Source: a virus. Taken from it: a stretch of 64,000 bases of DNA. Both the position numbers and the translations under genes were made by a program. This document shows positions 1 to 64,000 of this stretch, piece after piece. Below the pieces are notes generated by a model. That model saw only the letters and a program-made list of their open reading frames with translations. It did no database searches and was not told the DNA's origin. The DNA lies in the IMG/VR virus record IMGVR_UViG_3300018875_000003, positions 32,001-96,000 of that record; one strand, 5' to 3'. How positions within the stretch are numbered: position 1 is the stretch's first letter; every line of letters begins with the position of its first letter.

Positions 1-186
1 ATCCACAAACGGCTCTGCAAAGTAGAGCTTATATGGAGAGCACAGCAACAGCATGTCATATCGCTCGTACATGGTTTTCAGCTTGATCGCTTCCGAGATA
101 TTCTTCTGCATCGTGTTCAGATGGAAATCGTGCAGAACTTGTCCATCCAGGAAGGCGATCCGCTTCATGTAGTTGGGTGTAGCCAT
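1..186 (-). CDS. Partial hypothetical virion-region protein (runs off the window)
   Basis: ATG at 186 after a GGCGGTGA RBS, directly downstream of 204..1952; frame open to base 1. Confidence 0.6.
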   Translation of the reverse strand, partial: MATPNYMKRIAFLDGQVLHDFHLNTMQKNISEAIKLKTMYERYDMLLLCSPYKLYFAEPFVD

Positions 187-203
187 GCTGTCACCGCCCT
201 ATC

Positions 204-1952
204 TTAGATTGTCATTGCCCAAGTTACGCGCATGCCTGTGCTGGCATCCTTCGTTACAGGACCGATACCGGAGATGTTGGACATCTTTCCGTCTTCCTGC
301 TCAGCGAACATACCCACTTGATAGATAACATGTGTCGATTCGCTGTACTGATACTTCGCAGTCACACTGTCTGTGTCCTGAAGCGTCACTTTGAATGTGA
401 TCTGCTTGCCGTCTGCGGAAACTTCGTATCCTGTGCCTTCTACCTGCAGCACACCGTTCAGCGTAACTTCCAGGATGAATTTGCCGTTTGCATCTTTCAC
501 AGCTGCTTTAGCCAGTGCGTAAGTTGTTACAGCCGCGGAGATGTTCAGGGTTTCTGTTTTCTCCACGTTCATTGGACCCGGCACGCCTTTCGGGAAGTCT
601 GCTACAAACTGCACAGCCGTTCCGCTGTTGACGCGATATTCGAAAGTCAGCAGACCTGGTGTTTCCACCACTGGCGGCTTCTTCGATGGATCGAGCGGAT
701 CAACACCAACTGGAGCTGCGCTGAATTGAACAATACCCTTGGCAGAGTTCATGATCCATACATCGCCCTGACCGAGCGAGAGACCTTTATCTACGATCTT
801 GTATTCCTTGACGGTATTGTCTAGTGCCTGGTGACGAACAGCTACCAGCTCCATCAGAGGAGCATCTGCCATATCGAAAATCAGGTGACTGTTATCCAGC
901 TGGTCTTGGAAGCGAACGTTCACTTTTTCACCGGCAGCGGGCGCAGTAGTAAATACCACGTTTGCAACGTCCTGCGTGAATGCTACGTCTGCAGCATTTG
1001 TATCCAGCTTGGCACTGAGGATTTTCAGTACTTTGTTTGTTGGATTCAGTGGGAATTTTGTTTGTGTGCCGTCACCGGTGACGGTTACTGTTTTTTCCGT
1101 GAAAGCGATCGGCTTCGTAGGGAAGACTTCGATTTCTGGATCACCTGTGCTGACTACGGATGGATATTGAATCATCTGGCGCGCGTCTTTAAACTCGCCT
1201 TCCATCTTGATTCTGATCTTGTCGGAATCCGAGAACTCAACCGGCTTGTTATCCGGATGACCTGCTGGCTTGCCGCCAAGACCCATGAAGCCCAGGGAGT
1301 AGAACAGCTTAAACTGGTAGTCTACCTGAACGTTCGTTTTCGCTTCAGCGAAGTATACCTTGCCCATCTTGTAGTCGATCGCATAATGCTTGTCTGCTTC
1401 CGAAGGAACGTCAGACAGCGTATAGGCTTGACCATTTACAGTCACGACTTCGGACCCTTCCGCGATTTCTGCATAGTCGCTTACGACCTTGCGGAACGTG
1501 ATGGATACGGTGTTTTTCGGTGCTACTGCAAATCGAACGGTTGCTGTGTCTGCATCTTTGATGGATACATCTTTATTCAGGACCAGATCCTGCCCATCAA
1601 CGCGAACAGATACGATTCTCAAGAGACGTGTGATTTCCGGAATGACAAGCTCAGTGCTTGTATTAGCGGAACCTACATCAGTCGTGTAGGTTCCTTCGGA
1701 TTCACAGGCATGCTTGAGATCAAATACATAAACGCCGTTTGCATTCGGAGTCAGCGTAGTGTCGCCTTTATCCGTGTGCTTTGCGCGAGTCTTGCCGGCA
1801 GGATCAGACATCATCTGTGCGATGATGTTGTTCAGACTGTGAACAGCGATATTCTTCTTCTCTTTTGTGAAGAAGACACCATCCTGATCGTTGTACATCT
1901 CCAGCTTAACGTGGCCCTTTGGATTCAGAGCGCTATGAAAGTCTCTTAACAT
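204..1952 (-). CDS. Virion structural protein (beta-rich, fibre/collar/baseplate-like), paralog of 1973..4030
   Basis: 582 aa; N-term KGHVKLE..KN and C-term VGMF..KD.STGMRVTW shared with neighbour; repeated Ig-like F..AP..V...Y units. Confidence 0.6.
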   Translation of the reverse strand: MLRDFHSALNPKGHVKLEMYNDQDGVFFTKEKKNIAVHSLNNIIAQMMSDPAGKTRAKHTDKGDTTLTPNANGVYVFDLKHACESEGTYTTDVGSANTSTELVIPEITRLLRIVSVRVDGQDLVLNKDVSIKDADTATVRFAVAPKNTVSITFRKVVSDYAEIAEGSEVVTVNGQAYTLSDVPSEADKHYAIDYKMGKVYFAEAKTNVQVDYQFKLFYSLGFMGLGGKPAGHPDNKPVEFSDSDKIRIKMEGEFKDARQMIQYPSVVSTGDPEIEVFPTKPIAFTEKTVTVTGDGTQTKFPLNPTNKVLKILSAKLDTNAADVAFTQDVANVVFTTAPAAGEKVNVRFQDQLDNSHLIFDMADAPLMELVAVRHQALDNTVKEYKIVDKGLSLGQGDVWIMNSAKGIVQFSAAPVGVDPLDPSKKPPVVETPGLLTFEYRVNSGTAVQFVADFPKGVPGPMNVEKTETLNISAAVTTYALAKAAVKDANGKFILEVTLNGVLQVEGTGYEVSADGKQITFKVTLQDTDSVTAKYQYSESTHVIYQVGMFAEQEDGKMSNISGIGPVTKDASTGMRVTWAMTI

Positions 1953-1972
1953 TGTCTGTTTCCCCCTATTTC

Positions 1973-4030
1973 TTAGAATCCACCTTTAAAGGCGTCTCCG
2001 TCTTTATTCAGCAGCTTGATTGTCCATGTGACGCGGATACCGGTTGTGATATCCTTGACGGTTTCGCCTGTACGAACCAGGGAGTAAGCATCAACTGGGA
2101 ATCCAGTGAATCCCTCTACCTTGTCGTCCGTGCGCGGGCCGTTAAAGAGTCCCATTTCGCGGATCGTTACATTGTAAGCAGGTACTTGCTCAGGGAACTC
2201 AGCGATGAAGCTAACGGTTCCTTTATCCAGCTGGTACCATGGGTAGGCGGTTCCTGCTTTTGGCTTTTCGATAACGGCGCGGTGATAGCCCGTAGCGAAG
2301 CCTGGCAGATCAGGAGTCGTAAACACGATCTCGTAGTTTACAACAGCAGACTTGTCTGCATTGCGGTCACTGATCACGATGGACTTTTTATCCGCAGACA
2401 GTTTGTACTTACCTGCGCCGAAGTCCTCATCGGAAGTAACAGCAGCAAATACCTCGCCGGTTTCTGCATTGGCTACGACAACCGTGTCCAGTGCATAAGC
2501 GGAAGTGTACGTCTTGGTGGCCGAAGTGTACTTGTAGTCAGCAGTGATCACTGCATCTTGAGCTGGAGCAGTTGTGAAGGTAATCACGCCTTTATCCTGC
2601 GTAAAGTTGCTTACTGCCGCGTCGTCTACTTTCAGCACCAGGGTTCCAGGAACCAGTGTCGTATGAGCCAGTGTGAACTTCACAGCGGTTGCATCGCCTT
2701 TGCCGACTGCTTCTGCCGTTACGGTTTTGGTTACATTTCCGCTTGTCAGAGCAGCTGCAGCTTTCAGGTCGTAGCGCTCTCCTGTAATGTCATACGTTAC
2801 GTGCAGTCCGCTCAGCGTTTTGCTGAATTGCAGCGTTCCGCGTTTTGCATCCAGCAGGTATTTGCCGTCAGCCAGGTCTGCTTCCTTATCAACACGCTGC
2901 AGCTCTGTGCCGTCATATTCGACAACCAGGCTTTCCGGAACGATTGGGAAGTGTTCCAGCTGCGCCAGATACGGAGGAACGGTAGTCGTGCTGTACGCGG
3001 TCACGGTCTGGAAGGACTTCGTGAAGTTCTCGAACTCGTGAGCCAGTGTGTTCATCGAAGTCGTCAGACCATCAGAACGAAGACCTGTAATCACGATGTT
3101 CTCGCCAGTTGTGATCGAAGGATCTTTACCGGAGAACCGCAGCTCGACTTCATGAGAGGCTTCACGGTCAAGACCAGTGATAACCTTCTGTGCTGCTTCT
3201 GGGGCTGACAGAGCGGAATCATACGTCTCGATCGTCTCTTTCAGAGTGCCATCGACGTAAATGCCAATTTGACCACCCGTGTTGGACTTCTCGTACTGAA
3301 TAACGAGCCGGCTAAGCTTCTCAGTGAGCTTTAGGGATGCGTTCAGCGTATCAGCCGTCGCTTTACCGCCTGCTACATCAAAGCCGCCTGCAAGGGCAAT
3401 GCGTGCGTCTGTGAGGTCGATCGCACGGTCCAAACCATCACCGAGTCCGATGAACATGTTTGTCTGGGAGCTGTAGATTTCAGAAGTAATTGCAATCGAT
3501 CCAGCGACGGGCTTCGTCGAGATGCTGAATGCTTTCTTCCCTACCTGATCCGAGGTTTCTTCTTTCAGATATACCGTGATTGGACGATAGCTGAATGTGA
3601 TTTTGAACTGGCTGTCATCGACAGCTTTCCAGAACACATTCGGTGCGAAGTTCAATTGATCAACGCCATCCACAACTGCCGAGATGTTGCCATTCAGTCC
3701 GATGTGGAATTTCTTCGTTACCCCGGTTGCATCTTTCGGTACGCGGTTTTTATACAGAGTGCGATCCGGATCGCCGGAGAATGCACGCAGCATAATTTCT
3801 TCCGCACCATCTACGACCAAGTTGGGTTGGTCAGCCAGAACGCCAAGGCTGTTGCCAGCTTCGTCAATGCGCTCAATAGTAATGTGACCTTTGGCTGCAA
3901 ACTCGAACGTGTCGTTCAGCCCGCTGCCTGCTTGAGGAGCCGAAGCCGATTGATACTTTTTCATCAGCTTTTCTTTGTTCGGGCCATCCGGCAGCTTGCT
4001 CAGCAATTTACCGATTGCTTTCAAATTCAT
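1973..4030 (-). CDS. Virion structural protein (beta-rich, fibre/collar/baseplate-like)
   Basis: 685 aa; KGHITIE..PNLVV and IREMGLF..KDITTGIRVTW motifs; in structural operon. Confidence 0.6.
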   Translation of the reverse strand: MNLKAIGKLLSKLPDGPNKEKLMKKYQSASAPQAGSGLNDTFEFAAKGHITIERIDEAGNSLGVLADQPNLVVDGAEEIMLRAFSGDPDRTLYKNRVPKDATGVTKKFHIGLNGNISAVVDGVDQLNFAPNVFWKAVDDSQFKITFSYRPITVYLKEETSDQVGKKAFSISTKPVAGSIAITSEIYSSQTNMFIGLGDGLDRAIDLTDARIALAGGFDVAGGKATADTLNASLKLTEKLSRLVIQYEKSNTGGQIGIYVDGTLKETIETYDSALSAPEAAQKVITGLDREASHEVELRFSGKDPSITTGENIVITGLRSDGLTTSMNTLAHEFENFTKSFQTVTAYSTTTVPPYLAQLEHFPIVPESLVVEYDGTELQRVDKEADLADGKYLLDAKRGTLQFSKTLSGLHVTYDITGERYDLKAAAALTSGNVTKTVTAEAVGKGDATAVKFTLAHTTLVPGTLVLKVDDAAVSNFTQDKGVITFTTAPAQDAVITADYKYTSATKTYTSAYALDTVVVANAETGEVFAAVTSDEDFGAGKYKLSADKKSIVISDRNADKSAVVNYEIVFTTPDLPGFATGYHRAVIEKPKAGTAYPWYQLDKGTVSFIAEFPEQVPAYNVTIREMGLFNGPRTDDKVEGFTGFPVDAYSLVRTGETVKDITTGIRVTWTIKLLNKDGDAFKGGF

Positions 4031-6096
4031 TATGAGTCCACTCCTTTAAGGGTATTGACGCCAAGTACAAACTCACCGAGCGGCCATCCTTGATCAAAGT
4101 CATTGCCCAGCGCATACTGCACCTTCTCTTTGCCGCTAATCGTGAGTCGATCGGACAACTCAGGCAGGATATTCTGGGTTTTGAGGTCTCTCGGAAGGAT
4201 TTTGCTCTGATCGCTGATATTTGGCATGTATACCGGGTAAAAGCCGACTGTCGGATTCAGTGAAACCACTTCATCCATCTTGCCGTCAATATCTGCCCGG
4301 ATTTTTGTATCATCATGGATCAGGACATTGTAGTACTCCAGCAGCCTGTGCTGGTAGTTTGCAATGATCTGATGCGTGAATCCGATGCTCATGTGTGTCT
4401 GCTCACTTATTTCTGCAGAAAGTCCGGCAGACGATGCTATCGATTCTCCAAACAGGGCATCCATCGATTCTGCCACGCGATTAAACAGATTTTCAGTCAT
4501 CGCGTGCGACTCGTTCAGGCTTACACCCATTACATCCACAGCGCTCAGTAGAGGCGCCTGACGGGCTTCTACAGCGTCCGCCATGCCAACTGCCCATTCC
4601 TCTGAATAGGCGGTCTTAATCGCCGTATAGCCGCTGTGAATCCGTTCTCCCATGCCTGCAAAATAGCTGAACACATCGGTCATTTCGTAATCAACGATGA
4701 TGTGAGCTTTTTCCTGGACGCGGTAGATGAGCTTATCCAGTAGTGTGACAAAATAGTCGTCGATATGCGGCAGCAGGTCGCCACCGATCAATTCCTTAAT
4801 AATGTCTTTTACAATAATGTATTGCGTTACATTATCATCCTCGTAGAGGTCGTACTGGACGATACCCGCTGGTCTGCTCTTATTCAGGTCAGATCCATCA
4901 TGGAGGTTATGCTGGACGATGGATTGCATCTGGTCGATCGCCAGATAAGGGAAGATCGCATCCTGGACGAATAACCGCAGCAGCATCAGCAGCTCTTCGG
5001 CCGGCTCGGCAACGAGCGCTTCCAGGACTTCTGTTTTAAAGTAGCGAAGTTCGGTCTTTGTGGACTCCAGATGGACGTAATCCACCTGTTCCTGCAATGC
5101 AGGTTCTAACAATAATTGTACTGCACTGCTTGTCGCAATCACAAAGTCGTCTTGAGGCATCAGATCATAGGATGCCTTCAATATCTCACTCTTTATATCG
5201 AAATCAATGGTTCCATCTAAATAAATCGCTTGATTTTCCCCGTTTTCTACGAAGACTTCGATAGTGGACTTCTTTACGATCCGATCGAGTGAATCTTCCA
5301 GGAAAACTTCGAGGATCATCGTCATCATATCGGTTGTCCGGTTGCGATAGTTATCCGCCACCCGGTACAGCTTCATAATCTCAGAAAACTCTTTCTGGGA
5401 TGACATGAAGCTTTCTTTGAACTCATGTCCGAGTTCTTTGCCGATCATCTGGAACAATTCGGTGAGAACGGCAGTCACCTGCTCATTCACCTCGGAAGTT
5501 CCGCCCTTCCCGATTTCAATCTGCTCTTCTCCGGCCATCGTAGCCTCTTCCGCCTGATCAATCAGGTGGTCATAGCGAATACGGTCTTTTCGGAGTGTAG
5601 CCTGCAGAGCATCTTCTGTAATCAGGGAGATCAAGCTTTCGATCTCTCCTTCCCGGACCATCGTCATGATGTCCAGAAGATCATAGAGCATTTCATAGAC
5701 CAGCAATTCGTTCTGGTCGTCTTTCAGATCGGAGTAGACCCAATCGCTTCGATAGCCGACATCGGATATTCCTCTGATTCGGTACTGATTCAGCCGCCTG
5801 ATCTCGCCTGGCTGCGGCCCATTGCCGAGTGTTAACCAGTAGGATTCGGATACCTCATCCTGTGGCGTATCGAGAACAGCTTTGATTCGAAATATAGCGC
5901 CGTCTACGTTGTTTGCTGGGATACCGGTATCAACGTACTTTTGTGTCACTGCCGATTTGGTCTCACCTTCCGCAGAAATAACGCGAAGGCGATAGACACC
6001 TTCGCTTCCTGGGAATGATACCTGTTTGAAAATCCGTTCTTTCAGCGGATTCTTGGAATCAGCAGTGAAAGGCATGACACTCATTTCTTCATTCAT
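4030..6096 (-). CDS. Hypothetical virion-region protein
   Basis: 688 aa ORF translationally coupled to the next gene; acidic; C-term GWPLGEFVLGVN. Confidence 0.6.
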   Translation of the reverse strand: MNEEMSVMPFTADSKNPLKERIFKQVSFPGSEGVYRLRVISAEGETKSAVTQKYVDTGIPANNVDGAIFRIKAVLDTPQDEVSESYWLTLGNGPQPGEIRRLNQYRIRGISDVGYRSDWVYSDLKDDQNELLVYEMLYDLLDIMTMVREGEIESLISLITEDALQATLRKDRIRYDHLIDQAEEATMAGEEQIEIGKGGTSEVNEQVTAVLTELFQMIGKELGHEFKESFMSSQKEFSEIMKLYRVADNYRNRTTDMMTMILEVFLEDSLDRIVKKSTIEVFVENGENQAIYLDGTIDFDIKSEILKASYDLMPQDDFVIATSSAVQLLLEPALQEQVDYVHLESTKTELRYFKTEVLEALVAEPAEELLMLLRLFVQDAIFPYLAIDQMQSIVQHNLHDGSDLNKSRPAGIVQYDLYEDDNVTQYIIVKDIIKELIGGDLLPHIDDYFVTLLDKLIYRVQEKAHIIVDYEMTDVFSYFAGMGERIHSGYTAIKTAYSEEWAVGMADAVEARQAPLLSAVDVMGVSLNESHAMTENLFNRVAESMDALFGESIASSAGLSAEISEQTHMSIGFTHQIIANYQHRLLEYYNVLIHDDTKIRADIDGKMDEVVSLNPTVGFYPVYMPNISDQSKILPRDLKTQNILPELSDRLTISGKEKVQYALGNDFDQGWPLGEFVLGVNTLKGVDS

Positions 6097-6121
6097 GATG
6101 GTCCCTGCCTTTCACGCTATA

Positions 6122-6622
6122 TTATTCTTCTGTTTTTGCTGCTGCTTTCGCAGTTGTGCGTTTTGTGGTGGTTTTTGCCGGAGCTGGCTCTGCTTTTGCT
6201 TCTTCGGCAGCTGTATCTTCTGCTTTCAGCGTAACGACTTCAGCTTCGCCCACTTCTTTCGCATTCGGCATATCTGCATTACCTGCAGCCAGCTGATCAG
6301 CACGATCGGCAGCCATCGATGGCACCGGCTGAATCACTTTGCCTTCATGGTTTCTGCGGAACTCCGCGGTATTGGTGTTGAAAATCTTCGTGAATTTATC
6401 TTTCCATGCTTCAATCTCGGAAGCTGGAAGATTCCCCTCATATAACACCAACGCTGGCGTCTTACACAACACAGCGTGAACGATATTTTTCATCGTCTCA
6501 GGCTTGGTCTCGTCATACTCAAATGACCGTGTAGGATTAGCCAGCGTAAGGTAAGTGTTAGTGAGGGGATCAAAATAGCCGTGTTTACGTGGAGCCAAGC
6601 CCACGGTAACTTTTGTCGCCAT
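6122..6622 (-). CDS. Hypothetical protein downstream of capsid gene
   Basis: 166 aa; GGAGG RBS; Ala/Glu/Lys/Thr-rich tail. Confidence 0.7.
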   Translation of the reverse strand: MATKVTVGLAPRKHGYFDPLTNTYLTLANPTRSFEYDETKPETMKNIVHAVLCKTPALVLYEGNLPASEIEAWKDKFTKIFNTNTAEFRRNHEGKVIQPVPSMAADRADQLAAGNADMPNAKEVGEAEVVTLKAEDTAAEEAKAEPAPAKTTTKRTTAKAAAKTEE

Positions 6623-6675
6623 TTATGATCCCTCCAAAGTTTTGTTTTGTTTAATGCGTTATACCATACTCGCCA

Positions 6676-7761
6676 TTAGGAAACGACGCGGATAGTTTGT
6701 GGAGCTGGGTAGGAGCGCTCGAATGCCAGGTTGCGGGCAGTTGCTACTGCTTTACCTTCGTTCAGTACGCCGACACCATAACGTTCTTTGATTTTGATTG
6801 TTTGGATATCGCGCATTGGATCGTCGAATTGCTCAGTGGACAATGGATCTTTCACCAGCAAGATACCGATGTTGGACTTGTCTACCACGTACATGTCGAA
6901 TTTCTTCTGCTCGTAGTTGAACGGCGCGAACGGCGTGAAGTTCAGGTTGATGCTGAACGGGATACGTCCTTGTACGCTGTCTGGGTTGATTTGCAGGTTC
7001 GTGATTTGGGAACCGCCCAGTGCTGCGTGAGACAGGGAATCCATCAGGTCGTTTTTGAAGAACACGCTCCAAGTCAGTGGGTGCATGATGATGTCTGTCG
7101 GGTTAAAGCCGTTAGCCATTACCGAGATGAACAGGTCGATCATGTCCTCAGTACTCATTGTGTTATTCAGGTTGCCATCGATATCGCGACCAGTTGTACC
7201 CGCTTCGGTGTACTTCTGACGGATGTCGTTGTCGAACACCAGGTGTCCGTGCTTGGAGAACTGATTGAAGATTTTTTCTTCTTTCAGACGAGCCATTGCT
7301 TCGCCCGCTTTACGAACGAGAATACCGATTACGTCCCATTGGGAGTCGTTGATCATCTCATCAGTTACGCGGACCACCATACCGGATTTACCAACTTTGA
7401 CTTCTTGTGTGCGGTGCATTTGGAAGTCAACAGTTTCTTCCAGGTAGGATTGGCTTTCCCCGATATCGTGCGCACGCATTGCGCCGATAGACGGGAACTC
7501 GATGGAGCGGCCTTCTGTCAGACGAACCGTCTGCATCAGCTGGGAGCCCAGATACAGTGGCTCAGCTGCTTCGCGCATCATACCTGTGATGACGCGAGGG
7601 ATCAGGATGGAAGCATCCTGCGTGGACAGTGCTTCTTTTACGCCAACCAGTTCGGATTTCGGAATCTGTGTCCAATCCTCTTCCAGGTTAAGCTGACGCT
7701 GCATTCTCTCGTAGACTTTCATAGCCTCGGGTTTCAGTTGCATTTCGTTAAGATTAATCAT
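6676..7761 (-). CDS. Major capsid protein (HK97-like fold)
   Basis: 361 aa; LIPRVI, K.G..V.VTDEMINDSQWD, IMHP and ERYGVGVL motifs; follows protease/scaffold. Confidence 0.85.
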   Translation of the reverse strand: MINLNEMQLKPEAMKVYERMQRQLNLEEDWTQIPKSELVGVKEALSTQDASILIPRVITGMMREAAEPLYLGSQLMQTVRLTEGRSIEFPSIGAMRAHDIGESQSYLEETVDFQMHRTQEVKVGKSGMVVRVTDEMINDSQWDVIGILVRKAGEAMARLKEEKIFNQFSKHGHLVFDNDIRQKYTEAGTTGRDIDGNLNNTMSTEDMIDLFISVMANGFNPTDIIMHPLTWSVFFKNDLMDSLSHAALGGSQITNLQINPDSVQGRIPFSINLNFTPFAPFNYEQKKFDMYVVDKSNIGILLVKDPLSTEQFDDPMRDIQTIKIKERYGVGVLNEGKAVATARNLAFERSYPAPQTIRVVS

Positions 7762-7792
7762 TAGTGGCTAGGCCCCTTTCCTTGAATACGGA

Positions 7793-9019
7793 TTATTTAT
7801 GAAGCAGGATGCGGACCGCACCGATCGAACCTTTGAAGTCCCAACCTGTTGGGATACCAGGAATCTGGCCAGTCGCTTTATACGTCGCAGTTACATTTTT
7901 CGGAGTTGTGCCAGCAGTGTTGTCCACTGTTACAACAACCAGACCGAGTTCAGCATTTACATAGTCAGGTGTGATTACTTGACCGTCGAATTTCACTTCG
8001 ATTGTGCCGGCTACAGCTGGCAGATGTTCCAGACGGAAGTCGTGGCGGCCGGATTGTCCAGGCTGGATTGTACCGATCACTTCGTCAGCGTAAGGAACTT
8101 CGATGTTGGCACCGTTGGTCAGGCCAGGGATACCTTGCGGCTTGTACTGACCTTTATCCCAGTTCGCATACGTTTTCTCGTATGGGTAGCCAGGGAAGCC
8201 ATCAGTTGCACCAATGTCTTCAGGACGGAAACCGGAGTTGTTAATCCATTTGTCATCTGTGCGCATGTCTTCTTGAGACCAGCCAACCCATTTCAACCAT
8301 CCTTGCGGCGGCATGTTGGTTTCAACAGCCCAGATCTGGCCGATAACCTGATCACGCATGATGCTTTCTTTTTCCATAAGAGCTTTCAGCTCATCCAGTG
8401 TAGTAGCAGCTTTGATCTGCTCACGGATTTGGTCGAAGTCAGCAACAATGATGCGTCCGTTCTCATCGGACATTACCAGGTCGCCGTTTTTCGCAGGGCG
8501 CGCAGGGTTAGCATCGTAGAAGGAACCCCAGTGGATTTCTTCAGCATCCGCTTTAACCGGGATGTAAGGCAGCTCGATGTAGATTTCGTTTTCGATGGTT
8601 GGCTGCATGCCGTTGAATCCATCGACGAACTCTTCATACAGGTTGCCGTAGGCTACGCCGATTGCCTTGTTGGCTTTACGCACATACGTAGAACCGTCTG
8701 TTTTGTGGACGTCGTTTACGTCTTTACCGCCGTTTGCCAGTGTCAGAACAGGCAGCAGTGTGTTGCTGTCAAAGTCCTTGATTACGCCATCTTGGGAAGC
8801 GCCGAAGCTGTCCGTTGCCGGTGCTACTGCACGACCTTTAGGGATGACCACCCAGCCATCGCCACCGAAATGATAGCGGAACAGGCGTTTAAGCCGTGGG
8901 TCGATTGCGAATTTCTCACCCGGAGAATCGTGAGTACCTGCCTGCAGCTTGGTATTCGTGCGGTTGTAGTTATCCGGGGTGTCTTTAATTGGGCCAGAGT
9001 TGCCAGAGAACAATGCCAT
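7793..9019 (-). CDS. Putative head decoration/structural protein
   Basis: Between protease and MCP; VVIPKGRAVA motif; ATG at 9019 chosen from the AAGGAG RBS. Confidence 0.55.
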   Translation of the reverse strand: MALFSGNSGPIKDTPDNYNRTNTKLQAGTHDSPGEKFAIDPRLKRLFRYHFGGDGWVVIPKGRAVAPATDSFGASQDGVIKDFDSNTLLPVLTLANGGKDVNDVHKTDGSTYVRKANKAIGVAYGNLYEEFVDGFNGMQPTIENEIYIELPYIPVKADAEEIHWGSFYDANPARPAKNGDLVMSDENGRIIVADFDQIREQIKAATTLDELKALMEKESIMRDQVIGQIWAVETNMPPQGWLKWVGWSQEDMRTDDKWINNSGFRPEDIGATDGFPGYPYEKTYANWDKGQYKPQGIPGLTNGANIEVPYADEVIGTIQPGQSGRHDFRLEHLPAVAGTIEVKFDGQVITPDYVNAELGLVVVTVDNTAGTTPKNVTATYKATGQIPGIPTGWDFKGSIGAVRILLHK

Positions 9020-9067
9020 TGTGAATGTCACTCCTTAATTTGGTTTACTTGCCTTTATAGGCTTTTG

Positions 9068-10558
9068 TTATTTCTTGCTGCCAAACATGCCCTTAAACAT
9101 GTTCAAAGCATCTTGGCCAGTCATGACTTTCGGCTTTTCGCTCTCGTCAGTACTGAGTCCAGGATTTGCTACGCTGCCTGGTACCGGCTTCGCCGTTTTG
9201 GTTTCTGCCAGCAGATCAGCTTTCGTATTTTCCAGAGACTCTTTGGTGCGGGTTGCGTGAGCTTGTACAGCTTCCTCGTAATCCACGCCTACCACATCAG
9301 GCTTGTTCAGATCGCGTTTCAGCTTAACAACGCTCTCTGCCAGTGCGCGATGGGAGTTCTCATTTGCTTCGGCCAGTGCTGCTGTCAGACGCTGAACCTC
9401 AGCTTTCGACTCAGCCAGTTGACCGCTGATACGTTGGTTTTCCATGACCAGATTGGTGATGGTTTGCTGCATCTCGGTTACATTAACCGTAGGTGCTGCC
9501 GGAACCGGTGGCGTAGCTTGTGCGCCTTCAGCAGTTGTTGCTGTTGGAGTCGCAGGCGGTTCTGTAGTTACTGCTGCAGGTTCAGTTCCTGCTGCTTGTG
9601 CGCCTTCAGCAGTCGTTGCTGCGGCAGGCTCCGGAGTTGTAGTTGGACCAGCAGCTGGCGGAGTTGTTTGTGCGCCTTCCTGTGTAGCTGCAGGTACTGC
9701 AGGTGCAGCAGGATCCGCTGGGGTTGTTCCTTTTGGTGTCGTCATCGGTTGGCTCCCTTCCTCGAAAGTAAGCAGGTTTTGGAAAGCTGCTTTCTGACTT
9801 TCATTCATTTGTTCGAATAGATTCACACTCGGCGCGTTTACATGCTGCATCAGGCCTTCAGCGACCTGGAAGATGTGCATGTGTACGGATTCCTGTGAAG
9901 CAGCAGATGTTTTATCATCGCTTCCGTCTTCGTAAACGGCAGTTACGCCAGTATTGCCGGCGTATTCGTCAGCCGGAACGTTTACATATGAAACCTCGCG
10001 GCCATAGGTTGTTCCGATGATGAAGTGGCAAGTTTGGTCTTCGTAGTTCTCACCTGGGTAGTGTTCACACCACTCCTGAGTGCGGTCCGTTCCGCAGATG
10101 TTACATGTTACTTTGTCGGTGTTCGCGCCGATGGAAACCGTCTGATAACGTCCATCCAGTACTTTTTCAATAGCAACCGGATCGGTAATTTCGACTGTAA
10201 ACATCAGTCCTGGTTTACCAGACATCGTAACGTCATGGAACTCTGCTTTCAGGATACGTCCGATTGGTTCACCGTCCACATCATTGTGGTGGGTTAGCAC
10301 CGGCTTCTGCCGTGGCGATGTCCAACTTTCCAATCCCGCGGTCAATCCTTCTTTGGTGTAGTACGTAAAGTTACGTGTACGGCCAACGTGGATGGCTTCG
10401 ATCTGAACGATCAGTTTCTTTGGCTTCCCCTTCGCTGATTCATTCAGAACTTGTATTGATTCCTGCTGAATCTTCCCGATCGTGCCGAGATTTTCATTCA
10501 GGATTTTTGGTACCCATTTCTTTTGCTCATGCTCTTTGAGCGAATACACATTCCTCAC
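9068..10558 (-). CDS. Prohead protease with C-terminal scaffold region
   Basis: PVLTHHN..PIGRI, YQTVSIG, CNICG..CEH and EVSYVNVPAD motifs; Pro/Ala/Thr linker then coiled coil. Confidence 0.8.
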   Translation of the reverse strand: MRNVYSLKEHEQKKWVPKILNENLGTIGKIQQESIQVLNESAKGKPKKLIVQIEAIHVGRTRNFTYYTKEGLTAGLESWTSPRQKPVLTHHNDVDGEPIGRILKAEFHDVTMSGKPGLMFTVEITDPVAIEKVLDGRYQTVSIGANTDKVTCNICGTDRTQEWCEHYPGENYEDQTCHFIIGTTYGREVSYVNVPADEYAGNTGVTAVYEDGSDDKTSAASQESVHMHIFQVAEGLMQHVNAPSVNLFEQMNESQKAAFQNLLTFEEGSQPMTTPKGTTPADPAAPAVPAATQEGAQTTPPAAGPTTTPEPAAATTAEGAQAAGTEPAAVTTEPPATPTATTAEGAQATPPVPAAPTVNVTEMQQTITNLVMENQRISGQLAESKAEVQRLTAALAEANENSHRALAESVVKLKRDLNKPDVVGVDYEEAVQAHATRTKESLENTKADLLAETKTAKPVPGSVANPGLSTDESEKPKVMTGQDALNMFKGMFGSKK

Positions 10559-12765
10559 TGAGTTTCACCCCCTTCGTCATGGATTGTTAAATCACATTCG
10601 CAGTTCGTGTGAAACGGAGGAATGCGATAGAATATAGCAATCTCATCGTAGGATGAGAGTTCTACCAGAGAGATTGTTTCTTGCGACCGCTCATAGCAAG
10701 TCGAGCAGCTTCCAGGCTCATTCAGTGCCTTTACGCTTTCCACTCCGCTTCTGCCCAGCGCCAGCACATAGCCGTAATGGTATGTCTTAATCACTGTCGT
10801 TTTTGCGATCGCTTTGATACGGTGCCTGATGGATTCGAATACGCTGCGGGTGATGATCGCTGCATTGCTGCTATCTTCAACGCCCTTCAGCTTCTCGTTC
10901 AGCACGCCGTGGATTGTCTCTTCGATGAGATCGAAAGAGTCCTGGGTAAATTCAGATACGATCCGGAGCGATTGCGACAGGTTAATCCCTGGCGTCTTGG
11001 AAAGCTTCAGCTGAGCTGCTGCCTTCTTGGCTCCTTCCAGAAGCACGTTACGGGCTTCTCTCTGAATAACCTGATCCATTTTGTCCTTACTGAAATGAAT
11101 AGCGGAGAGTGCTTCGGCCGGCGACGTCATCGGGAATCGATTACGCGCCTGTGACCGCTGAATCTCGCCAATCACGTCGGCCTCCATGGTGTCGAAGATG
11201 TTGACCATCTCTTTATGGAGTGACTGCACCGATTCAAGAGGGATTTTAAATTCCTGCTGAATCTGCTGATATTGGCTGCTTTCTTTCACTGGGAATTGGA
11301 TCGCTCTATCCAGTGCTTCTCTGATCGATTCCGTGCTTTTCTTCGGACCCGAGCGTGTGCCGTTTTGATTGGTCGGCTGCTGCTTGTTGTCCGTTTCTGC
11401 ACTTTTCTCTGCTGCAAGGCTGGCTGCATGCTCAGCTTGTTGCATACCGACCATTTGATAGTACAATCGCGTTTCGTCGGCTACAGGGTCTTGGCCCAGG
11501 TTCTTACGCGTCTCATCCCATGTCTGAACGTTATGCTCAAACTTGAAGATTTCGTGCGTCTCTACCTTAATCCGCATTTCCTGTTCAATTTCGTTAAAGA
11601 CGAAGTTGACTTTGAAATCCGGGTTTGCCATTGGATCATAGCCGCCCTCAACCAGAAGTTCTTCGATAATGAATTTATCAATATACATCTGGATGATCTG
11701 CTGCCATCCTTTGACCCGATCCGCTTTATTACCGCTCATGGCGTCTGCCGTGTTGCGGTTGGCTGTATCTCCTCGACCGAAGTCAACCTGAGACATTCCG
11801 AGACCCGAGAACACGCGGTTCTCGAAGTAATCCAGATACGTTCGTCCATCGATCGCAGTAATATTAACGGCTTCAACCTTATGGCGTTCTGGAATTACGA
11901 TCGCCCCGTCTGTCGGCATATCTTCGATAACCGACCGCATATTGTCCAGCTCTTCATCGCTGGCTTCGTAGCCAGGTTTATCGATACCCACCGTGTAGGT
12001 GAGAAGCGGGAAAATATGACGATACAGCAGTAAGGCTGCGTTCTCTTCCATCTTCCGAAGAAGTTGAATGTCTCCGATTACCGGAGCCAGCCATGGAAGG
12101 CCGAATGCTTCGCCTGCCGGACGGTTCGCTGCGATATGGACGATATCCTGAATTTGAAAATCCTTCGTATCGCCGCCTGATCCGGTGCTTTGCGTGTACT
12201 TTTTGATGTTCCCGGAATCATCCCGAGTAATCGAGATGGTCGCCGGTGCAAGTCTAAAGTAGCCGCCGACTGGATCTTTCGCTGGCAGGACTGCCGTTGC
12301 CGGTAAACCCGGCGCAAGCCCTACTCCGCCTTTAGCTCTCGCCTTGGCGATAAATGAGTTGTGGAATCGCACCATATCTTCTGCAATCCCAAAGAAAAGT
12401 TCATCGGTCGGCACCTGAGTGGCGATAGCCATCATATCAAGCCGCGTCTTGACGTACTGCAGTGCTTCGTCGTTCTTGCCCTTGAATGTATATCCGGACT
12501 TCACAATCAGCTCGCTGTATTTCATGACGGTCTGCGTCAGATAACTATCTCGCTCAATGGCGGTGGCAATGGCTGCAAGATCCGCTTTTGGACTTTCTGC
12601 GTCGCTTCCGCCTGAGCTATTCTTTACCGCATACCCTATTCGCTTTACCTGGGTTGCCTTTGGATCACGATTGACAGTGACGCCGCTGCTTGAGCTTCCG
12701 CTCGATGGAGTAGTTGCGTTCTTTAGGCCAATACGTGACAATGCCTTCATCAAAAGCTTAGCCAA
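10555..12765 (-). CDS. Portal protein with C-terminal MuF/gp7-like head morphogenesis domain
   Basis: DIVHI...GEAFGLPWL portal-like motif; C-term CSTC..IPPFHTNCEC; between TerL and protease. Confidence 0.75.
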   Translation of the reverse strand: MAKLLMKALSRIGLKNATTPSSGSSSSGVTVNRDPKATQVKRIGYAVKNSSGGSDAESPKADLAAIATAIERDSYLTQTVMKYSELIVKSGYTFKGKNDEALQYVKTRLDMMAIATQVPTDELFFGIAEDMVRFHNSFIAKARAKGGVGLAPGLPATAVLPAKDPVGGYFRLAPATISITRDDSGNIKKYTQSTGSGGDTKDFQIQDIVHIAANRPAGEAFGLPWLAPVIGDIQLLRKMEENAALLLYRHIFPLLTYTVGIDKPGYEASDEELDNMRSVIEDMPTDGAIVIPERHKVEAVNITAIDGRTYLDYFENRVFSGLGMSQVDFGRGDTANRNTADAMSGNKADRVKGWQQIIQMYIDKFIIEELLVEGGYDPMANPDFKVNFVFNEIEQEMRIKVETHEIFKFEHNVQTWDETRKNLGQDPVADETRLYYQMVGMQQAEHAASLAAEKSAETDNKQQPTNQNGTRSGPKKSTESIREALDRAIQFPVKESSQYQQIQQEFKIPLESVQSLHKEMVNIFDTMEADVIGEIQRSQARNRFPMTSPAEALSAIHFSKDKMDQVIQREARNVLLEGAKKAAAQLKLSKTPGINLSQSLRIVSEFTQDSFDLIEETIHGVLNEKLKGVEDSSNAAIITRSVFESIRHRIKAIAKTTVIKTYHYGYVLALGRSGVESVKALNEPGSCSTCYERSQETISLVELSSYDEIAIFYRIPPFHTNCECDLTIHDEGGETQ

Positions 12766-12842
12766 GAATCACATCTCCTTTCCGAGCAAGTCACTTTGTC
12801 TTTATCAATTATATATTAAACTTGTAACACGTTACACTTTGA

Positions 12843-14096
12843 CTAGACGCGGTATCCATTTGCCTCCAAATACTCACTCGCCCATTCGTCGGTGATTTCA
12901 CCGACCTCTTGCAAATCCTCTAATATCCTTAAAAATCTTCGTATTTCCTCCTTTTTTTGAATCAGCTGATATTGTTGGCTATAAAAAATAGCTTCTTGCT
13001 GATAAAAACGAGTCATATCCGTAACACTGGAATCGTATTGTTTTTTGCTTTCCAAAAGGGAGCCAACCATGATTTCGGCCAGTGCATTCATCGATTCATT
13101 GGATTCAGATTGATTGTAGAGCCAGTTCTTTACACCAGTGCCGGACTTGGACTCCAGCTGCTGATGAAACCACTGCTGCTTCGACACATACGCTTCCTTC
13201 TGGTCATCAACCAGCGCGTATTGTCCTTTGAGAGAAGTCAGCTTATCTTTGATCGTTCGGAAGGACAACATAATGTAAGCTGCTGCCGAGGATTTGTCTG
13301 CCAGCGTATTCAGCTGCAAGATCATCTCCTTCAGATCATCTTTCATAACGATGGTCGGGTCGGCAATCAGGAACTGGAACTGATCGATCATCTGGGAATA
13401 CATCACATACCGGTTCCGGTGAACGAAGGATGTGTCTGCCAAAGACACATGCAGCGTCTCCATTTGTTTACGGGCGACATCCTGGTTGTAAATCTCCTTC
13501 TCCATCGAAGCGATGTTTGTATTCTCCGTGTCTTCCTCATGGCTGTGTTCTTCTGAATAGGCGTCTTGAATTTGATCTGTCAGATCGTTGAAGCTCTGTT
13601 CGGCTTGCACCCATTGATCGATCATAGACGACTCGGCATTCGCTACAGCTTCCAGGTCGGAGTTATCCGTAATCTGATTACGGTAGTGATTATCCAGAAA
13701 GGTTTGCTGCAATTGGCAGGAAGCCTTCATTCGGTAAAGGATCGTATACAGTTCAGCATCGCCAGAGCCCCGTGGACCGCATAGGATGTCCTCTTGCGCA
13801 ATGATGGCATCTTGCTTGCCGCTGGTGAGCGCCGCCTTATACGCGGCAAAATCCTTCGTCTGGTTGCGGTTGTCGATGACCTGCAGCAGGGCAGCAATCC
13901 GTTCAACCAGTTCAGCATAGCCGGTCAGGGCGCTGGTGATCGTAAAGTCCTCGGACCGTTTGATCTTCTGTACAGTGGATGGGTCGATCCGGAAGAATCG
14001 ATCTTTTTTCGGCAGCTTTACGTCTGGGCGATAATTGATTTGGCTGCGCTCATAGGACGTGTCTATCCCGCGCTGTCCAAAGATATCTTCAGTCAT
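12843..14096 (-). CDS. Hypothetical helical protein
   Basis: 417 aa; AGGAGG RBS. Confidence 0.7.
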   Translation of the reverse strand: MTEDIFGQRGIDTSYERSQINYRPDVKLPKKDRFFRIDPSTVQKIKRSEDFTITSALTGYAELVERIAALLQVIDNRNQTKDFAAYKAALTSGKQDAIIAQEDILCGPRGSGDAELYTILYRMKASCQLQQTFLDNHYRNQITDNSDLEAVANAESSMIDQWVQAEQSFNDLTDQIQDAYSEEHSHEEDTENTNIASMEKEIYNQDVARKQMETLHVSLADTSFVHRNRYVMYSQMIDQFQFLIADPTIVMKDDLKEMILQLNTLADKSSAAAYIMLSFRTIKDKLTSLKGQYALVDDQKEAYVSKQQWFHQQLESKSGTGVKNWLYNQSESNESMNALAEIMVGSLLESKKQYDSSVTDMTRFYQQEAIFYSQQYQLIQKKEEIRRFLRILEDLQEVGEITDEWASEYLEANGYRV

Positions 14097-14262
14097 TGAT
14101 TCGACCTCCTGTTATATGTAAGGCGCAGACCGTTGTAGTCTGCGCCCCAGGGAAAGAGAGTTGATGAGCCTAGCCAGAAAGGATACAGGGGATTTTGTGC
14201 CTTCCACCCGCCCGCGCATTTACAGGAAGGGACAACGCATTACATCAGGCATTCCAGAGGAT

Positions 14263-16023
14263 TTAGAACTTGGCTCTTGTCGGGCGGTGTTTCGTGTTTC
14301 CACGACCCCATACACTTGCGCCCGACCGGCTTCTTTTCCCGCCGTACCCGAGGGCTACCTTTTCCAGGTGCCAGTTCGGATTATCTCGAAGCTCGCGCTC
14401 CGGTTTCTTATTTTGTGTGCTGAATACATCCCGGTTGTCTCCGAACACCCGATCGGCAATCTTTTGCTCGAATTGGTTGTTGACGGTGAACGCCCGGCTG
14501 GCCACGTTGAATTTCTCCAGAATCTTCGCGATATCTGGGTATTCGATCGTGAATCCAAGGATCGTCAGCATGAACGCATCCAGTGCGTGCTCGTTTTCAG
14601 AAGTATAGATTGGTTTACCGTTTTGAGAGATACGGATAACCTGGTAGTCCATCATTTGCTTCCAAACCATATCGTCAAAGGCAGAGAGGATAATGCGGTC
14701 TCGTTCCAAGAGGATGGCAGTCTGGTTGACCATGAAGTTTTTGGCGTCTTTCTTGTCGATCTCCCGAGTCGCCGGATCACGAATCTCAATCGTTTGGGAG
14801 AACTGAATCCGTTTAACCTTTTTATCAAGGCGCGTATATGGGTTTTCTCGACCGTGAAGACGGAGGGCTTCGATCTGATATTCACCGCTACCGGCATCCA
14901 CATAGATGAATGCTGGATCGTAGATGTCATTCAGCTCGATGATGCGTTTAACGGCGTTATCGAAGGTGAAATCACCACGAGGAATTTCTGATCGGAGGGC
15001 AACCCTGAATTTCTTATGGACTTCATCGAACTCGGTGACGATAATCTGGGTGGCTGCGCCGTATTTATCCCAGTCAACACCGATGATCCGAAGCGCCCGT
15101 GGAGCAGGGTTATTTATAGTATAAGGCCCATAATAAACGATGTCATCCAGGTTAAGACCCTGCTTCTGATACTGCTCGCGCTCATACAGGTTCAGCTCGC
15201 GATAACTATAGTAGAATTGGCTTTTTGCTCGCTCTACCGCGTCTTTATTGAAAACTCCGACAGTTTCCTCACCGAACTCTGCTTCAACCTCGTGAATGTA
15301 ACCTTGAGCGGTCATTGTTGCACGAAGCTCGCCTTCCATCCGCTCATCAAAGTCAGGGTTGACTTTCGAAGGGAAGTGATAGGCTTTGTAACCCGTATCC
15401 GGGTTCGTGCAAATGTCATAGAAGAAGTCGCGCTTACCGGTCGGCGTGGAGCTAACCCAAATCCCGATACGCTTCGGATCTTCCATCGCAATGGCCGTAA
15501 CTGCATCGATACCGTCACGAGACATGTAATCGACCTCATCGAGAAACAGCCAGTCCGCCCGCTGACCACGGACAGAGGCACCGGCTTGGCTACCTGCATT
15601 GGCGCCGGCCGTAAAACCCATGATCTTCGAACCGTTACCGAACGATGCGATAAACGGGTTCTTTGTGATCGTTACGGACGCAGCCAGCTCCTCGCAGTCG
15701 CGCACAAGCTCCTGGAGACGCATGAAGATCAGTCGAACCTGGTGCTCGTATGGTGTTGCGACAAGAAGACGACTATTCTTATGATGAAACGCGTACCAAA
15801 GACAGAAGACTACCATTGTTTCTGTTTTACCTACACGTCGTCCCATTCGGGCGGCGATACGTCTGTCTCCACTGAGAATGCCCTTGATCATCATTCGCTG
15901 ATACCAGCGGGCTTTCCAAGCGTTCCCCTTCGGATCCTTCAGCTTCCAATATGCCCACTTAACAGGATCTGAGCGTATTTCTCGCTCCATCTCTATTAAT
16001 TGCTGTTCTGTTTCTTTTGCCAT
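14263..16023 (-). CDS. terL: Terminase large subunit
   Basis: Walker A GRRVGKT, Walker B LFLDEVD, SSTP coupling motif, nuclease IGVDWD and HALDA. Confidence 0.92.
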   Translation of the reverse strand: MAKETEQQLIEMEREIRSDPVKWAYWKLKDPKGNAWKARWYQRMMIKGILSGDRRIAARMGRRVGKTETMVVFCLWYAFHHKNSRLLVATPYEHQVRLIFMRLQELVRDCEELAASVTITKNPFIASFGNGSKIMGFTAGANAGSQAGASVRGQRADWLFLDEVDYMSRDGIDAVTAIAMEDPKRIGIWVSSTPTGKRDFFYDICTNPDTGYKAYHFPSKVNPDFDERMEGELRATMTAQGYIHEVEAEFGEETVGVFNKDAVERAKSQFYYSYRELNLYEREQYQKQGLNLDDIVYYGPYTINNPAPRALRIIGVDWDKYGAATQIIVTEFDEVHKKFRVALRSEIPRGDFTFDNAVKRIIELNDIYDPAFIYVDAGSGEYQIEALRLHGRENPYTRLDKKVKRIQFSQTIEIRDPATREIDKKDAKNFMVNQTAILLERDRIILSAFDDMVWKQMMDYQVIRISQNGKPIYTSENEHALDAFMLTILGFTIEYPDIAKILEKFNVASRAFTVNNQFEQKIADRVFGDNRDVFSTQNKKPERELRDNPNWHLEKVALGYGGKRSRSGASVWGRGNTKHRPTRAKF

Positions 16024-16032
16024 GCGATCACC

Positions 16033-16275
16033 TTAGTTTCGATACAAGCTGCTCAGCTGGTGATACCCCTTCTGCGAAAGGTTGACCTCATAACCGCGGC
16101 CCTTATTATTCCGCATGTGAAGTAGTCCCGCTTCCTCTGCCTTGTTCCAGTCCATCTTATCGTGCAGGCCATGTGGCGTTAGGTTCTTGAGCGGCACCCA
16201 TTGATCATTCCTTCGACCGTGAAGCAGAATCCTGTTGAGAGCTTGATTTGATTTCATAAACACTTTGTGCGTCAC
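16033..16275 (-). CDS. Hypothetical small protein (possible winged helix)
   Basis: 80 aa; AAGGAG RBS; GLL..YEVNLSQKG. Confidence 0.55.
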   Translation of the reverse strand: MTHKVFMKSNQALNRILLHGRRNDQWVPLKNLTPHGLHDKMDWNKAEEAGLLHMRNNKGRGYEVNLSQKGYHQLSSLYRN

Positions 16276-16331
16276 GCTCCTTCACATAACGATGAAGTTG
16301 CATGTCAACACCTCCTGTACGCTTGCCTTTA

Positions 16332-16676
16332 TCAATCGTTCACACTGTCAGCAATACCGCCAAGTAGTGCGCCACCGAGAGCAGCTGCGCCATAAGTTAA
16401 CGCCTTACGTTTTCCGGAGCCAGCCATAAACTTATTATGCATTGCTCCAGTTCGGGCAGCAGCTCGTCTTACCTGGCTGCCAGCATAGCCTTTGGCTTTT
16501 GTCCCGAACGATCCGCCGCCACCCATTCGGATTGGACGGTTTGTGATCGAACTGGAAAGGCGTCCGGCTCCGTATTGGAAGCCCGCCATCGCCGCACCGC
16601 CAATTACAGCACCGCCGACAACTCCAGCTCCGATGCCGTCATCCACACGGTTGTACGGATTATTTGTCTGCATCAT
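16332..16676 (-). CDS. Gly/Ala-rich glycine-zipper protein
   Basis: GAGGTGA RBS; two GxxxG hydrophobic segments; paralog of 16687..16923. Confidence 0.65.
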   Translation of the reverse strand: MMQTNNPYNRVDDGIGAGVVGGAVIGGAAMAGFQYGAGRLSSSITNRPIRMGGGGSFGTKAKGYAGSQVRRAAARTGAMHNKFMAGSGKRKALTYGAAALGGALLGGIADSVND

Positions 16677-16686
16677 TCGAATCACC

Positions 16687-16923
16687 TCAATCTGTCATAT
16701 AATCGATTCCTGCGCCAAGTCCGGCGCCGACTACCGTTGCCGCAGCATATACGCCTGCGCGCTTCCAGCTATTGCCGAAGAACTTATTGTGTTTCTTCAT
16801 GAGCCGGGCAGAGCCATGGATTGCGCCCATACCAGCCGCGCCCGAAGCTGCGCCGATTGCAATGCTGTTATACAGAGGGTCGTGGTTTTTAACACGCTGG
16901 TAAGGCTGATTGCTTTGCATCAT
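16687..16923 (-). CDS. Gly/Ala-rich glycine-zipper protein
   Basis: GGAGGTGA RBS; MMQSNQPYQRV N-terminus resembles neighbour. Confidence 0.65.
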   Translation of the reverse strand: MMQSNQPYQRVKNHDPLYNSIAIGAASGAAGMGAIHGSARLMKKHNKFFGNSWKRAGVYAAATVVGAGLGAGIDYMTD

Positions 16924-16937
16924 CTCTTCTCACCTCC

Positions 16938-17381
16938 TCAGTAGGATTTCGAAGCTCCTCGCGCGTGACGAGACATAATGCCAGATGCTGTGCTGCGCGC
17001 GCTGGTGGTGTTTTGCAGTCCTACCTGCTGCATATACATCTGTCCTTCGTTCTGAGTGAATCCGCCGCCAAACATCGATGACTTCTGACGGATTCCTGAC
17101 TTCGCCGCATCTGTCATCCGGATGATCTCCGGCGTCATCGATACAGCAGCCATAGCACCCATCGCAAGAAACCCTCCGGGAACGAGCCCCCAGGCGGCGT
17201 TCGTCAGGGCGGCTTTACCGATCGCCACGGCAGCATTCTCTCCGTTTTTGATCCTTGAATATGAATCGAAGGCAACCATGCCGGCACCAAATGTCCGGGG
17301 AAGGATGCCTTCTTTCCTGAGCTGTTTAGCAGCCCCGCTGCCGGATGCTGGCGGCAGAGCTTGTGTCGTTAAATCCGGCAT
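16938..17381 (-). CDS. Gly/Ala-rich protein, possible ejection/internal virion protein
   Basis: 147 aa; central hydrophobic segment. Confidence 0.55.
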   Translation of the reverse strand: MPDLTTQALPPASGSGAAKQLRKEGILPRTFGAGMVAFDSYSRIKNGENAAVAIGKAALTNAAWGLVPGGFLAMGAMAAVSMTPEIIRMTDAAKSGIRQKSSMFGGGFTQNEGQMYMQQVGLQNTTSARSTASGIMSRHARGASKSY

Positions 17382-17386
17382 TTACT

Positions 17387-17749
17387 TTAGCCCCCATGTC
17401 TTAAATTGTGCAAAGCGAATACGAGGTCCCCTCGGGCTGCCAGATCCTGATTGCCTGCTGGATCGCCCATGTACCCCATGCCATCTGCCTGGGTTCCAGG
17501 AAGCGACATGATTCCACGGTCATCCATATGATCCATCGCATTCTGGTTAGCGGCTTCCTGCTGTCCAGCGAGGACTTGATAGGAAGCGTAAGTGCCCATA
17601 CCCGTCAGAGCAGCCGCCTTTCCTTTTCTGGATAGTCCTATCCCTGTATACAAGTTATTGATGCTTCGCTGGGTGTTCCGCTCAAAGAGCGAAGGCACCT
17701 GCTTGGCCATGAACTTGCCTACATTGTAGGCGCCTCTTACGTAGACCAT
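17387..17749 (-). CDS. Gly/Ala-rich protein, possible ejection/internal virion protein
   Basis: 120 aa; GGAGGT RBS. Confidence 0.55.
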   Translation of the reverse strand: MVYVRGAYNVGKFMAKQVPSLFERNTQRSINNLYTGIGLSRKGKAAALTGMGTYASYQVLAGQQEAANQNAMDHMDDRGIMSLPGTQADGMGYMGDPAGNQDLAARGDLVFALHNLRHGG

Positions 17750-17759
17750 AGCCTACCTC

Positions 17760-18500
17760 CTACTCGATGGGTTCGACATCGATCGGATTAATATCGATGA
17801 TATTGTCTTCCCCACGCATTTTTCTGTAGTACGCTTCTTCTGCTTCGTCTTCCTTTTCCATGTGAGTCGCCATGTCGTCTTGCACCTTAATCATTTGTGC
17901 GGCTCTTGAAGATGGATCAAGCTCGACAGTCAGCTTCGTACCCTGCTTGTCGCGTCGTGTGCTGTTCAGCAGCTGCAGCGTTTTGTTCTTGCTGGATCGC
18001 AGCTTCTCTTTGTACTCCACGACAGGGTGAAGTTCTTTCTTGGTCAAGGCTTCTCCCTCTTCGGTCATGCCAACGACATTATCGATGATAAAGTCCGCAT
18101 CGATCGCCATTTTGTTGTCGCAGCGAAGCAGGGATACATCAATATCAACCAGCTCTTTGACCATGATCAGATCGACAGTATTCCGCGGATCATCACGGTC
18201 AATATTCAGGTCGGTGCAGTATCGCTCAAAGAGGTCTTCGATCGCAGCGATTTCAATGGGGCATTTTTCTCCGAATGGGGCCATCTGCATTTGCATCAGC
18301 GGGCAGGCATCTCTATAAGGGCAGCCTTCCGCTTTACAGATGATAGGTACAGACGCATACAGTCCGTGCTTTGTGCTGCGCAGTCTGCGGGCGACGTCAA
18401 TCGCCTGTACAGCTGCAGGGTTCTGTGTCCAAGCAGTGGGGTTCAGGTTCTGGGAAACAACCATCTTTCCTGCTTCGGTGCGAGGTCCAGTGTTCGACAT
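17760..18500 (-). CDS. Candidate terminase small subunit
   Basis: N-term TGPRTEAGK..SQN..KHGLYA motif, Cys cluster, helical body; upstream of terL. Confidence 0.5.
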   Translation of the reverse strand: MSNTGPRTEAGKMVVSQNLNPTAWTQNPAAVQAIDVARRLRSTKHGLYASVPIICKAEGCPYRDACPLMQMQMAPFGEKCPIEIAAIEDLFERYCTDLNIDRDDPRNTVDLIMVKELVDIDVSLLRCDNKMAIDADFIIDNVVGMTEEGEALTKKELHPVVEYKEKLRSSKNKTLQLLNSTRRDKQGTKLTVELDPSSRAAQMIKVQDDMATHMEKEDEAEEAYYRKMRGEDNIIDINPIDVEPIE

Positions 18501-18503
18501 GGA

Positions 18504-18869
18504 TTACTCTCCCTCCGGCTTAATGCCGCAGATATCCATGACGTTATTCCATTTTTCAATCGTTGAATGACCATCCCAGTTCGGCTCGATCTCTGGCAGT
18601 GTGCCTACATCAAAGCTGTCCGGAATATGGAATGTAATCGATCCATTGTTGATGGATATCACGCGAAGCCAGCCTTCCCAGTTATTGTCCCGGTCGTAAT
18701 ACCATCCGGACGGATAATACTCAGGGCTGACTTCCGCCATGCCTATCACATTGCGAACAGTGTCGTTCGTATAATTGGCCAGCAGCAGTGCGAGCATGTT
18801 TCGCTCCCAGTAGGCGCCATCGGATTCCTGCTCCGGTGTCATGCCTTCTTTCCATACGTAGGGTTTCAT
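18504..18869 (-). CDS. Hypothetical phage protein
   Basis: 121 aa; AAGGAG RBS; YWERN..ITFH..WDGHST. Confidence 0.7.
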   Translation of the reverse strand: MKPYVWKEGMTPEQESDGAYWERNMLALLLANYTNDTVRNVIGMAEVSPEYYPSGWYYDRDNNWEGWLRVISINNGSITFHIPDSFDVGTLPEIEPNWDGHSTIEKWNNVMDICGIKPEGE

Positions 18870-19014
18870 TTATATCAACTCCTTTTATAAGTACGCAAAA
18901 AGGGGTAGATCTAATGGCCCCCTGACCCCGATCGGTGCTGTTTGGGCAGTCTATCCCCTTATGTCAATTGTACAGGCTATGGTATTTTCAGGACATTTCC
19001 GTATAGAAGGGCAT

Positions 19015-19042
19015 AAAAAAATAGGGCCCCTCTCGGAGCCCC
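19015..19042 (-). terminator. Intrinsic terminator of the parMR operon
   Basis: Minus strand GGGCTCC-GAGA-GGGGCCC followed by a T7 tract. Confidence 0.7.
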
Positions 19043-19088
19043 ATCTTATCGAATCTTATTTCGTTTTGTTGTATTGCAGGAGAATACC

Positions 19089-19262
19089 CTACTTTCCTTC
19101 GTTTTTCTCCATTGTGATCGCTTTGAGCAGCAAACGCCGACCCTCGCTCGCCCAATCGCCAGGCTTGATATTGCTGAAATGCTCATCGATCTCCGTATCC
19201 ACTTCGCGGATAATAACTTGGATTTTCGGAATCTTCGGCGCTTTGTGTTCTGCCATGTTCAT
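19089..19262 (-). CDS. parR: ParR-like ribbon-helix-helix adaptor (57 aa, not in ORF track)
   Basis: ATG overlaps parM TGA; MNMAEHKAPKIPKIQVIIREVDTEIDEHFSNIKPGDWASEGRRLLLKAITMEKNEGK has a strand-helix-helix pattern. Confidence 0.65.
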   Translation of the reverse strand: MNMAEHKAPKIPKIQVIIREVDTEIDEHFSNIKPGDWASEGRRLLLKAITMEKNEGK

Positions 19263-20506
19263 GATGCCTCGCTTTCAAATACGTTCTTAATAAAACGATC
19301 GTAGACTGCTTCGAAGTTCAGCGAACCATCCTCCTGCGGCTTGATCTGGCTGATAGCTGCACGGATATAGAAGCCGTACACGTTTGCCATTTGCGGATCA
19401 TCGACAGCAACGAAGGCTTGCACCTTGCGGGCAACAAACTCTTCACGCAGTGCGTCCTGGAAGATGTGGGCGCCGCCACCGGTCAGCAAGATAATCTTCA
19501 CGCGGTTTGCATGCTGACCCCACGATGTGATGACCTCGTGTGCAATGACTTCGGCAATCTCTTTAGCAGCCTGCTGCACTAGCGGAGCCATGTCGTGCTG
19601 ATCGCCATTGAAGTCGATCTTTATGCCGCGTACAGCATCGTCCAGGTCTGCGTCGGTTGGCGTGTAGGCGATGCCGAAATTTTCATCAAAGTATCGCGGC
19701 ATGCTCACTCTCAGGCGCTTATACAGTTCAGATGTTGCCACAGTGGAAGCGTAAGTACCCTGCTCGTCCATAAACACGCCTTCGGAGAACAGCGCATAGT
19801 CTGTCGTCAGGTGGCCGATGTCGATAACAGCCGTCATGGATCGATACAGTTCAGTTGTCAGGAGACCTTCTCTCGTAAACGCGAATTGCGAATAGGATAC
19901 GGTGCCTTCTGGCTGTCTGACAATTTCAGAGCCAATCACGTTGATGTTCTTGGTAATCGTCTTACCGAATCCAAGGTAGAATGTCACCGTGAATGTCTGA
20001 TTAATGTATTCTTCAAGTCTCTTCTTGATTCCCAGCTCGTAGTCATCGTTTGGCAGGCCGGTTGTCACGTACACATTGTAATCCCCATCCTCGTGCGGCA
20101 GGCACATGGCTAGGTTTGTTTCAAACAGGACACGGAAACTCTGATCGCTTGCCCGGTCGTGGTTGGTGGTACGGTTTGTCACCAGAAGCGCATTGCTCTT
20201 CATTGCCTGGGTGCCAACGTGGAAGATTCCATCGCTAGTCTTCACCATCAAACGATCCTCATCGATTGTTGTGTTTCTCAAAGAGTTTGCATATTTCTCG
20301 TTTGTTGTTTGCACAGTCGATGGCATTACGCCTGCTTGACCTGTGCTGGATAGACGCTTCGCTCCGCCGAATCCGATATCGAGACCAACGATCTCATAAC
20401 CGAATGCGTCAGCGAGTACTTGCAATACTGTCTGGCGCTGGCCTGTCTCCTCTTGACCTGTTTCAATAGCTTTTGCCTTTGCTGCTGCACCTGTTTTAAC
20501 CGCCAT
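19259..20506 (-). CDS. parM: ParM/StbA-family actin-like partition ATPase
   Basis: GLDIGFG..K, TGLP, QPEG, VIDIGHLTTD, LLTGGGA, PQMANVYG. Confidence 0.9.
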   Translation of the reverse strand: MAVKTGAAAKAKAIETGQEETGQRQTVLQVLADAFGYEIVGLDIGFGGAKRLSSTGQAGVMPSTVQTTNEKYANSLRNTTIDEDRLMVKTSDGIFHVGTQAMKSNALLVTNRTTNHDRASDQSFRVLFETNLAMCLPHEDGDYNVYVTTGLPNDDYELGIKKRLEEYINQTFTVTFYLGFGKTITKNINVIGSEIVRQPEGTVSYSQFAFTREGLLTTELYRSMTAVIDIGHLTTDYALFSEGVFMDEQGTYASTVATSELYKRLRVSMPRYFDENFGIAYTPTDADLDDAVRGIKIDFNGDQHDMAPLVQQAAKEIAEVIAHEVITSWGQHANRVKIILLTGGGAHIFQDALREEFVARKVQAFVAVDDPQMANVYGFYIRAAISQIKPQEDGSLNFEAVYDRFIKNVFESEAS

Positions 20507-20526
20507 ATTATATTTCCTCCTAATTT

Positions 20527-20599
20527 GACATGTTACAACATGTTATACCATGTTACGACATGTTCTGATGTGTTCTCTCATAATCGATCATAACATGTC
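20527..20599. repeat. parC-like centromere: 10-bp-period repeats with core CATGTT
   Basis: gacatgttac aacatgttat accatgttac gacatgttct gatgtgttct, plus a further copy inside the parM promoter. Confidence 0.7.
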
Positions 20600-20615
20600 C
20601 CATTAGAGGAAGCAA
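20587..20615 (-). promoter_or_regulatory. SigA-type promoter of parMR
   Basis: TTGCTT-17-TATGAT with extended TG on the minus strand. Confidence 0.65.
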
Positions 20616-20644
20616 GCTTTATTTGTAAGGTTTTTTTACGCACG

Positions 20645-20678
20645 AAAAAAGCAGCAGGTGTGCCGCCCGCTGCTTTTC
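20645..20678 (-). terminator. Intrinsic terminator
   Basis: GCAGCGGG/CCTGCTGC stem then T6 on the minus strand. Confidence 0.7.
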
Positions 20679-21095
20679 TAACAAGTGATGCTGTTGTGAG
20701 GTTGGAGATCTCAGGTGTCCTAGCTGAGTATATTTTATGCCAGTTGGCAATAAATATCAAGAACAAGTGTTCCTATTTTTGTGATTGTCTTTTTCACAGA
20801 AAAGGCTTCGAGAACGCGGCCAGCGTTATTGTGAACTTGGAGGAAACACAATATGCGTGAGGTGTGAGAAGGAACATACCTTTGAGAGGATATGATTTAG
20901 CTTTTTTCTCGAAGCCCTTTTCTCTGAAAAAGAATGGCGTATATGGTCACGTCCCGGATTACTTGTTTGAAGGAGGTGTCGTGGGCCATGCTAACCCACG
21001 ATGCAATCCAGGACGCGCATATACCAGTCAGCCAGTTTGAGGAGAGGCTGTCGTCATCTGCCCAGTCGTTCGAGTCTGTGGTATCGTTCGACTTG
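20645..21095 (-). ncRNA. Putative ~450-nt structured sRNA with anti-SD loops
   Basis: Promoter at 21101-21129, terminator at 20645-20678, long stems whose mismatches are G-U on the minus strand, no convincing ORF. Confidence 0.55.
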
Positions 21096-21100
21096 AGTTC

Positions 21101-21129
21101 ATTCTACACTAAAATGTAACGCGTTACAA
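21101..21129 (-). promoter_or_regulatory. SigA-type promoter overlapped by operator palindrome TGTAACGCGTTACA (21115-21128)
   Basis: TTGTAA-17-TAGAAT on the minus strand. Confidence 0.65.
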
Positions 21130-21136
21130 TACCAAA

Positions 21137-21322
21137 CTAGAATTTTCTTTTTCTCTTTTTACTTTTGTCTTCGTATCGCTGATCCTGGACGTATTTATCG
21201 TCTACAATGACCGCCTTGGCTGTCTGGAATACGTGAGGCGCTGTCATGGATACAATGACCAGCAGCATCGCTGCCAGAGCCCCTTTATTCCGGCGTGTAA
21301 TCCGGCGTTTGGTAAGTAGCAT
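21137..21322 (-). CDS. Small single-TM protein
   Basis: MLLTKRR..LAAMLLVIVSM; basic tail; GGAG RBS. Confidence 0.5.
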   Translation of the reverse strand: MLLTKRRITRRNKGALAAMLLVIVSMTAPHVFQTAKAVIVDDKYVQDQRYEDKSKKRKRKF

Positions 21323-22034
21323 ACATTTCCCTCCTTCTCCTGTTAGATGCGTGCCTGCGGGCTTCTGAGAGGTCGCAGGTGTACTCCATGTGGAACCGCT
21401 CTTCACTCATGCCGTAATTATCATCGCTGTATTCCTTTTTCGTTGGATGAGGAATAATGAAAGGCTGGACACATCCGTCTCCGAATGCTGGCTTGAGCTT
21501 ATTGTCCATGAATTTCTTAAACGCGTTATCCATCACGGTTGAATAGCTCGAAACCATGATGACTTGTGCATAGGTCATCAGCTGCTCCAGCCATCCAGAA
21601 TCAATAACAAAGCTGTCTGCGTCATCGAAGAGGACGAGATCGTTTTGGTATCCGTCTGGCCGGTGCGCCTGCGGATCTGTTGCGAATATAACGGTGCGCT
21701 GTCTGTGCCGCGGCCCGATCGTAATCAGTGTTGCACGGCTTCGGTAATATTCCACACCACGTTCGCGCAGCATGCGCTCAAACGCATTCTGGTGATAATG
21801 CAGCTGCTGGTTGAATCGGCAGAAGAACGTCACGTCCTTGCTGGATGCCAGCGCCTTCTCATACAGCGTATAGCTCTTCCCTGCTCCCCTGTGTGCGACA
21901 GCGGCGATATGCTCTGCTGTGGACTCATGGAACTGCTGCCACGCCTGGTCTCGATCAGATGCGTCCACGACGATAGTTTGGACGGTTTCCTTTACTGGAA
22001 CGATTCGATCCAAATATTCCTTTAACAGCTCCAT
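21285..22034 (-). CDS. Terminase-ATPase-like P-loop protein lacking a nuclease domain
   Basis: HRGAGKS Walker A, DLVLFDDAD Walker B, VSS motif, FHMEYTC. Confidence 0.6.
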   Translation of the reverse strand: MELLKEYLDRIVPVKETVQTIVVDASDRDQAWQQFHESTAEHIAAVAHRGAGKSYTLYEKALASSKDVTFFCRFNQQLHYHQNAFERMLRERGVEYYRSRATLITIGPRHRQRTVIFATDPQAHRPDGYQNDLVLFDDADSFVIDSGWLEQLMTYAQVIMVSSYSTVMDNAFKKFMDNKLKPAFGDGCVQPFIIPHPTKKEYSDDNYGMSEERFHMEYTCDLSEARRHASNRRRREMYATYQTPDYTPE

Positions 22035-22272
22035 GCGGCGTGACTCCCTTCGGCAGAATTTCCTCGAAGCGGGTGAAGGTCTCGCCTTCGTACTCTACTT
22101 CGTTGTGCCACTCCACCAGTGGTCGATGGTATTTCTGGTCTGGCTGATCCTCGTTGTAGTACCAGATCGACTTGCCGTCGTCGTGCCGGCTGGCATCGAT
22201 TCCGATGTCTGCGATCACGTAGATGCCGCCTTTATAATGCTGCCAGCGGCTTCCGATTTTTGGGGTACGCAT
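21955..22272 (-). CDS. DUF1653-like protein
   Basis: WQHYKGGIY..RPL..W..RF motif. Confidence 0.7.
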   Translation of the reverse strand: MRTPKIGSRWQHYKGGIYVIADIGIDASRHDDGKSIWYYNEDQPDQKYHRPLVEWHNEVEYEGETFTRFEEILPKGVTPHGAVKGIFGSNRSSKGNRPNYRRGRI

Positions 22273-22312
22273 AACCCATTGCCTCCTATTTGAGCCGAAG
22301 GCTCAAAGTTTT

Positions 22313-22489
22313 TTATGCTCCTAACTCCAGCGAGATATTGATGCGATCGATCGGTTGGTGCTTGATAACGTGCAGCTCGATGGCTTCTTCCCCGATATAC
22401 ATGACGATACGGTCGTTTTCTGACACGATCGATTCAATGTCGTCCATATGCGCGTCCAGCGCGTTGCGGATTCTGTCTGTGATATTCAT
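22313..22489 (-). CDS. Hypothetical 58-aa protein (not in ORF track)
   Basis: AAGGAG RBS; MNITDRIRNALDAHMDDIESIV... Confidence 0.6.
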   Translation of the reverse strand: MNITDRIRNALDAHMDDIESIVSENDRIVMYIGEEAIELHVIKHQPIDRINISLELGA

Positions 22490-22494
22490 TTTGT

Positions 22495-22878
22495 TTAATT
22501 CTCCTTAATGACATGCCATTCTTGCGAATGCAGGTCTCCGTCTGTGAGTCGGTATGGTCTCCACTCTTCATCGTCATGCGTTCTACCTACGACAGCGCCG
22601 AGCTCCATTTTGAGATAGACATCTGAACCATCTCTTCTGGTGACAACGTGTCCAGACTTCATCATCACGATTGCGATGCTCACGTCAAACTTATGGACAT
22701 ACTCGAAGTCCATGTATTCTGCTGGGACGAAGATGATGGGCTTTCCTGCCCCGTATCTGTCCCTCCATGCTTTCCCGATCTCTACGAGCAGTTCCACCTT
22801 GACGTCTTGTTCGACTTTGCAGATATGCACGCCGCCGATGTTTTGAACCTTATCCAGATACTGCTGTAACAGCTCCAT
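22495..22878 (-). CDS. Hypothetical protein
   Basis: 127 aa; GAGGT RBS; MELLQQY N-terminus. Confidence 0.7.
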   Translation of the reverse strand: MELLQQYLDKVQNIGGVHICKVEQDVKVELLVEIGKAWRDRYGAGKPIIFVPAEYMDFEYVHKFDVSIAIVMMKSGHVVTRRDGSDVYLKMELGAVVGRTHDDEEWRPYRLTDGDLHSQEWHVIKEN

Positions 22879-22885
22879 TTTCTCT

Positions 22886-23191
22886 TTACCTCTCTATTCT
22901 GTATAACTGCTCGTATAATTCTAACGGACGCAGTAGAACGGACTGGAATCTCTGCATGATTCTCCCCTTGTATACTTCCATACATTTTCCCGTGTGAAGC
23001 TCAAGGTCGTTGAAGCAGTAGACCAGCTTTTCTCCTGTAGTAGCTTTACTGCATCTGATCTCAAATCTGCCATTTTCACTCAACGCAACTTCGCCTGGCT
23101 GAATGTAGTGGATCGTATCCGCGAGGTGCATCGATCGCTTTTGCCTGTCGTATTCCCTATTTTTTTCTGAATAGGCCTTCATCAATTCCAT
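22886..23191 (-). CDS. Hypothetical protein
   Basis: 101 aa; coupled to upstream gene; MELMKAY N-terminus. Confidence 0.65.
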   Translation of the reverse strand: MELMKAYSEKNREYDRQKRSMHLADTIHYIQPGEVALSENGRFEIRCSKATTGEKLVYCFNDLELHTGKCMEVYKGRIMQRFQSVLLRPLELYEQLYRIER

Positions 23192-23556
23192 TAGGCACCT
23201 GCCCTCTTGATGGTGCGCGGCTTACGCTTGGCACGGCAGCTGCTACATTGTTCGTAAGGCCCATCGTTCGGTGTGCCGCAGGCTACGCATTTCCCTGCTT
23301 CCAGGCGGCGTCTACGCTTGTCTGCCTGGTAGTGCTTCATACAGAAGCCTTTCGACTTATGCGGCAGCCCGCAGCCTTCTACGGTGCATACGATGTATTC
23401 GTGTATCGGTCTTCCTGTGGAAGCCAGTGCAATGCTCGCATCGTTATGCCGCATGTATCGTCTGTAATGCTTCCAGCAGTATCCTCTGGCCACGACTCTC
23501 GAATCGCAGTCGTCCATCTTGCAGATCGGGTTGATTGCCGGCTTTTCCTTTTTCAT
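23191..23556 (-). CDS. Cys/His-rich zinc-binding basic protein
   Basis: Two C...GC..G.C.KHY repeats plus CxxC..CxxC. Confidence 0.65.
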   Translation of the reverse strand: MKKEKPAINPICKMDDCDSRVVARGYCWKHYRRYMRHNDASIALASTGRPIHEYIVCTVEGCGLPHKSKGFCMKHYQADKRRRRLEAGKCVACGTPNDGPYEQCSSCRAKRKPRTIKRAGA

Positions 23557-23720
23557 TTTTTTATTACATGAATCTTCTGAACCTGGGCGTAGTCTCCTTC
23601 AGTGTCGATGATCGTCGCTTCGATCAGAGCTGCCGATGGATACGCTTGGCCTGCCGGTACGCTGTCGATTTTCTTCCCGCCTGTTTTATATACGTCAATG
23701 ATGAATGCTTCTGCCAACAT
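23553..23720 (-). CDS. Hypothetical 55-aa protein (not in ORF track)
   Basis: AAGGA RBS; stop overlaps the next ATG. Confidence 0.55.
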   Translation of the reverse strand: MLAEAFIIDVYKTGGKKIDSVPAGQAYPSAALIEATIIDTEGDYAQVQKIHVIKK

Positions 23721-23764
23721 GATTGATCAATCCTTTATTTTTTATTTACTTCCGTATTCTCAGA

Positions 23765-23793
23765 TTGTAACGCGTTACAAAGTAGTTGACAAC
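23765..23793 (-). promoter_or_regulatory. SigA-type promoter containing a perfect operator palindrome (23766-23779)
   Basis: TTGTCA-17-TACAAT on the minus strand. Confidence 0.65.
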
Positions 23794-23961
23794 AAGTAAT
23801 TTTCCTATAGGGGGCATTTTCTACAAAAAAATTTTTCGGAGGGTACCTAGTTGTTTATTGTTGGTGAGTGGTAGCGTTCGGCGCCCCACCCCCTTCAATA
23901 GACAACACACATTTGGGTTGGCAGTGATCCCATCAAACTGCACAAACGAAAGGAGTCTATC

Positions 23962-24504
23962 ATGACTACACAAGCATTCAGCAAGAAAGGTCTTAACATT
24001 CTTCAAGGAGCAAGCATCCAAGGCGCACGCTTACTGGGTCAAACAGTACGTGGCATGGATAAGGTAGCTGCTGTGGTTGCCCCTGTATTGGGTACGGCAT
24101 GGAGCGTTATTAAGAAGGTAGGCATCGCTGTATACGATATGGTACGTGATGACATCGTTCAGTTGGCAGGCTTTGTACGTGAGCACAAATGGCAGACAGG
24201 TGTAACAGTAGCCTCTGCTGTGGTAGGTGGCATGGCTACCTCCACTATGGTAGGGGCTTCTATACTGGCTGCTATCCTGGCTATGACTACCATTGTCACT
24301 GTACACTACCTGATTGCGAAGCGTAAGAAGCAAGCTATGGACTGGCGTACAACCATTGCAGCAGCGCTTCTTTCTGGAGCATGGGCGTTTACTATTCCAT
24401 TCGCTGTATTCACCCTGCTTGCAACGCTTATCTTTGGTGCATTCTTCGTATTCAAAGGTATGCTGCTTGTATTCGTACAAGTAGCTGCCCTGTTCGTGAT
24501 CTAA
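23962..24504 (+). CDS. Multi-TM membrane protein, first gene of the plus-strand arm
   Basis: 180 aa; AAGGAG RBS; several hydrophobic segments. Confidence 0.75.
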   Translation: MTTQAFSKKGLNILQGASIQGARLLGQTVRGMDKVAAVVAPVLGTAWSVIKKVGIAVYDMVRDDIVQLAGFVREHKWQTGVTVASAVVGGMATSTMVGASILAAILAMTTIVTVHYLIAKRKKQAMDWRTTIAAALLSGAWAFTIPFAVFTLLATLIFGAFFVFKGMLLVFVQVAALFVI

Positions 24505-24862
24505 TAGGTCATGGACATGGCATGGCATAGGTATATAGGGAGTACACGATAACGGTGGATGATCCCCTCTATAGGCTATGCCCTCTATCTATGTCCTGCA
24601 TGGTGACATAGGTAGCAGTACTGTATCATGCTATGCCTTGTATGTGGGCATATGGGCGTGTAGGTGCGCTTACTCATATACACCCCCTGCATAGTACGTA
24701 TTGGTTAAGGGTCAGCCGCCCCCATACGTAGTGTGCAGGGGTTTTCTTTTATTTACTTATAGCTCCCTGTATAGGTGGCCTATATAGACCCCCTCTATAT
24801 GGCACCCCCTATATAGGGAGCTGTATGTAAGTACAGCAAATACACTACTGGAGGTTTTCTGT

Positions 24863-25036
24863 ATGACAAAGCAACTCTTATTAAGCAAAGGTGAACACCT
24901 GGGCTTCTGCCCAATGAAAGGCGATCTGTATTCGGTAGAATCGGGCCTTTCTATTTTCGGTAAGCCGCAATACCGCATTTATTCCCTGAAAGGAGATTCC
25001 ATCAGTGAACTCATCTCATTCCAAGTCATCCGCTAA
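24863..25036 (+). CDS. Hypothetical 57-aa protein upstream of RNAP (not in ORF track)
   Basis: GGAGG RBS; MTKQLLLSKGEHLGFCPMKGDLY... Confidence 0.6.
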   Translation: MTKQLLLSKGEHLGFCPMKGDLYSVESGLSIFGKPQYRIYSLKGDSISELISFQVIR

Positions 25037-25106
25037 TCTGTCGTCCCGTCTGTCGTCCGCCGCTCTGTCCAACCAAACTAAAACTAACCAAAAGGGGTTT
25101 TCCACA

Positions 25107-28100
25107 ATGACAACTACTAACAACAACAAACAAGCTCAAATCAACAAGCAACTGGCTCAAGTTAATCGTCTGTTCAACCAAGCTGTAAAAGGCAACAAAG
25201 TGAAAGCTGAAATGTCCGAACTCAAGTCTGCTTCTGTAATCCTCGATGCGATCGCTACATTCCCAGGACTGGGCGTGAAAACGAAGAACTATGAAGCGAT
25301 CACAGCAGCTATGGCAGAAGGACACAGCCTGCGCAGCATCATGCTTAATCCGGAGCTGACCGGCGTAGCGAAGAACCAATACCGTTACTTCCGTGCATTC
25401 ATGGATGCTAAAGGTGACGACATCCCTGAGATGGTTATGGCTCCGACTCGTAAACGTGTACGTACTGTATCGGTCGATCTGCTGAAGCACTCCCGCAACG
25501 AAGCTGGTGAAGTGGTGCTCAACGCGGAGGTTAACTTCCAATCTCAGTCTCAGCTGGCTGATGCGTTTGGCTCCCTTGCTGCCGACGACAAGAGCGATCT
25601 GTACTTGGATATGGCTCACGTTGTTTACATCGACCTCAACATCGCTGATCAAGAGAATCAGGAATTGAAAGACTTGCAGGTCGAGGTTGTACGCAACGGA
25701 TTCTACTACAGTGTGGATGGCGTTACACACAAAGCCAACTTCTTCATTCAGACAGCATCCCAGGCTCGTCAGCTGCAAGGTATCTACATTGCCGAAGACT
25801 TCATGACGATCCCGCAAGCATTCAAGAAGCTGGGTCATGACTTCCTCGCTTACTGCAAACTGAGCAAAGATGGCATCTATACACTTGACATCACGAAGTA
25901 TCTGAAACGTCCAGGTCTGTCTGGTACAAGCTCGGTATCTTCGAAAGCAATCACATTCCCGAATGCTCGTATCAGCAAGCTGGCTAATATGACTACTGGT
26001 GAATACCTGGTTGAATCCGATCGTCACACGATGGCGGTTATCGAGGATCGCTTTGCAAAGATCACCAATGGCACATTCAAAGCATTCTACAACAACCGTG
26101 TGGTAACTGTGTCTGCTGTTGATGGTGTATTCACCGCTCAATGGAAAGATGGCCGTCTGACTAAACAAGAAGTGCTGCCTATGAACTACCTGAAGCTGGG
26201 TGTAGGCGATGGCTTGGTTCTGGCATCCGAGTCGATCTACTGGGCACTCAAAGCCGAGCATGGCAATGACTCTGACGCATGGCAAGTACGTATCACCCCA
26301 TTCGTTAAAGGTCTGATGGTATTCGTCCCTGGCCTGCGCAAGTATTATGATGCAGACATCGTTGCATTCAAATCCGCTGTGAAAGGTGACTTCCGCCTGA
26401 TCGCTGACGAAGAAGGACGCTTGGACTTTAACATCGAGCTGCGTATTGCTCGCTTTGCTAAACGTCCAGGTAAGAAAGCGGAGTATGTAGAGCTGCCGTA
26501 TCAGTTCGCTCACGTATCCAGCATCACTGCAGAGCAAATGATCAATGTAGCTGCTCCACGTCTGGAGGAAGCAAGAAACGTACTGTCCAACCCTGCACTG
26601 ATCCAGAAGTATACTGGCGTGGCTCACCTCGAAGACCTGAGCAAGCTGACGACTGCGGAAGCTGAGTTTATGCGTGATCGTTCCCTTGTATCCGTATTTG
26701 CTAACTTCATGCACTATGCCCCATTCACGTATGAGGATGCTTACATGCAAACACGCGCTCTGCAACTGATGGGACAGCAAGTAGACAAATGGGTTGCTGG
26801 TACAATCCCTGTAGAAGGCGAGTATCGCTTCATGGTTCAGGATCCGTATGCTCTGCTGCAAGCTGTGGCTGACGAAGATGGTGATATGATTGTTCCCGCT
26901 TCCGTTGGTCTGCGTCCGCATCAAACATTCATGACTGCACGCGATAACAAACACTTTGTGACTGGACCGGTTGCTTCCTTCCGTAACCCAGCGATCGCTA
27001 AAGGTGAAGGCCGCGTACTGAAAGGTGCTGCTCCGGAGAACTATGTAACCGCATCTGCGAAAGGCGCATTCAACTCGGTCTGCATCATGAGCTGCCACGA
27101 TCTGGACACGTTCGCTGAAGGCGGCGCGGATAACGATGGTGACGAAACATTCGTAACGCAAGTGCCTGAGATCGTAAACAGCATCATGGGCAAAGATGGC
27201 GAATCCAAGTTCCTGGCTATGCTTGACCTGCATGTAGGCAAAGATGGTGAGTGGGCTTCCGGTTGCCCGTTCCCTATGGAATCCGATGAGAAGCTGACAT
27301 TCGGTGCAGCATGCGTGGATCACGATGGACAATTCAAAGTGAAGTTCACTGCTGATCAATACGATGATGCTTTCATCCAAGCTGTGCATGAGCTGAGTAA
27401 AGAGTATGTCATCCGCACGCTGAACCCGAACAAGATCGGACAGCAAACAAACATCGCTACACGTCTGGCGGATGCTGTGCGTAAGGTTGGCTATATGTAT
27501 GCTGAGGGTGTAGACGAGTTCGGTCAAGCTGTCGATCGTACCGAAGCAGAGAAACAAGATCTGCTGCATGAGATTGTACGCATGGAAGAAATGATCGATC
27601 TGGTTCGTCTGACACAAGGATGGGAGATTGACCGTGCGAAGCATGGCGGTGCATACGAAGAAGCACTGGCTGCCGAGCTTAACTTCATCAACAACCCACC
27701 GAAGTATGCTGGCTTCCAGGAGAATCCGAAAGCGAAACGCGTATGGATCAAGCAAGCATGGTTGTCTCACCACAAAGGCACTGAAGGTGGAATCGATACA
27801 GGTTCTGTAATGAGCCGCGTACACAACCACATGAAAGCATTCGTACAGGAGAATGTAATCGACAAGTCTGAGGAAATCAAGAACGATGTCGAGAACAACA
27901 ACATCATCCATGTACTGAGAAGCGAATATGCTATCGATGCTAACAAGTATGAGGCTTTGGCTGCTGTGATCCGCTCGATCCGTGCATCCTACACTGCCGA
28001 CCTGATGAATGCCCGCAATAAGAATGCAGAGTTCAACAAGCTGGCTGAAATCAAATACAACGGCAACGACCACGCTATTCGTATGGCGAAAGCTAAGATC

Positions 28101-28667
28101 GAACGTATCTATAGCGAAGATTGCGATGCGATCACATTCAAGCACCAGGCTGCACTCGCTGCACTGGAATTGTCTTACTCTGCTACAGATATCGGCTATG
28201 TATCCTATATGGTGACATATACGGAGCGTGGTAAAGATGGCAACCGCTCGATCAGCTTCCCTTGGGTTGTGGCTAAGAAACAATTCCTGGAGCTGTGCGC
28301 GAAGATTGCTAATCGCGAGATCGTGAAGAATCCTTATCTGGTTCCCGCTTCTGAAATCAAAGCAAACTTCCGTATTGCAGAAGATCCACGCAGCACAGAA
28401 GGCAAACACTATGATGGTATGAAGATGGCTGAGGTTATCAAGCAAGCTGGTTCAATCGAGGTTATGTATACGCTGAACGAGGTAACTGGTGTGTATGGTT
28501 ACGTGGCATTCGTGCCTGTAGGCAGCAGACTGGTATATGTCGGAGATTTCTATCAGGATCAGGTTGCATTCATGACCGGAGCTACCCACTTCGAACTGAA
28601 TGTATCCAATGCAGAAGCAAAAGGACAAGCCATGACCCTGACAGTCTCCAGCGTAGGTCGTAAATAA
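25107..28667 (+). CDS. YonO-like / eukaryotic-RdRP-like single-subunit RNA polymerase
   Basis: Catalytic GADNDGD; GDG.V.AS, WQVR..PFVKG, FRNP, IG..TN and EIDRAKHG motifs in RdRP/YonO order; ATG 25107 after AAAGGGG. Confidence 0.85.
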   Translation: MTTTNNNKQAQINKQLAQVNRLFNQAVKGNKVKAEMSELKSASVILDAIATFPGLGVKTKNYEAITAAMAEGHSLRSIMLNPELTGVAKNQYRYFRAFMDAKGDDIPEMVMAPTRKRVRTVSVDLLKHSRNEAGEVVLNAEVNFQSQSQLADAFGSLAADDKSDLYLDMAHVVYIDLNIADQENQELKDLQVEVVRNGFYYSVDGVTHKANFFIQTASQARQLQGIYIAEDFMTIPQAFKKLGHDFLAYCKLSKDGIYTLDITKYLKRPGLSGTSSVSSKAITFPNARISKLANMTTGEYLVESDRHTMAVIEDRFAKITNGTFKAFYNNRVVTVSAVDGVFTAQWKDGRLTKQEVLPMNYLKLGVGDGLVLASESIYWALKAEHGNDSDAWQVRITPFVKGLMVFVPGLRKYYDADIVAFKSAVKGDFRLIADEEGRLDFNIELRIARFAKRPGKKAEYVELPYQFAHVSSITAEQMINVAAPRLEEARNVLSNPALIQKYTGVAHLEDLSKLTTAEAEFMRDRSLVSVFANFMHYAPFTYEDAYMQTRALQLMGQQVDKWVAGTIPVEGEYRFMVQDPYALLQAVADEDGDMIVPASVGLRPHQTFMTARDNKHFVTGPVASFRNPAIAKGEGRVLKGAAPENYVTASAKGAFNSVCIMSCHDLDTFAEGGADNDGDETFVTQVPEIVNSIMGKDGESKFLAMLDLHVGKDGEWASGCPFPMESDEKLTFGAACVDHDGQFKVKFTADQYDDAFIQAVHELSKEYVIRTLNPNKIGQQTNIATRLADAVRKVGYMYAEGVDEFGQAVDRTEAEKQDLLHEIVRMEEMIDLVRLTQGWEIDRAKHGGAYEEALAAELNFINNPPKYAGFQENPKAKRVWIKQAWLSHHKGTEGGIDTGSVMSRVHNHMKAFVQENVIDKSEEIKNDVENNNIIHVLRSEYAIDANKYEALAAVIRSIRASYTADLMNARNKNAEFNKLAEIKYNGNDHAIRMAKAKIERIYSEDCDAITFKHQAALAALELSYSATDIGYVSYMVTYTERGKDGNRSISFPWVVAKKQFLELCAKIANREIVKNPYLVPASEIKANFRIAEDPRSTEGKHYDGMKMAEVIKQAGSIEVMYTLNEVTGVYGYVAFVPVGSRLVYVGDFYQDQVAFMTGATHFELNVSNAEAKGQAMTLTVSSVGRK

Positions 28668-28689
28668 CACGAAGCACTCATGAGATTTA

Positions 28690-29066
28690 CTGCAGTCGGT
28701 GTGTTCTCAGCACATCGACTGCACCCTTATTATAGCACACCCTTCGGGTAGGTGCTAATGCTATCGACAGACGCCTGCATGCTGCCCTGTGACGCCCTGC
28801 TCCTCTCGCATGACGAATCCTTCGACCGACAAGAAGGAAGCGGCAGACGAGACGACAGGCGGCTTATAGGACGCGTTCTTATGCAGCGGCTTATATATAG
28901 GCAAACTTACGGCAACTCAGCTCGACGGCTGAATCATACGATTATTGCGACCGGTGTGTGAGGGAGCTGCTTCGCACCACGATCGTTGCTGTTATTCGTA
29001 AGCTGAAATATAGCCTGTTTTCCTATATAGTCGATGGCATCATCACCTACCCGAAGGGTGTGCTAT
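28690..29066. ncRNA. Highly structured non-coding element downstream of RNAP
   Basis: Perfect 23-bp inverted repeat 28732-28754/29044-29066 enclosing nested stems. Confidence 0.5.
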
Positions 29067-29115
29067 TCCTGGGCGTATGCGTATTTTGCGTATGTTGCTA
29101 TATGTGTGTGATCGA

Positions 29116-29170
29116 TATCATATATCGTATTTCATACGTTGTATGCTCATTTCATATTTCGTATATCATA
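29116..29170. repeat. Heptad repeat array (TWTCRTA-like)
   Basis: tatcata tatcgta tttcata cgttgta tgctca tttcata tttcgta tatcata. Confidence 0.7.
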
Positions 29171-29277
29171 TGCTATCGAAAGAGGTGAACCCACATCCGA
29201 AAATTTCTTGCTACTTGAGTATGATTTCATATAGCCTATATAGGTATCTTATGATGAAATAGGATGCTGTAGACGAA

Positions 29278-29306
29278 GGTCGCTAACGCTCCTGTGGCTT
29301 TGTGAA
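29278..29306 (+). promoter_or_regulatory. Hairpin-GGCT element copy 1 (candidate phage RNAP promoter)
   Basis: ggtcgcTAACgctcc-tgt-GGCT-ttgTGAa. Confidence 0.55.
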
Positions 29307-29392
29307 TGTGTGTCTTATGAGTATGGCTATATGCTAATCGGACATACGCGAATGACGATAGATATACTATGACTATATAGGGAGATGTATAT

Positions 29393-29689
29393 ATGAGTTA
29401 TCCTGATTGGCAACCTAAGTTTGATTTCAATGACGATCTTGTTTGTATAGAGAGATACTTCGATAATGAGAATGTCGATGATCTGGCTCCATCTATAGAG
29501 ATGGTTGTTGGTAAAGGTATTACTCTAACGTTGATTCCTTCAGCTTTATTCCCTGCATATAGGGTGAACAATGCACAAGGTGAATGTATTGGTCATATTA
29601 GTCGTGAGACATCTCTTTATCTTGTTACTCTATATCCTCGTGCTATGAGTGATGGACAGATTAAGTATCTTCGTTCATTGCGTAAATAG
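29393..29689 (+). CDS. Hypothetical protein
   Basis: 98 aa; GGGAG RBS. Confidence 0.65.
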   Translation: MSYPDWQPKFDFNDDLVCIERYFDNENVDDLAPSIEMVVGKGITLTLIPSALFPAYRVNNAQGECIGHISRETSLYLVTLYPRAMSDGQIKYLRSLRK

Positions 29690-29837
29690 CATATATGATG
29701 ATGGCTATATAGGTTGTTTATGCTATATAGACTTTATATCGTTAGATATATGATTAATAGGATGGCGCTTTGCCTTTTTTTCTTTTGCCAATCCTTTGGA
29801 TCGGCGCTAAAACACTATGCAATGGGGGTTCCATCAC

Positions 29838-30065
29838 ATGGAAGCATTCATCAGGTTCTACGCTAAAGTCAATCCAGGACACTGGGCTTTGGATATTCGT
29901 CATTCGAGTATAGTCGATTGGTCTATCACCGTTGGCTATAAGGCATCGCATCCGAAGTATGGCGAAAGCATTATTCATGTACAGGGTTGGGATGTCGATC
30001 TGGCCTTTGCGAAAGCACAGGTTCAGCTGAAAGAATGGTTGACCGAACATAACGGCGGCTATTGA
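29838..30065 (+). CDS. Hypothetical protein
   Basis: GGGGG RBS before MEAFIRF. Confidence 0.6.
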   Translation: MEAFIRFYAKVNPGHWALDIRHSSIVDWSITVGYKASHPKYGESIIHVQGWDVDLAFAKAQVQLKEWLTEHNGGY

Positions 30066-30090
30066 TTAACTATATAGGAGGATTCATCAT

Positions 30091-30375
30091 ATGAAGAAAA
30101 CGATCGCCATGCGCCAGTCATCCGTATATGGTGCTATATCCAAGATGATTAATGCCATGTCTGGAGATTCTATTCAGTTTCAAACGGCAGTGAAGATGTA
30201 TAAGCGATTTGCTACAGGCTTTGTTCTAAGAGAGAACGAGGTGGCTTTCTTTCTCCGCGAGCTGGTTGATGCTGGTCACTTGCACCTGGAGGTAAACGAT
30301 CAAGGCAAAGAGATGTTGTCGCTCACTCCAGCGGGAGACGAATACCATACCATAAGCTTTGGTGATGACGAATGA
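30091..30375 (+). CDS. Hypothetical protein (possible winged helix)
   Basis: AGGAGG RBS; LVDAGHL..LSLTPAG. Confidence 0.65.
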   Translation: MKKTIAMRQSSVYGAISKMINAMSGDSIQFQTAVKMYKRFATGFVLRENEVAFFLRELVDAGHLHLEVNDQGKEMLSLTPAGDEYHTISFGDDE

Positions 30376-30620
30376 ACGTTTACGATATTGGCATGCACTA
30401 TGATGATATACTGCTGCGTATGAAGGATGTGCGCAGCTATATTCCTGTGCTTATGTCTGGATATAAGGCTCCGTATGATATCGAGGACATTATCCGGGAG
30501 TATGCTGCTAATCCGATGTATGATATGTCTTTGGATGAGTTCCGCAGCCGGTTGAATCTATTATCGTCTATAGTGCGATTAGATTACGATAAGCTTGCGG
30601 CTTCATATGGGATGTCGTAA
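30372..30620 (+). CDS. Hypothetical protein
   Basis: ATGA overlap with upstream gene. Confidence 0.6.
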   Translation: MNVYDIGMHYDDILLRMKDVRSYIPVLMSGYKAPYDIEDIIREYAANPMYDMSLDEFRSRLNLLSSIVRLDYDKLAASYGMS

Positions 30621-30761
30621 TCGTAACGCGTTTCATTTTTTCTTTTGTCTATGTTGATCCAGCTGAATTGCCTCCTACTTTTTTCCGCACTGGTTGGCAG
30701 GCAGGATGGATGGCAGCAAAAGTGATTGATGTTGATTGATTCCAGAAAGGAGGTTCCCGCA

Positions 30762-30932
30762 ATGAGCACAAACTTTAAAGCTATATCGTTTGCTGAGTTT
30801 ATGACGGATGTAATGGGTATAAGCGATAAGCAATACTATGAGATGGATGCCGATCAGCAGCGTAAGATTTTTGACCAGTGGCATTCGCTCACTCAGCTAC
30901 AGTTTGATTTGTGGTCTTCTAAAGTTAATTGA
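30762..30932 (+). CDS. Hypothetical small protein
   Basis: AAGGAGG RBS before MSTNFK. Confidence 0.65.
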   Translation: MSTNFKAISFAEFMTDVMGISDKQYYEMDADQQRKIFDQWHSLTQLQFDLWSSKVN

Positions 30933-30965
30933 TTGGCGTTACATTACGTATAGTGAGGTGGTATC

Positions 30966-31100
30966 ATGATTAAATCACTGGTTTCAATCATTCGAGGTGA
31001 CAATGAGGACATAAGCACTGTCCACCTGTTCGCTTGGCATATTATTGGCGCCATGCTTGCTTCTGCTGTTGCACTTGCTGTCGGTCATACGTTTATATAG
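30966..31100 (+). CDS. 44-aa membrane peptide (not in ORF track)
   Basis: GAGGTGG RBS; C-terminal hydrophobic helix; stop abuts the hammerhead. Confidence 0.55.
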   Translation: MIKSLVSIIRGDNEDISTVHLFAWHIIGAMLASAVALAVGHTFI

Positions 31101-31161
31101 CCGCCTGATGAGTCCCTGGCGTGGGACGAAACCAGAATGTCGTGAGATATGCTGGTCGCGG
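31101..31161 (+). ncRNA. Hammerhead ribozyme (type I topology)
   Basis: ccgc-CUGAUGA-guccc/gggac-GAAA-ccag/cugg-UC^-gcgg; complete core; predicted cleavage after C31157. Confidence 0.9.
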
Positions 31162-31192
31162 ATTGCCGCAGCTTATACAAGGAGGAATGTTT

Positions 31193-31528
31193 ATGCCATT
31201 AAAGCTATATACAGCTCAGTATGCTTATCGTGGTCCGGATCGTGTGGATACCACAGTGAAAAGCAGTGATGGTATCTTTGCGCCGACCTGGGATATTGTC
31301 ATGGGTGTGAAGAAAGGTCGGATCACCGAGCAGCAGTATACGGATGAGTATTATCGTATGATGCGCGATTCATATACCCAGAACTATGACAAATGGATGG
31401 AGCTTCTATCCAGAGATGAGGCGACGATCGTATGCTTCTGTGCGTATGGCCAGTTCTGTCATCGTCATCTACTGAAAGACATGCTTGTTAAATGTGGCGC
31501 CACTTATATGGGCGAACGTGGAAGGTGA
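31193..31528 (+). CDS. DUF488-like protein
   Basis: FAPTWDIV..Y..M..IVCFC..FCHRHLL. Confidence 0.65.
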   Translation: MPLKLYTAQYAYRGPDRVDTTVKSSDGIFAPTWDIVMGVKKGRITEQQYTDEYYRMMRDSYTQNYDKWMELLSRDEATIVCFCAYGQFCHRHLLKDMLVKCGATYMGERGR

Positions 31529-31532
31529 TATC

Positions 31533-31724
31533 ATGGAAATTACACACGAATATGTATCTGGAGAGATCAATAAGCTACTGTCGAAGTATGACTTCCCTAT
31601 TTATGCGCTGCAGGATGTATCCAAGCGGCTGGGTGATTCTGATGACCCAAACTATGCAGCGCAGCAGCTTCGATATTTGCAGAACCTTGTTGGAGCTGGC
31701 TATGCTAAAATGAAGTCTAAATAA
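31533..31724 (+). CDS. Hypothetical protein
   Basis: AAGGTGA RBS; MEITHEY. Confidence 0.6.
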   Translation: MEITHEYVSGEINKLLSKYDFPIYALQDVSKRLGDSDDPNYAAQQLRYLQNLVGAGYAKMKSK

Positions 31725-31741
31725 TCTTATCGGAGGTATAT

Positions 31742-32047
31742 ATGACTAAACAATCTAAAGCATTGAATGCACTCTGCGTTTTGTATCCTCATGCGCGCCC
31801 TGCTGCAGGTGAAGGATACAATATGATCCGTGCTGAGCGTTATGACAACCCTGTTGACTTTCAGAATCTTGTTACCTGTCTTCTTGCTGCGTTCCCCTCT
31901 TCCCTATTCGATCATGCAGATTATGTGGAGGTTAGATTCTCCGCCGACACGATCACAGTGTACACTGGCCACTTCCTGGTTGAGTCTGACGTATATAACG
32001 TTCGATTCCTCTATGAAGCTTCGTACCAGACAGACACTGACTCATGA
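31742..32047 (+). CDS. Hypothetical protein
   Basis: GGAGG RBS; 101 aa. Confidence 0.65.
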   Translation: MTKQSKALNALCVLYPHARPAAGEGYNMIRAERYDNPVDFQNLVTCLLAAFPSSLFDHADYVEVRFSADTITVYTGHFLVESDVYNVRFLYEASYQTDTDS

Positions 32048-32057
32048 GGTGTGCTTT

Positions 32058-32327
32058 ATGGAGCTGATGACTTACTATATCGATAATGCTTATGTGACGC
32101 TGCCTGATATGATCCCTGGTGTCCGATATCAGTTCTTGTATCACCACGACGATCCAGATGCTCGCTATATTGCCGAATATATCGGTCGTGATGATGATAA
32201 ATGGTATCATCGAATGTTGTTCCGTATTATATGGCGAGATGCTGATATACATCGTGAGCAGATGTCTCTGTTCACGAATAAAATCACTCATATCAAGCTA
32301 CATGGTGGTGATGCCGCATGGAACTGA
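32058..32327 (+). CDS. Hypothetical protein
   Basis: GAGGTG RBS; MELMTYY N-terminus. Confidence 0.65.
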   Translation: MELMTYYIDNAYVTLPDMIPGVRYQFLYHHDDPDARYIAEYIGRDDDKWYHRMLFRIIWRDADIHREQMSLFTNKITHIKLHGGDAAWN

Positions 32328-32566
32328 TCAGTCGCTATTGTTTAACCAGAGGTATCGGCGGCGTAACTATCAAAGATCGAAGCTTTGGTTACGGAGATTA
32401 TTTGCGCATCAGGCATGCGGATCTGACAGGCAGCTATGAAACGACAGGTACTCTTGCTCCCTCTATCGATGATCAATATATCATTCTTATAGATGATGAT
32501 GACGATGATATTCATATATGGCGTGGTGATATTAATTATGTTGAGGATCTGTGCAGCCTTTGCTGA
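32318..32566 (+). CDS. Hypothetical protein
   Basis: GGTGA RBS; MELISRY N-terminus. Confidence 0.65.
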   Translation: MELISRYCLTRGIGGVTIKDRSFGYGDYLRIRHADLTGSYETTGTLAPSIDDQYIILIDDDDDDIHIWRGDINYVEDLCSLC

Positions 32567-32651
32567 ACAGGTTCTCTTTTTCTTTTGTCTACCCTTCGGG
32601 CAGACGCGATCGGCGGATGATGCTTCATGTATTCGAATGCAGCATACGAAT

Positions 32652-32680
32652 GGTCGCTAACGCTCCATCGGCTTGACGAT
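32652..32680 (+). promoter_or_regulatory. Hairpin-GGCT element copy 2
   Basis: ggtcgcTAACgctcc-atc-GGCT-tgaCGAt, about 15 nt before a GGAGG RBS. Confidence 0.55.
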
Positions 32681-32708
32681 GACTATTATCCTATTGGAGG
32701 TTTTATAT

Positions 32709-33101
32709 ATGACAACTCAACAAACGCAGGTAACTGAAGAACTCGTTGCAATGATGCTGGATGTCGCTCTGACTCATTATCCGAATGCTCGTAAGGTATC
32801 CAGAAGCTATCTGCTGGATCAGCTGGAAGAGCGTGACGATTCCGGTCCGGATGAAACGAAAGAACAAGCGGTGCAGCGCATCTTCGATTTCCTCGATAGC
32901 GAGTATCGTTATGACTTCAATGCTGCTGGCGATCTGATCTCTCCTCCACTCGTTAAACGCTCTCCAGCCGGCTATTATATTGGACGCGACTATTATGATT
33001 TCGAATTAGGAAGCGAGATGCACTATGAACGTGAATCTGGCTACATGACAGAAGAAGCAGCCAATCGTGCATTTGCATCAGGTGTATGGTGGAGGAGTTA
33101 A
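32709..33101 (+). CDS. Hypothetical protein
   Basis: GGAGG RBS; C-term SPAGYYIG..RESGY..EEAA motif. Confidence 0.7.
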   Translation: MTTQQTQVTEELVAMMLDVALTHYPNARKVSRSYLLDQLEERDDSGPDETKEQAVQRIFDFLDSEYRYDFNAAGDLISPPLVKRSPAGYYIGRDYYDFELGSEMHYERESGYMTEEAANRAFASGVWWRS

Positions 33102-33164
33102 TCCTCCTCCTTCACTTCCTTTAACACTTATCTCACTACATAAACTATTTAGGAGCTGATATTA

Positions 33165-33698
33165 ATGATTAAGTCTATTAAGAAGTATGTTTCTCAGGTG
33201 AAGATGGTTGCTCAGGGTATGATCGATATGCAGAATCCTTTCCGCACCAGCAAGATTGTGGAGATGAACCATTTTGGTGTACAATGCAAAATGCTACATG
33301 ACCCTGCCCTACTTCATAGCAAAGGATATATGGTTGCCGGCGCTATGCGTGTGATTATGGGCGACGTCGTTGAAGATATGATTGTCGTTGATGATCACTT
33401 CTTTGAAATGGATGCTGCCCACCAGCTGGCTATATATTTTCATGAGTTTGGCCACATTCACCTGGAGCATTTGGAACGTCTCGCTTCAGGAGGAAAATAC
33501 GCCAACATGAAGAATCTGTTTAAGCGTTCGGCTGCTGCTATTCATGGTGTGCAAGACATCGAACTTGAAGCGGACCAGTATGCCGCAAGCAAGGTTGGCC
33601 CTGTCATCCTCTCTTCTGCCCTCGAAGCTGTTTCTGCCGTTGTCGGCCCTAAAAATAAGGAGCTGCAAAGACGTATTCGCATTCTCCGCAACCAGTGA
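33165..33698 (+). CDS. Zinc metallopeptidase-like protein
   Basis: HEFGH plus E.EAD.YA and RI..L (M48/ImmA-like). Confidence 0.7.
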   Translation: MIKSIKKYVSQVKMVAQGMIDMQNPFRTSKIVEMNHFGVQCKMLHDPALLHSKGYMVAGAMRVIMGDVVEDMIVVDDHFFEMDAAHQLAIYFHEFGHIHLEHLERLASGGKYANMKNLFKRSAAAIHGVQDIELEADQYAASKVGPVILSSALEAVSAVVGPKNKELQRRIRILRNQ

Positions 33699-33707
33699 GG
33701 TGTCCGT

Positions 33708-33950
33708 ATGGATAAGATCATTCAATCCCTGCACAATGATGCTCCCCTCCATTGCCATAAAACGATTGACTACAGCCAGGATGAGCATGCTGATCAGGTT
33801 GATGATGCTGTCTATTGTGCCGGCGCCTTGGGATATATGGTAAAAGCGAAAGATATCAATCTCCCTATTCGTCTTGGCATAATGTTTGATTTATTCCGTC
33901 CGGACGAGCTTCAGGATCTGGATGATCTCATCGATCCGAAAGAGGAGTGA
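33708..33950 (+). CDS. Hypothetical protein
   Basis: GAGGTG RBS; CHKT..CAG. Confidence 0.6.
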   Translation: MDKIIQSLHNDAPLHCHKTIDYSQDEHADQVDDAVYCAGALGYMVKAKDINLPIRLGIMFDLFRPDELQDLDDLIDPKEE

Positions 33951-33956
33951 TTTTAA

Positions 33957-34376
33957 TTGGAGATTCGCAATGGTTCCCCTGTTATTGGCCACCGTGTTGA
34001 GGTATACGTCAATCTGAATAAGAATGGGTTGTTCAGTATCCTTGACCGGCAGCCAAAGAGCCCCACGTATAACAAAGTTTTAGCGTATGCCGAGCGCGTT
34101 ACATTACGAGAAGCCCGCTCCCGTATCAGTCAAAGCAAGTATGATTCTATTCAGAACAAGAAGCAGCGTGCTGTGTGTGCCATGTTTACTGGAACCCTGG
34201 TTGCTATCGATGAAGCAAAGCCTGCCGGACTTGATGTTGAGGTCCACTATAATCCTTACCGCGCCCGTGAATTTCACACGAATGACGGTCATGTCATTGA
34301 AGAAGCAGATTTGATTCATTTCGAGGATAAGCTGGGCTGGGTTTCCGATCCGGAAGCACCCATGCTGCTATTTTAA
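33957..34376 (+). CDS. Phage hypothetical protein
   Basis: VYVNL..FSI..V.L..YNPY pattern; GGAG RBS. Confidence 0.65.
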   Translation: MEIRNGSPVIGHRVEVYVNLNKNGLFSILDRQPKSPTYNKVLAYAERVTLREARSRISQSKYDSIQNKKQRAVCAMFTGTLVAIDEAKPAGLDVEVHYNPYRAREFHTNDGHVIEEADLIHFEDKLGWVSDPEAPMLLF

Positions 34377-34394
34377 TTTCGGAGGTTATTTATT

Positions 34395-34628
34395 ATGCAA
34401 ACAGCACTACACGAACAGGTTCGCCATGAAGAGATGGTTCCTGGTCATATGTATGAAATCGAAGATGATCGCGGCGGCATCATCCAGGGTAATTATGATC
34501 AGCGTTCAGATTCTATGATTACGCTCAAAAATACGATGTATATTATGCCAAGCGGCTATCACATGCCTTATCCTTCTTGGTGTGTATCTATCCATCGCAT
34601 TGTCAGTTGTAAGAAATTTCATTTTTAG
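34395..34628 (+). CDS. Hypothetical protein
   Basis: GGAGG RBS. Confidence 0.65.
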   Translation: MQTALHEQVRHEEMVPGHMYEIEDDRGGIIQGNYDQRSDSMITLKNTMYIMPSGYHMPYPSWCVSIHRIVSCKKFHF

Positions 34629-34639
34629 GAGGATGCCAT

Positions 34640-34957
34640 ATGACTCAGCGTAAAGGCTTCAATGATTTCTTCACGTTCACCCGAGATGATAAGTTTATTC
34701 AGAATAAGACCTATCTCATTCATCTGATGCAGCTGGTCGAGTCCATGGATGAAAACTGCGATATGTCCGTTACTTCCACCGGTAGGATCCTGATGCTCTT
34801 TTTCGAAGAAGATGGCATGTCTGCACACATCGATGTTAATTTGGACCACATCCTCACCTATATTGATCGGTTACTCAAGCTGCAAGCTCACACTGATTTC
34901 TTCACTACACAAGTTGACCGCGATAAGATATACGAATGCTTCACCATTAACGAATGA
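34640..34957 (+). CDS. Hypothetical protein
   Basis: AGGAGG RBS. Confidence 0.65.
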   Translation: MTQRKGFNDFFTFTRDDKFIQNKTYLIHLMQLVESMDENCDMSVTSTGRILMLFFEEDGMSAHIDVNLDHILTYIDRLLKLQAHTDFFTTQVDRDKIYECFTINE

Positions 34958-34985
34958 AGGCTACCAATCGGTGGCCTTCTTTTTT
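34956..34985 (+). terminator. Intrinsic terminator
   Basis: gaaggctacc-aatc-ggtggccttc + T6. Confidence 0.7.
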
Positions 34986-35012
34986 ATTACACACACTATT
35001 GGAGGGTTTCCC

Positions 35013-35264
35013 ATGAAAATTAGATACGCCGTATTATTCTTTGTTGTCCTGTTCGCGATTGTTGCATTCAAGAACTATGAGCCAGAGCCGCGCTTTGTTG
35101 AATATGTAGTTGGATCCGGCGACACCCTGTGGTCTATCGCAAATCAAAGCGACATCGATACCGACAAACGTGCAATCATCGCATATATGATGGACAAGTC
35201 TCATATCAAGCAAGCTGCTGATCTGCAGCCGGGCATGGTTATTCAGGTGCCGATGCTCAAATGA
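35013..35264 (+). CDS. Membrane-anchored LysM protein (YneA-like)
   Basis: N-terminal TM then YVV.SGDTLWSIA..LQPGMVIQVP. Confidence 0.8.
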   Translation: MKIRYAVLFFVVLFAIVAFKNYEPEPRFVEYVVGSGDTLWSIANQSDIDTDKRAIIAYMMDKSHIKQAADLQPGMVIQVPMLK

Positions 35265-35398
35265 ATACAGCTCATGTGATTTTCATCCTTTGCCTGGTTG
35301 CAGCCACATTTCTTGAGCATTACATAGATAGCAGCACTGATTAATATCTCGCTTTGTATGGCGTTACGTTTATGTTAAAATCGGGGAGCCACGCTCCC

Positions 35399-35456
35399 TA
35401 TTCTGTCTGCGGTTATCCAACCGTACTGATGAGCTGTCGTGCAGCGAAACAGAATA
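35399..35456 (+). ncRNA. Hammerhead ribozyme (type III topology)
   Basis: uauucug-UC^-ugcgguu/aaccgua-CUGAUGA-gcug/cagc-GAAA-cagaaua; predicted cleavage after C35407. Confidence 0.92.
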
Positions 35457-35474
35457 AAACTGGAGGTGTTTCTT

Positions 35475-35963
35475 ATGACACAACTCGAACAAACTAATCG
35501 TGTATTTGATGCTGCTGATTTCCGTGAAGGCATGCAGGAAGAATATGAATTTCAATATACTAATTCCAAGATGTCCGTTTCTACTGCGTTTCAATTGTTG
35601 AATGAACAAGGATGGGAAGTCCATGACGGAGACGTGATCGATGGACTCAAGCGTGCTTTGGCGGATGCCCTTCACTCTGTCATCATGGAGCATATGCTGG
35701 ATGCCTACCAAGTTGTCGATTTCGACCTTTTGTATAGTGACAGCTTTCTTGGCAATCCAGGCGGATACACCGATGAGTATGGTGTCTTCTGGGTCGAAGC
35801 CGAATCGATGTGCCATTACAAAATCGATCATAAGGCTCGCAAATTCACATCCGGTCGCATCAAGCTCAGTGCATCTATCTATAACGATGACGCGAAGCTG
35901 AATGAAATGCTCGGTGCAATCCGGAAGCATGTTGATGATCAAGTCAAAGCACTGAATCTTTAA
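35475..35963 (+). CDS. Hypothetical protein
   Basis: GGAGGTG RBS immediately after the hammerhead. Confidence 0.7.
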   Translation: MTQLEQTNRVFDAADFREGMQEEYEFQYTNSKMSVSTAFQLLNEQGWEVHDGDVIDGLKRALADALHSVIMEHMLDAYQVVDFDLLYSDSFLGNPGGYTDEYGVFWVEAESMCHYKIDHKARKFTSGRIKLSASIYNDDAKLNEMLGAIRKHVDDQVKALNL

Positions 35964-36012
35964 TCCTCGGCGCTCATTACGGGCGCCCATTCCCCTATGG
36001 AGGTTGATTATC

Positions 36013-36300
36013 ATGAAGAAAATCGCATCGTTTATTTATACTCCATTCGAGACTGTGCCTGTGTTCGAAGCGACAGGCACTCTTCTCGATACACATATGT
36101 CTGATGGCGTGCTGCTGGCACTGTTCGATATCCCAGGTGTTTCGAATTGTTATCCGGTGTTCTTTGAGCAGCCGGAAATGATCCACTACATATCCACGTC
36201 CTGCCCTGCGGGTACAACCCTTCTTCTTTCCGGCAGGAACTACACCGACAATGAGTGCCCTCACTTGATTGCGAGCAGATGCTTTACTCTATCGATGTAG
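36013..36300 (+). CDS. Hypothetical protein
   Basis: GGAGG RBS. Confidence 0.6.
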   Translation: MKKIASFIYTPFETVPVFEATGTLLDTHMSDGVLLALFDIPGVSNCYPVFFEQPEMIHYISTSCPAGTTLLLSGRNYTDNECPHLIASRCFTLSM

Positions 36301-36301
36301 C

Positions 36302-36330
36302 GCAGCCTACGGCTGCAGTGGCTTTATGAT
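36302..36330 (+). promoter_or_regulatory. Hairpin-GGCT element copy 3
   Basis: gcagccTACggctgc-agt-GGCT-ttaTGAt, just before a GGGAGG RBS. Confidence 0.55.
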
Positions 36331-36349
36331 ATTATATGGGAGGCGCATT

Positions 36350-36448
36350 ATGCTTAAAGAACGTTTGGCATTTGTCGGATTGGCCCTTGGTTCAATCGCC
36401 TTGTTTATCGCCGTTGTCTTCGGCGTTATGCTTATATTGGCATCGTAG
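36350..36448 (+). CDS. 32-aa hydrophobic peptide (not in ORF track)
   Basis: GGGAGG RBS; MLKERLAFVGLALGSIALFIAVVFGVMLILAS. Confidence 0.6.
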   Translation: MLKERLAFVGLALGSIALFIAVVFGVMLILAS

Positions 36449-36456
36449 GAGGTTCT

Positions 36457-36648
36457 ATGGATTTTTTGTTTTCAACCTTGGCATTCATCTTGTTTGAATC
36501 CATCGGCGTGTGGGGGCTTATCATTTGCCTGCACGATCTGCGCAATCCTTCGATTGGATTCTGGTATAGATTCAAATATACAGGTGTCGTTATTCTTCTG
36601 ATGCTTGTTATCTTCGCTTTTTACTTGTTAGATATTCATACATCATAG
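36457..36648 (+). CDS. Small two-TM protein
   Basis: AGGAGG RBS; two hydrophobic helices. Confidence 0.6.
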   Translation: MDFLFSTLAFILFESIGVWGLIICLHDLRNPSIGFWYRFKYTGVVILLMLVIFAFYLLDIHTS

Positions 36649-36654
36649 GAAGTA

Positions 36655-36717
36655 TTTCATATTTCATACGTTATACGATATATTTCCTACGATGTATGAT
36701 GTATTTCGTATTTCATA
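36655..36717. repeat. Heptad repeat array, 9 in-phase units
   Basis: tttcata tttcata cgttata cgatata tttccta cgatgta tgatgta tttcgta tttcata. Confidence 0.75.
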
Positions 36718-36736
36718 GGATTGGAGGACATATCAT

Positions 36737-36973
36737 ATGAATTTAATCGTAGCTTACCAGAAGTCCATCACTCCCCTCAAACCTGATGTATGGGAAGTCG
36801 GCAAGCGATATGAGATCACTGACAACCATGGCAATCTAGTCTATGGTGATTTTTACGCTGCTCATGGTCGCCAGCTGTGCTTCACTAATTGCTTTTGCGG
36901 AGATGACTACGAACCTGGAGAGTACTTTTATTTCCCGGATGAAATCAAGGAGGCTGTTGTCGTTGACGATTAA
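36737..36973 (+). CDS. Hypothetical protein
   Basis: GGAGG RBS; MNLIVAY. Confidence 0.65.
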   Translation: MNLIVAYQKSITPLKPDVWEVGKRYEITDNHGNLVYGDFYAAHGRQLCFTNCFCGDDYEPGEYFYFPDEIKEAVVVDD

Positions 36974-36974
36974 G

Positions 36975-37412
36975 ATGAATTATAACTTTCAGTTTTACAA
37001 GGAGATTAAGCTCCAGCTGATCCGCCGTGACTATACCGGCTACGATGCCAAGCGTTTTACGCTGAACGGCACCAATCAGAATGTATGGATTCCAAATAAG
37101 CATCTGCTGGAAGACGGCACGATCAAGCAGGATGAGAACATTGATTATGTTTTCAGACGTGCCATCCGTCAGCTGGAGCTTGCTGGATACACCGGCCCGA
37201 TTATCGGCATCAAGCGCACTACCAAGGTCGATCCGATCATCTATGTCCGGCAGCTTACTTGGGATGAGCAGCAGGCGCTCCTCTCCCCTCTCGAAGCCAA
37301 GCTTAAAGAAGAAGGCTTATCGAAACGCAAAATCTATAGGGCGCTTGCTGATGCCAGAGACAGCAAGATTAGTGATATCCAAGACCAATTCCCAAAGGAG
37401 AATGAATTATGA
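36975..37412 (+). CDS. Hypothetical protein
   Basis: ATG right after upstream stop; AKRF..NQNVWIPNKH. Confidence 0.6.
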   Translation: MNYNFQFYKEIKLQLIRRDYTGYDAKRFTLNGTNQNVWIPNKHLLEDGTIKQDENIDYVFRRAIRQLELAGYTGPIIGIKRTTKVDPIIYVRQLTWDEQQALLSPLEAKLKEEGLSKRKIYRALADARDSKISDIQDQFPKENEL

Positions 37413-37852
37413 CTGGACACAATGACTATTTCCGGTTGCGAAAAGTATTCTTAAAGAACTGCACCACCGATCTGCTGGGCGCCAGCAAGGAAACGATCGA
37501 TGACATGATTGCTTATCTTCAGGCAACGCGTGAAATGACGCCGGATGATACTTCCCTTGAAGAGATCATCAAACGATTCTATTGGCGGCACCAGGAGGAA
37601 TACGGCAGCGGCCATATCAATTCGCGGTCGATCACTCTCATTCCCGGGCATCATCTCTATGATGATTTCGTTCTGGCTGCCGGCGATCTGCTGCCAGACG
37701 GGTTTAACTCTCCGGCGCAGCGCGAAGAACGTATCATTCAATTCATCGTTAAATATACACCTGCCTATAGCGAGTTCAATCTGATCGGAACCGAGAACGA
37801 CATCATCATGAAGCAAAGAGTCGATCACGTTCTCTGCCGGTTCAAAGTTTAA
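37409..37852 (+). CDS. Hypothetical protein
   Basis: AAGGAG RBS; ATGA overlap. Confidence 0.65.
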   Translation: MTGHNDYFRLRKVFLKNCTTDLLGASKETIDDMIAYLQATREMTPDDTSLEEIIKRFYWRHQEEYGSGHINSRSITLIPGHHLYDDFVLAAGDLLPDGFNSPAQREERIIQFIVKYTPAYSEFNLIGTENDIIMKQRVDHVLCRFKV

Positions 37853-37868
37853 TCCAATACGAAATCTC

Positions 37869-37900
37869 AGGTCTGCTCTTTCGAGGGCAGGCCTTTTTTT
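37869..37900 (+). terminator. Intrinsic terminator
   Basis: aggtctgctc-tttc-gagggcaggcct + T tract. Confidence 0.75.
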
Positions 37901-37916
37901 GTATGCAAAGGAGGAA

Positions 37917-38069
37917 ATGAGTATGTCCCAACCTACTGTTCTTGATGATCCGGAGTTCCAAACCATGCAATGGGGGTTCGATCCCACCGGTTACGAGCAG
38001 GATGTCGATTCTTACAAATTATGCGGCTGCGAACATGACGAATTTTGTCTTGAATGTGTGCCATTTTAG
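37917..38069 (+). CDS. 50-aa Cys-containing peptide (not in ORF track)
   Basis: AAGGAGG RBS; C-term CGCEHDEFCLECVPF. Confidence 0.55.
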   Translation: MSMSQPTVLDDPEFQTMQWGFDPTGYEQDVDSYKLCGCEHDEFCLECVPF

Positions 38070-38080
38070 GAGGATATGTC

Positions 38081-38320
38081 ATGGAGAAATTTATCATCAT
38101 CGATCGCAATGATCGACAGATTTTGCACGGTCCGCAGCACTTGCTGGTGGACACTTTAAAGGAGCTGGGTACGCATCCAGACTTCTTTTACGACTACTTC
38201 AGCGGCTTGGATGATCAAGACTACCAGGAGCTGTACGACAGCACGGTGTCGGAGTTGTCCGATGAATTTAAAATTGTGGAGGTTAACGATGAACATTTAT
38301 ACGTCTGTGAGCGGTATTGA
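38081..38320 (+). CDS. Hypothetical acidic protein
   Basis: AGGAGG RBS. Confidence 0.65.
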   Translation: MEKFIIIDRNDRQILHGPQHLLVDTLKELGTHPDFFYDYFSGLDDQDYQELYDSTVSELSDEFKIVEVNDEHLYVCERY

Positions 38321-38576
38321 TCTACAGGATCGAATCTACTTTCTCCAGAAGACATTTCTACCGATTCAACTCAATGTGGATTTGATTCGGGCGGACACCC
38401 TGCATCTGCAGGATAAGGATGACGAGGCTGCCGAGCTGGTCGGCAAGATCGAGGAAGAATGCGCAAAGCTGGGCATTAAGATCTATCAGCCGATGCCGAT
38501 CAGCATGAAGTCCGGCGAAGCTTATCGGCAGAACGCTGTCCAGTGTTACGAGGCGCAAACGAAAATTGACGCATAA
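38289..38576 (+). CDS. Hypothetical protein
   Basis: GGAGG RBS before MNIYTS. Confidence 0.6.
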   Translation: MNIYTSVSGIDLQDRIYFLQKTFLPIQLNVDLIRADTLHLQDKDDEAAELVGKIEEECAKLGIKIYQPMPISMKSGEAYRQNAVQCYEAQTKIDA

Positions 38577-38643
38577 AGTCGGCTTGGCGACTATAAATAG
38601 GCCTTTGGCCAAGCGCGGGCTCCCGGGTCGTCGGGAGTATGGC
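38577..38643 (+). ncRNA. Pistol-like ribozyme
   Basis: P1 AGUCG/CGACU; loop GCUUGG pairs with CCAAGC (pseudoknot); AUAAAUAG linker; P2 GCC/GGC; GCG; P3 GCUCCCG/CGGGAGU. Confidence 0.78.
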
Positions 38644-38674
38644 AACACATACTATTCCAAACGAGGTGCTTACT

Positions 38675-38887
38675 ATGAATAACAACGAAATTGTACGCTA
38701 TTTTATGAAACCTATTCAGAATAACTTCGCTCTTGTCGTGGCAACCCGCAGCAAGGGCGATATCACGATCGAAGAAGGCGCGAAGCCTTTTGTGAAAGGT
38801 CGTTACACGATGTATGCCAAGAATCGTCAGGCCCTCGAATCGAGAGTCCATGAGGTGCTGTCTCAGCAAGATCCTTTCGCTTCTTGA
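38675..38887 (+). CDS. Hypothetical protein
   Basis: GAGGTG RBS just after the pistol motif. Confidence 0.65.
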   Translation: MNNNEIVRYFMKPIQNNFALVVATRSKGDITIEEGAKPFVKGRYTMYAKNRQALESRVHEVLSQQDPFAS

Positions 38888-39252
38888 TTCGTTTCCCTAT
38901 GCCTGTAACCACCCCATGTATAGGGTTTTAAATGGGTTTTAATCTTTTCCAAAATTGGACAGACTCTGCCCCAAGGCTGCTGTATATGTATCTTACTTCG
39001 TAAGCTCATTCTAAAGAAGGATCAGACGATTCTGTGCGACAGTTTCCTTCTTGTTTCGGAAGCTGCCGTTTTTGCTCCTCCTTTTTATTTTATCATTCTA
39101 CTTCCAAAGAAAGCTGACGATAAATACCAGCGTTACTTCTTTCGATTCCTTCGTTAGCTTTCTCTATATATAAAGATTACCGGAAAACATGGGGTAAATA
39201 CACACAGTCACAGAATGTTCACAATTTGTTCACAATTAGCTTATAATTAACT

Positions 39253-39281
39253 TTGTAATGCGTTACATTCTACATTAGAAT
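39253..39281 (+). promoter_or_regulatory. SigA-type promoter overlapped by operator TGTAATGCGTTACA
   Basis: TTGTAA-17-TAGAAT; operator 39254-39267. Confidence 0.6.
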
Positions 39282-39317
39282 CTAAATACAATCACCATTC
39301 GACAGGAGAAGATCATC

Positions 39318-39701
39318 ATGACTAATATTCCAGTAACACCAGCAGCATCCACAGGCGAAGCGCATACTTACGAAAGAAGATGCGATGTATGCAGCCAGGT
39401 TAAAGAGCTTCACGTCCGAGCATCCAGCTGCGGCCCAATCTCGTTCGCATACTGCGTAGAATGCCTTCAGAAGGGCGCAGAGCCTTACGGGGCACTAGCA
39501 GCCTACCTATCGCAAGTCGTGGACAAGGGAAGCGATCTGGAGCCGGATAAGAACATGATTCATCCCGGATACCAGCAGCTTATCGATGTGACCCTGGAAG
39601 TTGTCGGCAAGACTCGTGAAGAGTTCTATGCAGCTGTCGATAAAGATATCCAAGACTATATCGACTTCATGAATAACCTTGATGAGGAGTCTGTGGAATA
39701 A
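39318..39701 (+). CDS. Zn-finger hypothetical protein
   Basis: CDVC..ASSCGPISFAYCVEC..GAEPY. Confidence 0.7.
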   Translation: MTNIPVTPAASTGEAHTYERRCDVCSQVKELHVRASSCGPISFAYCVECLQKGAEPYGALAAYLSQVVDKGSDLEPDKNMIHPGYQQLIDVTLEVVGKTREEFYAAVDKDIQDYIDFMNNLDEESVE

Positions 39702-40222
39702 TGTATCTGGTGCAATATAAAGACCAGACCAGCTATGGCGAACTCAAAGTTTCTATCTGCAAAGATCAGTACGAAGTAGAACAGATGTGGAATCTTGATG
39801 ATTCCGCCCTGGACATGATCGACGTCAGAGAAGTGGATGAATACTTCCGCGTTGTTGTTGCCGGCTCTCGTCATTTCAAAGACTACGATCGCCTTTCCCG
39901 TGAACTCGATTACCTACTGCAGTTCAAAAAGAACGCGATCATCGTATCCGGAAACGCAGAAGGAGCAGACAAGCTTGGTGAGCAATATGCCAGGGATCGA
40001 GATCTGCTGATCGATACGTATATTCCAGATTGGCGCCCTCAAGGTCCAAAAGGCCCGTATGATAATGCTGCTGGTCATAAACGCAATCGTGAGATGGCAG
40101 ACAATGCCGATGCTGCCGTAATCTTCTGGGATGGTGTTAGCCGTGGATCGGAAGGCATGATCAATTATTGCAAGCGTATTGGCCTTGATCACAGAGTTAT
40201 TAAATATAATCTTGCAATGTAA
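39701..40222 (+). CDS. SLOG-family (DUF2493/YspA-like) protein
   Basis: VVAGSRHF, VSGNAEGAD, AG..RN.EM, FWDG.SRG. Confidence 0.8.
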   Translation: MYLVQYKDQTSYGELKVSICKDQYEVEQMWNLDDSALDMIDVREVDEYFRVVVAGSRHFKDYDRLSRELDYLLQFKKNAIIVSGNAEGADKLGEQYARDRDLLIDTYIPDWRPQGPKGPYDNAAGHKRNREMADNADAAVIFWDGVSRGSEGMINYCKRIGLDHRVIKYNLAM

Positions 40223-40254
40223 CGTATAACATTGTCGAATAAAGGGGATTTAAC

Positions 40255-40478
40255 ATGAAACGCGAGGAATTATTAAGTCATGTGGCGCAGGCCAATGGTC
40301 ACATCTGGTTTAACAATGGCAAGACACGTAGCCGTTGTGTCACTGGGTTGGTTACATGATCTGCTATTACACCGCCAGTAAGCCTAATTATACCCAGTGC
40401 ATACCTGTCGATGTTTTCGCCAAGTGGGCGCAGGGTGTCGGTAAAGTTGGAGAGAAGGAGGCTACTTCGAATGGATGA
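40255..40478 (+). pseudogene. Possible frameshifted small gene
   Basis: MKREELL..VTGLVT* ends near 40359; the -1 frame continues YMICYY..FAKWAQG..* overlapping the next start. Confidence 0.4.
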
Positions 40479-40953
40479 GCAGTTAAAGAACTGGGCTAAA
40501 CATCGCCCTCCGGGCTTCCCTAATCTTGATGCGGTAACAGTGAAGCAATATCGCGCGGGGCTGGGCTTACTTGCATTGGAGGTATGCGAAGGCTTTCTGG
40601 ATATTCCGCCGCTTCCTGATAGCATAGAAGAGGCGTGCCAGACTGACGGGCTTTATTATGACATTCCATTCTTCCGCAGCGATCCGATTTGGTCTATATC
40701 TGGCGAACGCACTCTGCTGGTTGTCCATAAGGTCGAAGACAGGTCGATAACTGGCGTGTATCGATTCGACTTCAAAGCGACACAGATCGATGGGAATCGC
40801 GTCGATTACTGGATAAAAGCGTATGACCAGCGCGGAGAAAGATCGACATCGCGCGAACTTGTTTTATACGAGAATAAAGAGTGTTGGACGATGATTCCCG
40901 ATCATTCGACAATGAAGCTGTCCGATTACCTGAGAGAGGAGGTGAGAGCGTGA
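40471..40953 (+). CDS. Hypothetical protein
   Basis: AAGGAGG RBS before MDEQLK. Confidence 0.65.
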   Translation: MDEQLKNWAKHRPPGFPNLDAVTVKQYRAGLGLLALEVCEGFLDIPPLPDSIEEACQTDGLYYDIPFFRSDPIWSISGERTLLVVHKVEDRSITGVYRFDFKATQIDGNRVDYWIKAYDQRGERSTSRELVLYENKECWTMIPDHSTMKLSDYLREEVRA

Positions 40954-41129
40954 ACGAACACTTTATCTACTTGGATACGGTCGAAAGCATCCGAAGCTAT
41001 TTTAGGTCTGAAGAAGAATCGAAGCGTGAACGTCAGATGGAGGCCCGCGATCCACGTACCAATAGAGCAAACTTCCGCAACGGTGTCCGCAGTATGCTTG
41101 AGAATCGCAAGTCTCGACGGTATTGTTAA
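40950..41129 (+). CDS. Small basic protein
   Basis: GGAGGTGA RBS; GTG start overlapping upstream stop. Confidence 0.55.
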   Translation: MNEHFIYLDTVESIRSYFRSEEESKRERQMEARDPRTNRANFRNGVRSMLENRKSRRYC

Positions 41130-41140
41130 TGTCCCGCTTA

Positions 41141-41170
41141 GCAGTCTAACGACTGCACAGGCTTCTTGAT
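41141..41170 (+). promoter_or_regulatory. Hairpin-GGCT element copy 4
   Basis: gcagtcTAACgactgc-aca-GGCT-tctTGAt, about 20 nt before an RBS. Confidence 0.55.
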
Positions 41171-41204
41171 AAAAATAAAACATACACTTGGAGGAATACA
41201 CACT

Positions 41205-41534
41205 ATGAACGCGAATATCACTATTAAAGGTCTGTCTATCCACAACATAAAGCCGGTTGAAGGTTCCGATCGTGAAGAGCAAACACATATCAAGCTGGAT
41301 GAGATCACATTCAGTCTGACTCCGGATTCTCCGAAGCCACAGATTCACCCGATGGTGGATTCGCTCATGGATGATCTGATGGATCATCTCCCTGGATTCC
41401 TCGGTAAGAAACACGGCATGGGCGATCTGCCAAGCCACATCATTGTTGGCGGTCCGTTCGGTCCGAATGACATTCCAGACGAAATCAAGGACGCGATGTC
41501 AGAAGAACTCAAGAAAATGCTCGGCATCCACTAA
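41205..41534 (+). CDS. Hypothetical protein
   Basis: GGAGG RBS. Confidence 0.65.
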   Translation: MNANITIKGLSIHNIKPVEGSDREEQTHIKLDEITFSLTPDSPKPQIHPMVDSLMDDLMDHLPGFLGKKHGMGDLPSHIIVGGPFGPNDIPDEIKDAMSEELKKMLGIH

Positions 41535-41669
41535 TTCATATATCATATGAAATATTAAATACGAAATACGATCTTGGTCTATATCATACGATATAGGCCT
41601 TTTTCGTATGTAATTCTTCATATCATATGATATATGAAATATGTTATACGATATAGATCATATATCATA
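41534..41669. repeat. Heptad repeat array (two blocks)
   Basis: attcata tatcata tgaaata ttaaata cgaaata ... tatcata tgatata tgaaata tgttata cgatata gatcata tatcata. Confidence 0.75.
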
Positions 41670-41758
41670 CGATTTGTTGATAGATGTGGGTTGATCGAAC
41701 CTTCGGTCATCCACCTGTTTCAGCAAATACATTCACTTAATATAAGGAGGCATTGGCA

Positions 41759-42274
41759 ATGAGTAATGCTAATGGGAAAAGAGAGTTCGATAAGATGCGT
41801 ATTGAGATGTGGGTGTCTGGCACAGCCAATGCAGACCGAGATGGCGGATACTGCGTTAAGCTGCATTCCGTCCTGGGTGGCCAACACTACACCAAGTTGA
41901 TGGCCGGATATGGCAAGGACACTACCGTTACCCGAATGACACTGAAGGCGGTTCTGGAAGGTCTTCGCGAGATCAAGAAGAAGGCATTTGTTCATATTTA
42001 TACGGGCATCCCGCAGGTTAGCGCTGGTCTCAACAGAGACATCCATAAATGGGCGCAAAACGATTTTAAGAAAGCCAACGGCCAGCAGCTGCAGCATGAA
42101 GATCTGTATCGCCAAATATATGCTCTGCTTCAAGAGAAAGCGATCAGCTGGAAAGTTCACTACATGTCAGATAGTCCTTCGCCGGACAGTAACATCGAAG
42201 TCATCCATACGTCCAGCGAATATGCAATGAAGGCACAGCAAAATATTTACGAAACTGCTATGGCAGTATCTTGA
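41759..42274 (+). CDS. RNase HI-fold protein, catalytic carboxylates apparently absent
   Basis: TTVTRMTLKAVLEGL, IHKWAQNDFKKANG, DLYRQI; expected D/E residues replaced. Confidence 0.7.
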   Translation: MSNANGKREFDKMRIEMWVSGTANADRDGGYCVKLHSVLGGQHYTKLMAGYGKDTTVTRMTLKAVLEGLREIKKKAFVHIYTGIPQVSAGLNRDIHKWAQNDFKKANGQQLQHEDLYRQIYALLQEKAISWKVHYMSDSPSPDSNIEVIHTSSEYAMKAQQNIYETAMAVS

Positions 42275-42292
42275 GGGAGGCAGATCATAATC

Positions 42293-42523
42293 ATGGTTTT
42301 ACCTTACATGGCAAACAGGCCCGGATGGGTTCGCGAGGGGGCGGTCATTGAATTTATGTACCAAGGTCGCATCTATCAAGCAACGATCGAATCTCACTCG
42401 TATAGTTTTTGCATTTTTAAATCGATAATCGATGTGGAGAAGAATAGACCAGCTTTTACTATTCCAAGTGCAATACCCTATCCTGCGGTACAAAATCCAA
42501 TTGTGAAGGAGTTGCCAGAATGA
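42293..42523 (+). CDS. Hypothetical protein
   Basis: GGGAGG RBS. Confidence 0.55.
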   Translation: MVLPYMANRPGWVREGAVIEFMYQGRIYQATIESHSYSFCIFKSIIDVEKNRPAFTIPSAIPYPAVQNPIVKELPE

Positions 42524-42774
42524 AACGTTTTATGGATGTTGTCGGTCCTGCTATGGACTTCATTGCAGATCGGATGTGGCTCTGCTTGTTGACCGCGGCT
42601 ACCCTGGCTGTCGCCGCTTGTCTTCTGCAGATGTTTGGATTGATCCTTATACTTATCGTCGCCATGATGTTTGGTCTTTATGTTCGATGGAGTCTTCAAC
42701 GTGATTACTTAATAAGCGCAGCAATGCAGAAGGGTGAAGTGCAATGGGAAAACAAATCAAAACGACGTGCTTAA
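42520..42774 (+). CDS. Small membrane protein
   Basis: Long hydrophobic stretch; AAGGAG RBS. Confidence 0.6.
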   Translation: MKRFMDVVGPAMDFIADRMWLCLLTAATLAVAACLLQMFGLILILIVAMMFGLYVRWSLQRDYLISAAMQKGEVQWENKSKRRA

Positions 42775-43205
42775 AATGTAAATCGGAGGTTACGCTCGAT
42801 TTCGGGGATGCAAACTACTCTGAAGCGCTGAAGCTTGCTGATCAGATCGATAAGCGCCCGATGGAATGCCCTGGCTTCCATGTTGAGGTTGGCGGCTGGA
42901 AAAAGTACTGGCAGATCGTCAACGCGATTGATTCTGCCTACAGCGAAGAAGATAAAGATGCTTGTCGGGATATTGTAAGGCGTATCATTGTCAAACTACC
43001 CGATAGTTCTACTCCTGAAAAAGAACATGAGTTCAAAACGGAACAGGAGACGCATCAATTCGTAACTGGTCTTATCGATGGCGGAATGAGCGATCTTACT
43101 TCTCTGATTGTAACGCATTTCAATGCACTGAAAGAATATATTGGCGAGTACAAAGGCTCTGCCAAGAAAATACTGACTTATCTGGACGACAGCTATCTGT
43201 ATTAG
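42744..43205 (+). CDS. Hypothetical protein with possible Zn site
   Basis: CLKC..ECPGFHVE. Confidence 0.65.
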   Translation: MGKQIKTTCLKCKSEVTLDFGDANYSEALKLADQIDKRPMECPGFHVEVGGWKKYWQIVNAIDSAYSEEDKDACRDIVRRIIVKLPDSSTPEKEHEFKTEQETHQFVTGLIDGGMSDLTSLIVTHFNALKEYIGEYKGSAKKILTYLDDSYLY

Positions 43206-43232
43206 TCGCTGACGCTCCCCGGGCTATATGAA
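43204..43232 (+). promoter_or_regulatory. Hairpin-GGCT element copy 5
   Basis: agtcgcTGACgctcc-ccg-GGCT-ataTGAa, about 10 nt before GGAGG. Confidence 0.55.
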
Positions 43233-43250
43233 TAAACATTGCGGAGGTAA

Positions 43251-43514
43251 TTGATTATGTTAATGACAGTAGTAAACGGAATTGTAACGTGTGGCACACT
43301 GGAAGGAATCCATGGCTTGCTTACACCGCTGGCTCCTATGCAGCGTCATGAAGTACTGCGTGCAGCTGCCGAAGTTCAGATTGCGGAGAAAAACACGCAT
43401 CATGCGCTCTGGATTATGTCCAAGCTGGCATTGATCGATGATCTGGCGCTGCAAGAAGAACGCAAAGCGCACGGCATTATCCAGCTTGATCGATTGGAGA
43501 GAGTTGGCGTATGA
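43251..43514 (+). CDS. Hypothetical protein
   Basis: GGAGG RBS. Confidence 0.6.
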   Translation: MIMLMTVVNGIVTCGTLEGIHGLLTPLAPMQRHEVLRAAAEVQIAEKNTHHALWIMSKLALIDDLALQEERKAHGIIQLDRLERVGV

Positions 43515-43651
43515 TTTGGTATTTCGTATTCGCGATCGCCGTTGTCTCTGGCCAGTTCTGGCTGCTGCCGGCGATCGTTGCTTTTGCTATGATCCAGCAC
43601 TTTTGGAAGAAAGAAGTTAAGCTCCCTAAACGTAAGCCGCATAGACGGTAA
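43511..43651 (+). CDS. 46-aa membrane peptide (not in ORF track)
   Basis: ATGA overlap; MIWYFVFAIAVVSGQFWLLPAIVAFAMI + basic tail. Confidence 0.5.
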   Translation: MIWYFVFAIAVVSGQFWLLPAIVAFAMIQHFWKKEVKLPKRKPHRR

Positions 43652-43681
43652 AATAAAAACTAATCATTGGAGGAATTTACG

Positions 43682-44725
43682 ATGTTGGAAAACATTAAAA
43701 ATCAGATTCAAGGTGCAATTGCAGTAGAAGTTGGGCAAACAAACGCGAACGGAAGTTTCCCGGTTATCGTGCAAGACAACTTGGAGGGCTCTATTACTCG
43801 CGGCTGGTCGCTGACATACAATCCGAAGCTAATTACAACCAATGGCCCAGAACGACTGTATGATGGCAGAGAAGCGTTCTCTACACTTCGTATTGCCAAC
43901 TTCAGCGCCTTATATGACGTCCTGATGGGTGTAGATCAGCGCTTCCTGAAAGGTGAACTCGTTGAGCTGGGCAATAACAATACAAAACGTGCAACCTATG
44001 AAATGAACGGCGCTCGCTTTACAGCCGTCGAGTATGAATCCAGCGTTTCCATCTCGCTCACGATTACACAGGAGAAATCCCCGTTCCGCATGCTGAATAT
44101 CAATTTCCGTATCGTAAACAGCGACAAGAACCCAGGCAGCCGTCACCTGATCGGCTCGGAAAACTACTGGGATCGCAACACGAATATATTCACAGAGCAG
44201 AATGCTTCCCTGACACCGAAGAAGAGACGCATGCTTCAGGTGTACCAGGATCGTTCTAACAGCCAAGTAACGCCTTACATTAAGACATTAACCCAACCCG
44301 GCAATACGCCGAATACGTCTTTCGTACACCCAGATCAATCGCCATTCGAATATGTTCAGGACGTGCGCAGCAAGTATAAAGCGCTGGCTTATATCCAGGA
44401 GCAGACGATCATTGAGATTGCAATGGAGCGCGCTTTGGCAATGCTGAAGCAGCATTCTTCTGCACAGCCGCAGGAGTACGGTTTCCAGCCACAACAATCG
44501 TTTGATCTCCATGCTCCATTTGGCCAGCAGCCAACATTCGCTCCACAGCAGCCTGTATTCGGCACTCAGCAGGGCTTTGCTGGTCAGCAGCCGTTTGGTC
44601 AGCCGCAGCAGCAAAGCGCGCCACAACAGCAGCAGGGTCAGCCACAAGCCTATGCGCAGCAGCAATCCTTCCAAGGTCAACCGCAGTGGACGGCATACGG
44701 AGAGAATGGCAAGCCACTTTTTTAA
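43682..44725 (+). CDS. Hypothetical protein with Q/P/F-rich low-complexity tail
   Basis: GGAGG RBS; C-terminal ~85 aa Q-rich, ending KPLF. Confidence 0.75.
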   Translation: MLENIKNQIQGAIAVEVGQTNANGSFPVIVQDNLEGSITRGWSLTYNPKLITTNGPERLYDGREAFSTLRIANFSALYDVLMGVDQRFLKGELVELGNNNTKRATYEMNGARFTAVEYESSVSISLTITQEKSPFRMLNINFRIVNSDKNPGSRHLIGSENYWDRNTNIFTEQNASLTPKKRRMLQVYQDRSNSQVTPYIKTLTQPGNTPNTSFVHPDQSPFEYVQDVRSKYKALAYIQEQTIIEIAMERALAMLKQHSSAQPQEYGFQPQQSFDLHAPFGQQPTFAPQQPVFGTQQGFAGQQPFGQPQQQSAPQQQQGQPQAYAQQQSFQGQPQWTAYGENGKPLF

Positions 44726-44850
44726 ATAGACACTGCTACAGCACCTGACGCTTTCATAGATCAGGTGTTGAATGAATTGCCTATTTAACACAAATAAGTA
44801 TTGAACAATGAGTTAACGTGTTATAATGTATGGAGAAAGGAGGAGTCATC

Positions 44851-46725
44851 TTGATTCAAGTTCGCAGTCAATATGAAAATGTATACATCAAAGTCCTTGA
44901 TAACCCCGATACGATCGACTACACACTTTCCAAGGTTAGAAGTCTGCCCGGGCGCGCATTTAATATGCAGACTGGCGAATGGATGATCTCCCGTGATCAA
45001 GTCGGACCGCTTTTATTCAATTTCAGTAACCAAATTATTTGGATGACGCCGCTCAAAGAAATTGTTGCAGGTCTTGAGATACACGATGAGGTCGTTCAAA
45101 AGCATCTGCAATGGGAAGCGGAATCCGAATTTAAAAACTTTAAACTGTCGCTCTATCCTTATCAGAAGGTGGGAGCAAATTTCCTGATCGATCGCGGATG
45201 CGGAGCTATATTCGATGGATGTGGTCTCGGCAAGACACCGCAGCTGATTGGCGCCTGCGAAAAGATATTCGAGCGTGTTCGCGGTGGACGTGCGCTGATC
45301 GTCACCTTGAACTCACTGAAACGTCAGTGGGCAAGAGAGATTGAGAAGTTTACCGGTAAGCCAGCAATTCCTGTAACCGGCACCGCTTCTCAAAGAGCGA
45401 AACTAATCAAAGGATTCGCCAGTCATAAGAAGACACAGTACCTGGTGATCAACTATGAGATGTTGCGCGATGATAAACTTCGTAAGATGATTACGGATAT
45501 TCCATTCAGCGCTGTTGGACTCGACGAGGCTCAGAAGATTAAGAATGGTGTTACAGACACTCATCTAAAAATGTTCCCGAGCCAGATTGCCGCAGCAACC
45601 CATGAGCTGAAGTATATCCCGCATCGCTTTATTGCAACGGCTACGCCAATGCAGGGCAAGGCAGAGGAAGTGTGGAGCCTATTTTACTTTATCGATGAAA
45701 ACATCCTCGGTAATTGGTATGTCTTTCGTGATAAGTATTGCGAATACGGAACCAAGTTTGGCATCACCGGCTACAAAGACCTGGGCGAGCTTTACTACCG
45801 AATCGCTCCGTATTTTATACGACGGACAAAAGAGAACCCAGAGGTTCAGCAGCAGCTGCCTACGGTGACGAGTGATCCGATTTTCCTTGACATGACCGAT
45901 AAGCAGCGCCAGCTCCATGACTATCTTCTGGATAAGTACATGGAGGTGAAGGAGACTGCGAAGAAGGTTACATCCAGCCCGAACCAGTATCAATTTATCG
46001 CTGGGAGGAGCATGTCCAAAGACGAAGCCAAGGAGTATTATGATTCCCTTGCGCAAGGCTATCAGATATTCATGCTCAGTGTTTGTGATTCTCCTGAGCT
46101 GCTGGTCATGTCCGATTCATCCATGGCACAGAATGTCCTTAAAGATATTCCGCTGTCAGAGAAAGACCTCAAGTCACCGAAGGTTGACCACATCGTTCAG
46201 TTCTACGAGCAGATGACGTTTGACGAACCCAATTCTAAAGTCGTTATCTTCACGCAGTTCTCGCGGATGGCAATGCTCATCCAGAAGAAGCTGAAAAACT
46301 CGGTCATCTACCACGGCGGACTCAGTGATAATGCCAAAGAGTTTGCGAAGGATCAATTCGTAAGCAATCCCAATATTAAAGCGATCGTCTGCACAGATGC
46401 CGGAAGCACCGGTCTGAATCTGCAGGTGGCCAACTACATGATCCATGCCGACTTGCCTTGGGATCCAACCCTGGTTGAACAGCGAAATGGCCGGATCGAT
46501 CGCACCGGTAATAAGTTTAGCAACGTAAACATCTATTACACCATCATGAATGGTGGGTATGATGAACATCTGCTGGACATCCTGGAGCGAAAATCTACCA
46601 TGTCCAATATGGTTATTGATGGCGGCAGGGCAACGGCTTCATCGTCCAATATCAGCAAACTGGCCATGGATAAGATGGTCAAGGATCGTAAGAAGCAAAT
46701 GAAGCCTGCAGCCGTCCTAAATTAA
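44851..46725 (+). CDS. SNF2-family helicase
   Basis: LYPYQ, GLGKT, DEAQKIKN, TATP, GLNLQ.A, QRNGRIDR.G. Confidence 0.92.
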   Translation: MIQVRSQYENVYIKVLDNPDTIDYTLSKVRSLPGRAFNMQTGEWMISRDQVGPLLFNFSNQIIWMTPLKEIVAGLEIHDEVVQKHLQWEAESEFKNFKLSLYPYQKVGANFLIDRGCGAIFDGCGLGKTPQLIGACEKIFERVRGGRALIVTLNSLKRQWAREIEKFTGKPAIPVTGTASQRAKLIKGFASHKKTQYLVINYEMLRDDKLRKMITDIPFSAVGLDEAQKIKNGVTDTHLKMFPSQIAAATHELKYIPHRFIATATPMQGKAEEVWSLFYFIDENILGNWYVFRDKYCEYGTKFGITGYKDLGELYYRIAPYFIRRTKENPEVQQQLPTVTSDPIFLDMTDKQRQLHDYLLDKYMEVKETAKKVTSSPNQYQFIAGRSMSKDEAKEYYDSLAQGYQIFMLSVCDSPELLVMSDSSMAQNVLKDIPLSEKDLKSPKVDHIVQFYEQMTFDEPNSKVVIFTQFSRMAMLIQKKLKNSVIYHGGLSDNAKEFAKDQFVSNPNIKAIVCTDAGSTGLNLQVANYMIHADLPWDPTLVEQRNGRIDRTGNKFSNVNIYYTIMNGGYDEHLLDILERKSTMSNMVIDGGRATASSSNISKLAMDKMVKDRKKQMKPAAVLN

Positions 46726-46736
46726 AGGAGGCTACC

Positions 46737-47591
46737 ATGAGTAACATGCCGGTTATTATCAGGCAGACCGAAAGCTGGCGAGGGGCGGTTAAAGAAGAAG
46801 TTTGCTATGCTCATGAGCTGGTGGATTTCAAAGCCGTACATCGATCAGATTACTGGGGAGAAGAATACTTCTTTACCGGTGATTACAACATCGAGATCAA
46901 GCCCGGAGCTTTCGGAAACCTGCACACCTATGCCGGCCGGCTGGAGCACAAGCGGGTTCATCGTTACGACAAGCGCCAGAAGAAACGTGTCTGGCGCTCT
47001 CTTTTTGACTTATACCTGCAGTTTTACCAGTACGGCCATAAAAAGAACATATGTGAAGTTAAAGGCGTAACCAAGCAGCAAGCTGCCAAAATATGCGTGC
47101 GCCGAGTCCTACAGTTTGAAAAGACCAACTACTTCCGTGAAGAGGTCTGGCCAAAGGTGCTTCATAAAAATAAGGTAACACATATCTTCAAGGATTTTGG
47201 CGAGGACGGTCTTCTATGGGTCGCATCCACTTATTGTGGCGCAAACCCAATCACCGATCGCATAAGTAATTCCTGGGGTATCGGAACCCCGATGCTTGGC
47301 ACAGGGAGGTTCTACGACTACCGACTTAACTTTCATATCCCATTCCATTTCTTCATGGATACGAAAGACCCTGATAAAGAGATCGACGATGAAAAACATG
47401 GCGTATATGAGAATCCGCATGTGCATTTTACCCATATACACGGGGATGGATATTCAGGCGGAGGCAAGGTCGATCCGGCGATCATCGAGGAAATCGAAGC
47501 GCAACTTAACGTGAATAATTTGGTCTACCAATACCACCTGCGCGATCGGGCGCAGGCCATCTTAGATAAACATTACACTCGGAGGTACTGA
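46737..47591 (+). CDS. Hypothetical protein
   Basis: 284 aa; GGAGG RBS. Confidence 0.7.
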   Translation: MSNMPVIIRQTESWRGAVKEEVCYAHELVDFKAVHRSDYWGEEYFFTGDYNIEIKPGAFGNLHTYAGRLEHKRVHRYDKRQKKRVWRSLFDLYLQFYQYGHKKNICEVKGVTKQQAAKICVRRVLQFEKTNYFREEVWPKVLHKNKVTHIFKDFGEDGLLWVASTYCGANPITDRISNSWGIGTPMLGTGRFYDYRLNFHIPFHFFMDTKDPDKEIDDEKHGVYENPHVHFTHIHGDGYSGGGKVDPAIIEEIEAQLNVNNLVYQYHLRDRAQAILDKHYTRRY

Positions 47592-47592
47592 T

Positions 47593-47781
47593 ATGGTCCC
47601 GATTATACAAACACCTAAGAATGTACTTCAGCAATACAAGCTGACACCTGCTTCGATTAATAAAAAAGCAGCACTCTTAGGATGCACCATTAACCACCTG
47701 TACTATTCACCTGATAACAGCGATCGACCATTCTATCGCAAAATCGATGGTGACATGGTTCCGGTCGATATGAATATGTAA
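47593..47781 (+). CDS. Hypothetical protein
   Basis: GGAGG RBS. Confidence 0.55.
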   Translation: MVPIIQTPKNVLQQYKLTPASINKKAALLGCTINHLYYSPDNSDRPFYRKIDGDMVPVDMNM

Positions 47782-47796
47782 CGAGGTGAACGTCAC

Positions 47797-48156
47797 ATGG
47801 AATTAATGAGTGGTTATCATTATCGTCCACCTGGCGAGTTCCAGGCACAAATCAACCGAACAAAAGCAAAAAACGGCGGCTTTCCAGGATGCTGGACAAC
47901 GCAAGAAGGACTGGTTCTTCTTCCACAGAATATGCGTGATGGACATCTTTTAAACTCCATTGCCATGACAGAGCGACGCTATATCGATAAGATGGGTATT
48001 CCTAATATCCGATCGATTGCCACGAAAGTTATCAATGGCACGTATAACAACAGTTATCAAGATCACCACATCCGAGAAGTCGTTCGCTCACTACGAAAAA
48101 GCCGAACCTATATTAATATGCTGAAAGAAGCCAGGGATCGGGGGATATTGGAATGA
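47797..48156 (+). CDS. Hypothetical protein
   Basis: GAGGTGA RBS; MELMSGY; WTT.EG..M...HL.N motif. Confidence 0.65.
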   Translation: MELMSGYHYRPPGEFQAQINRTKAKNGGFPGCWTTQEGLVLLPQNMRDGHLLNSIAMTERRYIDKMGIPNIRSIATKVINGTYNNSYQDHHIREVVRSLRKSRTYINMLKEARDRGILE

Positions 48157-48491
48157 AGCAGAAGTTTAACTTTGATCATATTCATCGGATGGCCGCCGAT
48201 ATTCCACCGATCGGACAGACGGACGTAGAATATGCAAATCAGACGATGAAGGTTTTTAACGTCATTTTAAACCATGACGAAGCAAACGATGAGATGATCG
48301 ACAACGTGGACATTGAAGGCATTCGCCGCGCTTTCGACATCGTTAACTACTCGACGACATGCGAAGATGATATCGAGGAGGGAACTTCTGATAGTCTCCG
48401 TGAAAGTCTATACCAACATGTTTACGTCCGCGGATACTTAGAGGAGCTTCTGTCTATGGCTCCCGTCCAGCCTGTCGTCAAGTTTTTCTGA
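48153..48491 (+). CDS. Hypothetical protein
   Basis: ATGA overlap. Confidence 0.6.
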   Translation: MKQKFNFDHIHRMAADIPPIGQTDVEYANQTMKVFNVILNHDEANDEMIDNVDIEGIRRAFDIVNYSTTCEDDIEEGTSDSLRESLYQHVYVRGYLEELLSMAPVQPVVKFF

Positions 48492-48504
48492 AGGAGGTTT
48501 TACC

Positions 48505-49044
48505 ATGCACGAAGTCGGTTATTTGTCCGGTTATGAGGAGAAGGAGTACTGGCTGAATCAAATAGACGCCTTGGCGATCATGAAACTATGCCGTCTTTAT
48601 AACGTGGAAATCGAGGAAAACGAGTATGCTCTTTGCTCTCGCGCAGATGATGGCCATGTCATTACGTTTTTCCGGAAGACGATGGCTAAAATCCTTGACC
48701 CTTACGCATACGTTCATCCATATGAGGACGATACACATCCCAACAGCATTCTGGATATTACATTTCATTTCAGGGATGATCTTACGGAAGAGGAGAAGAA
48801 GATCGCTGAAGAAATGAAGAAGGGTATTCACCATGCCTTCGATGATCTATCCTACGAATATTGGGATGAATGGGAAGGCGATCGTTTATCGATACGCGCT
48901 GATTTTTACGTAGGATACGGCGTTGCTGCTATTAAATTTATGGAAGATTTCAACAAGTTAAAGAAATACTTAAAGGAGGTGCCTTCCGATGTCTACGATA
49001 ATGATCGAATTACATCCGGAGAAGCTGCCGCTTCTGATCATTGA
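48505..49044 (+). CDS. Hypothetical acidic protein upstream of E2
   Basis: AAGGAGG RBS. Confidence 0.65.
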   Translation: MHEVGYLSGYEEKEYWLNQIDALAIMKLCRLYNVEIEENEYALCSRADDGHVITFFRKTMAKILDPYAYVHPYEDDTHPNSILDITFHFRDDLTEEEKKIAEEMKKGIHHAFDDLSYEYWDEWEGDRLSIRADFYVGYGVAAIKFMEDFNKLKKYLKEVPSDVYDNDRITSGEAAASDH

Positions 49045-49666
49045 GGAGGACGGCAATAAAACCAGCAAATACGTGTACGCAGATCAAATCATTCACATGC
49101 TTACGTCTTCGGTGGATGAGAATATCGCGGCTCTCAATGATGAGGTGACGCTTTCGTCTCCGGCGCTGCCGCCTGGGACAGTAAAGTATTCGAAGTCTGC
49201 GCGAGGGAAAGATTACTTCTTCATGACTGTCGATGAAGTAACGCATGACATTCAGTATAACGAGTTTTCGTTTGAAGGCGTATCATACCCCAAAATGGTG
49301 TTTGCTTTTGCTGTTGCCGGCAAGCAGCTTGTGGGAGCTTCCTGTGCAACGTATAAGGACACCTTTCTCCGAGATAAAACGGAGTTATTCCGCTTTCCTT
49401 ATTCCAATGTCCACTCTGATGGCAAGCTCTGCTATTTCACGAATGAGCCGGTTCACGATCTCGTTCAGCTGCAGACGTTTCCTTATCAGTGGAGAGACGT
49501 AAAGAATAATGATCACATTTACTTTGCCGGACAGACCAATCAGCTCAAAGACACGCTGTTCAATGTCTACAAGCGGTTTGAAGGGCAGCCTTTCGATTAC
49601 AACATCTTAACCCCGATGCAGAAGTCATTTGATACATGGGCGCAGGAATTTATTAGAGCCAACTAG
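48989..49666 (+). CDS. Prokaryotic E2-like protein (Prok-E2 family D / PRTRC-B-like)
   Basis: LPPG, YP.MVF, LFRFPYSNV..DGKLC; adjacent to Ubl and ThiF. Confidence 0.7.
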   Translation: MSTIMIELHPEKLPLLIIEEDGNKTSKYVYADQIIHMLTSSVDENIAALNDEVTLSSPALPPGTVKYSKSARGKDYFFMTVDEVTHDIQYNEFSFEGVSYPKMVFAFAVAGKQLVGASCATYKDTFLRDKTELFRFPYSNVHSDGKLCYFTNEPVHDLVQLQTFPYQWRDVKNNDHIYFAGQTNQLKDTLFNVYKRFEGQPFDYNILTPMQKSFDTWAQEFIRAN

Positions 49667-49677
49667 GAGGAGATCAC

Positions 49678-50112
49678 ATGGAATTTTCACAAGAGCAAGA
49701 AAACAAAGACCTGGAGCAGCAGAAGCAAATCGATTATTTGAAGCAGGCGGTTGAGCCGGATCCCGAGGATGAAGAAGGCGGCGATGATGCTGCCGGCAAT
49801 ACTGCCGAGGAAGAAGATGTGGAGCTCGACTTGTTCGGGCAGCCGATTCAATCTACTCGGAAGTCTAAGCCGAAGCCAAAGGTCAACGCGGAGAAGCCAG
49901 CAAGTAAAGATGAGAAGTATGGCACCGATTGGATATGCCTGGTGTACGACCAGCGGATTCCTGTTCCGGAAGATGATATGACTCTGGATAAGATTCGTCA
50001 CTTCTTGGAAATGGACTATCCTCAGTTTTCCAAGGATCGCACCGAAATGATGGTGGACAAGGCTCAGAAGTATATCATTCCGAACGTGGCCAAAGCACCG
50101 AAGAAGGGGTGA
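49678..50112 (+). CDS. Ubiquitin-like protein with acidic disordered N-terminus
   Basis: C-term domain P..DMTLDKIR.FL..DYPQF ending KKG; between E2 and E1. Confidence 0.6.
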   Translation: MEFSQEQENKDLEQQKQIDYLKQAVEPDPEDEEGGDDAAGNTAEEEDVELDLFGQPIQSTRKSKPKPKVNAEKPASKDEKYGTDWICLVYDQRIPVPEDDMTLDKIRHFLEMDYPQFSKDRTEMMVDKAQKYIIPNVAKAPKKG

Positions 50113-50116
50113 TCTT

Positions 50117-50917
50117 ATGCTCAGCATTGCGCTTGCGGACAAAAACACCAGCTTTAATATCGTGCAGATCGGTGTCGGCGGCAATGGGGGATACCTGACT
50201 CAGCGGCTCTCCAAGATGCTGTATTCATTCAAGCAAGGGGACGGCCTATTCCGGTTCAAATACACGTTGGTAGATGGCGATCGCTTCGAGCGCAAGAATC
50301 TGCTTCGACAGCCTTGCATCGAGGATGACATGGGTATGGTGAAATCCCGTGTCCTGGCCGAGCGATACGGCATCACCTACAACATCCCGATGTATTTCAG
50401 GGATACGTATATTGAGTCGGTCGATCATATCAAAGAAGCCTTCGGCAGCAGTTCTTCTTCCGATGAGCTGGATATCCTGATCGGCTGCGTGGATAACCAT
50501 GCGTCCAGACGAATCATGCACGAATACTTCCATCAGCACACCGGCAATATTCTTTACATCGATAGCGGCATATCAGCCTACGATGAGAGTGATCCGATGT
50601 CTGGCTATTCCGGACAGGTCGTGTGCGGTTTGAAACTCAAAGGGAAGCTCATTTTGGAATCGGTAGGCGATCTGTTCGAGGATGTGCTGACCGAGACCGA
50701 ATCGAAGCTGCCGACCGAATCCTGCGGCGATGTGGTCTTCTATGAGCCGCAGCGGATGATTACGAACGAGATGGCTGCACTGACCATGGCAGGCCATTTA
50801 AACAGCGTAATGGGCTCCTATTCGTTGTTCGGACACGTCACGTATTTCAATGCGCTTACGATGCTGTCCAGAACGGAGTACATCACACAAGAAGATGTCC
50901 TTTTGGCAACAAATTGA
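50117..50917 (+). CDS. ThiF/E1-like adenylating enzyme
   Basis: QIGVGGNGG, DGD.FE.KNL.RQ, GCVDN..SR, ESCG..Q..N. Confidence 0.88.
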   Translation: MLSIALADKNTSFNIVQIGVGGNGGYLTQRLSKMLYSFKQGDGLFRFKYTLVDGDRFERKNLLRQPCIEDDMGMVKSRVLAERYGITYNIPMYFRDTYIESVDHIKEAFGSSSSSDELDILIGCVDNHASRRIMHEYFHQHTGNILYIDSGISAYDESDPMSGYSGQVVCGLKLKGKLILESVGDLFEDVLTETESKLPTESCGDVVFYEPQRMITNEMAALTMAGHLNSVMGSYSLFGHVTYFNALTMLSRTEYITQEDVLLATN

Positions 50918-51020
50918 ATGATAACCTGCGGAATCTTTCGTATTCTGCAGGTTATTTCTGTTTATTCGGGCCTATTCGCTCTATAATGTAACGTGTTACA
51001 ATATTTATAGTTTTTTATTT

Positions 51021-51058
51021 TGTAACGCGTTGCAAAACATAGGGTAAAATGCTATGAT
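51021..51058 (+). promoter_or_regulatory. SigA-type promoter with two nearby operators (50987-51000, 51021-51034)
   Basis: TTGCAA-17-TATGAT; TGTAACGTGTTACA and TGTAACGCGTTGCA. Confidence 0.6.
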
Positions 51059-51095
51059 AAGCTACGACAACCGAACAAAGCGAGGTGGAAACAGA

Positions 51096-51800
51096 ATGAA
51101 AGATCGCAGATTTTATGCGACCGGCGTCATTAATGTCCTTCTTGCTGCCGCACTTGTTACTAACGCCCAAGAGGCACATAGTAGCTTGCAACAAAAGCAC
51201 AACACGATACATGACTTAAACCAGACTGTCGATAAGCAGCAGCAAACGATCGACAACCAGCAGAAGGAGCTGGCCGATCAGAAAAAGCTGGCGCAGGAAA
51301 ACAACGATCTGGTCTACAAACTCAATCTTCTCAAGGAGAAGAGGGAAGAGGATCAGAGCAAGTTTGATCGACAACTGGAAGCGCAAAATCGTTTGTTCAC
51401 TCAGAAGATTGAGAAGCTTTCGGGCGAAAAAGAACAAGCAAAGCAAAGTACGATTGCTATGCCTACAAAGCTAGGTGAAAGCAGTCGTGCCGGTTCGTCT
51501 TATTTGGCTACGTACTATGATTTAGGCGTTGCATCAACAGGTAAGAGACCTGGAGATAACGGTTATGGAATTACCCGCAGCGGACGCTATGTAGAATCAG
51601 GCGTTACGATTGCAGTAGATCCATCCGTCATTCCTCTGGGTTCATGGGTCGAAGTCGTGTATCCAGACGGCAGAAAAGAGAGACGACGTGCTGACGATAC
51701 GGGTCGTTTGATCAAAGGTCATCACATCGATATCTATGTTCCTGATGCGTCAGGGTACGGAAGAGACACTGTTAAAGTCCGGGTGCTTTCGCTCCCGTAG
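51096..51800 (+). CDS. Secreted coiled-coil + 3D-domain cell-wall protein
   Basis: Signal/TM; ATYY..GITRSG..IAVDPSVIPLGS..ADDTG..IKGHHIDIY. Confidence 0.85.
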   Translation: MKDRRFYATGVINVLLAAALVTNAQEAHSSLQQKHNTIHDLNQTVDKQQQTIDNQQKELADQKKLAQENNDLVYKLNLLKEKREEDQSKFDRQLEAQNRLFTQKIEKLSGEKEQAKQSTIAMPTKLGESSRAGSSYLATYYDLGVASTGKRPGDNGYGITRSGRYVESGVTIAVDPSVIPLGSWVEVVYPDGRKERRRADDTGRLIKGHHIDIYVPDASGYGRDTVKVRVLSLP

Positions 51801-51844
51801 TCATAAGTTTGAGGAGAAGTTATCTGTTTGAAGGAGGAAGCAAC

Positions 51845-52084
51845 ATGATGGAAGGGCAAGGAGATTTATTCAACGATCTTGTTCCACCGGCGAGAAATGA
51901 AGAGCCAGCAGCACATGCTCCGCTGGAAAGAGAAGACTTACTGCGTACTGCATTTGTACTCAGCAATGTGCTGCTTAATGTTTTGATCGAGAAAGGCATC
52001 ATTACTGAGGCCGAATCGAACGATCTTTTGGGCGCAGCGCTGAAGGAATACCAAAAGAAGGTGAAGCTGAATGAAAACTCTTAA
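51845..52084 (+). CDS. Hypothetical protein
   Basis: AAGGAGG RBS; LIEKGIITE.E. Confidence 0.65.
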   Translation: MMEGQGDLFNDLVPPARNEEPAAHAPLEREDLLRTAFVLSNVLLNVLIEKGIITEAESNDLLGAALKEYQKKVKLNENS

Positions 52085-52409
52085 TGATTTGCGCGAAATT
52101 GTAACGCATTTCTCTTTGCAGCTAGAAAAAAACGAGCATGCAAGTGATGTTACGATCGCCGGCAAAATCACTTCAGTTCATCCGGCTCCGCTCCCGATTA
52201 ACGAGGGCGAGTCTGCAATGTATTCGTTTATGCTTGATGATTACATAGGGGAGACCCGTGTATACATCAGCCAGGAAGGATATGAGGAGTTCAGTTCGCT
52301 GATTCATCCCGGGCAATTCGTTCGGATCGATGGCGTGCTGAATGTCATCGATAGACTGCCGCAAAAGGAGTGCTCTGTCGTTGCTTACGATATGAGCCTA
52401 TTGCAATGA
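52071..52409 (+). CDS. OB-fold protein (DnaE C-terminal-like)
   Basis: VTIAGKIT..M..FMLDD..G...V. Confidence 0.65.
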   Translation: MKTLNDLREIVTHFSLQLEKNEHASDVTIAGKITSVHPAPLPINEGESAMYSFMLDDYIGETRVYISQEGYEEFSSLIHPGQFVRIDGVLNVIDRLPQKECSVVAYDMSLLQ

Positions 52410-52585
52410 GGAATGTACTGGTTTTTCCAGACGGCACCGAGCAGGATTTTATGTATCCTCCGGACCGCGATGTCACTGTCGGAGAGAAGTTGGTTTTGCA
52501 AATGACAGACAATTCGGAACACCACTTTGTTGTGGCTGAAATCGTGCATGAAGCAAAACGGATTCTCTACAAGCTGTCGTATTAG
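52406..52585 (+). CDS. Hypothetical small protein
   Basis: ATGA overlap; MRNVLVFPDGTEQDFMYP. Confidence 0.55.
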   Translation: MRNVLVFPDGTEQDFMYPPDRDVTVGEKLVLQMTDNSEHHFVVAEIVHEAKRILYKLSY

Positions 52586-52613
52586 GTCGCTGACGCTCCG
52601 TTGGCTTCTTGAA
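52585..52613 (+). promoter_or_regulatory. Hairpin-GGCT element copy 6 (upstream of ssb-recA)
   Basis: ggtcgcTGACgctcc-gtt-GGCT-tctTGAa. Confidence 0.55.
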
Positions 52614-52646
52614 AATTTATATTAAACACTATGAGGAGGACTTCAC

Positions 52647-53444
52647 ATGTCTAACTATCAAAATAACGGTCAAGGTAATGGTCAAAGTAATAACAGCGCT
52701 CCGTCCCACGTCGAAATCGAAATCATCGCCAACCTGGCAACAGTCAAAGATCCACAGAATCCTAACGGCGAACGTGTCCATGCTTACGCGAAACAAGTCG
52801 GCCAAAGCAAGGTAGCTAACGCCAGCATCGCGGTCAACTTGCAAGGTCAAGACGAGCCGGATTACTGGAACCTGGAAATCTGGGCAAACGGCGAGCGCGA
52901 TGGTAACTTCAACTTCCTGATGGATCACTGCTTCAAGGGTCGCCAGGTGTTCATCAAAGGTATTCCGATGCTCAAGAAGAACGCAGAGGGGCGCATGTTC
53001 CCGACCATCAAAGTTAACTACATCAAAGGTCTGGGCTCCAACGCACAGGGTGGAAACGGCGGCAGCGGCGGTGGACAACAGCAAAGTGGGCAACAACAAG
53101 GCGGATACGGCCAGCAACAAGGCTATGGTCAGCAACAGCAGCAAGGCTATGGTCAGCAGCAGGGAGGATTCCAGCAGCAGCCGCCAGCTCAAGGTGGATT
53201 CCAACAACAAGCCGGATATCAGCAGTCCGCAGCTGGGCAGCAACAAGGTTTCCAACAGCAGCCGCCAGCTGGTCAACCAGCTGCAGGTCAATGGGGCAAC
53301 CAACAAGGCTACCAGCAGCAGCAAAATGGCTTCGCAGGCGGTCAGGCTCCTGGCCAAGCTCCTGGACAAGGCTACGGCGCTCCACAAACCGCTGGTGCTC
53401 CGAATGGAAACTTCCAAGCTCCATTTGGCGGCCCACAACGTTAA
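52647..53444 (+). CDS. ssb: Single-stranded DNA-binding protein with Q/G-rich tail
   Basis: OB fold VAN.SIAVN..YWNLEIW..KGRQVFIKG; next to recA. Confidence 0.8.
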   Translation: MSNYQNNGQGNGQSNNSAPSHVEIEIIANLATVKDPQNPNGERVHAYAKQVGQSKVANASIAVNLQGQDEPDYWNLEIWANGERDGNFNFLMDHCFKGRQVFIKGIPMLKKNAEGRMFPTIKVNYIKGLGSNAQGGNGGSGGGQQQSGQQQGGYGQQQGYGQQQQQGYGQQQGGFQQQPPAQGGFQQQAGYQQSAAGQQQGFQQQPPAGQPAAGQWGNQQGYQQQQNGFAGGQAPGQAPGQGYGAPQTAGAPNGNFQAPFGGPQR

Positions 53445-53465
53445 TCAGTAAGCAGGTGATGCACT

Positions 53466-53840
53466 ATGTCTCAGCATAAACCTGCAGAAGCCTTTAAGCG
53501 CTTCCTGCACGGCATCTTCGCCTTTTATCGAGATAAGGGGATGAACGTGCAGGGAGCAAAAGGCCGAATGTATGAGGAATCCCTCGACAGCATCTATGAA
53601 ATGATGAAGTCCGAGGAAGACATCCCTGATCATTCGACCGTGATTTCTGCACAGTTCGCAGTCCGGACGCTTCAGGCTCGCGGCCAAGCGTTAACCAAAC
53701 AATTAGAGTCCGCTATAGCGGCCGGAGATGAACAGTTGATCGCAACACTCCGAGTCGCTATAAGCGACTTGCATAAGACAAGAGTCGCCCTTAACGACTT
53801 CATTGTCAATTATAAAGGGGTGTTCGATCATGGCAGGTAA
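53466..53840 (+). CDS. Hypothetical protein
   Basis: AGGTGA RBS. Confidence 0.65.
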   Translation: MSQHKPAEAFKRFLHGIFAFYRDKGMNVQGAKGRMYEESLDSIYEMMKSEEDIPDHSTVISAQFAVRTLQARGQALTKQLESAIAAGDEQLIATLRVAISDLHKTRVALNDFIVNYKGVFDHGR

Positions 53841-55020
53841 AGCAACAGCAGAGAAAAAAGCAGCCACAGAGAAAAAATCGCCAACGATGATGGATAACAA
53901 AGCCATCCAAGCGGACTTCAACAAGCGCTTTGGCGAAGGCACATTCTTCACTCTTGGCGGCAGCGATCGGGCAAAGGTTACACCGATCCCTACCGGTATT
54001 CCGACCCTGGATTATTGCAGTGGCATCGGTGGTATTCCCTCCGGTCGAATCATTGAGATTTACGGCGCAGAGTCTTCGGGTAAAACCAGCCTGTGCCTCA
54101 TGGTTGCCGCAGAGTTTCAGAAGCTTGCGAGACTTCCAGGTCCGTTCTTCGGAAAGAAAGTCGGCTTCATCGATGCAGAGCACGCACTTGATCCGCTTCA
54201 CGTTCAGAATCTGGGCGTTGACGTTTCTCCGGAGACAGGTATGCTGATCAATCAGCCGGAGACCGGAGAAGGCGCATTTGATTTGATGGAAGCCATGTGC
54301 CAATCTGGACAGTTTGGCTTGGTCATTGTCGATTCAGCTGCAGCACTCGTGCCGCTGGCGGAAGTCGAGAATGATATGGAGTATAACCCGATTGGTTTGC
54401 AAGCTCGCATGTTGGGTAAAGGTTTGCGTAAGCTAAAAGGGCCTGCGCATACAACAAATACGGCATTTATCTTTATCAACCAGCTGCGTGAGAAGCCAGG
54501 CATGAAGGGTATGGTAGTTAATACAACACCAGGCGGTAAAGCACTGCGGTTCTACGCATCTATGCGTATGGAAGTGAAAGCAACCAAGATCGTCAAGAGC
54601 AATACCGAGTTGGGTCTTGCAACAACAGTGAAGATCGTCAAAAACAAAGTTGCCGTTCCGTTTACGACAGCCGAGTATGATTACTACTGGATCGGAGGTG
54701 TCGATCGAGTCAAAAACATCATGGATGTTGCCGTAGACCTGGGCGTCATCCATCAGCGCGGTGCGTACTACTTCTATGGTCCGGATCCATCCGACAGCAA
54801 GAACGTCTACAAAGACGGTGCAGGCAACGAATTGAAATGGCAAGGCAAAGATGCTTTGCTGGAAGCTCTCCGTGTCAGTCCGGCATTGTATGAGTACACG
54901 AACGACCTTGTTCTGGGTAAGATTCCAAGCGACACAGTTTTTGTGGACGAGTCTGCGGATTCGGAAGAAGAACTGAAAGACGAGGAAGGCGCAACCGAAG
55001 AAGAAATGACTTTAATCTAA
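53830..55020 (+). CDS. recA: RecA recombinase
   Basis: GRIIEIYGAESSGKT, FIDAEHALDP, VDSAAALVP, FINQLR, TPGGKALRFYAS. Confidence 0.95.
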   Translation: MAGKATAEKKAATEKKSPTMMDNKAIQADFNKRFGEGTFFTLGGSDRAKVTPIPTGIPTLDYCSGIGGIPSGRIIEIYGAESSGKTSLCLMVAAEFQKLARLPGPFFGKKVGFIDAEHALDPLHVQNLGVDVSPETGMLINQPETGEGAFDLMEAMCQSGQFGLVIVDSAAALVPLAEVENDMEYNPIGLQARMLGKGLRKLKGPAHTTNTAFIFINQLREKPGMKGMVVNTTPGGKALRFYASMRMEVKATKIVKSNTELGLATTVKIVKNKVAVPFTTAEYDYYWIGGVDRVKNIMDVAVDLGVIHQRGAYYFYGPDPSDSKNVYKDGAGNELKWQGKDALLEALRVSPALYEYTNDLVLGKIPSDTVFVDESADSEEELKDEEGATEEEMTLI

Positions 55021-55037
55021 AATAGGGAGTGGTTGAA

Positions 55038-55616
55038 ATGGCAGCGGCCGAAAGACCTGTCTACTTTGATGAATTACTTCATGAAATGCCGCAGGAGTGT
55101 ATGTTGCAGCAATCGCACGATATTCTGCGTCAAAGCATTCAAAACTGCAGAATGTGTCCGCTTGCTAAACTTACCAAGCCGCTGCCTCTCAGCAACTTTG
55201 ATGCGTCCATCATGATCGTCGGGGAAACTCCCGGCGATGTGCTTTTTGATGGGGATCAGGGCAAAAAGCTTGGTAAGCTTTTAGTGGAGACGGGCATTGA
55301 TCTGAAAGACGTTTATTTGACTTCGCTTACGAAGTGCGCAGAGTCCTCCGATACGGAGCGTTGCACACATCATCTGACGAGCGAAATCTTGACTGTCCGG
55401 CCATCGATTGTGGTCTGCTTGGGTTACAAAGCATCAACCGCTGTAATGCAGCAGCCGCAGTTTGGCCAGTATGTTCAGATTACGCCCCACACTTACGCTC
55501 TTGCGACCTATTCATTTGCGGATGCGAAAGACGGCCAGGAATCTATGGTTTTCGACACGATTCAGGGGCAATTGAGTTATATATTAAATGTTTTGCGGGG
55601 GACGAAGACAGCATGA
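55038..55616 (+). CDS. Uracil-DNA glycosylase family 4-like protein (degenerate)
   Basis: CRMCPL, IVGETPG, VYLTSLTKC, VCLG. Confidence 0.7.
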   Translation: MAAAERPVYFDELLHEMPQECMLQQSHDILRQSIQNCRMCPLAKLTKPLPLSNFDASIMIVGETPGDVLFDGDQGKKLGKLLVETGIDLKDVYLTSLTKCAESSDTERCTHHLTSEILTVRPSIVVCLGYKASTAVMQQPQFGQYVQITPHTYALATYSFADAKDGQESMVFDTIQGQLSYILNVLRGTKTA

Positions 55617-55861
55617 TAAGGGATTTTACAATACACCAGGCAGCCCGGATACTTGGCGTCCATAAGGATACCATCAAGTACTGGGAAGAAAAAAACCTCA
55701 TCCCACCGGCCCGACGATCGATAAAAAAGAGTCTGCGTCACAGTTATCGCGTCTATAGCGTAGACGAGATCAAAGCCATTGCTAAGGTAAGAGGCATATA
55801 CGACGTTGAAGTGGATGCGGCAGTGCAGAATCTATTGAATGACAAGGCGAAGCTTTCGTAA
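55613..55861 (+). CDS. MerR-type HTH protein
   Basis: TIHQAARILGVHKDTIKYWE..LIPP.R..YRVYS. Confidence 0.8.
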   Translation: MIRDFTIHQAARILGVHKDTIKYWEEKNLIPPARRSIKKSLRHSYRVYSVDEIKAIAKVRGIYDVEVDAAVQNLLNDKAKLS

Positions 55862-55913
55862 GTTAATGACAGTAAGTATTTCAAATTTTTTTCAATTTCG
55901 TTCCATAATTTCG

Positions 55914-55942
55914 TTGACATGTTTTGATAGATTCTTTATAAT
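55914..55942 (+). promoter_or_regulatory. Consensus SigA promoter
   Basis: TTGACA-17-TATAAT. Confidence 0.8.
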
Positions 55943-56012
55943 CGAAAAAGTAAATCGGTAATCGATGGAAACGTGAGGATTCCAAAGAGATCGAGCAGGA
56001 GTGTGAGCTTTT

Positions 56013-56426
56013 ATGGAAATAAGACAGCTAGAGAGAAGACTTGCTGCGGATTACGCCAAGGTCATTAAAGCATCGACCGGTAGAGGTCCGTTAGATTGCA
56101 AGGTACGCATCGTGGATTCCGTAATCATCTTCCGTAGTAGGCTTGATTTCACAATGTTGGAGCAAACCATGTTTAGTCAGTTGAAGATATCTGGTGTTGT
56201 AGACGCTATGCTTGATCAATGGGCAGAGCAGTTGATGCCGATCCTCACCAAAATGGTGGAGCCTTTGCGACACGGAGTTCAAATCCAGCAAATCCAGTTG
56301 TCATCCGGCATTCCTAATTCTTATTGCGTCTGCGTATGTCACTTAAACATGGACCTTGAAAAAATGATACTTACCGAACCTTCTCTTGCTGGCGGTGTTC
56401 CCGCTCAAAGAGAAGCCTTTCATTAA
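56013..56426 (+). CDS. DUF2294 (MpsC-like) protein
   Basis: K..TGRGP..KV.I....I.......T.LE pattern. Confidence 0.6.
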   Translation: MEIRQLERRLAADYAKVIKASTGRGPLDCKVRIVDSVIIFRSRLDFTMLEQTMFSQLKISGVVDAMLDQWAEQLMPILTKMVEPLRHGVQIQQIQLSSGIPNSYCVCVCHLNMDLEKMILTEPSLAGGVPAQREAFH

Positions 56427-56711
56427 ACGATAAGCAATTAGCTGAAATAGTGATGTTCAGCTAGGGCTGGTCAGAAACCTATTACATTTTGGGTATACTG
56501 TCCGGCCTTTTTTATGCCTTAATCCTTCAAAAATTCGCGCAATCGTCAGCTTTTCGGAGTAATATGCCTCTTCCGCTATTGCCGCATACTTAAAATGCGG
56601 CGCATTCTATCTTTTCGCTTTGTAACGTGTTATAATATCGTTAACAAGTGGAGTAGTGTGCGTTGCTTTGTGCCAAAAGGCAATGCAAAATTGCGAGGGG
56701 GATGAACAATC

Positions 56712-57344
56712 GTGTCCGAAAATTATTTAGAAAGCCGCCTAACCAAGAATGAACTATTGGTCTACGAGTATATTAAGCAGAAATCGAGTATTACGGGTTC
56801 TGTTCATGAATCGATGGTGCAAATGGCTGAAAACATTAGTGCAATGTTTAAAGACCGCATCGCCGTTCGTAATGTGCGCTCAGTAGGCGGAGGTAAGGGA
56901 AAATCGGATCCCGCCATCAGTACAGCAACCGTTTCACGCGCAGTGAATCGTTTGAAGTCTGAAGGCATAATCGATATCAAACAATCACCAGATAGCTCAC
57001 AGCCAAACGAGTATGTCTTCCTGGGACTTCCCGATGAAGAGAAGCAAGTGTCTGACATCATGGACTTGGCCGACAAATTGAACAGCCACCTGCGCAGATT
57101 CGAAACCATGCTGAAGAATCGTGACAAAGAGATTCATCAGCTGAAAACAGAGAAAAAGCAGTTGTACTTTCAACTTGACGGCAAGAATGAAGAGATTCGA
57201 AGATTGAATCAGACACTGGAATCACTGCAGAATGATCTTAAACAGATCAACACGGGTGATTTCAATCCATTCACCGAGGGACAATTCCTTGGAATTACCG
57301 AAGTTGGCGAAGGAGTTCGAGCTTATCTTGTGAAAACTCATTAA
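56712..57344 (+). CDS. Winged-HTH regulator with coiled coil (candidate operator-binding repressor)
   Basis: ISTATVSRAVNRLKSEGII; operator-like TGTAACGTGTTATA over its -10 (56621-56634). Confidence 0.65.
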   Translation: MSENYLESRLTKNELLVYEYIKQKSSITGSVHESMVQMAENISAMFKDRIAVRNVRSVGGGKGKSDPAISTATVSRAVNRLKSEGIIDIKQSPDSSQPNEYVFLGLPDEEKQVSDIMDLADKLNSHLRRFETMLKNRDKEIHQLKTEKKQLYFQLDGKNEEIRRLNQTLESLQNDLKQINTGDFNPFTEGQFLGITEVGEGVRAYLVKTH

Positions 57345-57369
57345 GACCGCCAAGGGGGAACATGTCCAC

Positions 57370-57975
57370 ATGCTTAATACTTTGACCAAACAATCACGCA
57401 CATCTGATACTGTTGCGCGCTGGGTAGCCAGCTCCGTCATGAATGGCGGAGCTTTAGGTGGGGATGACTACCGCCAAAGCCTAGCGCTTTCTTTTGCCAA
57501 TAATCCCGCATTCAGCGGCATGGTAAAAAACCTGATGGGTGACGTGCTCTGCGATAAAATGTCGAATATGTTGGATGAGTTTGACCGCCCTTCGCTGGAC
57601 GAGTCGTATTACCGTATAGCAATGGTCAAAGGGAAGCTTGTACATGTTGAGGCAGACTATGAATTTTGCTGCAGAATTGGAGTAACTTCCTATCAATTTC
57701 TGGGCAAAGAGCTTTCAGAGGAATTTATGCCTGAAAAGTACGTGGACAATGCGCGGGAGTGCTATTCTCGCGCATGGAATGGTGAGACTGTGGATTTCAT
57801 CAGCAGTGGACTTACGGGAGAGTCTTACCGAGCCAAATTAAAGCCCGTCTACGACGATGACGGCATTCTACGATTTGTGGAAGTCATTTGTCGCTTTACG
57901 AACTCGATCGAGATCGATCAGAGTGTTCGGGATGAAATTGGGGAGTTTCAACCCACTCAATATGTATTAATGTAA
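57370..57975 (+). CDS. PAS-like domain protein
   Basis: F.GK.L.E..P..Y.RAW.GE..L.PVYDDDG. Confidence 0.55.
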   Translation: MLNTLTKQSRTSDTVARWVASSVMNGGALGGDDYRQSLALSFANNPAFSGMVKNLMGDVLCDKMSNMLDEFDRPSLDESYYRIAMVKGKLVHVEADYEFCCRIGVTSYQFLGKELSEEFMPEKYVDNARECYSRAWNGETVDFISSGLTGESYRAKLKPVYDDDGILRFVEVICRFTNSIEIDQSVRDEIGEFQPTQYVLM

Positions 57976-57996
57976 TTCCGCGAGGAGTGACTGTAT

Positions 57997-58464
57997 GTGG
58001 CTGTAATCGACATTCTGCTTATGGAAGATTTGATGTACTGGAATGAATTAACCTCAAATTACGAACATGAAACAAAGAATTTAAAAGTTCCAAAAGAAAA
58101 TTCAACAGTCACATTATTGGACTTCAATATGCGACTGGATGAGCTCTATACTCGCGCTGCGTATGATTATGGCCGAATACGCAGAATGAAAGATATCATG
58201 GACGGCCTGCTTGAGAGTGTTCTGAAGGATCTATACTCGGGTGCTAATGATGCAGCGAGACGCGCTGGCGGCATCCAACATGCCCGGAGGTTTCCTGTTG
58301 AGGGATATCCTTTTGAGGCTGTCAATCTGTATGAACTGCAAGCCAATATCTTAAACCTGTATTACTCAATGCAAGCAACAATCAAAGCCATCGAAGGAAA
58401 GCTTGGTGCGAAAATCACCAGCAATGCCTTACTCAAGATTGAATACGAGTCGTTGTCAAAGTAG
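57997..58464 (+). CDS. Hypothetical helical protein
   Basis: 155 aa; GAGGAG RBS. Confidence 0.65.
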   Translation: MAVIDILLMEDLMYWNELTSNYEHETKNLKVPKENSTVTLLDFNMRLDELYTRAAYDYGRIRRMKDIMDGLLESVLKDLYSGANDAARRAGGIQHARRFPVEGYPFEAVNLYELQANILNLYYSMQATIKAIEGKLGAKITSNALLKIEYESLSK

Positions 58465-58523
58465 ACAGAGAAAGCGGTCTGGTTCTCCAGGCCGCTATTT
58501 CATATATATTGGAGGGATCAATC

Positions 58524-59072
58524 ATGTCCGAATGCGAGCATGCTGACAACTGCGCCAACCTGGGGAAGTCCTGCCGAAAGTGTTTCGGATACAATATGTT
58601 CCGCCCCAAGAAAGAACAGCGCCGCCTGGGTCAACAATCCGGGGCCAAAAAGAGCAAGAAGGAAGGCATGGCGTTTGAGGAGCGTGGAACCAAGAAATAC
58701 AACCAGGCGGTTTCTCAGGCAAAGGATGTAGCCAAGCGGCAGATCGCATCAGGAGCCTTATATTACGCGCTGGGCGATATGATTACAGAAGAAGCCCTCA
58801 CTGCAGCCCTTGCGGAATATAAGGAGCGCGGCACGTTAAGCTCGACCGGTGCCAAGCAAATTACGATTAAGAAGGAATGGCTGGATAAGCTGGAGGAGGA
58901 GGCAAAACTCATGAATCGTGAGTTTTACTTTCTCCCCTTCACCTTCAAAGATCAGGATCAAGATTATGTCGTGATGAATTACGATCGGATGCTTGCCTAT
59001 GTGCAGATCATCCAGGTACTTCAAGAACAGGTTCAGTATTACCGCAGCAAACTCGAAGACCAAGCCGACTGA
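58524..59072 (+). CDS. PD-(D/E)XK nuclease, Holliday-resolvase-like
   Basis: G.AFE..R..ASGA..GD..AEYK..ITIKKEWL. Confidence 0.6.
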   Translation: MSECEHADNCANLGKSCRKCFGYNMFRPKKEQRRLGQQSGAKKSKKEGMAFEERGTKKYNQAVSQAKDVAKRQIASGALYYALGDMITEEALTAALAEYKERGTLSSTGAKQITIKKEWLDKLEEEAKLMNREFYFLPFTFKDQDQDYVVMNYDRMLAYVQIIQVLQEQVQYYRSKLEDQAD

Positions 59073-59093
59073 CGCCGGCAAGGGCTTTACGAA
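59064..59093 (+). promoter_or_regulatory. Hairpin-GGCT element copy 7
   Basis: gccgacTGACgccggc-aag-GGCT-ttaCGAa, just before an RBS. Confidence 0.5.
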
Positions 59094-59111
59094 AACGAAA
59101 GGGTGATTGGT

Positions 59112-59837
59112 ATGACAAACTTGCTTAATATGGCTCATATGGTTGAGCATGAAGATATGATGCTTGAGCTGGACGCCATGCTGGAAGAGTACAAGGAGAA
59201 TGGCGGTGTTGTCCGAGAGTTTAACGATCTGGACATTCGTCGTATGGTTATTCGCCGTAAGTATCTGACGCAAGAAAGAGACAGCCTCAAGGAAATGAAA
59301 GATGCCGTTGTCGATCAGTGGAATCAACGCATCAAAAGCAAAGATAATCAGATTGAGCAGATCAATGAGATCATTTACAACTATGCTCTTCAGCGCGGCG
59401 GCAGCGTCGTTTTGGATGTTGCTACAGTCAGCACGCGGACCAATAAACATAAAGTGGAGATCACCGACCTGGATGCACTGACTACTCTGATTGAGACTCG
59501 GGAAGACAAGGATAAATTCCTCAAGAAACCCGAGTACGACCAAACAGCAATCAAAGCGTACTTTACTGGTTTATTGGATACTTCGATTGAAGGTATCGAG
59601 CTTAAACGCAAGGCTGAGCTGGACGCACTGGACGCGAAGTATAACGAAGAAGTAAAGGAAATCAAAAAGCCGGCTGATAAGAAGATCATCCAGGTGAAGT
59701 ATGCGGAGCTCAAGAAAGAGGTCCATAAGGAAAAGGATGCGCTTATCGAGAAAACAATCGAAGAGTTCAAACAATGGATTCCAGACTGCGTATCGTATGT
59801 TCCTTCCAGCAAATCCTTGTCTATTCGCATGAACTGA
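59112..59837 (+). CDS. Gam/Gp157-like coiled-coil protein
   Basis: Long coiled coil, then ATVSTR..VEITD..FLK..DQTAIK. Confidence 0.5.
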   Translation: MTNLLNMAHMVEHEDMMLELDAMLEEYKENGGVVREFNDLDIRRMVIRRKYLTQERDSLKEMKDAVVDQWNQRIKSKDNQIEQINEIIYNYALQRGGSVVLDVATVSTRTNKHKVEITDLDALTTLIETREDKDKFLKKPEYDQTAIKAYFTGLLDTSIEGIELKRKAELDALDAKYNEEVKEIKKPADKKIIQVKYAELKKEVHKEKDALIEKTIEEFKQWIPDCVSYVPSSKSLSIRMN

Positions 59838-59841
59838 ATAT

Positions 59842-59873
59842 AAAGGCGCTACGATCGATGTAGCGCCTTTTTT
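59842..59873 (+). terminator. Intrinsic terminator
   Basis: aaaggcgctac-gatcgat-gtagcgccttt + T tract. Confidence 0.75.
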
Positions 59874-60030
59874 GTTCGAATTAAGATATAGGAAACTGTA
59901 TGAATGCAACGCCGTACAGTTTCCAATGTAATAATTCTTATTGCTCAAAAATACTTTGGATTCTGCTTGTTTTTCCCTATGTTATAGTTTATATTAAATG
60001 TAACGCATTACAATGTGAGAAGGTGTCCTT

Positions 60031-60855
60031 ATGAAAATGAACGACGAGCTGCATCCAGATCGCGATCAAATGCGTTTTATTGGCGTGACCAAAGATGCGA
60101 CAACAGCAGGGCCAGGAAAGCGCCTGGAACTGTTTTTGAAAGGTTGTATTCGTGGCATAGTAAATCCATGCGAAGGCTGCTTCAATCCCTCTACGTGGGA
60201 ATTTGGAGGTCTACGCCGGGATATGCACATCCAAGAGACAGCCGATATGATTATCCGAGATGCGTGGAATCTTCAAGTTACATTTTGCGGCGGTGAGCCG
60301 TTGCTTCAAACGCGCAATCTTATTCGATTATGTAAAGAGTTGAAACGCCATAACAAGCGATTCCATATCGTGGTTTATACAGCCTATACGCTTGAGAATC
60401 TGCTGAATAACGGGATTACTTATCGCATTCGTAAAGGCGATGACGAAGCCGTAAGGGAGACGCTGCTCGCCTATAGCGAAAGCTGGGACGAGAACAAAGA
60501 GCGCTTTACTATTGCCACTCCGGCACAAATCCGACAGCTGCTGGAAGTCATCGATATTCTGGTCGATGGCGACTATCAGTCGAAATACCGGATTCCGACC
60601 GAGAAATATATGAATGACGGTATGTTTATTGGTTCGAGCAACCAACGTGTATTCGATACGCAAAAGACACTTTCTAAAGAACCGGCATTTGTTTACCTGC
60701 ATGCTGACGAGTGGATGGATGAACATTCACGCCTGAAGCATTGTAAGTGCTGCGGTCATGCTTTGCAGATTCAAACGAACACCTATTGCGACGACCTCTG
60801 TAAAAAACTGTATCGCAAGCGAGATAAAGAGATGGCTCTGTTAGGTGGTGTCTGA
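60031..60855 (+). CDS. NrdG-like radical SAM activase
   Basis: GPG.R..LF.KGC..CEGCFNP..W, TFCGGEP, DILVDG.Y, GSSNQR. Confidence 0.8.
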   Translation: MKMNDELHPDRDQMRFIGVTKDATTAGPGKRLELFLKGCIRGIVNPCEGCFNPSTWEFGGLRRDMHIQETADMIIRDAWNLQVTFCGGEPLLQTRNLIRLCKELKRHNKRFHIVVYTAYTLENLLNNGITYRIRKGDDEAVRETLLAYSESWDENKERFTIATPAQIRQLLEVIDILVDGDYQSKYRIPTEKYMNDGMFIGSSNQRVFDTQKTLSKEPAFVYLHADEWMDEHSRLKHCKCCGHALQIQTNTYCDDLCKKLYRKRDKEMALLGGV

Positions 60856-62090
60856 TGGACGACTTTGATTTCGATGACTTGGCAGATGTCGTGCCATATG
60901 AAGATGATGCACCTGTGATTGATCTGACGCCTGCTCTTGAAGCGGCCGCTGCTGCCGAGATGTCCAGACGCGATCCAAACAATACCTTTCTGGCGCTGCG
61001 GTCTATTGCGCTGAATCCGCCTGAACTGGGAGCTGAGCTGCCTGATCTTTTCCGTCAGCCCATGCCAGACCTTATACAAAGCTTTTCTGCTGCTCTTGAT
61101 GATTTCAACGACATTTATCTGCAGCAGCGCATTACGCCTTATGAGCATACGCAAAACGTACTTGCTCACCGACATTACAAAGAATTATTGGAGGTTCTTC
61201 ACATGCCAATCCCTAACCCGAACAAACCTGGTGAAATGGATTACGTGGATTATTCTATCGTCCACAAGACGGTCATGAATCCAGATCACATTTATTCTTT
61301 TGAGAATATGTCCACACAAAAGGTCGATTTTTCCCTGGCTATTCTGCCGGATGACGATCGCCACATTTACTTCGTGTCGAAGTTGCCGGAGGAAATCAAA
61401 ACACCGGTTGAGCGAGATGTGTTCGAGAAGTTAATGTCGGACATCGTTCATGCCGACGCAAACAAGAATTTGCGCATCGAGCAGACACCCCTATTCAGAG
61501 AAATGACCGGACGATCCATTTCCGAATACATTCTTCAGCAGAAACAACAAGGTCGCTTGTTCCTGAAAACCGGAATCCATGATTACGACAAAGGGCTGGG
61601 CCTGATCCGAGATACTTTATCCGGAGAAGAAGTTGGCGTATTCGAATCCATGCAGATCATTGTCGAGAAGAATCGTGATTCTAATTATTACTATATCCAC
61701 GATGTCACGATGTCGATCGGCAATGAAAGCACCATTCTGGATAATATCGATCGGTATGTGTTCGTCTTTTACAACACCGATGATAACATCGCCTATTCTC
61801 TGACCAATGTTAAGGCTGCCGCACCTGAATCTTCCGTTCTGGCTTCCTTCTCCTTGCGTCTGGAGCCGACCAAGGTATCCATTCAGAAGGATATGGATAT
61901 GACGCAATCGGATATGATCAAGGAGGCATCCAGCTCCCGTGAGAAGCTGAAGAACCTGACTGCCGATGATGTGTTCTATCCGGAGTACAAAGAGAAGTTC
62001 GTTTCCGACCGAAGTGCTATTCTTCGTTCCAGTCAGAAGCGCGCGGAGCAAAACAAACTGGAAGACCTATTTACTGATATCGAATTTTAA
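60855..62090 (+). CDS. Hypothetical protein
   Basis: 411 aa; coupled to upstream stop. Confidence 0.7.
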   Translation: MDDFDFDDLADVVPYEDDAPVIDLTPALEAAAAAEMSRRDPNNTFLALRSIALNPPELGAELPDLFRQPMPDLIQSFSAALDDFNDIYLQQRITPYEHTQNVLAHRHYKELLEVLHMPIPNPNKPGEMDYVDYSIVHKTVMNPDHIYSFENMSTQKVDFSLAILPDDDRHIYFVSKLPEEIKTPVERDVFEKLMSDIVHADANKNLRIEQTPLFREMTGRSISEYILQQKQQGRLFLKTGIHDYDKGLGLIRDTLSGEEVGVFESMQIIVEKNRDSNYYYIHDVTMSIGNESTILDNIDRYVFVFYNTDDNIAYSLTNVKAAAPESSVLASFSLRLEPTKVSIQKDMDMTQSDMIKEASSSREKLKNLTADDVFYPEYKEKFVSDRSAILRSSQKRAEQNKLEDLFTDIEF

Positions 62091-62116
62091 TTTAACCGTC
62101 TTGAGGAGGACTATAC

Positions 62117-63760
62117 ATGTCAACTGCTATTCAACAATCATCTGTGGACGAACTTTCTGTGCTGCTTAATTCGCGGCACAGAGCCATTCTGGTTAAAACT
62201 TACGAGGAATCCCGCTTTATCGAAAACTTGAAACACATCGCCCAGGAGAAGGGCTACCAAAACGTATACTTCTGGTCTGTCACTTCGGGGCTGGTGGATG
62301 CCATCACCGGCAAAACAAGAGAGAAAGCGGACAATCCGATTCAGCTTTTCGATGCAATCGCCAAAGACGACAAGCAGAACATGTATGTCATCCGCGACTT
62401 CCACGATGTCTGGCCAAATGCGCAGGCGAAGCGTAAAATGCGTGACTGGCTGGAAACGCCAAGCAATGTATACAAACCTATCATCCTGACTGCACCGGAA
62501 GCATCCATTCCACTGGAGCTGGAAAAACTGATCTCCGTGATCAACTTTGACCTGCCGGATCGTGACCGTGTAACATCACTGCTCGAAGCCAGCTTGAAGA
62601 TGCTTCAGAAACAAGAACTGCCTGTTCCCAAAGGGCGCGAATATGATGCGATCGTGCATGCACTGGTGGGAATGACGCAAAACGAAATCACCAACATCCT
62701 GCGCAAATCGATTTCCAAACACAAAGCTATCGTGTTGTCGGAGATCGTGGCTGAGAAAGAACAAGTTATCCGTAAAACCGGTCTGCTGGAGTATATCACC
62801 AAGCTCGGCAACATGGATAATGTCGGCGCAATGGATCGATTTAAAGAATGGGCGGACGATGCGTATTATGCGTTTCATCCCGAAGCCCGTAACTATAATG
62901 TCGATCCGGTTCGTGGCGTGGTTATGGCGGGTGTACCGGGTACCGGTAAATCTCTGACAGCGAAATCCATCGCTCATCAGTGGAACCTTCCGCTTCTGAA
63001 GATGAATATGTCCGACATCATGGACTCCAAAGTCGGCCAATCCGAGAAGAATATCTCTCGTGCATTGAAGCTTGCTGAACAGGTGTCTCCGTGTGTTCTC
63101 TGGATGGACGAGTTCGAGAAGGGTCTTTCTGGTATGTCCAGCTCTGATAAGTCGGACTCTGGTACCCTCTCCCGCGTGGTTCAGGAAATCCTGACGTGGC
63201 TGTCTGAGAAAGAGAAGCCCGTATTCGTTATTGCCACAGCGAACGATATCACCAAGCTGCCGCCCGAACTGACTCGCGCCGGTCGTTTCGATGAAATCAT
63301 GTTCGTCAGTTTGCCGCACACGCAGGAACGCGCGGAGATCCTGGGCATTCACCTAAAGAAGCGCGGATACAAAATCATTGAAGGCGAGTCGGAGGAACTG
63401 GATACATTTAATCAGATCGACCTTCAAGACCTGGCTTCCAAGATGGAAGAGTTCACCGGTGCTGAAATTGAGCAAGCAGTGTCCGAAGCCGGCCGACGTG
63501 CTTATGCTGCTTTCCGCAAGGCACAGCGCAAGTCTCACTATATTGCGCTGGCAGACCTTGAGGAGCAGGCTGAGAAGATCGTTCCGATCGCTAAGCGAAA
63601 TCCATCGCTGGTCAATGACCTGCGCGAGTGGGCCAAGCATTCTGCGGTCTGCGTATCCAGTGCAGAGCACAATTATCTGCACAATGGACAGGCGTCTACG
63701 CCGGAATCGTCTAAAGCAAGCCCGCTTCGCATCCTTGGTGATGAGATCGAATTTAGCTGA
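62117..63760 (+). CDS. AAA+ ATPase (Ycf46-like)
   Basis: [32 protein letters not shown]; N-term YEE.R. Confidence 0.9.
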
Positions 63761-63775
63761 TAAGGAAGTGAATAT

Positions 63776-64000
63776 ATGGCTTACTGTCGTGAAGAAGCCC
63801 GCCGTAAAGCGCTGGAGATGATCCAGCCGCTGCGGCCAGACACACAATCTCAGCTCAGCCGAGCGATTAATTTCGCCTTGGAAGAGCTTCGTGATCTGGA
63901 AAGACAGATGAAAGAGATTAACGAAAAGCTTCAAGATAACGTCATCTATTCTGAATTGAAGCCGCCGTTCATGGAATCCTTCAATGTGTTCGCAGCAAAT
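63776..64000 (+). CDS. Partial hypothetical protein
   Basis: AAGGAAGTGA RBS; open to the window end. Confidence 0.55.
   Translation, partial: MAYCREEARRKALEMIQPLRPDTQSQLSRAINFALEELRDLERQMKEINEKLQDNVIYSELKPPFMESFNVFAAN

Follow-up and report, generated by a model that had tools for sequence, protein, structure and literature searches.

A structured RNA gene with two predicted nested transcripts and candidate antisense targets in a Paenibacillus phage-plasmid

The region from 20645 to 21129 of the window (a stretch of 64,000 nucleotides, positions 32,001 to 96,000 of the IMG/VR record IMGVR_UViG_3300018875_000003) contains on its minus strand a promoter-to-terminator unit without a conserved open reading frame. 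Its folding energy, its mosaic conservation, base pairs changed on both sides and the absence of an annotated gene at the corresponding place in NZ_CP118109.1 mark this unit as a real, selected element. It belongs to a Paenibacillus phage-plasmid of roughly 210 kb, in which the RNA gene is located beside the ParM/partition genes. With moderate confidence, we read the unit as a structured regulatory RNA gene of the phage-plasmid, which would give rise to two nested transcripts and pair with the leaders of two genes, termed T1 and T2. The RNA probably controls a small number of phage genes through pairing with their leaders, among them, in related phages, the gene of a small membrane protein in the endolysin unit; in our reading, it would be a new base-pairing sRNA of phages. 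The features of the locus are compiled in Table 1.

Table 1. Predicted features of the RNA gene and of its candidate target within the window
Feature	Position	Strand	Basis or remark
Promoter P1, TTGTAA-17-TAGAAT	21101..21129	-	9/12 consensus positions; predicted start near 21094
Perfect palindrome of 14 bp, TGTAACGCGTTACA	21115..21128	strandless	overlaps -35 region and spacer of P1
Antisense segment of the 5' domain, CUGGGCAGAUGAC...CCUCUCCUCAA	21037..21065	-	conserved core GGCAGAUGAC at 21053-21062
Hairpin H2 with loop L1 UCUCCUCAAACU (21034-21045)	21029..21050	-	L1 matches 51806-51817
Domain H3: long stem, inner hairpin, unpaired L2 ACACCUCCUUCAAACAAGU (20961-20979)	20936..21025	-	folding and relatives
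Helix H4, arms 20908-20931 and 20789-20812	20789..20931	-	encloses hypervariable apical region 20813-20907 with CU-rich tracts
GAAC-N4-GTTC box, LexA/Cheo-type core	20761..20772	strandless	abuts -35 region of P2
Internal promoter P2, TTGATA-17-TAAAAT	20732..20760	-	10/12 consensus positions, best of the region; predicted start near 20725
Nested short RNA, ~80 nt	20645..20725	-	shares 3' end of the long RNA
Intrinsic terminator, 13-bp stem and U6	20645..20677	-	common to both RNAs
Long non-coding RNA, ~450 nt	20645..21094	-	fold z, consensus structure, no Rfam family, no conserved ORF
Candidate target T2, leader of gene 51845 (79 aa)	51806..51837	+	complementarity, ranks, simulations

An initial annotation of this DNA had described a minus-strand unit bracketed by an operator-overlapped promoter and a terminator, and both elements were found where it had placed them. 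The unit has the composition of an intrinsically terminated sigma-A unit, since P1 and P2 (9/12 and 10/12, 17-bp spacers) and the terminator hairpin (20668-20649) are all conserved. In the minus sense the RNA folds with a minimum free energy of -152.1 kcal/mol, compared with -104.4 +/- 6.1 in 100 shuffles (z -7.82), while the plus sense gave a z of -4.64. P1, P2 and the terminator all lie on the minus strand and the stems hold G-U pairs; the three G-U pairs of the terminator stem would be C-A mismatches if read on the other strand. No family of Rfam 15 (4227 models) reached its gathering threshold at the RNA locus, the sole match in the window being Pistol at 38577-38644. With E values up to 10, three weak matches were obtained between 20400 and 21300, which scored 14.6-19.6 bits against cut-offs of 40-81.

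The same annotation had recognized no convincing ORF in the unit, and in comparison with the relatives none proved to be conserved. A coding function of the region, for one or several small proteins, is highly improbable. Candidates do appear in the ORF listing, a plus-strand ORF of 43 aa behind AGGAGG (~20988-21119) and minus-strand ORFs of 27-30 aa, and according to the alignment both lineages keep the plus-strand ORF open from the same start to the same stop. However, indels (+6, +2, -4 and -4 nt) shift the frame of this 43-aa ORF, the only one preceded by a Shine-Dalgarno (SD) sequence, over conserved bases. Moreover, a 1-nt indel after the ATG breaks the 30-aa ORF, the relatives lack a start for the 27-aa ORF, and the plus strand possesses neither a promoter nor a terminator. 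A type I toxin inside the RNA was rejected, as a conserved hydrophobic ORF is absent.

The plasmid collection contained one matching record and the phage collection no match to the locus. ParM-based locus searches returned one unrelated match of 24%, nothing, or again the contig G001, which was the only true relative detected by a DNA-pattern search of viral contigs. Three further candidates were rejected: L008 and L010 share only an 18-nt seed and L009 could not be aligned, and they were therefore taken as chance matches. Genome and metagenome contigs yielded no match to these patterns. The idea that G001 contains the RNA twice was also rejected, as 16 of the 17 extra matches are copies of the palindrome and one is the internal inverted repeat of H4. 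Contigs from sequencing runs revealed further relatives with ~90% identity. Among the runs containing the locus, none was listed as RNA; a contig of 206 nt from X16, the one run labelled as RNA-Seq, spans 21048-21252, but it is marked as probably DNA and is silent on expression.

Promoters, stems and terminator are kept in both retrievable relatives, which are ~73% identical to the window, and the corresponding 689-nt stretch of NZ_CP118109.1 carries no annotated gene. Identity is distributed in a mosaic manner: it amounts to 79-97% in the promoters, loops, H4 arms and terminator, to 37-38% in the apical region and to 31-34% in the spacer past the terminator. Among the two relatives, 8 of the 108 pairs of the consensus structure are changed on both sides, compared with 0-2 when the partners were slid, and 96.2% of the cells are paired (39-47% with slid partners). 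Covariation in related phages, proposed earlier as a check, was found. Both this test and that of target conservation rest on one comparison, because only two lineages were available. The long stems described in the initial annotation are present as well (H3, 21005-21025/20936-20960; H4, arms as in Table 1). All 23 pairs of H4 are paired throughout, three of them with two-sided changes, and its arms are 88% identical. In domain H3, three pairs of helices 3 and 4 show two-sided changes; identity is 54-56% in the stems and 79-84% in L2. By manual reading of the alignment, the closing pair of H2 is changed from C-G to U-A, while helix 2 of the automatic alignment showed no two-sided change.

Both hexamers of P1 are kept in two relatives, while adjacent bases vary (identity 84-86%). 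The palindrome overlapping this promoter occurs at 22 sites of the window with at most three mismatches, compared with 1.87 expected, and none of 100 shuffles reached 22. G001 contains 51 sites, mostly immediately upstream of genes, and in the relative the palindrome is altered symmetrically (TGTAATGCATTACA). Its distribution identifies the palindrome at P1 as a putative phage-wide operator or promoter motif. The hexamers of P2 are invariant and its spacer bases variable. In the adjoining box, the core is constant across four lineages with ACTT, ATAC, ATAT and AAAC as N4, the last being read from the X2 differences at 20765-20767, among the 40 of 113 differences listed. GAACN4GTTC is the LexA consensus of B. 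subtilis (PMC4234289). As in members of the Bacillales LexA regulon, a candidate operator (20761-20772) thus lies at a promoter. However, GAAC-N4-GTTC was not enriched, its three copies per genome equalling the chance expectation, and its presence alone therefore proves nothing. P2, the nested RNA and the phage-wide spread of the "operator" had not been noticed in the earlier annotation.

The putative short RNA comprises a 5' hairpin (20710-20728), the single-stranded sequence AUCUCCAACCUCAC (20696-20709) and the terminator. Its body is 85% and its terminator 97% identical to the relatives, followed by 29 nt with 31-34%. No convincing target of this most conserved part of the locus was found among the leaders; the only candidate, the SD region GGGGGAGGCGGGAGAC with a weak pairing of 4+5 bp, was rejected.

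CCUCC/CUCCU tracts in loops or linkers had been pointed out before, and such tracts are indeed enriched and mostly unpaired. CCTC/CTCC occurs 11 times, compared with 4.14 +/- 1.93 in 1000 dinucleotide shuffles, none of which reached 11, and not at all on the opposite strand. In G001, nine CU-rich tetramers were counted and 3.0 expected. The mean unpaired probability of the sites is 0.33-0.99 (0.39 overall), L2 having 0.99. L2 contains CACCUCCUU, which we take to be the anti-SD end of Bacillales 16S rRNA. These data would suit a general multi-seed repressor, whose CCUCC loops cover SD sequences in numerous mRNAs of the phage or host, among them those at 41186 and 60014, as do the retention of L2 in the relatives and the persistence of CU tracts within the otherwise unconserved apical region. 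Nevertheless, we regard such a general repressor as rather unlikely: any SD region yields matches of 10-12 nt, and the best partners of L2 in both genomes are genes with long SD sequences of the GAAGGAGGTG type.

Four complementarities to phage ribosome binding sites (RBSs) had been put forward in the initial annotation. All of them are letter-perfect, but their length alone is within chance: at least 10 nt are shared with another RBS by 77 of 129 RBS windows, at least 12 nt by 19 and at least 13 nt by 4. Genome-wide, 29 matches of at least 11 nt were found, compared with 18.2 +/- 4.9 in 200 shuffles, and one of at least 13 nt, compared with 1.0; overall, the number of matches is near chance. 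The matches at 41186 (11 nt) and 60014 (10 nt) are at chance level because 60% of the real RBSs have 10 nt or more in common with a second RBS; in addition, their seeds lie inside the apical region with its 37-38% conservation, and these two targets are not supported. Counting against the base-pairing reading preferred here, the complement of the seed was not enriched in leaders (0 here with 1.0 expected, 2 in G001 with 0.8 expected). Duplex folding of the full-length 451-nt RNA with leaders was uninformative, as huge loops were allowed. Against these controls, only the double site before gene 51845 remained unusual. Of the multi-seed translational repressor proposed earlier, we retained the discrete non-coding unit, the unpaired anti-SD-like tracts and the 51845 site, and gave less weight to a generic repression of SD sequences, for which the support is partial.

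Complementarity to L1, GGGCAGAUGAC and L2 resides in AGUUUGAGGAGA and GUUAUCUGUUU(GAAGGAGG) of the leader T2. Tested with the 5' domain of the RNA, the 51845 leader ranked second of 129 here and its orthologue second of 202 in G001. Their joint rank of 1.5e-4 is the best of 77 orthologue pairs. With generic anti-SD pseudo-seeds, a control that covered 60 of the 129 seeds here and 50 of the 202 in G001, the leader attained rank 2 or better in 3/60 and 1/50 trials, respectively. In simulations using six real RBSs as pseudo-seeds, a double match within one leader like that at 51806-51817 and 51825-51837 arose in 1/1000 (k=11) and 0/1000 (k=12) cases. As read from the duplex, the C-to-U changes in AUCUGUUU of the window retain G-U pairing with GGGCAGAU. 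Of the blocks, L1 and GGCAGAU persist in the relative; the match of L2 to the true SD sequence is lost there and only AGGAGG is left. In the window, the double site survived the controls. Gene 51845 is the second gene of a unit that continues with OB-fold, SSB and RecA genes. A protein identical to its 79-aa product is encoded on a contig of 213 kb.

The strongest partner predicted for the RNA does not match by an SD sequence but over a longer antisense stretch, and it is located outside the window and the record. In a 212-kb contig of run X2, all 29 letters of window 21037-21065 were found on the opposite strand, 81.9 kb from the copy of the locus; the match is one between the letters of the window and the X2 contig. 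NZ_CP118109.1 harbors a 27-nt copy (85% identity, 128140-128166) at the equivalent relative position, 81.6 kb from the locus and in a 54-nt gap before a 71-aa gene; the strand of the copy is such that the mRNA is complementary to the RNA. G001 carries the identical site. Its duplex of -43.6 kcal/mol ranks first of 202 leaders (mean -18.9, sd 5.4), and the minimum over 500 shuffled seeds was -35.3. In the P. urinalis lineage the duplex is imperfect, with a perfect core of 10 nt followed by mismatches and a 2-nt bulge. The T1 product has two transmembrane (TM) segments, and its gene is the third after that of an Amidase_3 endolysin in a unit that begins at a copy of the palindrome. T1 was seen only in relatives because the record of the window phage (59% complete) stops short of that region; for the proteins of the T1 region, 0/8 homologues were found in it. 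A search with a T1 20-mer gave nothing and one with the T1 protein only G001. The protein forms one database cluster with a weak match to phrog_11929 ("membrane protein", E 5e-4). No function of either target protein was obtained from Pfam, PHROGs, a search of 5.8 billion proteins or the Atlas, and both are orphans without a family. T1 is absent from the initial annotation.

The 29-bp inverted copies could also act as DNA, either as sites of a recombinase or DNA-binding protein or in replication or partition beside parMR. The region adjoins the ParM gene and parC-like repeats, it contains long inverted repeats, and a strand switch and the GC-skew minimum are 2-5 kb away. We nonetheless deem a DNA-level element quite improbable: the 29-mer is not palindromic and an inversion of 82 kb was not seen, as the window runs collinear with G001, NZ_CP118109.1 and X2. 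Furthermore, an RNA is favored by the G-U pairs and by the unequal z of the two strands, promoters and terminator bracket the unit, and the parM promoter and the repeats lie outside of it. Unlikely, though somewhat more probable, is a structured RNA without pairing targets, be it the folded 3' UTR plus terminator that closes the upstream operon or an RNA whose pyrimidine tracts bind or titrate a protein or the 30S subunit. It would fit the strong fold, the lack of a terminator between P1 and the ORF that ends at 21137, and the lack of a clear target for the short RNA, but not two conserved promoters inside the unit, the 29/29 inverted copy at a syntenic leader and the top joint rank of the 51845 leader.

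On the preferred reading of a base-pairing RNA, two transcripts of ~450 nt and ~80 nt would start at P1 and P2, respectively, and end at one common terminator. P1 would be controlled by a repressor binding its palindrome TGTAAYGCRTTACA, which marks many promoters of the phage, and P2 by LexA via the abutting box. The long RNA would pair in trans by its 5' domain, comprising the GGCAGAUGAC linker, the 5' strand of H2 and the CUCUCCUCAAAC loop, forming a duplex of ~29 bp with the leader of the 71-aa two-TM gene in the endolysin transcription unit and a two-block pairing with the leader of gene 51845. Ribosome loading would be blocked and/or the long duplex cleaved by RNase III, so that the target proteins are held back. 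The remaining CU-rich loops and the short RNA may have roles of their own.

In the IstR/tisB system, the RNA pairs at a standby site and RNase III cleaves the duplex. IstR-1 and IstR-2 of E. coli are described as nested RNAs with a common 3' end and two promoters, one of them LexA-controlled (PMC2826370). The locus resembles them in its predicted nested RNAs, in one promoter with a LexA-type box and in pairing with the leader of a small membrane protein gene well 5' of the start codon. Unlike in IstR/tisB, the complementary segment is confined to the long RNA, the LexA-type box lies at the promoter of the short RNA and the partner is ~82 kb away instead of adjacent; the sequences are unrelated. 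As in type I toxin-antitoxin systems, a small hydrophobic protein has an mRNA complementary to the RNA, in relatives only, but the genes neither adjoin nor overlap, the loci being 81.6-81.9 kb apart.

The c4 RNA is cut from the transcript of its own target and acts on an antirepressor gene; a repressor whose operators are spread across the genome (P1 C1) governs its promoter. In the phage-plasmids P1 and P7, loops of c4 pair around the ribosome-binding site and block translation (PMC12197685). Our locus is likewise a phage-plasmid RNA gene with a palindrome-marked promoter. In the window, two seeds face two sites in one leader (12 + 13 nt, 0-1/1000 simulations), whereas in the relative the L1 and GGCAGAU blocks are kept and L2 is not. 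Unlike c4, which is processed from the leader that it represses, the RNA forms a unit of its own, bounded by separate promoters and a terminator, has candidate targets 31 kb and ~82 kb away and no Rfam match. RNAIII of Staphylococcus aureus and RsaE/RoxS are C-rich-loop sRNAs of Bacillota, whose unpaired pyrimidine-rich tracts pair with SD regions. RNAIII is similar in being a long multi-hairpin RNA with unpaired CU-rich tracts, which are enriched here. In contrast to RNAIII and RsaE/RoxS, the motif is CCUCC or CUCC rather than UCCC or CCCC, and the best-supported partner pairs by an extended antisense stretch instead of a loop seed; an internal peptide gene and a quorum-sensing promoter as in RNAIII, and an Rfam match, are missing.

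To our knowledge, almost nothing is known about the lysis decision of phage-plasmids beyond P1 and N15, least of all in Gram-positive hosts. A more far-reaching reading, which we consider doubtful, sees in the RNA a hub that joins the palindrome-binding regulator of the phage (at P1) with the SOS repressor of the host (at P2) and gates lysis, via a holin-like protein of the endolysin unit, together with a replication/recombination unit, combining long trans-antisense pairing with loops mimicking the anti-SD of 16S rRNA. In the literature passages searched, including those of reviews, this combination is not described for phages. If it were true, the RNA would play the part of both an antiholin and a timer of lysis and lysogeny in a jumbo phage-plasmid. 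The locus also illustrates how little short matches to SD regions say about the targets of an sRNA, and how the informative partner may be located beyond the window read. Phage-plasmids choose between a quiet plasmid life and lysis, and for this choice the locus provides a candidate RNA regulator that is open to experiment, two targets and two inputs being predicted for it.

The minus-strand unit at 20645-21129, placed between two genes that are 630 nt apart, is very probably a real structured RNA gene. Its minus-sense RNA folded with -152.1 kcal/mol, compared to -104.4 ± 6.1 kcal/mol for 100 shuffles (z -7.82); the plus-sense fold gave a z of -4.64. Both long stems proposed in the initial annotation (20789-20812/20908-20931 and 20936-20960/21005-21025) were present in the minimum-energy fold. 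The CU-rich tracts it had placed in loops and linkers were recovered as well: the RNA contains 11 CCUC/CUCC tetramers versus 4.14 ± 1.93 expected (at least 11 in 0 of 1000 shuffles), with unpaired probabilities of 0.33-0.99 at these sites compared to 0.39 overall. Nine tetramers were counted in the IMG/VR relative G001 (3.01 expected, P 0.004); on the opposite strand they number zero or one. The region also lacks a convincing ORF, as had been stated. Indels of 1, 2, 4, 6 and 8 nt are dispersed across it in the alignment with two relatives, the conserved bases of a plus-strand 43-aa ORF, the only one with a good SD, fall in different frames between the two lineages, and minus-strand ORFs of 27 and 30 aa are not kept in the relatives. 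A search of the RNA region against Rfam returned no family.

The source virus record (116,980 bp, 59% complete), of which the window is a part, has only two retrievable relatives, the 214.8-kb circular Paenibacillus urinalis plasmid NZ_CP118109.1 and the 206-kb record G001. Both are collinear with it at a DNA identity of ~66-77%, and the equivalent gap of the annotated plasmid (689 nt) carries no annotated gene. Alignment of the window with these two revealed a mosaic of identities (see table). The consensus structure comprises 108 pairs, in which 96.2% of the cells are paired, versus 39-47% with the 3′ partners slid; two-sided pair changes numbered 8, whereas sliding the partners gave 0-2 and shuffling 3.0 ± 1.3. 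For three sequences from two lineages, this covariation support is modest but consistent. A 212-kb contig of sequencing run X2 matches this stretch at ~90% identity, differing by 95 letters and 20 gaps within 1,199 nt. Provisionally, among the 40 of its 113 differences that were listed (20336 to 20886), none falls into 20618-20717, which spans the short RNA and terminator.

Features of the RNA locus and its surroundings (window positions; identity refers to the two relatives)
Feature	Position	Strand	Description	Identity
P1, predicted promoter of the long RNA	21129-21101	minus	TTGTAA-17-TAGAAT, overlapped by perfect palindrome TGTAACGCGTTACA	84-86%
Antisense 29-mer, 5′ domain of the long RNA	21037-21065	minus		81-84%
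H3 domain			stems, inner hairpin, L2	54-56%
L2, unpaired tract of H3	20961-20979	minus		79-84%
H4 arms				88%
H4 apical region				37-38%
GAAC-N4-GTTC box	20761-20772		directly against P2 -35	
P2, predicted promoter of the short RNA	20760-20732	minus	TTGATA-17-TAAAAT, 10/12 positions matched, best of the region; missed initially	
Short-RNA body				85%
Terminator	ends unit at 20645	minus	13-bp stem and U6	97%
29 nt beyond terminator				31-34%
Partition-gene promoter	20615-20587	minus	TTGCTT-17-TATGAT, own promoter, conserved	
Actin-like (ParM-like) partition gene	19259-20506	minus	Pfam ALP_N, E 1e-21	
57-aa ORF after parM	19089-19262		candidate ParR	
~61-aa small ORF	21137-21322	minus	basic N-terminus, one hydrophobic segment; flanks gap, ends at 21137	
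Palindrome, example sites	12823, 23766, 39254, 50987, 51021, 59999			

The described bracketing of the unit by an operator-overlapped promoter (P1) and a terminator was confirmed. The hexamers of P2 are invariant and its spacer bases variable in the relatives and the X2 comparison; a nested RNA of ~80 nt sharing its 3′ end with the long RNA is predicted to start from it. The core of the adjacent GAAC-N4-GTTC box was kept in four lineages, with ACTT, ATAC, ATAT or AAAC as N4. In B. subtilis, the core of the LexA operator is GAACN4GTTC (PMC4234289). Since each genome contains only three copies of this core, as expected by chance, the case for a LexA-type box rests on position and conservation.

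The palindrome TGTAAYGCRTTACA, a phage-wide motif overlooked initially, was found at 22 sites in the window (4818-59999; 1.87 expected) and, with up to two mismatches, at 51 sites in G001, most of which are intergenic and precede a start codon by 30-80 nt. It is present at many intergenic promoters, often as TATAAT-N5-6-palindrome, and stands at the head of the unit with gene 51845 (50987, 51021) and, in G001, of the endolysin unit (200825). The set looks like operators of one hypothetical global phage regulator, comparable to the C1 operators scattered over the genome of phage P1. An exact copy (23766-23779) lies inside a switch of gene orientation at 23700-23965, with minus-strand genes to the left and plus-strand genes to the right; the cumulative GC skew has its minimum around it, between about 23000 and 26000. 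This region possibly serves as a hub for replication or regulation. A Pistol self-cleaving ribozyme matched the full-length model at 38577-38644 on the plus strand (49.1 bits, gathering cut-off 34.5).

Four to five AACATG-type repeats follow the promoter of the ParM-like gene (20507-20615, minus strand), probably a parC-like centromere and operator, and the 57-aa ORF is likely ParR. On the other side, the ~61-aa ORF is preceded by AGGAGG, overlaps the end of its upstream gene and is conserved, though unannotated, in NZ_CP118109.1. No terminator was found between it and P1; thus, the RNA region may also serve as 3′ UTR of that upstream operon.

All four complementarities to phage RBS regions reported initially are letter-exact. 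The accompanying reservation about chance matches among SD-like sequences was well founded: in this genome, 77 of 129 RBS windows match another RBS over at least 10 nt, 19 over at least 12 nt and 4 over at least 13 nt. Across the genome, matches with a minimum length of 11, 12 and 13 nt numbered 29, 9 and 1, compared to 18.2, 4.4 and 1.0 in mononucleotide shuffles. Match length by itself means little. Targets 41186 and 60014 were discarded, as their seeds sit in the unconserved H4 apical region and their lengths are commonplace among RBSs. Of the three candidate target genes suggested for the repressor, 51845 alone is upheld, and two of the four matches belong to it; the best partner is a site at another place.

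When six real RBSs were used as seeds in 1000 simulations, two separate matches within one leader, as in that of gene 51845 (79 aa), arose once at k=11 and never at k=12. Against the 5′ domain of the RNA, this leader ranked second of 129 (-36.3 kcal/mol) and its orthologue in G001 second of 202 (-35.1), the best joint rank among 77 orthologue pairs (1.5e-4; multiplied by 77, about 0.012). With generic anti-SD seeds, this leader came first or second in just 3/60 and 1/50 trials. The pairing consists of two blocks in both lineages, the H2 loop L1 (21034-21045) with GAGGAGA(G) and GGCAGAU with AUCUGCC in the relative or, via G-U pairs, with AUCUGUUU in the window. The claimed double targeting stood in part, the match of L2 to the true SD not being conserved in the relative.

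The strongest partner, T1, is for this phage inferred from relatives, because its record stops short of the region: tblastn with T1-region proteins gave matches for 0 of 8, and synteny runs off the record end. In the X2 contig, 21037-21065 occurs a second time with 29/29 letters; this copy is on the opposite strand, at a distance of 81.9 kb from the contig's RNA locus. NZ_CP118109.1 has a 27-nt copy at the equivalent position (opposite strand, 81.6 kb away) that shares 85% identity with the RNA of the window, and the G001 site is identical to it. The genes there are oriented such that their mRNA is complementary to the RNA. The site takes up the greater part of a 54-nt gap and ends up ~21-50 nt upstream of a start codon. 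The 71-aa protein encoded there shows two hydrophobic segments and a charged tail in its sequence, is named 'TMhelix containing protein' in one source and matches phrog_11929 'membrane protein' (E 5e-4). Its gene is the fourth of a unit headed by the palindrome and an Amidase_3 endolysin (Pfam E 2e-37; phrog_435 E 4e-33). The G001 duplex (-43.6 kcal/mol) was the strongest among 202 leaders, whose mean was -18.9 (sd 5.4); none of 500 shuffled seeds went beyond -35.3.

Other pairings were also seen. The best conserved partner of the short-RNA tract AUCUCCAACCUC is GGGGGAGGCGGGAGAC, the SD region belonging to a 346-aa gene that is itself conserved (25887-26927 of the window's own record, i.e., window -6113..-5073, minus strand; G001 95716-96756), ranking 7/129 and 2/202 with just 4+5 bp and an internal loop. 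A third leader in G001 (199960-199990, rank 4/202) carries, adjoining the SD, AGGAGGAGUCAUCUG, a 9-nt perfect complement of CAGAUGACU in the RNA; the window's record has no orthologue of it.

The RNA resembles RNAIII in its multi-loop pyrimidine display. Its predicted architecture is reminiscent of IstR-1/IstR-2 with tisB (PMC2826370), where the RNAs are nested, one promoter is under LexA and the partner encodes a small membrane protein; however, it was not assigned to this family because the partners are 82 kb apart and toxicity of the 71-aa protein is hypothetical. The regulatory logic is also like that of c4 of P1/P7 (PMC12197685), but c4 is cut out of its target's own transcript. No sequence or Rfam relation to IstR, c4 or RNAIII was found, and a literature search on phage-plasmid and prophage sRNAs of this type disclosed no description.

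The initial observation was confirmed in every structural point, and its interpretation was partly right. The conserved RNA gene, previously undescribed, belongs to a small group of related Paenibacillus phage-plasmids and most likely encodes a regulator that acts by base pairing. That the long RNA acts in trans as antisense regulator through all of the following steps has about an even chance. Its accessible 5′ linker and L1 would initiate pairing with the T1 and 51845 leaders. The long T1 duplex would block ribosome loading or be cleaved by RNase III, and pairing at 51845 would mask an SD-like tract that immediately precedes the true SD; the true SD itself could additionally be covered by L2 in this phage. 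Since the palindrome is common to P1 and the two target units, the RNA would be produced alongside its targets, setting a threshold or delay, and P2 would supply an SOS input.

Follow-up and report, generated by a model that had tools for sequence, protein, structure and literature searches.

Hairpin-plus-box elements accompanying an RdRP-like RNA polymerase gene as candidate promoters in a Bacillus-type jumbo phage

Do the repeated hairpins downstream of a phage-encoded single-chain RNA polymerase gene serve as the promoters of that enzyme? The question arises from a 64,000-nucleotide stretch (the window) of the 116,980-bp record IMGVR_UViG_3300018875_000003, which derives from an uncultured Bacillus-type jumbo phage. 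An initial annotation had described here a "YonO-like" polymerase and seven hairpin elements, and had proposed that the one reads the other.

A motif family with conserved pairing

All seven elements were found where they had been described, on the plus strand (Table 1). They combine a C-[TRAC/TAC]-G loop, a 5- to 6-bp stem, 3 nt and the box GGCTWNNYGA. The composite pattern, C(TRAC/TAC)G-N7-9-GGCTWNNYGA, matched seven times on the plus and never on the minus strand of the window, and eight times against zero in the whole record, with the eighth copy outside the window. Simulating the window 300 times with a first-order Markov model gave a mean of 0.023 matches and a maximum of 1, and the reversed window gave none. 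The 10-nt box alone was not significant (14 matches versus 7.6 ± 2.9). A covariance model (CM) search of the record, including the structural arm, detected no copies beyond the eight. The spacer of exactly 3 nt was present in all eight copies if a length of 5 nt (GCTCC type) or 6 nt is assigned to the 3' arm. The elements thus form a genuine family defined by both structure and sequence.

Table 1. Polymerase gene, elements and terminators in the window (window coordinates).
Feature	Position	Strand	CM score (bits)	Context
Predicted two-barrel single-chain RNA polymerase gene, QDE-1/RDR (RdRP, PF05183-like) type, GGADNDGD metal motif, 1186 aa	25107..28667	+		
Terminator-like hairpin, 15-bp stem, weak T tail	28691..28723	+		Immediately 3' of polymerase gene
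Element 1: (G)GTCGC-TAAC-GCTCC, tgt, GGCTTTGTGA	29278..29305	+	38.5	Next start codon at 29393; G001 ortholog at 60279
Element 2: (G)GTCGC-TAAC-GCTCC, atc, GGCTTGACGA	32652..32679	+	33.0	RBS, then ATG at 32709
Element 3: GCAGCC-TAC-GGCTGC, agt, GGCTTTATGA (triloop copy)	36302..36329	+	29.7	RBS and ATG at 36349 begin a short frame; following ORF from 36457
Element 4: GCAGTC-TAAC-GACTGC, aca, GGCTTCTTGA	41141..41169	+	43.0	Upstream of gene 41205-41534; G001 copy at 49897 has identical stem
Element 5: (A)GTCGC-TGAC-GCTCC, ccg, GGCTATATGA	43204..43231	+	30.2	Head of operon with helicase gene 44830-46725
Element 6: (G)GTCGC-TGAC-GCTCC, gtt, GGCTTCTTGA	52585..52612	+	40.8	Head of operon with UvsX/RecA-like recombinase gene 53803-55020; G001 ortholog at 37288
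Element 7: GCCGAC-TGAC-GCCGGC, aag, GGCTTTACGA	59064..59092	+	42.6	Upstream stop codon in loop; gene 59112-59837 downstream
Canonical intrinsic terminator, 10-bp stem and T run	41576..41599	+		End of element 4 unit
Canonical intrinsic terminator, 12-bp stem and T run	59842..59870	+		End of element 7 unit

Stem sequences had been said to differ while pairing is kept. Pairing was perfect in gcagtc/gactgc and gcagcc/ggctgc, and was kept in gccgac/gccggc (element 7) except for one A.C; this mismatch reads as a G.T wobble on the template and is retained in the ortholog at 30871 of the 81% relative (G001). Four copies are indeed of the GGTCGC..GCTCC type previously called partially pairing; however, they are not degenerate but represent a conserved variant, whose template strand carries a tandem G.A/A.G stem. 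For 14 copies from this phage and the 81% relative, the covariation score was 0.282 versus 0.098 in shuffles (none of 500 reached 0.282) and exceeded those of all six slid registers; 75.9% of cells were paired, and four of the six pairs were altered on both sides. When sites were picked across lineages by loop and box alone, all four Watson-Crick pairs were present at 30 of the 199 gene-strand sites, versus none of the 158 sites on the opposite strand. The T..C loop acted as a filter in several surveys including this one, but T..C sense loops were also recovered without it in the window clade, in phage 0305phi8-36 and in lineages L027, L030 and L034, and in 14 of 18 hairpins picked by the box alone.

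Upstream open frames terminate at 29262 or 29188, 32566, 36300, 41129, 43205, 52585 and 59072, at distances ranging from 86 nt ahead of the hairpin to 8 nt within it, so the hairpins are intergenic or touch only the upstream stop, as previously noted. A GGAGG-like RBS follows the box by 8 to 20 nt at six of the seven sites. The start codon lies 19 to 35 nt from the element, except for element 1 (87 nt) and element 3 (127 nt to the next long ORF). Replication and recombination operons lie behind the elements, and two units (41141..41599 and 59064..59870) have the order element, gene, canonical terminator. The claim that SigA boxes are missing was nearly right: within 50 nt upstream, five of the seven sites had none, but two had a weak 9-of-12 sigma-70-like match (29226-29255 and 41098-41126). 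The total of such matches in the region was not above that in shuffles (30 versus 38.1 ± 7.1; 32 versus 30.9 ± 5.1).

The polymerase and its relatives

In the 1186-aa protein, the GGADNDGD motif is invariant, with D675, D677 and D679 unchanged in 21 homologues. The protein itself had no Pfam, PHROG or PDB sequence match, and its homologues carry PF05183 (RdRP). Its AF2 model (pLDDT 85.3) matched in Foldseek the solved folds of QDE-1 (E 6e-19, TM 0.42-0.53), then RDR2 and then crAss phage phi14:2 gp66 (1.2e-4), at sequence identities of 9 to 13%. Motif and model together indicate that the gene product is a two-barrel single-chain RNA polymerase, predicted to be built like the eukaryotic RNA-interference polymerases. 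Because the model is closest to QDE-1 and RDR2, the label "YonO-like" is valid only loosely; the protein is nearer to QDE-1/RDR than to SPbeta YonO. No tblastn match to it was found in the phage collection, and its relationship to YonO is very distant; a 35% relative matched the YonO homologue of the SPbeta-like phage BUCT082 (22% over 274 aa, E 4e-6).

The phage also encodes a second candidate RNA polymerase, a 2,256-aa exonuclease-fused two-barrel protein with an ADSDGD motif in the tail module (record positions 6207-12977, minus strand). The earlier reading of the locus did not weigh it.

Motif and covariance searches of the genome and its relatives showed that the layout recurs with the orthologous polymerase gene at identities between 81% and 24%. 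Wherever a motif was found in a related lineage, it lay downstream of and co-oriented with this gene, with a variable co-varying stem, a fixed T..C loop and a short box ending mostly in YGA. In G001, six copies matched the pattern and the CM added three; none lay on the strand opposite the polymerase, and together they spanned a region that begins about 0.6 kb downstream of its gene and extends to about 56 kb; elements occupied orthologous sites in G000 and G001. The elements also travel with the polymerase in L034 (43% identity). Forward and reverse copies numbered 2/0 and 7/0 in G002 and G003 (about 35% identity), 6/1 in G004, and 0/3 in G005, whose polymerase is on the reverse strand. L027 (29% identity) had six copies of GCC-TCC-GGC plus ATTTGGTGAAA. 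Loop and box drift with polymerase divergence and the layout stays. Position and co-variation across lineages thus support a tie between the elements and the single-chain two-barrel polymerase.

The most distant case is the cultured Bacillus thuringiensis phage 0305phi8-36, whose gp99 is homologous to the window polymerase (24% identity over 450 aa, E 7e-11) and of similar length. The two phages share a genome plan, in which a one-directional arm opens with the polymerase gene, followed by small early genes and, after them, replication genes, and a co-oriented intergenic motif with the hairpin-plus-box layout. Hardies, Thomas and Serwer (2007, PMC2147016) proposed a 21-bp motif as candidate middle promoters of the RdRP-like gp99. 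We found exact CGTTCGCACG 19 times on the gene strand, terminal-repeat copy included, and never on the other, compared with 14 sites in that paper. The core CGT-TCGC-ACG is extended by 3 to 5 more co-varying pairs, with a ..TGTA box at a fixed distance; the published promoter candidates are therefore hairpins. The searched text of Hardies et al. does not mention a hairpin or inverted repeat in this motif, yet phage-specific promoters for such a polymerase were already in print there. The 0305phi8-36 motif differs in its loop (TCGC versus TRAC), its T-rich TGTA box (versus GGCTWNNYGA) and its distance, which is fixed from the loop rather than from the stem base. In one case the motif stands 5' of the polymerase gene, at a distance of about 100 nt, which counts against a promoter role.

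Promoter reading and alternatives

We consider it probable that the elements are middle-gene promoters of the phage's own QDE-1/RdRP-like polymerase, N4-like in logic. Another enzyme would first express the polymerase gene. The polymerase would then recognize a small extruded template-strand hairpin (a 5- to 6-bp stem whose sequence is free, and a C-G-closed loop fixed as GNA/GNNA) together with GGCTWNNYGA on the coding strand, 3 nt from the stem base. RNA would start at or near the G of YGA, so that the operons for replication and recombination (helicase, UvsX-like recombinase, primase) would have leaders of about 20 to 36 nt ahead of their start codons.

Folding on the template strand rather than the sense strand is suggested by several observations. 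Since the sense loops are T..C, the template loops read G..A and match, as had been noted, stable GNA/GNNA DNA loop types; unusual stability has been described for d(GNA) loops closed by a C-G pair (PMC3201870). In the conserved GTCGC..GCTCC variant, the template strand contains a 5'-GA/3'-AG tandem, a step with strong stacking in DNA (PMC8163305); this argument is drawn from the literature and not from energy computation. Nearest-neighbour DNA energies favoured the template strand in 13 of the 14 copies, although five of the 14 fold at just -0.5 to -0.9 kcal/mol, which counts against the promoter reading. In-stem mismatches (about three A.C, one G.T and four others) are too few to decide the folding strand.

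The analogy to the N4 virion RNA polymerase is apt. Its promoters P1-P3 have a 5- to 7-bp hairpin with a part-free stem in which pairing is decisive, a fixed template-strand purine loop with the same sheared G:A (GNA loop), and a short fixed distance to the start, and extrusion of short hairpins has been demonstrated at physiological supercoiling (PMC4496689). The N4 enzyme is T7-like, with a fold unrelated to the two-barrel one, and starts about 11 nt from the loop centre (PMC4496689), whereas here YGA is about 19 to 21 nt away with the conserved box between. N4 hairpins serve an injected enzyme and the first genes; the present elements lie 3' of the gene for a non-virion polymerase and precede replication genes.

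Among enzymes of similar fold, single-stranded or denatured DNA is a far better template than duplex for QDE-1, RDR2 and gp66 (bioRxiv 10.1101/2020.03.07.982082), and the single-strand preference of QDE-1 and gp66 fits a promoter that presents a single-stranded structure. By contrast, gp66 early transcripts are reported to have no common upstream motif (same source), and QDE-1 and RDR2 are described as having no promoters. YonO of SPbeta is likewise a single-chain two-barrel phage polymerase of the RdRP-related branch, independent of rifampicin-type inhibition, but its targets are late genes, transcribed from a single mapped start; according to Forrest et al. (2017, PMC5467207), the P-YONO promoter sequence was not determined. 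In the yonN-yonK region of BUCT082, no similar hairpin-plus-box was seen.

An unlikely alternative, though the best of those considered, is that the element acts in RNA, as a processing, stabilizing or attenuating signal in read-through transcripts or as a polymerase-specific terminator, and marks ends rather than starts. Hairpins stand tight against upstream stops in the window and in 0305phi8-36, where about 12 of 16 copies start at most 22 nt after an annotated stop, which also fits a 3'-end or processing signal, and most copies lie inside co-directional gene strings with no preceding terminator. Tails are T-rich in 0305phi8-36 and in G001 (GGCTTTTTGA in five of six pattern copies), and Hardies et al. 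(PMC2147016) called a hairpin with oligo-T after orf81, which may be one of the element copies, a terminator. As RNA, the perfect stems have favourable folding energies (-6 to -9.5 kcal/mol), a conserved T...G flanking the stem in the lineages at about 35% may pair as U.G in RNA, and a Pistol self-cleaving ribozyme indicates that RNA processing occurs in this arm. However, any T run in the window is 6 nt off the stem and three of the eight boxes are not T-rich. None of the seven elements was called terminator-like on the plus strand, and the phage has separate canonical long-stem terminators. Transcription ending at an element would leave no room for a sigma-A promoter in the 19 to 35 nt before the start codon. 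To our knowledge, no stable RNA loop class includes UNNC/UNC sense loops closed by C-G, whereas their complements are stable DNA loops; the GTCGC..GCTCC variant would have tandem pyrimidine mismatches in RNA, and the A.C of element 7 is retained in its ortholog. An RNA-level role also offers no obvious reason for co-variation with the polymerase family across 24 to 81% identity.

Slightly less likely still, the elements could be promoters of another enzyme, either the 2,256-aa protein as an injected polymerase or the host RNA polymerase with a phage factor. The large protein occurs in four of four complete relatives tested, which counts against assigning the elements to the QDE-1-like enzyme, and co-occurrence in this clade therefore does not discriminate between the two enzymes. 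N4 hairpin promoters belong to an injected enzyme (PMC4496689), and Hardies et al. left the host polymerase possible (PMC2147016). Against this, the large protein has no BLAST-detectable homologue in 0305phi8-36, which nevertheless carries the elements and gp99; in the about 180 kb of that genome outside positions 130,000-168,999, gp99 has the sole D.DGD in frames of at least 400 aa, and its authors report no encoded sigma factor (PMC2147016). In the window clade, the elements occur only downstream of the QDE-1-like gene, at replication rather than first-entering genes, and five of the seven sites are free of -35/-10 boxes. Very improbable is a DNA-level signal outside initiation (replication, recombination or nucleoid protein sites, or a mobile mini-repeat), since the location among replication genes and the ability of small hairpin repeats to spread as mobile or recombination-related sequences are outweighed by the strict strand bias (8/0 here, 19/0 in 0305phi8-36), the fixed place just before the RBS, the free but paired stems and the sites shared by G000 and G001, all of which a transcription-linked signal fits better.

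The two-polymerase relay of Thermus phage P23-45 may offer a natural model here. That phage also has two divergent two-barrel polymerases, one in the tail module, with separate promoter classes: gp96, a virion enzyme fused to the tape measure, and the non-virion gp64 (bioRxiv 10.1101/2022.12.01.518664); its enzymes are not close homologues of those of the window phage. The elements of the window phage and its relatives most likely represent the still-undefined start signal of its RNA-interference-type polymerase.

Hairpin-plus-box elements and the strand that folds

The seven hairpin-plus-box elements (elements 1 to 7) claimed on the plus arm by the initial annotation were all found in place. 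Each copy consisted, as claimed, of a 5' arm, C-[TAAC/TGAC/TAC]-G, a 3' arm of 5 or 6 nt, exactly 3 nt, and GGCT-W-NN-Y-GA. This composite pattern occurred seven times on the plus strand and never on the minus strand of the window (8 and 0 in the whole record), against a mean of 0.023 expected by chance from 300 Markov simulations of the window; the GGCTWNNYGA box alone showed no excess over chance. The record, of 116,980 bp with the window at bases 32001-96000, is estimated to be 59% complete (relatives, 190 to 229 kb). Its minus arm carries packaging and virion genes, and its plus arm begins with the polymerase gene, followed by small ORFs and then by replication and recombination genes encoding helicases, a UvsX-like recombinase, a clamp-loader-like ATPase, a primase, and a thymidylate-synthase-like protein. 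All eight copies in the record followed the polymerase gene, the structural arm having none, and elements 5, 6, and 8 head the operons of the helicase, the recombinase, and the primase, respectively. The hairpins started from 86 nt after to 8 nt before the end of the upstream frame. In six copies of the record, 19 to 35 nt separated the end of the box from the next start codon. Elements 1 and 3 differed, element 1 with the start codon 87 nt past the box and element 3 with a short frame at 20 nt and the next longer ORF at 127 nt. A Pistol self-cleaving ribozyme (Rfam RF02679) was also detected in the early/middle arm (49.1 bits versus a gathering score of 34.5). Its first bases fit the GGCTWNNYGA box by chance, and its sequence is also found in the related record G001.

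Coordinates of the features discussed (window positions unless another sequence is named)
Feature	Position	Strand or arm	Remark
Elements 1 to 7	29278, 32652, 36302, 41141, 43204, 52585, 59064	+	
Element 8	record 102513	+	before primase gene
Polymerase gene	25107-28667	+	
Open frame antisense to polymerase gene	25026-28445	-	1139 codons
Portal gene	10555-12765	minus arm	
Large terminase gene	14263-16023	minus arm	
L-Ala-D-Glu peptidase-like gene	51054-51800		
TGTAAC-RY-GTTACA palindromes	12823, 21115, 23766, 50987; record 20316	both arms	14 bp
C(C)TATA(TA)GG cluster	23800-30100		
Canonical terminators	34956, 37869, 41576, 59842		
TTGACA-17-TATAAT	55914-55942	+	before ORF 56013-56426
Second strong SigA match	39218-39247		11 of 12
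Pistol ribozyme	38577-38644	+	in G001 near 51977
2,256-aa protein gene	record G000:C1:6207-12977	-	outside window
orf99-upstream copy of 0305phi8-36	EF583821 211780-211789	-	locus L020
(A)CCC-TTC(G)-GGG(T) hairpins	L028 14752-17790; L030 13427; L032 13760, 21009; L023 13523; L024 13770		relatives' polymerase loci

In this clade, the stems were 5 to 6 bp and the loops 3 to 4 nt, and pairing was conserved rather than stem sequence. Four of the six stem pairs changed on both sides in an alignment of 14 copies, and the covariation score (0.282) was higher than in any of 500 shuffles or any slid register. The MAFFT alignment behind this score placed the triloop copy W36302 off by one column and a GCTCC-type gap at column 17, so that pairing was undercounted in the test. 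When folded as DNA, nine of the 14 aligned copies gave -2.6 to -6.5 kcal/mol, and five fell short of this range by nearest-neighbor rules.

The sequences suggest that the template strand is likely the one that folds. All loops seen were of the T..C type on the coding strand and hence G..A on the template strand. As read from the sequence, the template loops were GTTA, GTCA, GTA, and GTAA here and GACA, GATA, GGA, and GCGA in relatives. Because a T..C loop filter is circular for a claim about the loop, sites were additionally selected by the box alone; 14 of the 18 hairpins chosen in this way had the T..C loop, and the other strand gave six hairpins, none of them T..C. The loop was recovered without a loop filter in five lineages. 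The d(cGNNAg) loops are also a stable class of DNA tetraloops. Exceptional stability is described for d(GNA) loops closed by C-G (PMC3201870), and the stability of the N4 promoter loop is attributed to a sheared G:A of the same type (PMC4496689). By nearest-neighbor DNA energies, 13 of 14 copies were more stable on the template strand, the margin being 0.3 to 3.4 kcal/mol. The A.C of element 7 reads G.T on the template strand; such informative mismatch types in the stems were too few to tell the folding strand, making this a weak criterion. Against the template-strand reading, a conserved T...G flank in the lineages at about 35% polymerase identity is readable as U.G.

The GTCGC-loop-GCTCC form was found in four of the eight copies here, three copies in G001, two or three in the relative locus L034, and one in the relative record G004. 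These copies had been described as only partially pairing. Their Watson-Crick pairing is indeed incomplete, but the variant recurs across relatives, and the tandem C.T/T.C of its coding strand becomes 5'-GA/3'-AG between G-C pairs on the template strand. This tandem mismatch is reported to have very strong sheared stacking in DNA (PMC8163305). Under nearest-neighbor rules, the variant reached just -0.8 kcal/mol.

The polymerase and its relatives

The polymerase's own sequence had no match in Pfam (E 0.1), PHROGs, or PDB (by sequence) or in tblastn against phages, and its identity was derived from homologues, a fold model, and a fold search. Pfam RdRP (PF05183) was matched by 10 of its 22 homologues, and GGADxDGD (GGADNDGD in the polymerase) was invariant across an alignment of 21 sequences. 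The AlphaFold model (pLDDT 85.3, pTM 0.76) had QDE-1 as its best fold match (E 6e-19, TM 0.42/0.53), followed by plant RDR2 and the virion polymerase gp66 of crAss phage phi14:2 (E 1.2e-4); multisubunit RNAP chains appeared only at E above 0.03. The alignment and model place two double-psi beta-barrels and a DxDGD metal loop in one chain, as in YonO/RdRP-type enzymes. Together, the homologues and fold matches place the polymerase, as a predicted phage member, in the QDE-1/RDR branch of two-barrel polymerases. The earlier label "YonO-like" thus holds for the single-chain, two-barrel architecture with its metal loop, but the link to SPbeta YonO is remote and QDE-1/RDR is nearer. A 35% relative matched the YonO homologue of SPbeta-like BUCT082 (E 4e-6). 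Elements of the hairpin-plus-box kind were not seen in the yonN-yonK spacer of BUCT082, a negative given no weight because the enzymes are very distant. The long open frame antisense to the polymerase gene was rejected as a gene on its non-protein-like composition (K 1.2%, M 0.7%, C 4.8%) and is taken as an artefact, a by-product of the sense frame.

The proposed motif and covariance search over the record and its relatives recovered the hairpin-plus-box in several polymerase-bearing relatives, with details that differed by lineage. In G001 (206,307 bp; polymerase 81% identical), the pattern matched six times, always downstream of the polymerase gene and on its strand, and a covariance model built from 14 copies added three more. 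New stem sequences in G001 were GAAGCC/GGCTTC, GCTATC/GATAGC, and GGAGCC/GGCTCC, and orthologous copies in the two records shared individual features, element 7 its A.C and elements 1 and 6 their GTCGC..GCTCC form.

Forms of the element in more distant relatives
Relative	Polymerase identity	Loop or hairpin	Box	Copies
L034	43%	TAAC / TGAC	TTCWTGGYGAA	
G002, G003	about 35%	TGAC	TTC-N4-5-(Y/A)GAT	
G004, G005	about 35%	TGTC / TATC	ATTC-N4-YGATG	
L027	29%	GCC-TCC-GGC	ATTTGGTGAAA	six

Whole-record pattern counts, forward/reverse, were 7/0 in G003, 6/1 in G004, 2/0 in G002, 0/1 in G006, and 0/3 in G005, in which the polymerase is on the reverse strand; the controls gave 0 to 1. For P0011, the polymerase of G004 (228,841 bp), the NCBI annotation gives a plasmid of Paenibacillus rhizovicinus as the location. 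Among sites picked by loop and box alone, 30 of 199 on the gene strand had four of four Watson-Crick pairs beside the closing pair, compared with 0 of 158 on the other strand. In distant loci, perfect hairpins of at least 6 bp showed no recurrent class by eye, and the recurrent class emerged from repeated 9-mers followed by the T..C loop filter. The lineages at about 35% identity also have another class of small hairpin, (A)CCC-TTC(G)-GGG(T), which recurs shortly after the polymerase gene and sometimes adjoins a T..C-loop element.

The cultured relative is Bacillus thuringiensis phage 0305phi8-36, whose gp99 equals the polymerase in length and shares 24% identity with it over 450 residues (E 7e-11). 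Fourteen phage-specific 21-bp promoter candidates were described in this phage, with gp99 proposed as the reader (Hardies et al. 2007, PMC2147016). The motif core is CGT-TCGC-ACG plus 3 to 5 more pairs of free, complementary sequence, and the core is followed by GTA at a constant distance of 9 nt; the exact 10-mer core occurred 19 times on the gene strand and 0 times on the other. In the text searched of PMC2147016, none of the terms "hairpin", "stem", "inverted repeat", "dyad", or "palindrome" is used in connection with the motif. Like these candidates, the window elements are recurrent, co-oriented, intergenic, located in the arm headed by the RdRP-like polymerase gene, and absent elsewhere. 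The 21-bp consensus itself differs, the layout alone being common to both, and the covariance model of this clade matched nothing in the 0305phi8-36 locus at E values up to 1. One copy of 0305phi8-36, its stem bulged and its TGTA correctly spaced, sits upstream of orf99, the polymerase gene, by about 100 nt. If the elements are promoters read by the polymerase, this copy implies positive autoregulation.

Promoter or other signal

Several considerations argue for the elements as promoters. The unconventional polymerase encoded by these phages must have start signals, and the elements are the sole motif class that tracks it. They lie just ahead of the RBSs of middle-type genes, two units run from element through gene to canonical terminator, and the window copies lack the form of terminators. 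Enzymes of this fold, moreover, prefer single-stranded DNA, as reported for crAss gp66 and QDE-1 (bioRxiv 10.1101/2020.03.07.982082). The elements may work like the N4 promoter, yet would not be members of the N4 system. Both have a short inverted repeat in which pairing rather than stem sequence is conserved (in N4, a 5- to 7-bp stem and a 3-nt loop), and by sequence the G..A template loop could adopt the sheared G:A of the N4 purine loop. N4 promoters further rely on extrusion that depends on supercoiling and SSB, with the start at a set distance from the hairpin; in the window elements, the fixed interval seen is the 3 nt from stem base to box. The associated enzymes differ, two-barrel here and T7-like in the N4 virion RNA polymerase.

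Against a promoter, the hairpins lie close against upstream stop codons, T-rich tails occur in 0305phi8-36 and G001, and a hairpin after orf81 was called a terminator in the 2007 paper (Hardies et al., PMC2147016); a role of the elements at the RNA level accordingly retains a low probability. In several 0305phi8-36 copies, a T run immediately succeeds the stem, and in that phage the elements may be terminators. As intrinsic terminators, the window elements were rejected, since none of the seven was called on the plus strand (T run 0 to 2 nt after a G+C-rich stem); canonical terminators were found at four other sites in the window.

With regard to host-type promoters, the absence of SigA boxes noted previously was borne out at five of the seven elements, with none within 50 nt, but two had a weak 9-of-12 match (-35 and -10 hexamers, 16- to 18-nt spacer, upstream of the start). 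Match totals for sigma-70/SigA in the region were not above those of shuffles. Elsewhere on the window, a perfect sigma-70/SigA consensus and a second strong match were present. These two matches suggest that host-type promoters are scattered among the hairpin elements, a mixture also described for 0305phi8-36.

Other motifs, a second candidate polymerase, and implications

Two other intergenic motifs were weighed as the signal read by the polymerase in place of the elements. The TGTAACRYGTTACA palindromes occur on both arms, often with a -10-like hexamer 8 to 10 nt further on, and resemble promoters of the host polymerase that depend on a regulator. TGTAAC-RY-GTTACA sites with such a hexamer stand, for example, before the portal gene and the L-Ala-D-Glu peptidase-like gene. 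This palindrome looks like an operator or activator site of a separate, perhaps late, promoter class, and relatives have TGTAATGCATTACA-type palindromes. The CTATATAGG cluster flanks the polymerase gene and in part overlaps RBSs. The C(C)TATA(TA)GG cluster occupies the noncoding stretches on either side of the gene and holds 19 of the 23 matches in the record, counting overlapping and both-strand matches; some motifs extend into the RBS (CTATATAGGgag..ATG). In three relatives (L028, L031, and L032), CTATAGG motifs of a similar kind precede the polymerase gene by about 1.5 kb, and the cluster is a possible pre-early signal.

A second candidate (virion) RNAP is a 2,256-aa tail-module protein with ADSDGD at residue 1826 and a weak RNase_T/exonuclease match. 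It is kept at 32 to 78% identity in all four complete relatives tested (G001, G004, G005, and G006), with no match in a fifth record that is 51% complete. In 0305phi8-36, the elements are present, no BLAST homologue of this protein was found, and D.DGD in long frames occurred in gp99 alone within the roughly 180 kb of that phage covered. These findings weakly favor the QDE-1-like enzyme as the reader of the elements. It is possible that the TGTAACRYGTTACA palindromes or the CTATATAGG cluster are the target of one of the two phage enzymes. A relay like that described for P23-45, with the virion enzyme first and then the nonvirion enzyme, would be a natural model (bioRxiv 10.1101/2022.12.01.518664).

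In the literature searched, which left most subscription journals outside, hairpin promoters for a two-barrel polymerase were not found, and "hairpin promoter" referred to N4 and its relatives in every case among phage polymerases. The YonO promoter sequence is stated as remaining to be determined (Forrest et al. 2017), and no motif was found for crAss gp66. The promoters of YonO/RdRP-like phage RNAPs are an open question, for which the elements are a concrete signal recurring with the enzyme over 24 to 81% identity. They supply a structural hypothesis, a template-strand hairpin plus box with the start at YGA, and 0305phi8-36 on B. thuringiensis offers a cultured test system. Because the family has few members (101 cluster representatives at E ≤0.001 and 36 at ≤1e-30 among 1.84 billion), the result bears on mechanism and evolution, not abundance. 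We tentatively propose, at somewhat less than even confidence, that an extruded template-strand DNA mini-hairpin (GNA/GNNA loop, free stem, sometimes tandem G.A) with a short melting/start box is the general promoter type of the whole phage QDE-1/RdRP-like branch. If true, N4-style structural promoters would have been invented a second time, independently, by an enzyme with the cellular two-barrel fold, and the single-stranded-DNA preference of RNAi polymerases would be tied to an ancestral mode of promoter recognition. If the elements are such promoters, they would further provide compact, orthogonal promoter-polymerase pairs and make hairpin promoters a recurrent solution for polymerases needing a single-stranded template, not a peculiarity of N4.

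Follow-up and report, generated by a model that had tools for sequence, protein, structure and literature searches.

A folded non-coding element next to the YonO-like polymerase gene of a Paenibacillus phage-plasmid, with a possible role in control of the polymerase message

YonO-like single-chain polymerases are remote kin of the cellular RNA polymerases and of the eukaryotic polymerases of RNA interference, and we know of no account of how they recognise their start and stop signals. Folded control elements have been described in several other systems. In phage lambda, sib retroregulates int, and in T7 the RNase III sites (R1.1) adjoin gene 1; in these cases, a duplex lies beyond the end of the gene or its terminator and is complete only in read-through RNA, so that the RNase III cut sets the stability of the upstream message. 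The primary replication origin of T7 also sits just after gene 1. The promoters of the N4 virion RNA polymerase consist of a short stem, a 3-nt loop and conserved flanks, are present in few copies and are recognised as a folded strand. Finally, 6S RNA is a stable, largely paired molecule that binds RNA polymerase and can act as a template. For the YonO enzyme of SPbeta, a 2017 paper (PMC5467207) reports strictly DNA-dependent activity and a single YonO promoter, the sequence determinants of which it leaves undetermined, and maps a YonO-dependent start ahead of yonK and of "an unannotated non-coding RNA".

The locus considered here belongs to a roughly 200-kb Paenibacillus phage-plasmid and was analysed within a stretch of 64,000 nucleotides (hereinafter, the window). 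Right after the polymerase gene, in a non-coding region of 725 nt, there is a non-coding element of 335 bases that is real, apparently undescribed, and kept in close relatives. The features of the locus, in window coordinates, are as follows.

25005..28667, plus strand: gene for a YonO-like / RdRP-like two-barrel single-subunit polymerase (1220 aa), so assigned via its relatives
28691..28723, plus strand: hairpin 1, a 15-pair stem followed by CCCTTATTAT, accepted by the terminator scan
28729..28758, minus strand: sigma-A-like promoter match (TTAGCA, 18 nt, TGcTATAAT) directed toward the polymerase gene, inside the invariant block
28732..28768, plus strand: left arm of the long inverted repeat, within a block of ~40 nt that is near-invariant between two lineages
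28739..28754, plus strand: triloop hairpin signal, ACCC-TTC-GGGT and then AGGTG, recurring family-wide
28769..28893, plus strand: inner domain 1, a long irregular stem-loop in the predicted fold, gcctgcat/atgcagcggc closing tccttc/gaagga
28894..29029, plus strand: inner domain 2, closed by the TATATAGG stem (28894-28906 / 29017-29029), from the fold and the repeat analysis
29030..29066, plus strand: right arm of the inverted repeat; here the hairpin signal reappears inverted, on the minus strand
29067..29205, no strand assigned: AT-rich stretch (GC 0.39) with the short repeats CGTATTTCATA and ATATCATATG and the conserved block TTTCGTATATCATATGC ... GGTGAACCCnCATCCGAAAATTT, recognised by repeats and composition
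29278..29300, plus strand: GC-rich motif GGTCGCTAACGCTCC-N3-GGCTT, multi-copy, sense strand
29393..29689, plus strand: first gene past the non-coding region (98 aa)

The closest counterpart is the yonO-yonK region of SPbeta, where a homologous polymerase gene is likewise followed, on the same strand, by a stem-loop and a long structured non-coding region ahead of a long co-directional operon; the SPbeta gap even contains an inverted pair, CTCCTTCGG / CCGAAGGAG, 87 nt apart. However, the two non-coding regions share no sequence similarity, an extra gene, yonN, intervenes in SPbeta, where the gap is 1.68 kb, and the downstream operon of SPbeta is late structural whereas the block downstream of our element includes replication-type genes. 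With lambda sib and the T7 sites the locus shares a predicted RNA duplex just past the terminator and, in the case of T7, the proximity to a phage polymerase gene, but those sites are single hairpins of ~40-60 nt whereas here a 37-bp duplex closes a branched core of 261 nt, and the T7 polymerase belongs to a superfamily other than that of the window polymerase.

The polymerase gene and its family

The polymerase gene is the first large gene in a plus-strand gene block; in a complete 215-kb relative (W01), it stands at the head of a 72-kb plus-strand block. The encoded protein itself produced no match in Pfam (E <= 0.01), PHROG or PDB, so that its probable identity as an RNA polymerase is supported only through its relatives. 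The Pfam RdRP model PF05183 is matched by 13 of the 22 aligned family members (best E = 2.1e-17), and the motif GGADxDGD is without variation in all 22 sequences (G706, G707, A708, D709, D711, G712 and D713). The window polymerase thus possesses the catalytic, metal-binding DxDGD motif, which aligns with DNDGD of YonO. A direct comparison of the family profile with SPbeta YonO (hhalign) gave a probability of 87% and E = 3.6e-6 over 396 columns; against RDR2 and QDE-1 from PDB, the same profile yielded E values of 0.19-0.54, and the PDB sequence searches returned no significant match. The phage collection searched contained no relatives of the polymerase. Elsewhere, two further polymerases, P0003 and P0004, show 57% and 54% identity.

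Fold and conservation of the element

The long inverted repeat that had caught attention in a sequence-only reading of this DNA (23 bp perfect, 37 bp with 3 mismatches, enclosing ~260 nt) is indeed there: its arms, 28732-28768 and 29030-29066, are 37 nt long, with 34 positions complementary (92%, 3 mismatches) and 261 nt between them, and the outer 23 nt (ATAGCAC...GGTG) are perfectly complementary. The window contains a 19-mer of this stretch exactly two times, on opposite strands (0 expected, 100 shuffles). The RNA fold of the plus strand between 28680 and 29080 has a predicted energy of -182.8 kcal/mol compared to -125.2 +/- 5.5 for shuffled sequences (z = -10.5), and none of the 100 shuffles was as good. 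The minus strand of the element reaches -170.1 kcal/mol (z = -8.5) and the fold as single-stranded DNA z = -8.0. For the neighbouring 400-nt windows, the z values are +0.3 and -0.7; the sliding z-score scan used 15 shuffles only, and the z values among relatives were mixed. All the inner helices singled out in that reading (gcctgcat/atgcagcggc, tccttc/gaagga, tatatagg/cctatata, cttacg/cgtaag and gcaac/gttgc) belong to the minimum-free-energy fold, and the separate long hairpin that it placed ahead of the element is found at 28691-28723, with a 15-pair stem and z = -6.2. Its claim that each arm is itself a hairpin holds for the left arm, which alone folds into a 10-bp hairpin on ACCC-TTC-GGGT (-11.5 kcal/mol); for the right arm, with a local fold of -11.2 kcal/mol, the program chose another pairing.

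In every comparison made, be it the element, the inner domain or hairpin 1, the plus strand is more stable than the minus strand. The whole element of one relative, L001, gives -140.3 vs -128.1 kcal/mol, and the inner domain -90.5 vs -84.7, -73.1 vs -66.4 and -73.8 vs -66.7 kcal/mol. Within the inner domain, the two strands thus differ by just 6-7 kcal/mol, a difference that may be compositional.

The element is single-copy in its own 117-kb record (G000) and in W01. Rfam 15, which includes 6S, ROOL, GOLLD, OLE, riboswitches and ribozymes, contains no family for the element or for the whole window: the sole match at E <= 1 between 27500 and 30500 was BTH_s1, at 18.6 bits vs a cut-off of 74, on hairpin 1, and 12 related loci yielded nothing but a tRNA. 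A coding role was considered and rejected: the open reading frames 28752-28961 and 28958-29188 are unconserved in frame or length across the three available sequences, the same applies to a 67-aa coding sequence annotated inside the element in one relative (L102), and a leader peptide behind AGGTG is contradicted by varying start codons and lengths. With no conserved reading frame, no Rfam match and the same location in the close relatives, the earlier suggestion of an apparently undescribed non-coding structure tied to the polymerase gene is supported.

These close relatives, L001 and L102, with 80% polymerase identity, represent the sole close lineage found, and in both the element occupies the same place beside the polymerase gene. 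Among 102 loci searched with nhmmer, the element was detected only in the window, L001 and L102; blastn found one record among plasmids and none among phages; and an exact 17-mer scan of viral contigs returned 6 stretches, one of them in the contig of L001 and 5 without a polymerase homologue nearby. When the structure derived from the window is imposed on the three sequences, 84% of the cells pair, and 8 pairs are changed on both sides, compared with 1-4 in slid controls and with none of 500 shuffles as good. This outcome of the covariation check beside orthologous polymerases goes in the predicted direction; nevertheless, these compensatory pairs lend weak support to a conserved structure, because the comparison involves three sequences, from two lineages, and one of these sequences supplied the structure itself. 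In inner domain 1, helices 5 and 6 include 3 pairs changed on both sides, with 73-80% of the cells paired in the three sequences. The best-conserved inner blocks, 28904-28975, are inside inner domain 2, the closing stem of which (helix 7) is absent in L001/L102 with both its halves jointly. Each half of helix 7 holds a palindrome of the CTATATAG type; all 8 CTATATAG sites of the 117-kb record fall within 24,780-30,077, around the polymerase gene, and the two upstream sites are kept in W01. This palindrome may be a protein site.

The two arms differ in their fate. Relative to L001/L102, the left arm shows 2 changes in 37 nt, both compatible with pairing (columns 75/357 and 78/353), whereas the right arm in these relatives differs at about 8 positions, with 3 changes that keep the pairing and 4-5 that disrupt it, and no longer forms its own hairpin; the long duplex there contains an internal 2-nt loop. 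With the right arm disrupted and the left arm almost invariant, the long duplex is less constrained than the signal in the left arm.

This signal is far more widespread than the closed structure. In the 8,082 nt of sense strand that follow the gene in 13 loci, the sequence CCTTCGGRTA is found 10 times, vs once in 257,637 nt elsewhere, and the hairpin signal is enriched about 200-fold on the sense strand past the polymerase gene. The longer form CCTTCGGRTAG is present once per genome in all five genomes or records searched (three of them at least 99% complete) and adjoins the polymerase gene in four of the five. Of 27 instances of the small hairpin, 23 keep the third stem pair, using 4 pair types; in controls, 10 of 21 do. 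One narrow lineage alone has the large closed architecture, the remoter relatives retaining the small hairpin only. Three of these (L028, L030 and L024) were tried as candidates for a shared architecture and rejected: their regions are structured (z = -3.2 to -3.8) yet fold in an unlike manner, and L024 carries a 34-nt tandem repeat instead. The order of gene, terminator-like hairpin and 0.4-0.8 kb of non-coding sequence with sense-strand CC-UYC-GG hairpins is found in relatives down to 29% identity, and the non-coding region of a Bacillus relative is also structured (z = -4.9).

A proposed read-through RNA and its alternatives

The polymerase gene probably has its intrinsic terminator in hairpin 1: this is a GC-rich stem-loop with a U-rich tract just past the stop codon, with a predicted energy of -23.4 kcal/mol (z = -6.2), although its strength is uncertain because the tract CCCTTATTAT is interrupted. 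As an RNA structure, hairpin 1 folds better on the plus strand (-22.7 vs -16.5 kcal/mol in the window, -20.1 vs -8.1 in L001/L102), has 3 compensatory pairs relative to L001/L102, forms G-U pairs on the plus strand only, and a variant at position 28722 in a relative turns a G-C into a G-U pair. Read by eye, four Bacillus relatives (L007, L120, L121 and L122) appear to have classical terminators, with a GC-rich stem and a T run, at the same position. Beyond hairpin 1, starting 9 nt past it, comes a predicted near-perfect duplex of the kind (at least ~20 bp) that marks RNase III substrates of the sib type. Since the terminator-like hairpin precedes the element and the first candidate promoter (29278) comes only after it, read-through may be the sole way in which the element is made.

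The most likely, although unproven, job of the element would be control of the polymerase message. Specifically, we tentatively favour the possibility that the element acts in cis as an RNA of the sense strand, located between the terminator and the gene block that follows, such that read-through transcripts would zip into a duplex and undergo RNase III-type processing or retroregulation. The host polymerase would transcribe the early polymerase gene, mostly halting at hairpin 1 (28691-28723). Transcripts that read through would first fold ACCC-UUC-GGGU-AGGUG, the presumably ancestral signal of the whole family, and, once the inverted second copy emerges 300 nt on, could zip into the 37-bp duplex (23 bp perfect) that closes the two branched domains. 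A duplex of this length would be a substrate of the RNase III type, and the probable consequences would be that read-through polymerase mRNA is processed or destabilised (retroregulation) and that the polymerase gene is insulated from the block downstream. Transcription of the element, formation of the duplex in vivo, cleavage by RNase III and an effect on polymerase expression are steps that we infer. If the duplex does control the polymerase message, the locus would show how a phage-plasmid restrains its master lytic enzyme.

We favour this cis-acting RNA because the fold is far beyond chance whereas the flanking windows are not, because the plus strand folds better and hairpin 1 has its G-U and compensatory pairs, because there are 8 both-side changes, pairing-matched changes in the left arm and a joint gain or loss of the two halves of helix 7, and because no reading frame is conserved while the order of gene, terminator and hairpin recurs in the family. 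Against it we count the disruption of the right arm in L001/L102, the lack of the closed architecture in remoter relatives, and the coincidence of the helix-7 halves and the arms with possible DNA-site motifs.

This coincidence leads to an alternative that is possible but, in our judgment, rather unlikely, namely, that the element works at the DNA level: the arms would be inverted sites that the phage polymerase or a regulator recognises (as a signal of the promoter, pause or terminator type, or as an N4-like hairpin promoter extruded from supercoiled DNA), the TATATAGG stem would represent two operator palindromes, and the fold would be a by-product. The signal made up of hairpin and AGGTG tail shows specificity of both sequence and strand, and a ~200-kb genome contains essentially one copy of it, adjacent to the polymerase gene; this fits the single YonO promoter reported for SPbeta (PMC5467207). 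Three relatives (L028, L005 and L008) hold 2-4 copies of the signal as direct, not inverted, repeats; in L001/L102, where pairing and the local hairpin are decaying, the minus-strand copy retains TTCGGATAGGTG, the variant of other relatives; and the CTATATAG sites, two of which make helix 7, cluster around the polymerase gene in eight cases out of eight. The geometry of the small hairpin is compatible with that of N4 promoters (a stem of 3-4 bp, a 3-nt loop and a conserved 3' flank), but the window stem has only these 3-4 bp, and the N4 virion polymerase, although also a single subunit, is T7-like rather than two-barrel. The covariation in the small stem speaks for recognition of a folded strand over that of duplex DNA, although a hairpin promoter would fit too, and the nearly exclusive presence of the signal on the sense strand fits RNA equally well. 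Furthermore, conservation of the inner domains with some compensatory change would be needless for two isolated sites, and the multi-copy GC-rich motif is a better candidate for the promoter of the downstream block. As for conventional promoters, the sigma-A-like match at 28729..28758 agrees at 10 of the 12 positions, with the TG extension present, and promoter-like matches in the region are not above chance (12 vs 10.5 +/- 3.5).

An unlikely, more specific proposal is that YonO-like polymerases recognise the small covarying hairpin together with its AGGTG tail, either as a folded-strand promoter or as an enzyme-bound RNA handle, and that the inverted pair present here is a polymerase-specific control module through which the enzyme would sense, or act upon, the RNA or DNA structure beside its own gene, in autoregulation or in templated synthesis by an RdRP-like enzyme of a bacterial virus. 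If this were the case, the polymerase family would become open to mechanistic study and could provide an orthogonal transcription system.

A role as an independent ncRNA of ~300 nt, its 5' end paired with its 3' end, is quite unlikely; this RNA would target the polymerase itself, serving as a 6S-like decoy or regulator or as an RNA template or primer. The closed, multi-branched, stable fold would suit such a molecule, as would the constant adjacency of the element to the polymerase gene in its own lineage, the match of the polymerase family to the eukaryotic RdRP model of Pfam, and, as reported for SPbeta, the YonO-dependent transcript that begins upstream of "an unannotated non-coding RNA" (PMC5467207). 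However, no promoter or terminator delimits the element, the sole good sigma-A-like match facing the other way; neither 6S RNA nor any other Rfam family matches, and 6S RNA is a rod with a central bubble whereas the element is multi-branched; YonO is reported to be strictly DNA-dependent (PMC5467207); and most relatives with the same polymerase lack the architecture.

A replication structure, be it a signal for single-strand initiation or a portion of an origin that would include the adjacent AT-rich repeats, as in the T7 primary origin, appears improbable. The strong fold of the single strand (z = -8.0), the AT-rich, repeat-bearing stretch (GC 0.39) directly 3' of the element and a cumulative GC-skew minimum within about 4 kb, both in the window and in the complete relative, are in line with this possibility. 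The skew turning point, however, coincides with a switch of the gene strand 4 kb upstream, which explains it; a replication-initiator-like gene is located 28 kb away (56712-57344); and the one-strand excess of G-U pairs favours RNA. The words of the AT-rich stretch (29067..29205) reappear between genes elsewhere, near 36,650 and 41,540, and, being so repeated, look like promoter or operator elements. The earlier suggestion of an origin is, then, not supported, resting as it does on a nearby AT-rich stretch and on a skew turning point that equally marks the gene-strand switch, the evidence against it being itself weak and indirect.

There is very little to be said for an inverton, in which a recombinase would flip the 261-bp segment between the 37-bp repeats as a promoter switch: inverted repeats of 20-40 bp around a few hundred bp upstream of an operon have the right geometry, but, contrary to the sequence-only suggestion of an invertible segment, the three genomes and the contigs of three sequencing runs (X2, X4 and X6) are collinear, in one orientation and with no inversion joint (contigs can hide minor forms), the arms are decayed in L001/L102, and no recombinase was found among the 42 larger open reading frames of the window scanned against PHROGs. 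Just as remote is a decayed miniature transposable element, which the short non-coding core with its 37-bp terminal inverted repeats might suggest, but which is contradicted by the single copy in G000 and W01, with no other true copies in the viral contigs, by flanks (TTATT and TCCTG) without a target-site duplication, and by the same position in both lineages. A retron msr-msd was rejected, inverted repeats notwithstanding, given that the adjacent enzyme is a two-barrel polymerase and that no reverse transcriptase was found in the locus.

Signals beside the polymerase gene

The locus thus offers three signals beside a YonO-like gene: the single-copy, sense-strand hairpin, the duplex-closed RNA candidate, and the GC-rich promoter-like motif. 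No RNA run was found to contain the sequence: the one run labelled RNA-Seq is marked "probably DNA", and its single contig, of 256 nt over 28515-28769, cannot attest to a transcript. The GC-rich motif is a candidate phage-specific promoter for the downstream block. It is found in 4 copies in its own record, 3 in W01 and 3 in another genome (G001), all on the sense strand, compared with 0-1 for reversed-pattern controls; every copy is located 40-115 nt ahead of a start codon. The exact 14-mer of this motif is also present past the polymerase gene in a relative with 43% identity (L027).

The polymerase gene and its host element

The viral record that contains the window comprises 116,980 bp. Head, portal and terminase genes occupy the - strand as far as ~24.7 kb; from 25 kb on, the + strand carries genes for helicase, recombinase and nucleotide metabolism. 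The 1220-aa ORF at 25005-28667 (+), which a sequence-only reading had called an RNA polymerase gene, gave no match of its own in Pfam, PHROGs or PDB. A protein search yielded 26 proteins, namely the window's own product and 25 relatives of 879-1310 aa, many of them encoded on 190-230 kb contigs and many carrying the Pfam RdRP domain PF05183 (matched in 13 of the 22 aligned family members). The motif GGADxDGD is invariant in the family alignment, and the family profile aligns with YonO of phage SPbeta (87% probability, E = 3.6e-6, 396 columns) such that this motif falls onto DNDGD of YonO. Taken together, PF05183 in the relatives, the invariant motif and the YonO alignment identify the predicted product as a YonO-like two-barrel polymerase, so that the earlier designation is supported through relatives only.

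Eight circular Paenibacillus and Bacillus plasmids, 200-260 kb in size, encode relatives of the polymerase, of which the closest (80% identity) belongs to a Paenibacillus urinalis plasmid with an annotated ParM gene near the polymerase locus; the size and circularity of these plasmids and the proximity of ParM argue that the host element is a jumbo phage-plasmid. In the complete relative, a 215-kb genome, the polymerase gene is the head of a 72-kb + strand block and lies beside the site at which both the gene strand and the GC skew change over.

The opposite strand of the polymerase gene contains a codon-aligned open frame of 1139 aa at 25026-28445 (-). It exists because TTA, CTA and TCA are nearly absent from the polymerase gene (3 of 1221 codons; 0.3-1.9% in the other genes of the phage), and it is not kept in the one close lineage found, a viral contig (L001) and the P. 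urinalis plasmid (L102), in which no open run exceeds 220 codons; we regard it as a codon-usage artefact. Two further observations concern neighboring genes: the ORF at 31121-31528 (+) contains a DUF488-N3a domain (E = 8.6e-10), and a Bacillus thuringiensis plasmid (L120, 5244-6003) has an insertion of a nucleotidyltransferase/HEPN gene pair immediately 3' of the terminator of the polymerase gene.

Anatomy and conservation of the downstream element

All parts of the structure that the sequence-only reading had described 3' of the polymerase gene could be located, and the inner stems that it named appear in the computed fold:

28691-28723: hairpin 1, a separate hairpin with a stem of 15 pairs
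28732-28768: left arm, 37 nt
29030-29066: right arm, 37 nt

The arms, 261 nt apart, are 92% complementary, with 23 perfect pairs, and either is able to fold alone. The element is single-copy in its own record and in the complete relative, and the + strand fold was better than that of the - strand in all comparisons made.

Folding of the element and its surroundings
28680-29080, + strand: RNA fold, z = -10.5, none of 100 shuffles as good
element region, - strand: RNA fold, z = -8.5
element region: single-stranded DNA fold, z = -8.0
neighboring 400-nt windows: z = +0.3 and -0.7

The element also lies 3' of the polymerase gene in L001, where its fold has z = -6.3, and in L102, the intergenic region as a whole having a mean column identity of ~80%; the contigs of three additional runs belong to the L001 type. 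L001 and L102 form one lineage, so that the three sequences represent effectively two. The window-derived structure has 84% of its cells paired across the three sequences, and eight pairs are changed on both sides, as compared to 1-4 with slid partners and to 500 shuffles, none of which reaches eight. Because only three sequences are compared and one of them supplied the structure, this evidence of compensatory change is suggestive only. The clearest case is hairpin 1, with three compensatory pairs and with G-U pairs on the + strand only; on the - strand it is far less stable. Hardly any change is seen in the left arm (two positions, both pairing-compatible), whereas the right arm shows ~8 changes in L001/L102, three of them compatible with pairing and 4-5 disruptive, and has lost its own hairpin there. 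The TATATAGG stem is missing from L001/L102 in both its halves.

The 725-nt intergenic region contains no ORF with frame or length kept among the three sequences, and a 67-aa CDS annotated within a relative's copy of the element was rejected on the same grounds. Rfam searches of the element, the window and the polymerase loci of 12 relatives gave no match bearing on the element.

A small hairpin shared across the polymerase family

No similarity to the element sequence was detected in the other polymerase loci searched, and the downstream folds of three more distant ones (L024, L028, L030) are not alike. What recurs in the relatives is the layout: stop codon, hairpin, 0.4-0.8 kb without genes, then same-strand genes. 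As judged by eye, the first hairpin of the Bacillus plasmids resembles a classical terminator, with a T run behind a GC-rich stem, and the non-coding region of one such plasmid is structured (z = -4.9). The published parallel for the locus is SPbeta, in which the YonO-dependent start site is reported to lie upstream of yonK and of an unannotated non-coding RNA (PMC5467207). In the phage record, yonO is followed by a stem-loop, yonN and a 1.68-kb gene-free gap rich in hairpins. The yonN-yonK non-coding gap of SPbeta, downstream of yonO, also contains a match to the Rfam DUF3800-VIII RNA (L101, 19409-19474, -; 47.5 bits vs a cut-off of 40.2).

The arms contain a small hairpin, ACCC-TTC-GGGT, the core of which is widespread. 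Sense-strand sequence 3' of the gene (8,082 nt, 13 loci) contains CCTTCGGRTA 10 times, as compared to once in 257,637 nt elsewhere, and 11 of these 13 loci have CCTTCGG downstream. CCTTCGGRTAG is present in one copy in each of the five genomes or records searched, three of them at least 99% complete, and adjoins the polymerase gene in four; the longer form is found in the two arms of the window's own record only. Of 27 sense-strand instances of CC-TYC-GG (15 loci), 23 retain the third stem pair, with four pair types (10 of 21 in the control instances elsewhere). The recurrence and the covarying stem mark the small hairpin as the ancestral, family-wide signal. Three other relatives (L028, L005, L008) carry 2-4 direct copies of it; in the window lineage, the second copy is inverted, giving the long duplex.

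A second small hairpin, ACCC-TTC-GGGC, is found at 32591-32666 (+), with a copy of a GC-rich motif (see below) 61 nt further, just before ORF 32673. At L024 (49% identity), the non-coding region 3' of the polymerase gene contains an iteron-like 34-nt tandem repeat (6019-6116, 2.9 copies).

Proposed role of the element and alternatives

Literature searches on YonO, SPbeta and phage RdRP turned up no signals or RNAs beside YonO-like polymerases beyond a 2017 remark on YonO. The element is apparently undescribed, although of a familiar sort, a structured intergenic RNA or processing stem by a phage polymerase gene; the more general leads are the family-wide hairpin and the GC-rich motif.

We tentatively favor a sense-strand cis-acting RNA. 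The host polymerase would mostly stop at hairpin 1; read-through transcripts would fold the small hairpin first, and then the 37-bp duplex, of sufficient length for RNase III. As a result, the read-through polymerase message would be processed or destabilized, with insulation from the next block. Only the anatomy is established here; we infer transcription, duplex formation in vivo and cleavage. The scheme follows the logic of lambda sib and of the RNase III sites in T7.

Less probable, though still to be reckoned with, is that the arms and palindromes are DNA recognition sites (a promoter, pause or hairpin promoter; operators). The single-copy specificity of the signal, its direct repetition in other relatives and the decayed right arm speak for such sites; the covarying stem of the small hairpin, the strand bias of the signal and the conservation of the inner domains speak against them. 

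The palindrome CTATATAG has all eight of its copies in the 117-kb record within 24,780-30,077, flanking the polymerase gene on either side (expectation, 0.66 per window); two of them constitute the TATATAGG stem, and the P. urinalis plasmid retains the two that precede the gene. These palindromes are likely candidates for operator sites of a regulator of the early region. A better promoter candidate for the downstream block is the GC-rich motif GGTCGCTAACGCTCC-N3-GGCTT, with 3-4 copies per genome, all sense-strand, the first at 29278:

29278, 32652, 43204, 52585, +: GC-rich motif GGTCGCTRACGCTCC-N3-GGCTT, each copy 40-115 nt before a start codon

The motif is kept in the genomes of two relatives and in L027 (43% identity), where its exact 14-mer core recurs 3' of the polymerase gene. 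It might serve the phage polymerase itself; were it a promoter, the element would be situated between hairpin 1, the putative terminator of the polymerase gene, and the first such promoter.

That the element is a free ncRNA which acts on the polymerase or serves as its template appears rather unlikely: no promoter or terminator delimits such an RNA, and YonO is reported to be strictly DNA-dependent (PMC5467207). An origin or single-strand initiation signal is more doubtful still, because the change of gene strand accounts for the GC skew, and because AT-rich words next to the element, CGTATTTCATA, ATATCATATG and TATACGATAT, reappear at several intergenic sites within the + strand block:

29070-29180, 36650-36735, 41535-41670: intergenic AT-rich words

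The invertible segment that had been suggested is hardly credible, with one orientation in three genomes and the contigs of three runs and no recombinase among the 42 larger window ORFs scanned; a decayed transposable element is equally so, the element being single-copy and without target duplication.

Within the + strand block, an intergenic position at 38577-38644 (+) matches the full model of the Pistol self-cleaving ribozyme (49.1 bits vs a gathering score of 34.5).
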